From contig JAYUVP010000009.1 of the NCBI GenBank assembly GCA_043753995.1, positions 1 to 17,349 on the forward strand: a DNA stretch of 17,349 nucleotides, read 5' to 3'. Positions 1 to 17,349 of this stretch are shown piece after piece. The notes beneath the pieces were generated by a model that saw nothing but the letters and a program-made list of their open reading frames with translations, searched no databases and was not told the DNA's origin. The DNA comes from Fibrobacterota bacterium (lineage in GTDB: Bacteria > Fibrobacterota > Fibrobacteria > UBA11236). How positions within the stretch are numbered: the first letter of the stretch is position 1; the number at the start of each line of letters is the position of its first letter. The position numbers were made by a program, and so were the translations under genes.

Positions 1-355
1 AAAGACCCAATGATCCCCGCCTGACAATGATCGCGATGTTGAAATTCTTGGGACTTGGGCCAACGATAGTTTGTTTGTGAAAATAACTTTTGTTGACAAC
101 CGAATGACTACCACCGCCTGCAATTTGTCAGCATGCAAAAACTATCCGAATTCCCAGTAAATTCATTCGAATCCTACGAAGTTTTTTCGAATCGCGATTC
201 TTTAAAAATAGAGCGACTTAAATACTATAAGAGCTGATAAAACCCACACTCTAAAAGTTCGCCGGAGCCATTTACTTTTGTTTCGGGTTGAGATGTCCGC
301 TTCACTCCTGGATGAATAATTTACCATTTGCCTCTGCCACTCAAGGGTTGTCCAC

Positions 356-745
356 ATGATGCGTATTTTCTTCTTGGTTACGGATTTTGGCTTCATCGCC
401 TACTGGCTCGTCGCGGCCTTCGCCAATGTGCCGCCTGAATATTTGTTCAAGAACTATCACGATCCTCTAATGGTGGCTTGGAATTGGTCCTTTCTTCCCT
501 TGGATTTGCTCATTTCTGCGACGGGCCTTTCCTGTCTCTGGTACAGGAAAAGTAATGCGTCACGATCTGAAATTCTGGCCATTATTTCGCTTTCGCTCAC
601 AGCCTGTTCGGGATTACAGGCTATATCCTTCTGGGTGATTCGTTCGGATTATAGCTTCAGCTGGTGGGCCATGAATCTGTACTTATTGATTTATCCGCTT
701 TTCTTTTTGGCCCCTAGGGTAGGCAGGATGAAATTCTCCAATTAG
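356..745 (+). CDS. YvaD-like (DUF5360-type) small integral membrane protein
   Basis: 129-aa hydrophobic ORF with about 4 TM segments. Motifs TDxGFxxYW, WNWSFLPLDLLISATG, SGLQAISFW and WWxxNLYLLIYP resemble the YvaD family (recognised from memory). Confidence 0.75.
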   Translation: MMRIFFLVTDFGFIAYWLVAAFANVPPEYLFKNYHDPLMVAWNWSFLPLDLLISATGLSCLWYRKSNASRSEILAIISLSLTACSGLQAISFWVIRSDYSFSWWAMNLYLLIYPLFFLAPRVGRMKFSN

Positions 746-748
746 GAC

Positions 749-778
749 TTGCCTATCTAAACTAATCATATTAGTTTA
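749..778 (+). promoter_or_regulatory. Sigma-70-type promoter overlapped by a palindromic operator (likely TetR site)
   Basis: TTGCCT (749-754), 17-bp spacer, TAGTTT (772-777). A perfect inverted repeat TAAACTAAT-CAT-ATTAGTTTA (758-778) covers the spacer and -10, directly upstream of the hydrolase-TetR pair. Confidence 0.65.
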
Positions 779-784
779 TTGGCT

Positions 785-1744
785 ATGAAGATTAGTATGG
801 TGTCCCCTGACCGCCTTTCCGCAGTCCTTTTCTCTGTCCTTTTTGCCTCCACCGCTCTGTGTGCCACCGATCCGGAGGCCCTCATGAACAAGACACCGGA
901 TATCCATTTTCTGCAATGCCCCCAAGGTCGCGTCGCCTGGTCGCTTCACGGTGACCAAGGCCCGCTCATCATTGGCATGCCAGGCATGGGCGATTTGCGC
1001 GAGCACTGGAATGGATTTGCCACGGCCTTGGTTTCCAAAGGCTATCGTGTCGCCGTCCTCGACCTCCGCGGCCACGGGCAATCAGATGCAACCTTCGAAG
1101 ATGTTTCGCGGGAAGCTATCGCGCAAGATGCCTTGGCTCTGGCAGATTCGCTTTCCCCTGAGAAGCCGGTCATCTTGATTGGCCATTCCTATACCGGCGC
1201 CTCTGCCGTATGGGCCACCACGGAGCGCCCCGAACGCGTGGAGGCCGTCCTCCTTCTCGCGCCTTTTGCCCGGGCGGTTCCGGTGACCTTTTTCCAGAAG
1301 CTGGCCCTCAAGGTGGGACTGCTTCGGCCTTGGGGCGCCTCGGTATGGGCCAGCTATTACAAATCGCTTTTTCCGGTTCACAAGCCCTCCGACTTGTCCG
1401 CGCGGGCCGACGCCGTGCGAGCCAATATGAAGGAGCCTGGTCGGCTTGAAAGTTTGCGCGCCATGGGAAATACGACGGCAGCCGCATGCGAAGCGCGCTT
1501 GGACCAGGTCCGTCGCCCCACTATGATTGTCTTCGGGTCGCGCGATCCTGACTTTCCCGATCCCGCCGCTGAAGGAAAGTTGCTGGCCGATCGAACCGGT
1601 GGAACTGTCGCATTAATCACAGATGCTGGCCACTATCCCCATGAGGAAGATCCTCTCGGCATCGCGGAGCGAGTGGCTGAATTCCTCGCTAACCTCCCTG
1701 GCTTGGCACCGGCCAGAGCGGCATCCGTGAAGGCTAACCCATGA
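785..1744 (+). CDS. Alpha/beta fold hydrolase
   Basis: Motifs PGMGD (oxyanion region), DLRGHGQSD, nucleophile elbow GHSYTG, acid GSRDPDF and catalytic His AGHYPH. The start is uncertain: ATG 785 gives a signal-peptide-like N-terminus, and ATG 884 has GGAGG at 874-878. Confidence 0.85.
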   Translation: MKISMVSPDRLSAVLFSVLFASTALCATDPEALMNKTPDIHFLQCPQGRVAWSLHGDQGPLIIGMPGMGDLREHWNGFATALVSKGYRVAVLDLRGHGQSDATFEDVSREAIAQDALALADSLSPEKPVILIGHSYTGASAVWATTERPERVEAVLLLAPFARAVPVTFFQKLALKVGLLRPWGASVWASYYKSLFPVHKPSDLSARADAVRANMKEPGRLESLRAMGNTTAAACEARLDQVRRPTMIVFGSRDPDFPDPAAEGKLLADRTGGTVALITDAGHYPHEEDPLGIAERVAEFLANLPGLAPARAASVKANP

Positions 1745-2289
1745 GTCGCCGTTCCCTGGATCGCGCTGGCGTGGTGCGTGAAGCTGCCTTGCTCGCCGAT
1801 CGCGACGGCTTCGAGTCTCTGACGCTTTCCGTCCTCGCCGCCCATCTGGGCGTAAAGCCGCCATCTCTTTACAACCACATCGAAAGCCTCGATGCCCTGC
1901 GCCGCGCATTGCAACTTGAGGCCCTGGAGCTATTCACCGCATGCACCGGCGAAGCCGCCATGGGCAATGCCGGACGCACGGCCTTGGAGCGCATGGCGCA
2001 AGCCCTGTTTACACTCGCAAGGAAACGCCCCGGTGTCTGGGCTGCTTTGCAAAAGGCGCCAGCGACGGGCGACGACGAAGTCTTGCGCGCCGCACAGCGA
2101 GCATTGAAGCCCTTCGAGATTGTCCTCAAGCCCATGGGATTATCCAAATCAGAATCCGTCCATTTGCTGCGAGCATTGCGTGCCTTGGTTCATGGCTTCG
2201 CGTCCTTGGAGGCCATGGGCGGTTTCGGTTTGCCCGAAGCCGTGGAATTAAGCTTCGAAAAAGCTCTCGCGCGAATTCTCCCGACGTAA
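1741..2289 (+). CDS. TetR/AcrR family transcriptional regulator (WHG-type C-terminal domain)
   Basis: N-terminal HTH LTLSVLAAHLGVKPPSLYNH and C-terminal LRALVHGFASLE..GGFG. ATGA overlap with the hydrolase stop codon. Confidence 0.9.
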   Translation: MSRRSLDRAGVVREAALLADRDGFESLTLSVLAAHLGVKPPSLYNHIESLDALRRALQLEALELFTACTGEAAMGNAGRTALERMAQALFTLARKRPGVWAALQKAPATGDDEVLRAAQRALKPFEIVLKPMGLSKSESVHLLRALRALVHGFASLEAMGGFGLPEAVELSFEKALARILPT

Positions 2290-2394
2290 CGAATAGGTTA
2301 CGGGAGGAGCTCGGCCCCTCCCCGCCTCGGCCTGCCATATTCCTGCCCGCTTCGCTGGGCTTTGCCGGCCTCGTCTTCCTCCCCGGCTATTCCA

Positions 2395-3411
2395 TCAAGT
2401 CGGGATTGATGGATCCCATGTCCGTGACAACTGGAATTTTGCCACCTTGCTTTTCAAGGTCGGCAGGGGAATGCCGAGGAGGTGGGCGGCTTTGGCCTTG
2501 TTGAAATTGCATCGGGCCAAGGATTCTTTTAGGACGCGCTCCTCGATTTGGTCGAGGTATTGGTGGAGGGAAGATGTTCCCCAATCGAAAATCTGGAGAC
2601 CGGCCTCCCCATTCACGATATTTAGCGGTAGAGACGAGCGGTCGATTTTCCCGTCCCGGCCCAAAAGGACCAAGCGTTCCACAACATGCTCCAGCTCGCG
2701 CACATTGCCTTCCCAGCGATGACGCATCAGAATGCTTAGTATCTCAGCGGGGAGGTCTAGGTCCCGATTGGGCGAATACTTCTTTAGGAAATGTTCCACC
2801 AGCAAGGGGATATCTTCCGACCTTTCTCGCAGCGGTGGAATTTGGATTTGCAAGACTTTGAGGCGGGAATACAAGTCCTGGCGAAAGGTTCCGCCGTGAA
2901 CCGATTTTGCCAAATCTTTTTTGGTAGCGGCCAGAATGCGAACATCGGCTTGCAAAGAATCATGGCCTCCCAGTCTTTCGAATTTTCCGGTCTGCGCGAA
3001 ATGGAGTAGCTTGACCTGGGTGTCGGGTGGAATATCCGCGATTTCATCCAGGAAAAGGGTCCCTTTATGCGCCAATTCGAGGCGACCCTTTCGCTGCCGT
3101 AGAGACCCAATGCAGGGGATTTTCTCTTGCCCGAACAATTCCGATTCCAGATGATTTCGTGACAAAGAGGAACAGCATACCATGACGAAGGGGTGATTGT
3201 TTCGGCGGCTTTGGTAGTGTATGGCTTCGGCCAATAGGCTTTTTCCCGTGCCCGTCTCGCCTTGGATTAGCACCGTGGATTCCGCCGCGGCCACAATGGC
3301 GGCCAAATCGAAAGTGGCGCATAGGGCAGGCGAACGTGCGAGCAGGTTGCCGAAGGTCCGCGTGGTCATCTCGGAATTCCCTGCCTCCCCGCATGCGTCA
3401 AACAATTCCAC
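2395..3411 (-). CDS. NtrC/Fis-family AAA+ enhancer-binding-type regulator with no sensor domain and a degenerate GAFTGA loop
   Basis: Walker A GETGTGKS, ESELFG, Walker B TLFLDEI, FRQDLYSRL, sensor II GNVRELEH and C-terminal Fis HTH NKAKAAHLLGIPLPTL. The GAFTGA position reads IPCIGS. It starts 9 bp after the NrfD stop (GTG 3411, alternative ATG 3369). Confidence 0.88.
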   Translation of the reverse strand: MELFDACGEAGNSEMTTRTFGNLLARSPALCATFDLAAIVAAAESTVLIQGETGTGKSLLAEAIHYQSRRNNHPFVMVCCSSLSRNHLESELFGQEKIPCIGSLRQRKGRLELAHKGTLFLDEIADIPPDTQVKLLHFAQTGKFERLGGHDSLQADVRILAATKKDLAKSVHGGTFRQDLYSRLKVLQIQIPPLRERSEDIPLLVEHFLKKYSPNRDLDLPAEILSILMRHRWEGNVRELEHVVERLVLLGRDGKIDRSSLPLNIVNGEAGLQIFDWGTSSLHQYLDQIEERVLKESLARCNFNKAKAAHLLGIPLPTLKSKVAKFQLSRTWDPSIPT

Positions 3412-3420
3412 AGCTTCCCA

Positions 3421-4959
3421 TCAGGTTCTCCATTCGGGAACGATTTCATAGACAACGGAGGAGAGGAAACAAGTTATCACGCCTGCGATAAAAATAACGG
3501 GGCTATAGGGAATCAACGGATCCATATTGGGGTCGGTTCCGAAACGCGCGGAAATGAGAAAGCCGGATACCAGCAAGGTCAGGCCAATCAATAAGGTGAT
3601 TCCGAACAGTGCCAGGCGGCGGAAATGGCTAGGCCCACTTTCTTTGAGATTCACCTGTAATAGCGACTGATCATGGTCTATGGTGTGCAAAGGGATAATG
3701 GGAAAGACTTTCAGGAAGGTGAGGTAGATCATGGCGCCGAAGGCCACCAAGCCAGTGATGACGCTGATTTCCACCCAGCTGGGGAAATACGCACCATGCC
3801 GATACGGCATGAGCATGCCATGCGTTTGTGAAGGTACCACGATGATGAAACGTTTCGCCACGGCGGCCACATTCACTAGGATTCCAGCTAGTACATGCAA
3901 AGGGATATTGGTTTTTCCGCGGATGTACTGGAAAAACAAGAGGGCAAAGGCCAGGGCCAGGCAAGCTACCGTCGTCCAGAAATAAGCTGCGTAGGCACCA
4001 GCCATAAGTTCATGTGCGAGGGAGATCTCCATCGAGGGAGCGGCATAGTGGGCCGTCAATTCCTCCACCAGCATGATATAGAGATACACCACACAAACGA
4101 CCATAAGCAATAGGCCCAACCATTTGAAAGCTTTTTCGGTAATGACTTCTTGCAAGTGGAGTTGATGGCGAATGGCGGCGGAGATGACTAGGATGGCTCC
4201 AGTGCCGGAGATGAGAGCCATGACCACAAAACTTGGGGCTTGCAAGGTGCCATACCAGCCAGGCCGGCTGGATTGAATGCCGAAGATGAATCCCAAAGTG
4301 GAAGAGGCTGTGATCAACAAGGGCAAGATGACAAGAGACAACCAAAAGCTGGCATTGGCATGCCGGTTGAAATCATCTGGCGTTCCCTTGAATCCCCACG
4401 CCCACAATTGATAGTACCAGCGCAGTAACGGAATCCTGGCATGCTTCACCATTTGAGCGGCATCGGATCGCCCCGATAAATAGAAGTACACCACGGTGGC
4501 GAAGAGATATCCGGAAATCACCAAGGTGAAAGTCCCGAAAAACGGCGACATGACGCGGGCATATTTCGGCAGGTTCAATAATCCCGACAGTGGCCGACCC
4601 AAATCCGCCATAATACACATCGCGCCACAAGACAGCGCAGTGATAGTCAATAACTCGGCAATGCGGGTAATGGGTTTGAGATGGGTGATACCGAAAAGCC
4701 GAATCAAGACCGAAAGGGTAATCCCAGCAAAGCTGATCCCGATGAAGACCACGACGAAGACGATATAGAGGCCCCAGACGACGCCGCCATTCCCGATAGT
4801 GCGTAAGGACGTGACGGTTTCACCGAAGATCAACTGACGCGAATAGGCATAGACGCCGAAGGCGAAGACGGAAAAAAGAAATACCATGGACAGTATCCAT
4901 GCGGGACTGAATTTTCCGATGCCCAACCGAACCGGTTTTACCGAACCCTCCGCAAGCAT
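3421..4959 (-). CDS. nrfD: NrfD/PsrC-family quinone-interacting membrane subunit (QrcD/ActC-like)
   Basis: Multi-TM protein with WGLYIVFVVVFIG, RIAELLT, ADLGRP, SP, STLGFIFG...RPGW, P.FVV.AL.SG, KRFIIVVPS and YFPSWVEI, all NrfD-family hallmarks. It follows the Fe-S subunit gene. Confidence 0.9.
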   Translation of the reverse strand: MLAEGSVKPVRLGIGKFSPAWILSMVFLFSVFAFGVYAYSRQLIFGETVTSLRTIGNGGVVWGLYIVFVVVFIGISFAGITLSVLIRLFGITHLKPITRIAELLTITALSCGAMCIMADLGRPLSGLLNLPKYARVMSPFFGTFTLVISGYLFATVVYFYLSGRSDAAQMVKHARIPLLRWYYQLWAWGFKGTPDDFNRHANASFWLSLVILPLLITASSTLGFIFGIQSSRPGWYGTLQAPSFVVMALISGTGAILVISAAIRHQLHLQEVITEKAFKWLGLLLMVVCVVYLYIMLVEELTAHYAAPSMEISLAHELMAGAYAAYFWTTVACLALAFALLFFQYIRGKTNIPLHVLAGILVNVAAVAKRFIIVVPSQTHGMLMPYRHGAYFPSWVEISVITGLVAFGAMIYLTFLKVFPIIPLHTIDHDQSLLQVNLKESGPSHFRRLALFGITLLIGLTLLVSGFLISARFGTDPNMDPLIPYSPVIFIAGVITCFLSSVVYEIVPEWRT

Positions 4960-4965
4960 GGCGCC

Positions 4966-5823
4966 TTACCTTCCCTGGCTTTCAAGCCCGATGTGTTTTT
5001 GCTTGCCCAGGAAAAAGACCTTGGGCTTGGTGCCCATATGTTCTAGCAGGCGTTCGGCCCTTGGGCTATTGGCTAGGCGTGAGACCAGGCTTTCCGGATC
5101 ATTCAAATCACCGAATATAATGGCTTCAGCAGGACAGGATTGCGCGCAGGCCGGCAAAAGACGCACGTCCTCGTCGGTGATTTTGCGATCCTCGGCCTTT
5201 GCCGTCTCCTTCAAGGCCCGGATGCGATGCACGCAGAAGGTGCACTTCTCCACCACGCCCTCGGGGCGAGTGGCGACATCGGGATTCAAAGCCTGCTGAT
5301 GCGATTCGGGGAAGTGAGGTTCGGTCCAGTTGAAATAGCGCCGGGAATAGGGGCAGGCGTTCTGGCAATAGCGACAACCGATACAGCGATCCCAAATCTG
5401 ATCGACAATGCCTTCCTCGTTTTGAAAGGTCGCATTCACCGGGCATACCTTGACGCAGGGAGGGTTTTCGCAATGCATGCAGGGCATGGGCGAAACCGAG
5501 TTGTCTTTGCCTTCGCCCAGATTGAGGAGGGTCATCCAATTGATTTCTGTGCCGGCTGTAACGGGATTATCCCCGCAGAAGGGGACATTGTTTTCCACCT
5601 TGCAGGCCACCACGCAGGCTCCGCAGCCGGAGCATAAATCGAGATCGATGGCCATGCCCCACTTGGGCTTTTTCCCGGTCTTGGCATTGATCTCGGAACC
5701 GTGTTCGTCCTTTTTGGTTTCCGTTCCGGAAGCTGTCTTGGCTAAGCCCGACAAAGGAAGAGCAGCCATGAATTTGAGGAAGGTGCCGCGATCCATTCCG
5801 CCGAATAACGATTCCATTTTCAT
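4966..5823 (-). CDS. 4Fe-4S dicluster electron-transfer subunit (NrfC/PsrB/QrcC-like)
   Basis: WGMAIDLDLCSGCGACVVAC, CMHCENPPCVKVC, CIGCRYCQNAC and KCTFC...PACAQSC give 16 Cys for four clusters. Also GVVEKC, FGDLND and GTKPKVFF. ATGA overlap with the upstream gene. Confidence 0.93.
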   Translation of the reverse strand: MKMESLFGGMDRGTFLKFMAALPLSGLAKTASGTETKKDEHGSEINAKTGKKPKWGMAIDLDLCSGCGACVVACKVENNVPFCGDNPVTAGTEINWMTLLNLGEGKDNSVSPMPCMHCENPPCVKVCPVNATFQNEEGIVDQIWDRCIGCRYCQNACPYSRRYFNWTEPHFPESHQQALNPDVATRPEGVVEKCTFCVHRIRALKETAKAEDRKITDEDVRLLPACAQSCPAEAIIFGDLNDPESLVSRLANSPRAERLLEHMGTKPKVFFLGKQKHIGLESQGR

Positions 5824-8216
5824 GCCTTCAGAATGCGGATACGAGTGCCGCAGCTTGGGGTGAGGCCGCTGAGCGGATCAATATGCGGAGGGACGAGCTC
5901 CTTGGGATTGGACCTCTTGCCACGGGCAAACCTCCCGAATTCCTTGTGGCCACCGCCCAGTTCCATCACAGCCATATCCACGGGCACAGCTTCGGTGACC
6001 AGGGCATGCGACTCGATGCGGCCAATGGGGGATTCCAGCCAAATCTTTTCGCCGTGGACGACGCCGATTTTCCGTGCGGTTTCGGGATTCAGATCTACCC
6101 AGGAAAGCCAGCTTTCATGCGCGCGCAATCCACGCTGCAAGCCCGCCATCTCCCGCAAGTGGGGAATATTGGCCCCGCTGCCTTCGGCATAGGTGATGGG
6201 CTTATAAGTCATGAATAAAATGGGGAACTCCTCGCGCGATCCTGCGAAAACCGCAGCTTCCGCATGAGGAAGGCATACGGCAGCCAAGCTTGGTTTACCG
6301 ATATTTTTGAGCCACTGCTCCGGCGCATGATTTAAATTCCGCGCTAAGGTCGTGATTTTTTCCTCAGCGATTTTTGAGTGGAATTCGAATTTCCCCGAGG
6401 GCGTTTTAAAAGCGGCTTTCCAGTTTTCCGCTGCCATGGGTTCATCGTGCCAATAACCCACCTTGGCTAATTTCTTGAGAAAATCTTCTGGTGATTCTTC
6501 GGATAATGTGCCGCGTTGAACACTTGCGACGCCGGCCAATCTCTCCTCCATGGCCACCTTGAAACTTTTCCAGGGAAAGGCCTCGGCCACCGTGCCGTCA
6601 AGTCCCTTAGCGATTTGAATCAAGGCATCACCGGTATTCTTGGTCTCATACAAAGGCTCGACTACCGGTCGACGCATGCCGATGGCGGCCTGAAAACCGA
6701 AAGGCGGGGGAGTGGCATCTTCCCAGCGTTCCAAATAGGTGTGATCGGGAAGGATCAAATCGGCATAGGCGGCGCTTTCATCCAGGAAAGGAGAGAAGCT
6801 GACGATGAAAGGGATTTTTTCAAAAGCCTTGCGATAACGATCGGGATTATTCCGCGAGAATAGAGGATTGGAGTAATACAAAAGCAAGGCTTCAGCCCCA
6901 TAGGGTTTGCCTTCCATCACACTTTCAGGAAAAGCCTCCACGACATTGTGGCCTAAGGGGAACCGTTCTTTATCCCGGCCATCCAGGGAGGGCTGCGCCA
7001 ATCCTTTTTTCGCGATGTCATCCAGGGTGGCAGCATCCCAATCCGCCAGGGGTATAGGTTTTTTCAATACGATACCGCCGGGACGCTCAATCGAGCCCAG
7101 CAAAGCATTCAGGGCCAAGGCGCAACGGGCGATTTCCAGGCCATTGGAAGTGGACGTGGATCGAGAATCCACCACCACTACCGCGGGCTTGGAAGCAGCC
7201 AATTCCCAGGCGAGCCGATAAATATTCTTCTCGGAGATCCCGGTTATTTCCGAGACTTTTTCCACGGGATAATCCGATAAAGAAGCCGCAAAGCTATCGA
7301 AGCCGGAGCATTGCGAGGCCACGAAGTCGAGATCATGCAAGTTGGCTTTGATCAATTGATGAGCAATGCCCAAGGCGAGCGCATCATAGGTGCCGGGCTT
7401 GATGGCAATCCATTCGTCGGCGATTTTGGCGGATTGAGAACGGTAGGGTTCCACCTGCACGATTTTCGATCGGCGGGTCGGGTTTCCGCTACGGAATTTT
7501 CCCGTCGAGCGGGCGAAGTGTATGCCATTGCAGGTGGATTCGAAAATCCCTGATCCCAGGCTAAGGATATAGGACGTTTTGTCGGCGTCATATCCTTGCA
7601 TTTCCGCCACGCCGGTCATCAATTCCATGGCCTGCACGAGGGCACCATCGCCGGAGGACAAGGGATCAAAGAAATTGGGAGTGCCAAAGGATTGGGAGAA
7701 GCGTTCCAGCAACTCCTTCATGAAACCGCGTTGGCGGCCGCAGAGGATGGCCAGCTTGTGCGGCTCTGATTTTTCGCGCAGCGCGCTCAACTTGGAGGAC
7801 GTCTCCGCGATGGCTTCTTTCCAGGTTATTGGCTTCCATTTTCCCGAACCACGCTCGCCGTCGCGTTTGAGTGGGGTTTTAATGCGATCAGGATCATAGA
7901 GTGTATAGAGTCCGGTTTGTCCTTTAGGGCCGAGTTTGCCGCCTACCAACAAAGAATCCGGATTGCCATTGATCTTGACTGCGCGCCCTTCCACGACACG
8001 CACGCGAATGCCGCAGTTCACGGGACATTGGCCACAGGCCGTCGAAAGCGTTTTTTCTTCGCCGCGATACCAACCGTCCGAACCCGGTACGACAGGCTTT
8101 TCCACGGCAAGGCTATAGGGGTCATGTTGCGGTAGGCAGGCCGCCAGGGCGCTGGCTGCGCCCACGGCTCCCGTGGTCTTAAGGAATTTTCGGCGTGAAA
8201 ACTCAGGCTTCTTCAC
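5820..8216 (-). CDS. Molybdopterin oxidoreductase (DMSO reductase family) fold subunit, Tat lipoprotein, QrcB/ActB-like and probably non-catalytic
   Basis: Tat signal SRRKFLK plus lipobox LAAC. N-terminal CGQCPVNCG, then YDPDRIKTPLKR, ADEWIAIKPGTYDALALG, ADLILPDHTYLERW, TPSGKFEF and the dinucleotide-binding domain WVDLNPETARKIG. GTG start with a GAGGG RBS. Confidence 0.9.
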   Translation of the reverse strand: MKKPEFSRRKFLKTTGAVGAASALAACLPQHDPYSLAVEKPVVPGSDGWYRGEEKTLSTACGQCPVNCGIRVRVVEGRAVKINGNPDSLLVGGKLGPKGQTGLYTLYDPDRIKTPLKRDGERGSGKWKPITWKEAIAETSSKLSALREKSEPHKLAILCGRQRGFMKELLERFSQSFGTPNFFDPLSSGDGALVQAMELMTGVAEMQGYDADKTSYILSLGSGIFESTCNGIHFARSTGKFRSGNPTRRSKIVQVEPYRSQSAKIADEWIAIKPGTYDALALGIAHQLIKANLHDLDFVASQCSGFDSFAASLSDYPVEKVSEITGISEKNIYRLAWELAASKPAVVVVDSRSTSTSNGLEIARCALALNALLGSIERPGGIVLKKPIPLADWDAATLDDIAKKGLAQPSLDGRDKERFPLGHNVVEAFPESVMEGKPYGAEALLLYYSNPLFSRNNPDRYRKAFEKIPFIVSFSPFLDESAAYADLILPDHTYLERWEDATPPPFGFQAAIGMRRPVVEPLYETKNTGDALIQIAKGLDGTVAEAFPWKSFKVAMEERLAGVASVQRGTLSEESPEDFLKKLAKVGYWHDEPMAAENWKAAFKTPSGKFEFHSKIAEEKITTLARNLNHAPEQWLKNIGKPSLAAVCLPHAEAAVFAGSREEFPILFMTYKPITYAEGSGANIPHLREMAGLQRGLRAHESWLSWVDLNPETARKIGVVHGEKIWLESPIGRIESHALVTEAVPVDMAVMELGGGHKEFGRFARGKRSNPKELVPPHIDPLSGLTPSCGTRIRILKA

Positions 8217-8226
8217 GGATTATCCC

Positions 8227-8802
8227 TCATTTGTGACAGGCAGTACATTCATTGTCGGCATTTTTTTGTTCATGGCATTCCATGCACTTGCGCATGGTTA
8301 GGTGTTGGACGTCGGGTTCCACCACGGTACCCGAAACCTTGCGCATGTCCAGATGGCAATCCCAGCATTTCATTTCCCCGAAAGCGACATGAGCACGGTG
8401 GGAGAAATACACGTGGCCGGGGAGCTTGTTAACCGTGACCCAAGGAATTTCCTTTTCACTCTCCAAGTATTCTCGCACCTTGGGTTCGTCCGGGTGTTTG
8501 CCTTGAGCTTCGGAATGGCAATCCGCGCAATCCTTCAGCTTGGGCAAGGTGGCATAAACTCCCTTCTTGGCGAACTTATGGCAGTCCAGGCAATCCATGT
8601 CTTCGGCCTTGATATGAGCCTCATGGTCAAATACCATCGGCTGCTGTCCTCCGCGAACGCGGAGGTGCAGGGCATTCTTTTTCCAGGTGGCGAGGCTATC
8701 GGGTCCTAGGGCCGGGTCTACGGCCTTTTGGCATCGGATTGCGGCCAAGCAAATCCCAAGGCAGGCCAATCCAAGGAAGAAAAGGGACTTCTTTGCCGAC
8801 AT
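8227..8802 (-). CDS. Membrane-anchored pentaheme cytochrome c (QrcA/ActA-like)
   Basis: Five CXXCH motifs (CLDCH, CADCH, CWDCH, CMECH, CTACH). QP..FDHxxH, IPW..V..LP.HVYFSH..H and LTM..C are typical of ActA/QrcA. Hydrophobic N-terminal anchor. Confidence 0.9.
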   Translation of the reverse strand: MSAKKSLFFLGLACLGICLAAIRCQKAVDPALGPDSLATWKKNALHLRVRGGQQPMVFDHEAHIKAEDMDCLDCHKFAKKGVYATLPKLKDCADCHSEAQGKHPDEPKVREYLESEKEIPWVTVNKLPGHVYFSHRAHVAFGEMKCWDCHLDMRKVSGTVVEPDVQHLTMRKCMECHEQKNADNECTACHK

Positions 8803-8815
8803 CCTTGTGCCTTAC

Positions 8816-9217
8816 CTACTTCGCCTTTTTCTTCGGCACATCGAATTTCAAAGTCGCCAGCCATTCCGCCAGGGTCTTCAATTCTTCATCGGTGCCCTTA
8901 TACTTCTTCTTATGCTTACGACCCTTGATTTGTTCCTCTTTCTTTTCCCATTTCACAATCCATTCCGCCGTTCTTTCCTTGCCGACGCCAGACAAGTCGG
9001 GTGGGTCGACCTTTTCCTCGTCTGCTTCTTCCGCTTCTTCCTCATCCGATTCCACTTTGGCGATTTTCAATGCCTCTATAGGGTGACATTGTGAACATTT
9101 TTGCTTGATATAGATTTTCTGGCCGGCAGGTTCCTCGGCCGCAACGGCGGCTTTGAACGAGAACAGGGTCAGCAGGAACACACTCATTGAGAGCATGGTT
9201 GATAGGAACCTCCACAT
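8816..9217 (-). CDS. Periplasmic monoheme class I-like cytochrome c
   Basis: ATG 9217 is preceded by AAGGAG. Signal peptide MWRFLSTML...AAVAA, then G.KIY...CSQCH, PPDLSGVG and a C-terminal helix EELKTLAEWL. The longer ORF start at 9358 lies in the promoter region. Confidence 0.85.
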   Translation of the reverse strand: MWRFLSTMLSMSVFLLTLFSFKAAVAAEEPAGQKIYIKQKCSQCHPIEALKIAKVESDEEEAEEADEEKVDPPDLSGVGKERTAEWIVKWEKKEEQIKGRKHKKKYKGTDEELKTLAEWLATLKFDVPKKKAK

Positions 9218-9298
9218 AGTGCTTCTCCTTACTTCATGAAGTTTGTCGGACTTTCTCAATCCTCTAACGAGGAATGGGAAGTCGTGATTATTAATCAC

Positions 9299-9316
9299 AA
9301 GCGAATAACGATCCAA
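9299..9316 (-). promoter_or_regulatory. Putative sigma-54 (-24/-12) promoter for the leftward Qrc-like operon
   Basis: Minus strand reads TTGGATCGTTATTCGCTT, which is GG-N10-GC and a partial match to TGGCACG-N4-TTGCW. It lies about 85 bp upstream of ATG 9217. Confidence 0.5.
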
Positions 9317-9418
9317 TAGAAAATGGATTGGAAATGCCGCATTCAGCATCGAATACAAGGCCGGCGTTTACCAAATGGCAAAATCGATTCTGGGCTTCGC
9401 CTTTTTGGCATTTATCTC

Positions 9419-9488
9419 GGGGTTGAATTTCACTGAGTGAAAATGAGAGAGATGAATTTCCCTCGTTCCTGGGATGAAAATTCATCCC
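9419..9488. promoter_or_regulatory. Cluster of palindromic/repeated sites, putative upstream activator sequence shared by the divergent promoters
   Basis: GGGATGAAAATTCATCCC (9471-9488, near-perfect palindrome), related copies GAGATGAATTTCCCTC (9449-9464) and GGTTGAATTTCACT (9421-9434), and TTTCACT-G-AGTGAAA (9428-9442). All lie 100-185 bp from both -24/-12 elements. Confidence 0.55.
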
Positions 9489-9600
9489 AACTTGTCGGAA
9501 AGTCTGAGCGGAGTTCGATAATTCGCGCAGATGAAGCCATTGCAGGCTAACGCATTTTAATGTGATTTTTTTCCGAGACCAAAAAACATCAGTAAGCTCA

Positions 9601-9617
9601 TTGGCATATCAATTGCA
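9601..9617 (+). promoter_or_regulatory. Sigma-54 (-24/-12) promoter for the porin-cytochrome operon
   Basis: TTGGCATATCAATTGCA has GG at 9603-9604 and GC at 9615-9616 with exactly 10 nt between, close to consensus. GGAGG (9637-9641) and ATG 9647 follow. Confidence 0.85.
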
Positions 9618-9646
9618 CTGTTCCTTCAATATGACCGGAGGTGGTC

Positions 9647-10954
9647 ATGAAAGAAACCGGAACGGTGCCCCTTATGTTGACCTCCACAAAGACTGGAATT
9701 CGCCGCCCTCCAATCGGAGCAAGCGGCGCAACAGGGCGGGTTCCATCCGCCCGGCGGGTGCATGGAAGTTTATTCCTGCCTGCCACACTTTTAATCGTCA
9801 CGGTGTCCTTTGCGGATTATGTCCGCAGCACGGTGTCGCTTGGCGGGTACTTCTTGGAAAGCCAGGATGCCCCGCAGGACGGGGATTTTTATCAGATGGA
9901 GCGACTCAACCTTGGCATGGGGAAAGGCCCGGTCGAGGCGAAAATCGTTTATGGATATTCCGATTTTTATAACAAGCGCCCCAATACCTATGCACAGGCA
10001 AATCGCCTATCGCTTGCCACTCTGGCATACACGACACCGGTGGAGGGATTAAAGGTCAAAGTGGGTCGCGATTTCGCCCCCATGGTGGATCGCTCTCTGT
10101 ATTTCGACGGAGGATCCGCGGCCTATGAATACGGAGGATGGGTTAAAGGTGAGCTCTTCGGCGGTTATGGCATTCCTTCCGTTTATCAGGATGACATTTT
10201 GGATATGAATAGCGAAACCGGAGTGGTGGGTGGCAAGTTGTCCTATACACAATTGCCCTATCTCGGTATTTATCTCGACGGGCTGGTTAATGGTTATGCC
10301 GATGACGGGTCCCTGGGCTCCAGGGTCCAGGGATATGTCAGCGAGAATATCACTCTCACGGGCAGTGGGGTTTTTCAACTCGATTCTTCCGTGATTTCCT
10401 TTGCCGAGGCTTCGGCCCTCATATCGGTTCGTGATCATGATCTCCTTCAATTCCGTTACGGATTGGAAAACGACCAAATCGATTCCACTCGCAGCTATGC
10501 CTATTTCTTCAATCCCGAACATCAATTTCTTTCAGCCGGTTATACCCTGTATATCAACAAGGACTTGATGGCCAGCCTCGATTATGGAATGGCCTTCTAC
10601 GAAGAGGAAGCCGCCTTTCTGATGGACTTTCAGGTGAATGCCTATGGGTTTTTCTTGGGTGCCGGCAAGGAATGGGCCACCCTCCCCGAAGCCTTGAACT
10701 TGAAGGCCGGCTATGGCACCCATCTACCGCACAACCTCCGGTTGGAATTGGGAGGGGGTTATACGCTCTATGATTTGAATCGCACCGAGCTGGATTTGAC
10801 GGCTCTGAATGCCTGGGTGCGCCCGGCCTATGCGATTGGCAAAGGGTTTGAAGTTTCCGCTGCCTACGAGTTCATACAAAACCGCATGTACAAGCAAGAT
10901 CACCGCTACTTCATCTGCATCAAACACGTCTTTTTCAAAGGTCTGTCCAAATGA
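9647..10954 (+). CDS. Putative outer-membrane beta-barrel (porin of a porin-cytochrome complex)
   Basis: 435 aa, no heme motifs. A hydrophobic signal segment ends ..VTVSFA. The mature part is rich in Gly/Tyr/Phe alternating amphipathic strands (LKVKVGR, FDGGSAAYEY, LSAGYTLY, LKAGYGTH, FEVSAAYEF, YFICIKHVF). Translationally coupled (ATGA) to the multiheme cytochrome gene. Confidence 0.7.
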   Translation: MKETGTVPLMLTSTKTGIRRPPIGASGATGRVPSARRVHGSLFLPATLLIVTVSFADYVRSTVSLGGYFLESQDAPQDGDFYQMERLNLGMGKGPVEAKIVYGYSDFYNKRPNTYAQANRLSLATLAYTTPVEGLKVKVGRDFAPMVDRSLYFDGGSAAYEYGGWVKGELFGGYGIPSVYQDDILDMNSETGVVGGKLSYTQLPYLGIYLDGLVNGYADDGSLGSRVQGYVSENITLTGSGVFQLDSSVISFAEASALISVRDHDLLQFRYGLENDQIDSTRSYAYFFNPEHQFLSAGYTLYINKDLMASLDYGMAFYEEEAAFLMDFQVNAYGFFLGAGKEWATLPEALNLKAGYGTHLPHNLRLELGGGYTLYDLNRTELDLTALNAWVRPAYAIGKGFEVSAAYEFIQNRMYKQDHRYFICIKHVFFKGLSK

Positions 10955-11697
10955 CCAAAGGATTGCTGACACTGTTGCTCTTTGGTGTGGGTTGGGGAGC
11001 GGGAAATACCGAGTTCTCCCATAGCCAGCACGGGAAAAAAGAAGAATTGGAATGTACGGATTGCCATAGCAAGACCATGAATTCCAGGGGCCTTGAGGAT
11101 GTGGTGCCGGTTCCTGATAAGACTTGCACCAAATGCCATGCAGACGATACGGGTTTCACTTTGGTAAGACCCTTGGTGATCACCGACCTCAGTTATAAAA
11201 TCCGGGATCGGGCGGAAAAGGGTTCTTTGAAATTCTCACACAAGGCCCATGGTAAAAAAGCGAGTATGGAATGCGCCCAATGCCATGGCGAGGAGTTGGC
11301 CAAAGGGGTGCCCCTGCCTGCCTTAAAGGGTCCAGATCCCATGGCCATGAAGAGTTGCATGGAATGCCATGTGAAAAAGGCCGAGATTTCCTGCCTGACT
11401 TGCCATGATAAGGTGGAAAAGCCCTTGAATCACCTTAGCGTCGCTTGGATGCGCAGCGAGGGCCATGGCCTGGCATCCAATCTGAAGGGCAAAGATTGCG
11501 AAATGTGCCATGAACAAACCGGGGATTGCGCGGAATGCCATATGGGTACGGATGCCCGCAAGGTTCACGGACTCAATTACCGGTTCAATCACGGCACCGA
11601 TGTCAGGTTCGGTAAATCGGATTGCTCAGTATGTCATCAGCCCCTCGACCAGTTCTGTGCGGACTGCCACGAGGGTGCGGGAGGGCCCGCGAGGTGA
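10951..11697 (+). CDS. Periplasmic nonaheme cytochrome c (c3/c7-type repeats)
   Basis: Signal peptide and nine CXXCH motifs (CTDCH, CTKCH, CAQCH, CMECH, CLTCH, CEMCH, CAECH, CSVCH, CADCH) in 248 aa. Two FSHxxH distal-His motifs. Confidence 0.92.
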   Translation: MTKGLLTLLLFGVGWGAGNTEFSHSQHGKKEELECTDCHSKTMNSRGLEDVVPVPDKTCTKCHADDTGFTLVRPLVITDLSYKIRDRAEKGSLKFSHKAHGKKASMECAQCHGEELAKGVPLPALKGPDPMAMKSCMECHVKKAEISCLTCHDKVEKPLNHLSVAWMRSEGHGLASNLKGKDCEMCHEQTGDCAECHMGTDARKVHGLNYRFNHGTDVRFGKSDCSVCHQPLDQFCADCHEGAGGPAR

Positions 11698-11705
11698 AAA
11701 CGTCC

Positions 11706-12461
11706 ATGCGAAAAACCATCGCGAAATTACTTCCGGCGGCAATGCTGCTCCTCACGGGATGCAGCGAAATAGACCACCCCGATGTGGGCCAGGAAAGTTG
11801 CGACTTGTGCCATAATGCTTCCCTGGCCAATCAAGCGGTGCATCGTTTGCATCTCAGCAATCTGGCCATGGCGGATTTCCCCTACAATGGCCTGACGCCG
11901 CCCGCACGCTATCCCGTCGTCAGTGGAAATGGCGATACCACCTACGAGTTCAAGGTGGATCCTGCTTTTAAATTCAGCAATAGCGCCACTATCGATAAGG
12001 CAAAGCGCACCCAACAAAACCGGCTACTGAATACAGGCGTTCGGTGCGTGGATTGCCATCAAGGTTTGGATTCGCTTTTCGCACGCAATAAGGATTCCAA
12101 CCACGGCAATGGCAAGTCGGATGCCTCCTTCGACGAGGTGGGCTTGCAGGCCCGATATTATAAGGCCTCCGACACGGCCCATTTTTCACGGTCGGCTCCG
12201 GGGAAGATGTCCTTCGACGGTGAGGGTTGCAGCAATATCGCCTGTCACGGCGCTGGTCGAAAAGGTGTTGTGGATGTCGTCTGGAATTCGTCCCCGAAGT
12301 TGACCGATACGCTCTCGTGCATGCAATGCCATGACACCAGGAAGCATAAGGTAGGGGTGGCCTGTGACAAGTGCCACTTCGACGTGACTTTAGACAACGG
12401 AAAGACCATTCACAATTTCCGCAAGCATTCCAATGACACCATTAATTACGGCAGGTTTTGA
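11706..12461 (+). CDS. Multiheme cytochrome c lipoprotein with CxxxxCH/CxxCH domain (5 hemes)
   Basis: MRKTIAKLLPAAMLLLTGC lipobox. CDLCH, CVDCH, CMQCH and CDKCH plus CSNIACH. The H.NG..D..F...CSN..CHG...W...C..CH pattern matches the Geobacter-type CxxxxCH...CXXCH repeat. GTG 11694 is an alternative start. Confidence 0.85.
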   Translation: MRKTIAKLLPAAMLLLTGCSEIDHPDVGQESCDLCHNASLANQAVHRLHLSNLAMADFPYNGLTPPARYPVVSGNGDTTYEFKVDPAFKFSNSATIDKAKRTQQNRLLNTGVRCVDCHQGLDSLFARNKDSNHGNGKSDASFDEVGLQARYYKASDTAHFSRSAPGKMSFDGEGCSNIACHGAGRKGVVDVVWNSSPKLTDTLSCMQCHDTRKHKVGVACDKCHFDVTLDNGKTIHNFRKHSNDTINYGRF

Positions 12462-12497
12462 ATGAGCACAGGATCTTTTTTCGGAGGAGGGCGGACA

Positions 12498-13868
12498 ATG
12501 AAAAAGTTATGGATAATTGCCCTGGTAGCAATCGGCGCCTTGGCTTTTTTGTCGGGATGCTTGGCTAAAGACGGGATTCAAGGCCCTCCCGGCCAGGACG
12601 GAACGGATGGTACCAAAGGCAGCGATGCCATTGCCTCCTGTATGAAATGCCATTCCGATTCCAATTTTACCGCGAAGAATGTGCAATACCGATTTTCCAA
12701 GCATTTCAAAGGCACGACCAGCGCGCGCAATTCGAAGTATTGCGTCCGTTGCCATACCGATGAAGGCTTTCAGGAAGTCGCATGGGATGATCAGCCATGG
12801 GGTCGGGCGGAAATACCCACCTCCACTAGAATTGCCTGTCAAACATGTCACAAAATGACGGGCTTTGACTTTCCGAACCCGGAAGACACTATTAATAGCA
12901 TCTTAAGGACGTCAGAACCGGTGATTCTGAACTATCTCAATCAAGCCACCTTATCCGGTTGGACGACTAAAAAGACGGCGGATTTAGCTCAGGGAAAATC
13001 CAAGGTCAATAACCTTTGTGGTTCCTGCCATCAAATCCGTGGCGCCACATCCTATGAATACACCGATACCGCGGCAGGCAAATTGGTCACCAAGCCTTTC
13101 GCTCAAATGGCTTATTTCCCGTTGGGTACGGCCATTCTCCCCGGCGATACAGCTACCGAAGCCAAGGGAAATTTGAAGAAACCCACCGATTCGGTGGCCT
13201 ACTTGGTGGGAAGAAGTTTCAGCGTGCATGACGGCAATCAGATGAATCTTTTCAAAGGAACCTACGCCTATGATTTCGGCACACCCATCACCACGGCCAA
13301 GCGGGAACATGCCAAGGATGATTGCACCGTTTGCCATATGAATGAATGGGATGCGAAAACGAATACGGGCGGTCACTCCATGATCATGAATGAGGAAGAA
13401 GCCGCATGCGTTGCCTGTCATAACCTGAAGGACACCGTGGCCTTGACTCAGAAAAATATCAGCGAATTGCTGGTGAAGCTGGGCGATGCACTCACCGCCA
13501 GGAAGGTGATGAAGAAAACCACTAATGCCACTTCGGGAGCTGTGTCCTATAGTATTCTGAACACCCATGATTTCTATGGCAAGCTTTATTCCAATAACCC
13601 TGCGGATTCCGCGGTCACTTATGCCGCGCTGACCACCTCCAACAAGGTGGATACCGCCACTGGCAATGTCACCTATGTTAATCGTGTCACCTATGCGAAA
13701 GATGCCGATTTGAAGAATCGTATCGGTCGTAAATGGACTTATGGTGAGTTGGGTGCCGCCTACAATTACGGTTATATCAACTCGGAATTGTCCAAGGGCG
13801 TCCATAACGATGAGTTTGCAAGAAAGTTATTGCAAGCCTCTATCGATTGGCTCGCGGCTCACCCTTAA
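12498..13868 (+). CDS. Hexaheme cytochrome c lipoprotein with collagen-like linker and OmcB/NrfA-fold-like C-terminal helices, likely surface-exposed
   Basis: GGAGGAGG RBS (12483-12490), lipobox LSGC and G-X-Y repeats. Heme motifs CMKCH, CVRCH(TDEGF), CQTCH, CGSCH(QIR), CTVCH(M) and CVACH. C-terminal GAAYNY...GVHN..FA.KLL..SIDWL. Confidence 0.88.
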   Translation: MKKLWIIALVAIGALAFLSGCLAKDGIQGPPGQDGTDGTKGSDAIASCMKCHSDSNFTAKNVQYRFSKHFKGTTSARNSKYCVRCHTDEGFQEVAWDDQPWGRAEIPTSTRIACQTCHKMTGFDFPNPEDTINSILRTSEPVILNYLNQATLSGWTTKKTADLAQGKSKVNNLCGSCHQIRGATSYEYTDTAAGKLVTKPFAQMAYFPLGTAILPGDTATEAKGNLKKPTDSVAYLVGRSFSVHDGNQMNLFKGTYAYDFGTPITTAKREHAKDDCTVCHMNEWDAKTNTGGHSMIMNEEEAACVACHNLKDTVALTQKNISELLVKLGDALTARKVMKKTTNATSGAVSYSILNTHDFYGKLYSNNPADSAVTYAALTTSNKVDTATGNVTYVNRVTYAKDADLKNRIGRKWTYGELGAAYNYGYINSELSKGVHNDEFARKLLQASIDWLAAHP

Positions 13869-13928
13869 GATGAGCTCCTAGCTCAGGGGCTAGGCCCCAG
13901 GGTTTTTTAGCAAATCAGGAATTCAAAA

Positions 13929-13966
13929 GGCCTCAGCCAAACCTCGGCTGGGGCCGTTTTTGTTTT
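13929..13966 (+). terminator. Rho-independent terminator
   Basis: Stem GGCCTCAGCC / GGCTGGGGCC (one G-U pair), 7-nt loop, followed by GTTTTTGTTTT, 60 bp after the hexaheme stop. Two smaller hairpins lie upstream (13871-13885, and 13886-13898 followed by T6). Confidence 0.8.
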
Positions 13967-14010
13967 GGATGTACTCGTTTGATCTTGCGGTGGAGGGGCC
14001 TCGATTAGGA

Positions 14011-14026
14011 AGGCCCGGAGTTTGCT
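14011..14026 (+). promoter_or_regulatory. Putative sigma-54 (-24/-12) promoter for the cytochrome c maturation operon
   Basis: AGGCCCGGAGTTTGCT has GG at 14012-14013, 10 nt, then GC at 14024-14025 within TTGCT. It lies between the terminator and ATG 14124. Confidence 0.6.
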
Positions 14027-14123
14027 TGCTTAGATAAACATGCTTGAAACCCATCGTTTCAAACCTTTCGCTTGCCATATCGGCAAGAGGCTGTCAGACT
14101 GTCACGTTTGAACGGAGTCGATA

Positions 14124-14831
14124 ATGCCCAAATCCATCGCAGCAAAACCATTGAGAATCCGGAATGTCATCCGGCTTCGGATATTTCTGGCATTATGCTT
14201 GATGCTGGCATGCGTGCTGATTTTCAGTTGCCGTGACAAGTCGGAAAAATCAAGCTATTCGGAAATCAAAGGCTTTGATACGCCTTTAAAGCGGCAAGAA
14301 ATCAAGCTCCCCGCCCAAACCGAAAGCGATCCTCATGCGGGAATGCAAATGCCCGCAGGCGAAGATCCCCATGCAGGTATCGAGGTTTCAAGTCCAGCCG
14401 GGAATTTGACCTGGCAACTTCCAGCCGGGTGGGCCGCATTTCCAGGCACGGGCATGTTTTATGCCATCCTTAAGGCCGGCACCAGTGAAAATGCGCTGGA
14501 AGTCTCCATCGTCGCCATGGCGGGTGATGCCGGCGGATTGGATGCCAACGTGGAAAGATGGTTAGGACAAATCGCCTTGAAACCATCCCCATCCGACCGC
14601 GCTGCTTTCATTGCCCAGGCGGAGTCCTTTCGCACTCAAGGCGGGTTGAATCTCTCCCTCCTTGATTTCAATTCTCAGGTCAAGGATGGCGAAGCACCAA
14701 GCATGTTGGTGGGCGTGGTCAAGCCGGCGGAATTCTCCTTCTTTATTAAGGTGAAAGGGAAAAAGTCTGATTTGGAAAAAGCGAAAAAGGAGGTCATGGT
14801 CTTTTGCCAATCCCTGGGATGGAAGGCCTGA
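14124..14831 (+). CDS. Uncharacterised lipoprotein with DPHAG repeats, associated with cytochrome c biogenesis
   Basis: GGAG RBS and a hydrophobic signal ending IFSC. DPHAGMQMPAGEDPHAG, then LTWQLPAGW...GGLDANVERWLGQI...FFIKVKG. TGATG overlap with resB. Confidence 0.7.
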   Translation: MPKSIAAKPLRIRNVIRLRIFLALCLMLACVLIFSCRDKSEKSSYSEIKGFDTPLKRQEIKLPAQTESDPHAGMQMPAGEDPHAGIEVSSPAGNLTWQLPAGWAAFPGTGMFYAILKAGTSENALEVSIVAMAGDAGGLDANVERWLGQIALKPSPSDRAAFIAQAESFRTQGGLNLSLLDFNSQVKDGEAPSMLVGVVKPAEFSFFIKVKGKKSDLEKAKKEVMVFCQSLGWKA

Positions 14832-15976
14832 TGAATTTCCAGCCGCGGACGTTTGCGAAAAAGGTTTTGCCTAACCTGGCTTCGCTTAAAATCACCGTCG
14901 TCTGTCTGATATTGCTTTTGGTGCTGACGGCATGGGGCACGATTTACCAGGCCAGCTACGGACTCTACGCGGCACAGACACGGTTTTTCCATTCATGGTA
15001 TTTCCTAGTGGGCGCTTTCTTTCCCTTTCCAGGGGCCCAATTGGTGATGTGGGTTTTGTTCGTGAATTTGTTGGCCTCGATGATTTTTCGTGTGAAATAC
15101 AGCATCACCAATGCTGGCAATATTCTCACCCATGGCGGATTGCTTTTTCTATTGGCTGGATCCTTCGTCACCTACCGGTACGCAACTGAATCTTATCTCC
15201 CACTTCAAGAAGGGGAAGTAGCGAATGTTTCCTTGGATAGGCGAACTTGGGAATTGGCGGTTTGGATAGAACCCGTAGAAGGGCTGGAGAAAAAGGTTAC
15301 GGCCTTGGAAATTGGGGCTGACCAACTGGGTGCCGAATTGGATTTCCGGGAATTCGGATTCATTGCCCGATTGGACAAATACTATAAGAATAGCGATGCC
15401 GCTCCTGGGCCCGCGGAAATGGGATGGATAGAAAACTCCGAAGGGATAGGCTCCTTGATTTCTCGTAAGCCTTACTCGGATCCGGAGGATGATTTCCCCG
15501 GGGCCATGCTCACCATTCTCGGGGCCTCTGGACCCGACCGAAATACCTTACTCTATGGTGGGCAGGAAAATCCGAACACCTTTTCCGTGGCGGGTAAAAC
15601 CGTACAAATCCTCTTGCGACGTAAGCGTCACCCTCTGCCGCTTGCACTCAAGCTCATTGATGTCCGCCGGGAAGACTATTCGGGAACGGGCATTGCGCGG
15701 AGCTATGAAAGCGATGTCGATATCCAGGGAGCCGGTCTGGAAAGGCGGACGCGCATCTACATGAATCATCCCTTGCGTCATGGCGACTATACCTTTTTTC
15801 AATCTTCGTATTCGAAGGGGAGGAATGGAAAGGAAACTTCGGTATTCGCCGTGGTGGAAAACGGGGGTCGATGGATTCCATACGTCTCCAGCCTGGTGAT
15901 TTTCTCCGGCATGGTTCTGCATTTTGTGATCATGATGTTCGGAACCAGAAATAGGACCCGATGGGAGGCCGCATGA
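14831..15976 (+). CDS. resB: Cytochrome c biogenesis protein ResB/CcsB (System II)
   Basis: LASLKITVVCL..L.VL..WGT..Q, three N-terminal TMs with the conserved His (LTHGGLL), a large periplasmic domain, IYMNHPLRHGDYTFFQSSY and a C-terminal TM. Confidence 0.88.
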   Translation: MNFQPRTFAKKVLPNLASLKITVVCLILLLVLTAWGTIYQASYGLYAAQTRFFHSWYFLVGAFFPFPGAQLVMWVLFVNLLASMIFRVKYSITNAGNILTHGGLLFLLAGSFVTYRYATESYLPLQEGEVANVSLDRRTWELAVWIEPVEGLEKKVTALEIGADQLGAELDFREFGFIARLDKYYKNSDAAPGPAEMGWIENSEGIGSLISRKPYSDPEDDFPGAMLTILGASGPDRNTLLYGGQENPNTFSVAGKTVQILLRRKRHPLPLALKLIDVRREDYSGTGIARSYESDVDIQGAGLERRTRIYMNHPLRHGDYTFFQSSYSKGRNGKETSVFAVVENGGRWIPYVSSLVIFSGMVLHFVIMMFGTRNRTRWEAA

Positions 15977-17349
15977 AGTTTCCAGTTGTATTGCTGTTCC
16001 TGTCCGCCTTGGCCACGGGCACGTCCGCGAAGGAAAAGAGCCCCGTTCCCCTGGATGATTTCGGGAACCTCGCGGTATTGGATGGCGGCCGCATTAAGCC
16101 ACTCGATTCCTATGCTCGCCATTCCCTATTGCAATTAAGCGCCCGTAATACCTATCGGGGCGAGCCGGCCATAAGCTGGTTAGCGCGGGTGATGTTCGCT
16201 CCGAAAACGGCCACTGAAGACGATGTTTTCCGAATCAATAATGAGGAAGTCGCCTATGCCCTGGGCATTGAGCCCGAAAAAGATCAGCGTTACAGTTTCG
16301 CCCAGCTGTCGCCGAATATCAATAAGCTATCCGAATTAGCGGAAGAGGCGATGAAGGTAGATGAGAAGAAGCGAACTCCCATGGAGTCCGAATGCATACG
16401 CGTTGCGAATAATCTCAGTCTTTATCTCGGGGTGATGAATGCCTTTCTATTCGCCCAACCACATCCTGATTTTCGTATTTCCGATACCGCTGTGGCAGCC
16501 CTGCTCGGTATGCAAGTGCGAGAAGACGATCCTTATCGCTTTCTCGACATTCGCGCGAGTTTGCAGAGGGTAGCCGATACGCTTGCAAAATTGAACGTTG
16601 AGCCTGCGGCCCATGAAGGTCACGAGGGCCATGAACACGAAGGCAAAACGGAAAATCGGACCGACACGGAGCTGAGGTTATTAAGTCTTTCCCATCGCCT
16701 CGAAAATTGGTCAAGCCATTATGCGAGTTTTCCCGTTGAAATTATTCCACCCGCGGCGGGTGCAAAGAATTGGAAAAGCGCCTGGGGCCTTGCAGCGATG
16801 AAAAACCCGGACGCTGGGGCAGAAGAAGCCATCACGGCGATGGGAGAAATGGTTGCGGCTTATGGAAAAGGTGACGGGCCAAAATTTTCTCAGGCACTGG
16901 AAAAATTGCATGCCTTCGTGGATGAAAAAAGCGGGAAGGCAATCAGTCGTAGTAAGGTCAATTTGGAACTCACCTACAATCAGTTGAATCCCTTTTACTG
17001 GGCGAAAATCTTTTACGGGTTTTCTGGGTTGGCCGCCTTGCTGGGATTGATTTTCCTGGGCAAATGGTTGCGGCCCATGGCCACCACCTTATTGAGCTTG
17101 GGAATACTCGCCCAAGCCGTGGGGTTGGGTTTGCGCTTAGCCGTTACCGGACGCGCGCCGGTCACCAATATGTTCGAAACCTTTGTCTTCGTAGCCTGGG
17201 TGGGGGCCATCTTGGGGCTAATTCTGGAATTCTATAATCGCAAGGGCTATGGCTCCCTGGTGGGGGCGTTGACGGGATTTTCCATACTTCTCATTTCCAT
17301 CAAATACAGCGCCGACGGCGACACCATCGGTGTTCTCGTGGCGGTATTG
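15973..17349 (+). CDS. ccsA: Cytochrome c biogenesis protein CcsA/ResC (System II heme lyase), partial at the window end
   Basis: Missing from the ORF track because it has no stop in the window. ATG 15973 overlaps the resB stop and the frame stays open for 459 codons: MKFPVVLLF...LDGGRIKPLDSYAR...LELTYNQLNPF...LRLAVTGRAPVTNMFETFVFVAW...GDTIGVLVAVL. The WWD domain is expected beyond the window. Confidence 0.9.
   Translation, partial: MKFPVVLLFLSALATGTSAKEKSPVPLDDFGNLAVLDGGRIKPLDSYARHSLLQLSARNTYRGEPAISWLARVMFAPKTATEDDVFRINNEEVAYALGIEPEKDQRYSFAQLSPNINKLSELAEEAMKVDEKKRTPMESECIRVANNLSLYLGVMNAFLFAQPHPDFRISDTAVAALLGMQVREDDPYRFLDIRASLQRVADTLAKLNVEPAAHEGHEGHEHEGKTENRTDTELRLLSLSHRLENWSSHYASFPVEIIPPAAGAKNWKSAWGLAAMKNPDAGAEEAITAMGEMVAAYGKGDGPKFSQALEKLHAFVDEKSGKAISRSKVNLELTYNQLNPFYWAKIFYGFSGLAALLGLIFLGKWLRPMATTLLSLGILAQAVGLGLRLAVTGRAPVTNMFETFVFVAWVGAILGLILEFYNRKGYGSLVGALTGFSILLISIKYSADGDTIGVLVAVL

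Follow-up and report, generated by a model that had tools for sequence, protein, structure and literature searches.

A probable porin-cytochrome conduit of previously unseen form with a Qrc/ACIII-like inner-membrane module in an uncultured Fibrobacterota bacterium

The locus described here is best read as a porin-cytochrome conduit in a previously unseen variant form, in which an inner-membrane module resembling Qrc and ACIII, an outer-membrane barrel with multihaem cytochromes and a set of cytochrome maturation genes lie side by side. It comes from an uncultured sediment member of the Fibrobacterota, the phylum best known for plant-fibre fermentation. The window, which is the whole stretch of DNA analysed (17.3 kb), is one entire contig and contains three operons, each with a sigma-54-type promoter site (Table 1). 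Every gene listed in a first-pass annotation of the sequence was found again at or near the position given there, and its count of 26 haem motifs held, as 25 CXXCH and one CX4CH. This clustering is far from chance, since four of the six stop-to-stop open reading frames with at least three CXXCH in the 5.2-Mb genome fall within the window.

On balance, we consider it probable that the three modules form one pathway connecting the menaquinone pool to the cell exterior; futalosine-pathway menaquinone genes were found in the genome. Module 1, on the minus strand, would be an NrfD-type inner-membrane quinone:cytochrome c oxidoreductase, possibly electrogenic, with quinone chemistry on the periplasmic side at the interface of the NrfD and Fe-S subunits, and electrons would pass through the four [4Fe-4S] clusters to the membrane-anchored pentahaem cytochrome and on to the small soluble monohaem cytochrome. 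In module 2, the porin-cytochrome conduit on the plus strand, the C-terminal third of the 9-haem cytochrome would plug the plug-less barrel and hand electrons to two lipid-anchored multihaem cytochromes, putatively on the outer face. Module 3 would be a dedicated System II haem-attachment set of ResB, CcsA and a lipoprotein, which may serve the many haems and the conserved CX4CH site.

Table 1. Features of the 17.3-kb window
Position	Strand	Feature	Basis or context
2395..3411	-	sigma-54 activator remnant, AAA+ and Fis-type HTH only	PF00158/PF02954
3421..4959	-	NrfD-type integral membrane subunit, 512 aa	PF03916 85 bits
4966..5823	-	four-cluster Fe-S subunit, periplasmic	16 Cys, four complete [4Fe-4S] motifs
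5820..8216	-	molybdopterin-fold subunit, Tat-exported	PF00384/PF01568/PF04879/PF10518
8227..8802	-	pentahaem cytochrome c, membrane-anchored, QrcA/ActA-like	5 CXXCH
8816..9217	-	monohaem cytochrome c, exported, class-I-type	1 CXXCH; PF00034 30 bits
9300..9315	-	sigma-54 promoter-like site, weaker, -12 element TCGC	before monohaem/Qrc-like operon
9602..9617	+	sigma-54 promoter-like site TGGCAT-N5-TTGCA	30 nt upstream of barrel gene
9647..10954	+	outer-membrane beta-barrel, about 22-24 strands, no plug domain	AF2, Foldseek, VIA-align
10951..11697	+	9-haem cytochrome, periplasmic	9 CXXCH, c7-type domains
11706..12461	+	lipoprotein cytochrome	lipobox LTGC; 4 CXXCH, one CX4CH
12498..13868	+	lipoprotein 6-haem cytochrome, Gly-X-Y tether	lipobox LSGC; 6 CXXCH
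13929..13955	+	intrinsic terminator-like hairpin, 10 pairs (8 GC), then T-run	ends porin-cytochrome operon
14011..14026	+	sigma-54 promoter-like site aGGCCCGGAGTTTGCT	before maturation operon
14124..14831	+	lipoprotein, family not recognised, DPHAG repeats	always upstream of ResB/CcsA
14831..15976	+	ResB/CcsB-type System II cytochrome c biogenesis protein	PF05140 50 bits
15961..17349	+	CcsA-type haem lyase, N-terminal 463 aa	TIGR03144 25.6 bits, residues 379-443

Gene arrangement and the inner-membrane module

All 13 genes of the locus recur in genomes G015 and G012, and 12 of the 13 recur in G010, where module 1 is collinear and not divergent; G276 shows a third arrangement, with the maturation module divergent to the inner module. 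The three modules thus stay adjacent across three different gene arrangements. Of 296 Fibrobacterota genomes, 14 have the barrel and 6 have the NrfD ortholog, these six all being among the 14; in the home family both are found in 6 of 32 genomes and neither in the other 26. The first-pass annotation had proposed that a Qrc/ACIII-like module is the inner partner of a porin-multihaem conduit; this is supported by the synteny and phyletic pattern together with the promoter sites and the complex prediction described below. Homologous barrels and related inner modules were also seen in other company: a barrel beside a 1075-aa MtrC-like cytochrome (G030), a Qrc-like module separated by about 4 kb from a porin of the MtrB/PioB type that is accompanied by two decahaems (locus L078), and two such modules beside 13- and 11-haem cytochromes (L025 and L057). 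Because 8 of the 14 barrel-holding Fibrobacterota genomes lack this inner module, and because close Qrc-like relatives at L028 and L033 adjoin periplasmic Mo enzymes and lack a porin within 10 kb, the inner module appears to be a general coupler, not one specific to extracellular transfer.

The label Qrc/ACIII-like proved right as to likeness, but membership in either family fails on the features tested. Placement within Qrc was rejected, as every Qrc cut-off was missed: the pentahaem cytochrome scored 108 bits against the QrcA model (cut-off 180), the Fe-S subunit 271 bits against QrcC (cut-off 400) and the NrfD subunit 36 bits against QrcD (cut-off 570), and the score of the molybdopterin-fold subunit against QrcB (314 bits) was also below its cut-off. 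Among solved structures, ACIII provides the nearest relatives of the NrfD, Fe-S and pentahaem subunits, namely ActC chains (6lod_C, 98.8 bits), the ActB C-terminal domain (213 bits, against 126 for PsrB) and ActA chains (8k9e_A, 74.6 bits), respectively, and PsrC was not found among the solved relatives of the NrfD subunit at E<=0.01. The Fe-S subunit differs from that of ACIII, however, in having CIGCRYC where ACIII has C-x-G-T, and assignment to Qrc or ACIII is further opposed by the four complete [4Fe-4S] motifs, the three cysteines of the FS0 site and the NrfD subunit's approximately 12 helices, predicted by hydropathy scan as a 10-helix core and two C-terminal helices. Judged by these comparisons, the inner module resembles both complexes and belongs to neither. 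The monohaem cytochrome, whose signal peptide starts at Met48 of a longer open reading frame and whose C-terminal half is highly charged, is conserved in G015, G010, G012 and G276 and is not similar to the ActE that this genome also encodes.

The molybdopterin-fold subunit brings with it the alternative that the minus-strand operon encodes a catalytic Psr/Phs/Arr/Ttr-type molybdoenzyme that acts as terminal reductase or as oxidase on a soluble S, As or Se substrate, with the porin operon separate or only loosely coupled, a reading that we regard as highly improbable. Its top family scores include PhsA (363 bits) and ArrA (290 bits) and its top solved relatives are ArrA and PsrA; the operon retains the Tat signal, four complete [4Fe-4S] motifs in the partner subunit and three cysteines of the FS0 site, which 118 of 119 relatives share, the genome encodes molybdopterin synthesis and other Mo enzymes, and 26 of the 119 close relatives have a full FS0 site, many of them with an HSSIC-type ligand. 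However, each catalytic-family score is far below its cut-off, and alignment to 2vpw_A and 6cz7_A shows that the subunit lacks both the Mo-ligand cysteine and the fourth FS0 cysteine, which are likewise both absent in 93 of the 119 relatives, and the ligand region is variable. The operon moreover includes a pentahaem and a monohaem cytochrome, wherever it occurs it is inherited along with the porin-cytochrome genes, and its anchor is of the 10-helix class, which excerpts of the Qrc literature tie to non-catalytic partners (PMC6303296). With its Mo ligand lost, the subunit is probably a scaffold within the proposed coupler. A redox role is possible, given the three cysteines kept and the molybdopterin genes; the genome's own cofactor-less ActB retains no FS0 cysteine.

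The barrel, its cytochromes and the direction of flow

Three structural approaches agree with the earlier suggestion that the product of the first plus-strand gene is a barrel. The AF2 model (pLDDT 76.5) has about 23-24 strands, Foldseek matched it to 24-strand ushers and 18-strand Occ porins, and VIA-align matched it to 22-strand TonB-receptor barrels (Z 19.2) and to MtrB (6r2q_B; Z 15.2, rmsd 4.3, 328 aligned). The protein has no Pfam or NCBIfam match and belongs to no known family, a Pfam profile search detected no sequence similarity to MtrB, and 57 relatives were found at E<=1e-3 among 1.84 billion representatives. When the barrel was predicted in complex with the 9-haem cytochrome, whose haem motifs are largely conserved across 7 homologs, the score was 0.64 (0.64, 0.58 and 0.65 in separate runs) and that of the best control 0.00; in the calibration of the tool, the passing mark was reached by 116 out of 157 complexes of solved structure and by 2 out of 215 mismatched pairs. 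At least 65% of the contacts were shared between runs, with a partner pLDDT of at least 60. Residues 156-238 of the cytochrome face alternate, lumen-facing barrel residues all round, so that in the model the C-terminal third of the cytochrome sits inside the barrel. Part of this result may be model memory, because MtrAB, a complex of like architecture, is solved.

The first lipoprotein cytochrome contains a Geobacter-type CxxxxCH/CxxCH domain (PF09698, 23 bits; TIGR01904, 24.5 bits), and its CX4CH is conserved in all four orthologs; the second has an MtrC/MtrF-like domain (PF22113, 38 bits, cut-off 30). Electron flow through these proteins would more likely be outward, with menaquinol as the donor and, as the acceptor outside the cell, an Fe(III)/Mn(IV) mineral, a humic substance or a partner cell. 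The locus would then give a facultatively aerobic degrader of polysaccharides a sink for electrons under anaerobic conditions. The same hardware could also run inward, which we think rather unlikely: the surface cytochromes would take electrons from Fe(II), from reduced minerals, from a surface acting like a cathode or from a syntrophic partner, and these would pass through the 9-haem and monohaem cytochromes and from there either downhill to a caa3 oxidase or by way of the NrfD complex into menaquinone, the latter in the manner of Qrc where the donor has a sufficiently low potential and otherwise driven in reverse by the pmf. The genome does encode a separate canonical ACIII-caa3 oxidase cluster, and module 1 starts with a monohaem cytochrome of the class-I type, which usually serves oxidases. 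Genome G027 offers evidence on both sides, as its homologous barrel operon directly adjoins haem-copper oxidase COX1/COX3 genes, but the barrel there stands beside an MtrC-like 869-aa cytochrome and a CbcL-like protein (multihaem c with cytochrome b561), and CbcL of Geobacter is a quinol oxidase for metal reduction. Also against inward flow, the quinol-oxidising ACIII is a nearer match than the Qrc models for the NrfD, Fe-S and pentahaem subunits, and metal reducers typically have c7-type and CX4CH domains.

Published work, available here as excerpts, bears on both directions. CbcL is named among the quinol oxidoreductases for metal reduction (PMC11492766). In favour of inward flow, Qrc is described as running from cytochrome to menaquinone (PMC6303296, PMC13059093), and a proposal for syntrophic sulfate reducers has it accepting the electrons of a porin-cytochrome conduit (PMC10553843). 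Together with the proposal of ACIII in Cyc2-type iron oxidation (PMC5566968) and an NrfD cluster that adjoins a PCC in one Planctomycetota MAG (PMC10732223), the latter proposal gives the pairing of an NrfD complex with a porin conduit a partial precedent in these excerpts.

Regulation and maturation

The GG-N10-GC elements that had been noted before each operon stand only in part: the loose TGG-N10-GC pattern is not enriched (48 sites versus 51.5 expected), but three specific sites, the only ones counted, fit the fuller sigma-54 consensus and recur in relatives. An equivalent of the site at 9602..9617 precedes the barrel gene in G010, G012 and G027; the homolog of the minus-strand site, TGGATCGATATTTGCT, precedes the monohaem gene in G010; and the site before the maturation operon has a near-identical, equally placed counterpart in G012 and, in G010, a TGGCTCGACATTTGCA counterpart. 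The genome contains rpoN, and no sigma-70-like site was found in the intergenic regions of the window.

In relatives, a two-component sigma-54 activator at the end of module 1 would govern all three operons. The activator in the window has no receiver domain, while its aligned orthologs in G012 and G015 are response regulators of 458-468 aa, and in its GAFTGA loop IPCIGS stands in place of GAFTGS, a replacement that took six point changes within a stretch of 12 nt and no frameshift. An ortholog of the kinase encoded next to it in G012 was not found in this genome at E<=1e-20. Because of this truncation, the mutated loop and the missing kinase, the locus is not fully self-contained, as the first-pass annotation had described it, although it does have its own maturation genes; with a defective activator and no cognate kinase its expression in this genome is uncertain, and no RNA runs containing locus sequence were found. 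The locus could accordingly be silent or decaying here, its two-component control deleted and a crippled activator and orphan sigma-54 promoters left behind, and the flank past the activator gene, with a GC of 0.62 versus about 0.52 and unrelated genes, fits such a history. We find this improbable, since the reading frames of all 12 structural genes are intact, with conserved haem, cysteine and lipobox motifs, the sigma-54 sites are intact as well, and at least seven other NtrC-type activators in the genome could substitute; the identity of the locus would in any case be unaffected.

In the maturation operon, the lipoprotein has no Pfam or NCBIfam match and is conserved in G015, G010, G012 and G276; the Atlas holds only unnamed lipoprotein clusters for it, with weak DcrB/PsbP-like leads. 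ResB orthologs are 55-59% identical and occupy the same position. The CcsA reading frame runs to the end of the contig, its orthologs being 625-650 aa long, and the missing C-terminus is probably that encoded on the end of contig C181, where PF01578 positions 118-212 are matched.

Gene content and inheritance of the locus

Comparison with related genomes and metagenomes supports the view that this locus is a porin-cytochrome conduit with a new family of barrel, tied both physically and phyletically to an uncharacterised NrfD complex of the Qrc/ACIII/Psr kind (ACIII, alternative complex III) and to its own haem-attachment genes; its function, direction, electrogenicity and expression are what we infer from this. 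Every element named in the first-pass annotation was recovered by ORF listing, translation and family scans (see the table), and its count of 26 haem motifs was reproduced as 25 CXXCH and one CX4CH. The annotation's observation is confirmed, and its interpretation, an electron conduit from quinone to cell surface, is supported as far as comparative genomics reaches. The host genome (5.2 Mb in 356 contigs, 97% complete) holds the locus on contig C9, of which the window is the entire 17,349 b, and contains six stop-to-stop ORFs with at least three CXXCH motifs; four lie in this locus, the others being ActA and a 1074-aa protein. The stretch was present in two DNA runs of one sediment study, which may be its source, and in none of the RNA runs among those listed.

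Features of the window with their coordinates and strand
Feature	Position	Strand	Remark
Left flank: DUF5360 membrane protein, alpha/beta hydrolase, TetR regulator	1-2394		unrelated genes
Sigma-54 activator	2395-3411	-	last in minus-strand operon
NrfD protein	3421-4959	-	fifth in minus-strand operon
Fe-S protein, four-cluster	4966-5823	-	fourth in minus-strand operon
Mo-fold protein with Tat signal	5820-8216	-	third in minus-strand operon
Pentahaem cytochrome	8227-8802	-	second in minus-strand operon
Monohaem cytochrome c	8816-9217	-	first in transcription order of minus-strand operon
Barrel, 435 aa, without known family	9647-10954	+	
9-haem cytochrome	10951-11697	+	
Lipoprotein, four CXXCH and one CX4CH	11706-12461	+	
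Lipoprotein, six CXXCH	12498-13868	+	
Terminator-like hairpin, strong	13929-13955	+	after 6-haem lipoprotein gene
Lipoprotein without known family, 235 aa	14124-14831	+	head of maturation operon
ResB	14831-15976	+	
CcsA, first 463 residues	15961-17349	+	cut by contig end

The first-pass annotation had made its reading depend on co-conservation of the two divergent operons, and this was borne out. In two genomes of the window's own family, G015 and G012, all 13 genes from the activator to CcsA occur in the same divergent layout. A third, G010, holds 12 of the 13, with the Qrc-like operon collinear with and directly upstream of the barrel operon and no activator within the 20 kb read, while in G276 the maturation and Qrc-like operons diverge from each other and a separate contig carries the barrel. 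The barrel profile (E<=1e-10), run against 296 Fibrobacterota genomes, matched 14: six of 32 in the home family (the window's genome included), three of six in family f2, both genomes of f8, two of seven in f17 and the single genome of f21; it matched none in the largest families, f5 (0/151) and f13 (0/46). An NrfD ortholog (E<=1e-60, 55-72% identity) was found in six of the 296 genomes, all six among the 14 barrel holders; the counts are to be read as a pattern, not as a statistical test, because genomes of related organisms lack independence, and genes can be missed where a genome is incomplete. Most home-family genomes also gave a weaker NrfD match (24-28% identity), which is accounted for by the ACIII paralog, ActC. 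The phylum-wide tallies include one genome flagged as unpublished (G021, with 0 matches), on which no other claim depends.

None of the three left-flank genes was present in the syntenic loci of G015, G012 and G010, and the GC content of part of the flank is raised (0.62 at 1001-2000 versus about 0.52). The junction with this flank is the site of the truncated regulator, suggesting a deletion or rearrangement there.

The porin-cytochrome operon

That the protein encoded at 9647-10954 is a barrel, as first claimed from its sequence, was corroborated by an AF2 model and by two structure searches. The model, made with 14 homologs (mean pLDDT 76.5), has approximately 23-24 strands behind a disordered N-terminus. 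Foldseek gave the 24-strand usher pores PapC and FimD and the 18-strand Occ porins as top matches, and a search independent of Foldseek placed 22-strand TonB-receptor barrels first (FyuA, Z 19.2, rmsd 4.2, 336 residues aligned), with FimD at Z 17.2 and MtrB (6r2q_B) at Z 15.2 (rmsd 4.3, 328 aligned). Because TonB-receptor barrels outscore MtrB, the match to MtrB indicates a shared architecture and is not proof of kinship. No match to the barrel protein, which is without a plug domain of its own, was obtained in a Pfam and NCBIfam scan (Pfam at E<=0.01), including PF11854, and the Pfam scan thus gave no detectable sequence link to MtrB. The family is small: a word-indexed search returned 21 proteins at E<=1e-3, the window's own among them, and a profile run against 1.84 billion representatives returned 57 at E<=1e-3 and 12 at E<=1e-30. 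Ten distant relatives were looked up; one, from Candidatus Raymondbacteria, was informatively named as a 'porin domain' protein, and none of the ten was a Geobacter or Shewanella protein or a named OmbB-, ExtB- or PCC3/4-type porin.

The barrel gene shares a 4-nt overlap (10951-10954) with the gene of the 9-haem cytochrome. When barrel residues 53-435 and cytochrome residues 20-248 were submitted to complex prediction with separate alignments, the pair scored 0.64 (three runs of 0.64, 0.58 and 0.65) versus 0.00 for the best control; in calibration, 116 of 157 solved complexes attained the mark, as did two of 215 mismatched pairs. The runs had at least 65% of contacts in common, with a partner pLDDT of at least 60. 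Every other residue of the strands, at lumen-facing positions all round the barrel, contacts cytochrome residues 156-238 in the models, so that the C-terminal third of the cytochrome is predicted to lie within the barrel lumen. The score expresses the confidence of a model, and model memory may add to it, because the solved MtrAB complex has the same architecture. The operon thus has the two generic features of a porin-cytochrome conduit, namely the gene of a large plug-less barrel adjoining that of a periplasmic multihaem cytochrome, and a periplasmic cytochrome that is, in the predicted complex, sheathed by the barrel.

Both lipoprotein cytochromes have classical lipoboxes (LTGC and LSGC). 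The 6-haem lipoprotein scores 38 bits with the MtrC/MtrF domain II/IV model (cut-off 30), and the smaller one has a Geobacter-type CxxxxCH/CxxCH domain whose CX4CH site is kept in all four orthologs. Right after the lipid-anchor Cys of the 6-haem lipoprotein there is a collagen-like Gly-X-Y run, GIQGPPGQDGTDGTKG (window 12570-12620, residues ~37-52), which is probably a flexible tether; a GPPGPPG run is also seen in the G012 orthologs. Placement of both lipoproteins on the outer face would be consistent with the lipoboxes, the tether and the MtrC/MtrF-like domain.

The operon logic of barrel, periplasmic multihaem and lipoprotein multihaem cytochromes is that of the Geobacter OmbB-OmaB-OmcB and ExtABCD conduits, as is the CxxxxCH/CxxCH domain, and ExtABCD has two lipoprotein cytochromes, as does the window. 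The window's barrel belongs to no Pfam or NCBIfam family, and the comparison with these systems is one of operon layout and cytochrome domain. With MtrCAB, MtoAB and PioAB the locus shares a cytochrome that is predicted to insert into a large barrel and a putative outer-face multihaem partner; however, its barrel is smaller (~380 residues, 22-24 strands), and its periplasmic cytochrome carries nine haems in c7-type units, versus ten. The usual inner-membrane partner of MtrCAB-type conduits is CymA.

The modules of the locus can be exchanged: in sister lineages, homologous barrels occur with other partners. In the f2 genome G027 (L013 = G027:C12, ~2800-11140), the barrel is found with a 608-aa protein joining a c7-type multihaem domain to cytochrome b561, which is the architecture of CbcL, and with an NHL-repeat protein and an 869-aa MtrC/MtrF-like cytochrome; COX1 and COX3 directly adjoin the cluster. 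The barrel of G030 comes after an MtrC-like cytochrome of 1075 aa and after a histidine kinase with a response-regulator sigma-54 activator, and that of G275 (f8) lies among genes for 6-, 11-, 9-, 4- and 4-haem cytochromes and a sigma-54 two-component pair. In G030 (L012 = G030:C305, 1684-7217) the barrel/9-haem pair is followed by a second pair, in which an unnamed ORF of 414 aa stands with a homolog of the 9-haem gene. This tandem arrangement recalls the omb-oma-omc units of Geobacter, which are duplicated.

The Qrc-like complex and its proposed coupling to the conduit

Among solved structures, the closest to the window's NrfD is ActC of ACIII (6lod_C, 98.8 bits, then three further ActC chains), PsrC not being found at E<=0.01; for the Fe-S subunit the top match is ActB in its C-terminal domain (213 bits; PsrB 126), and for the pentahaem cytochrome it is ActA (74.6 bits). 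For the Mo-fold subunit the nearest are ArrA (241 bits) and PsrA (188 bits), with ActB giving only 54-59 bits. The Qrc models of NCBIfam (NF041781-NF041784) are the best or near-best for three subunits; all four subunits score below the equivalog cut-offs (pentahaem 108 bits versus 180, Mo-fold 314 versus 440, Fe-S 271 versus 400, NrfD 36 versus 570), which were also reached by none of the 19 homolog ORFs scanned from metagenome or own-genome loci.

The 16 Cys of the Fe-S subunit form four complete motifs, and its third Cys group, CIGCRYC, was found in 49 of 56 metagenome homologs, these being the ones with a readable motif; the subunit is therefore predicted to carry four [4Fe-4S] clusters. 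In the Mo-fold subunit, the fourth Cys of the Fe-S cluster site (FS0) is replaced by Gly, and the Cys that serves as Mo ligand in PsrA and ArrA is absent. The position of the PsrA ligand falls in a variable stretch and is occupied by Asp or Gly; an Asp ligand would be possible, albeit a poorly kept one (Asp in 36/119 relatives). Of 119 close relatives, 118 share the first three FS0 Cys, suggesting that a cluster is retained. Gly at the fourth FS0 position and a variable ligand stretch are common to 93 of the 119, while the other 26 have the full FS0 site, many of them with an HSSIC-type ligand, and look catalytic. From this pattern the window's subfamily appears to descend from Psr/Arr-like ancestors, with catalysis lost and one cluster possibly kept. 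The genome has MoaC, of molybdopterin synthesis, and three other Mo-enzyme genes, which does not discriminate between a cofactor-less and a cofactor-bearing Mo-fold subunit.

A hydropathy scan of NrfD gave a 10-helix core followed by two C-terminal helices. In the alignment to 6lod, its Arg370 pairs with an ActC Arg and is presumably the 'gatekeeper' Arg of the family. The monohaem cytochrome has an unusual tail (window 8816-9060), in which an acidic run, ESDEEEAEEADEE, is followed by a lysine-rich stretch; such a tail could give electrostatic docking.

The multihaem subunit of Qrc has six haems, whereas that of the window has five. The likeness to Qrc is otherwise considerable: four separate adjacent genes in the same order (multihaem c, Mo-fold, four-cluster Fe-S, NrfD), a Tat-exported large subunit without Mo ligand, an NrfD core of the 10-helix class, and 63%-identical orthologs that bear the JGI name 'menaquinone reductase, molybdopterin-binding-like subunit'. 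However, passages of PMC13059093 describe QrcB as free of redox cofactors, while the window's Mo-fold keeps three FS0 Cys, and the proximal cluster of the Qrc Fe-S subunit is given as [3Fe-4S] in part of PMC6303296, while the window's is predicted from sequence to have four complete Cys motifs. Also unlike Qrc, the window has two additional NrfD helices and an additional monohaem gene, its host and the relatives of its barrel gene belong to the Fibrobacterota and not to the sulfate-reducing Desulfobacterota, and no tetrahaem c3 partner was found among the six ORFs of the genome with at least three CXXCH.

A canonical ACIII is encoded elsewhere in the genome, on contig C131 (L023:1-12196), with ActA, a 1044-aa fused ActB, ActC, ActD (PF11821), a monohaem cytochrome and, in the ActF position, a 397-aa ORF without Pfam match. 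The window's complex resembles ACIII in combining an ActA-type pentahaem and a monohaem cytochrome with a Mo-fold that has no Mo ligand and an ActC-type 10-helix NrfD, to which the window adds two helices. It differs in that Mo-fold and Fe-S proteins are two genes and not a fusion, and Pfam gave no match in the window to ActD or to a second NrfD (ActF). The window has CIGCRYC where own-genome ActB and four solved chains (6f0k_B, 6lod_B, 8k9e_B, 6btm_B) have CIGT or CVGT (C-x-G-T), Thr at the second Cys position of this third group being a [3Fe-4S] signature. Own-genome, cofactor-less ActB has none of the three FS0 Cys that the window's Mo-fold keeps, the window's NrfD is 26% identical to own-genome ActC, and its monohaem cytochrome showed no similarity to own-genome ActE. 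Taken together, the sequence features indicate that the complex is a member of neither Qrc nor ACIII.

Enzymes of the Psr/Phs/Arr type are the best sequence relatives of the Mo-fold subunit and share with the window four complete [4Fe-4S] motifs in the Fe-S subunit; the sister subfamily of the window's Mo-fold keeps the catalytic Cys and the full FS0 site. Unlike them, the window has neither the Mo-ligand Cys nor the fourth FS0 Cys, its cytochrome subunits are additional, and its anchor is of 12 helices and ActC-like. The Mo-fold subunit reached none of the catalytic-family cut-offs (PhsA 363 versus 694, ArrA 290 versus 1600, TtrA 101 versus 1750). A DmsEFAB-like arrangement, in which a Mo enzyme is exported to the surface via the barrel, was also considered and rejected, as the Mo-fold gene is co-operonic with the NrfD anchor and its product has no lipobox.

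A metagenome scan with the Mo-fold alignment gave at least 596 pattern matches and at least 440 loci confirmed by tblastn, of which 80 were kept. Homologs on the same stretch were found for the Fe-S protein in 56 of these, NrfD in 48, the pentahaem cytochrome in 63 and the monohaem cytochrome in nine; the window's barrel family occurs in two (L024 and L026) and an ORF with at least eight CXXCH in ten, many of the 80 contigs being short. In the metagenome locus L078 (~170-15650), an MtrB/PioB-like porin, which scores 29 bits against PF11854 (cut-off 23), stands with two decahaem cytochromes, a dihaem cytochrome and a c7 approximately 4 kb from the Qrc-like genes, with FeoB downstream; apparently this is an independent pairing of the Qrc-like complex with a different porin family. 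The loci L025 and L057 have 13-haem MtrC-like and 11-haem CX4CH cytochromes adjoining the Qrc-like genes. Two loci outside the Fibrobacterota, L028 (2114-8660) and L033 (295-6094), whose NrfD (49-53% identity) is among the closest of the matches listed, have as neighbours a trihaem c7 and another Mo enzyme, large and type-II-like, together with its Fe-S subunit, and in L033 also a NarJ-like chaperone; no porin was found within 10 kb of the Qrc-like genes in either. This context hints that the complex also serves periplasmic oxidoreductases. Because the family stands beside conduits in some loci and beside periplasmic Mo enzymes in others, we read the complex as a general quinone-to-periplasmic-cytochrome coupler, recruited to conduits more than once, and it looks like a coupling module that has escaped annotation. 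A tentative possibility is that it represents a third, unnamed lineage of NrfD-type cytochrome:quinone oxidoreductases beside Qrc and ACIII, with a degenerate Mo-fold still holding an FS0-type cluster, four [4Fe-4S] clusters, a pentahaem cytochrome and a 12-helix anchor, which is common in metagenomes and has been repeatedly recruited as a possibly electrogenic coupling site for conduits, its partner in Fibrobacterota being the new barrel family and elsewhere a porin of the MtrB/PioB-like kind. A family of this size that lies below every curated cut-off tested deserves a name and purification.

The known quinone links of conduits (CymA, ImcH, CbcL and CbcBA) are all cytochrome-based. With a link of the NrfD type, energy could be conserved at the inner membrane as in Qrc, and the expected yield of mineral respiration would then be different. 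For Qrc itself, passages of PMC6303296 and PMC13059093 report that such energy conservation has been demonstrated and give the mechanism. Text from PMC11492766 names ActA, CbcA, CbcL, CymA and ImcH as inner-membrane quinone oxidoreductase cytochromes of Desulfuromonadia, and the Geobacter link as ImcH, CbcL or CbcBA, not an NrfD complex. The nearest precedents, each from part of its source, are the Oet porin-cytochrome conduits proposed to feed periplasmic cytochromes and Qrc in syntrophic sulfate reducers (PMC10553843), an NrfD-type cluster downstream of a PCC in one Planctomycetota MAG (PMC10732223), and a review that places ACIII in Cyc2-type iron oxidation and PCC3 and PCC4 with dihaem-b inner-membrane proteins (PMC5566968). 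The supplementary tables of PMC10732223 and PMC10553843 could hold like clusters.

Genes of the futalosine pathway for menaquinone are present in the genome, and electrons would flow outward through the locus, from menaquinol to an extracellular acceptor. This direction is favoured because three subunits are ACIII-like, the barrel has CbcL-type partners in sister lineages, and the cytochrome domains are those of metal reducers. A serious rival is that electrons flow inward through the same locus, to which the class-I monohaem cytochrome and the oxidase context lend support. Downstream of the ACIII genes on C131 are SCO1, COX2 with a cytochrome c domain and COX1, a caa3-type haem-copper oxidase, and together with ACIII this cluster indicates that the host is equipped for aerobic respiration. 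If this reading of the complex and its conduit is correct, fibre-degrading Fibrobacterota of sediments would respire extracellular minerals or exchange electrons with partners. A conduit in these bacteria would link the breakdown of polymers directly to the cycling of iron, manganese or humics, or to electron transfer between species. Fibrobacterota are regarded as fermentative, at most aerobic, degraders of cellulose and chitin, and a full-text search of main articles gave, among the papers listed, none linking Fibrobacterota or Fibrobacteres to multihaem cytochromes or extracellular electron transfer.

Regulation and haem attachment

The first-pass annotation had reported GG-N10-GC elements before each operon. 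Three stricter sigma-54 sites, conserved in position and one per operon, uphold this, while the loose TGG-N10-GC pattern is not enriched (48 versus 51.5 expected). The barrel gene has a near-consensus site, TGGCAT-N5-TTGCA, 30 nt upstream; aGGCCCGGAGTTTGCT precedes the maturation operon, and a weaker site, TGGATCGTTATTCGCT, the monohaem gene. In relatives, such sites precede all three operons of G010, two operons of G012 (one site being near-identical to the window's) and the barrel gene of G027. The genome contains rpoN; four sigma-70-like promoters were found versus 12 expected, none in intergenic regions.

In G012 and G015 the activator is a response regulator of 458-468 aa, with the gene of a histidine kinase placed between activator and NrfD in G012. 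The window's activator starts 10 nt past the NrfD stop and has the AAA+ and HTH domains without the receiver domain. Its loop reads IPCIGS for GAFTGS, through six point substitutions in 12 nt and no frameshift, unlike the three aligned relatives, and it is otherwise 72% identical to the full-length ortholog. As the GAFTGA loop of such activators is the contact to sigma-54, the altered protein is probably unable to activate, and it may be inert or act as a competitor. No ortholog of the G012 kinase was found in the window's genome, which has at least seven other NtrC-type genes.

The maturation operon contains ResB (PF05140, 50 bits) followed by a CcsA haem lyase gene (25.6 bits to the CcsB model for the truncated gene), the gene pair of System II. 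One end of contig C181 holds the C-terminal part of a Cytochrom_C_asm domain (PF01578) and probably supplies the missing end of CcsA; no exact overlap was found between the C9 and C181 ends. There are two further CcsA-type genes in the genome, so the ResB/CcsA pair of the locus is an extra, dedicated set. Specialised CcsBA isoenzymes are present in Wolinella, and by analogy one may speculate that the pair serves the CX4CH site.

The 235-aa lipoprotein (14124-14831) has no Pfam or NCBIfam match, and the Atlas gave unnamed lipoprotein clusters with weak DcrB/PsbP-like leads. It contains two DPHAG repeats and always stands before ResB/CcsA in G015, G010, G012 and G276. A possible role for this protein could be that of a haem- or metal-handling accessory of System II.
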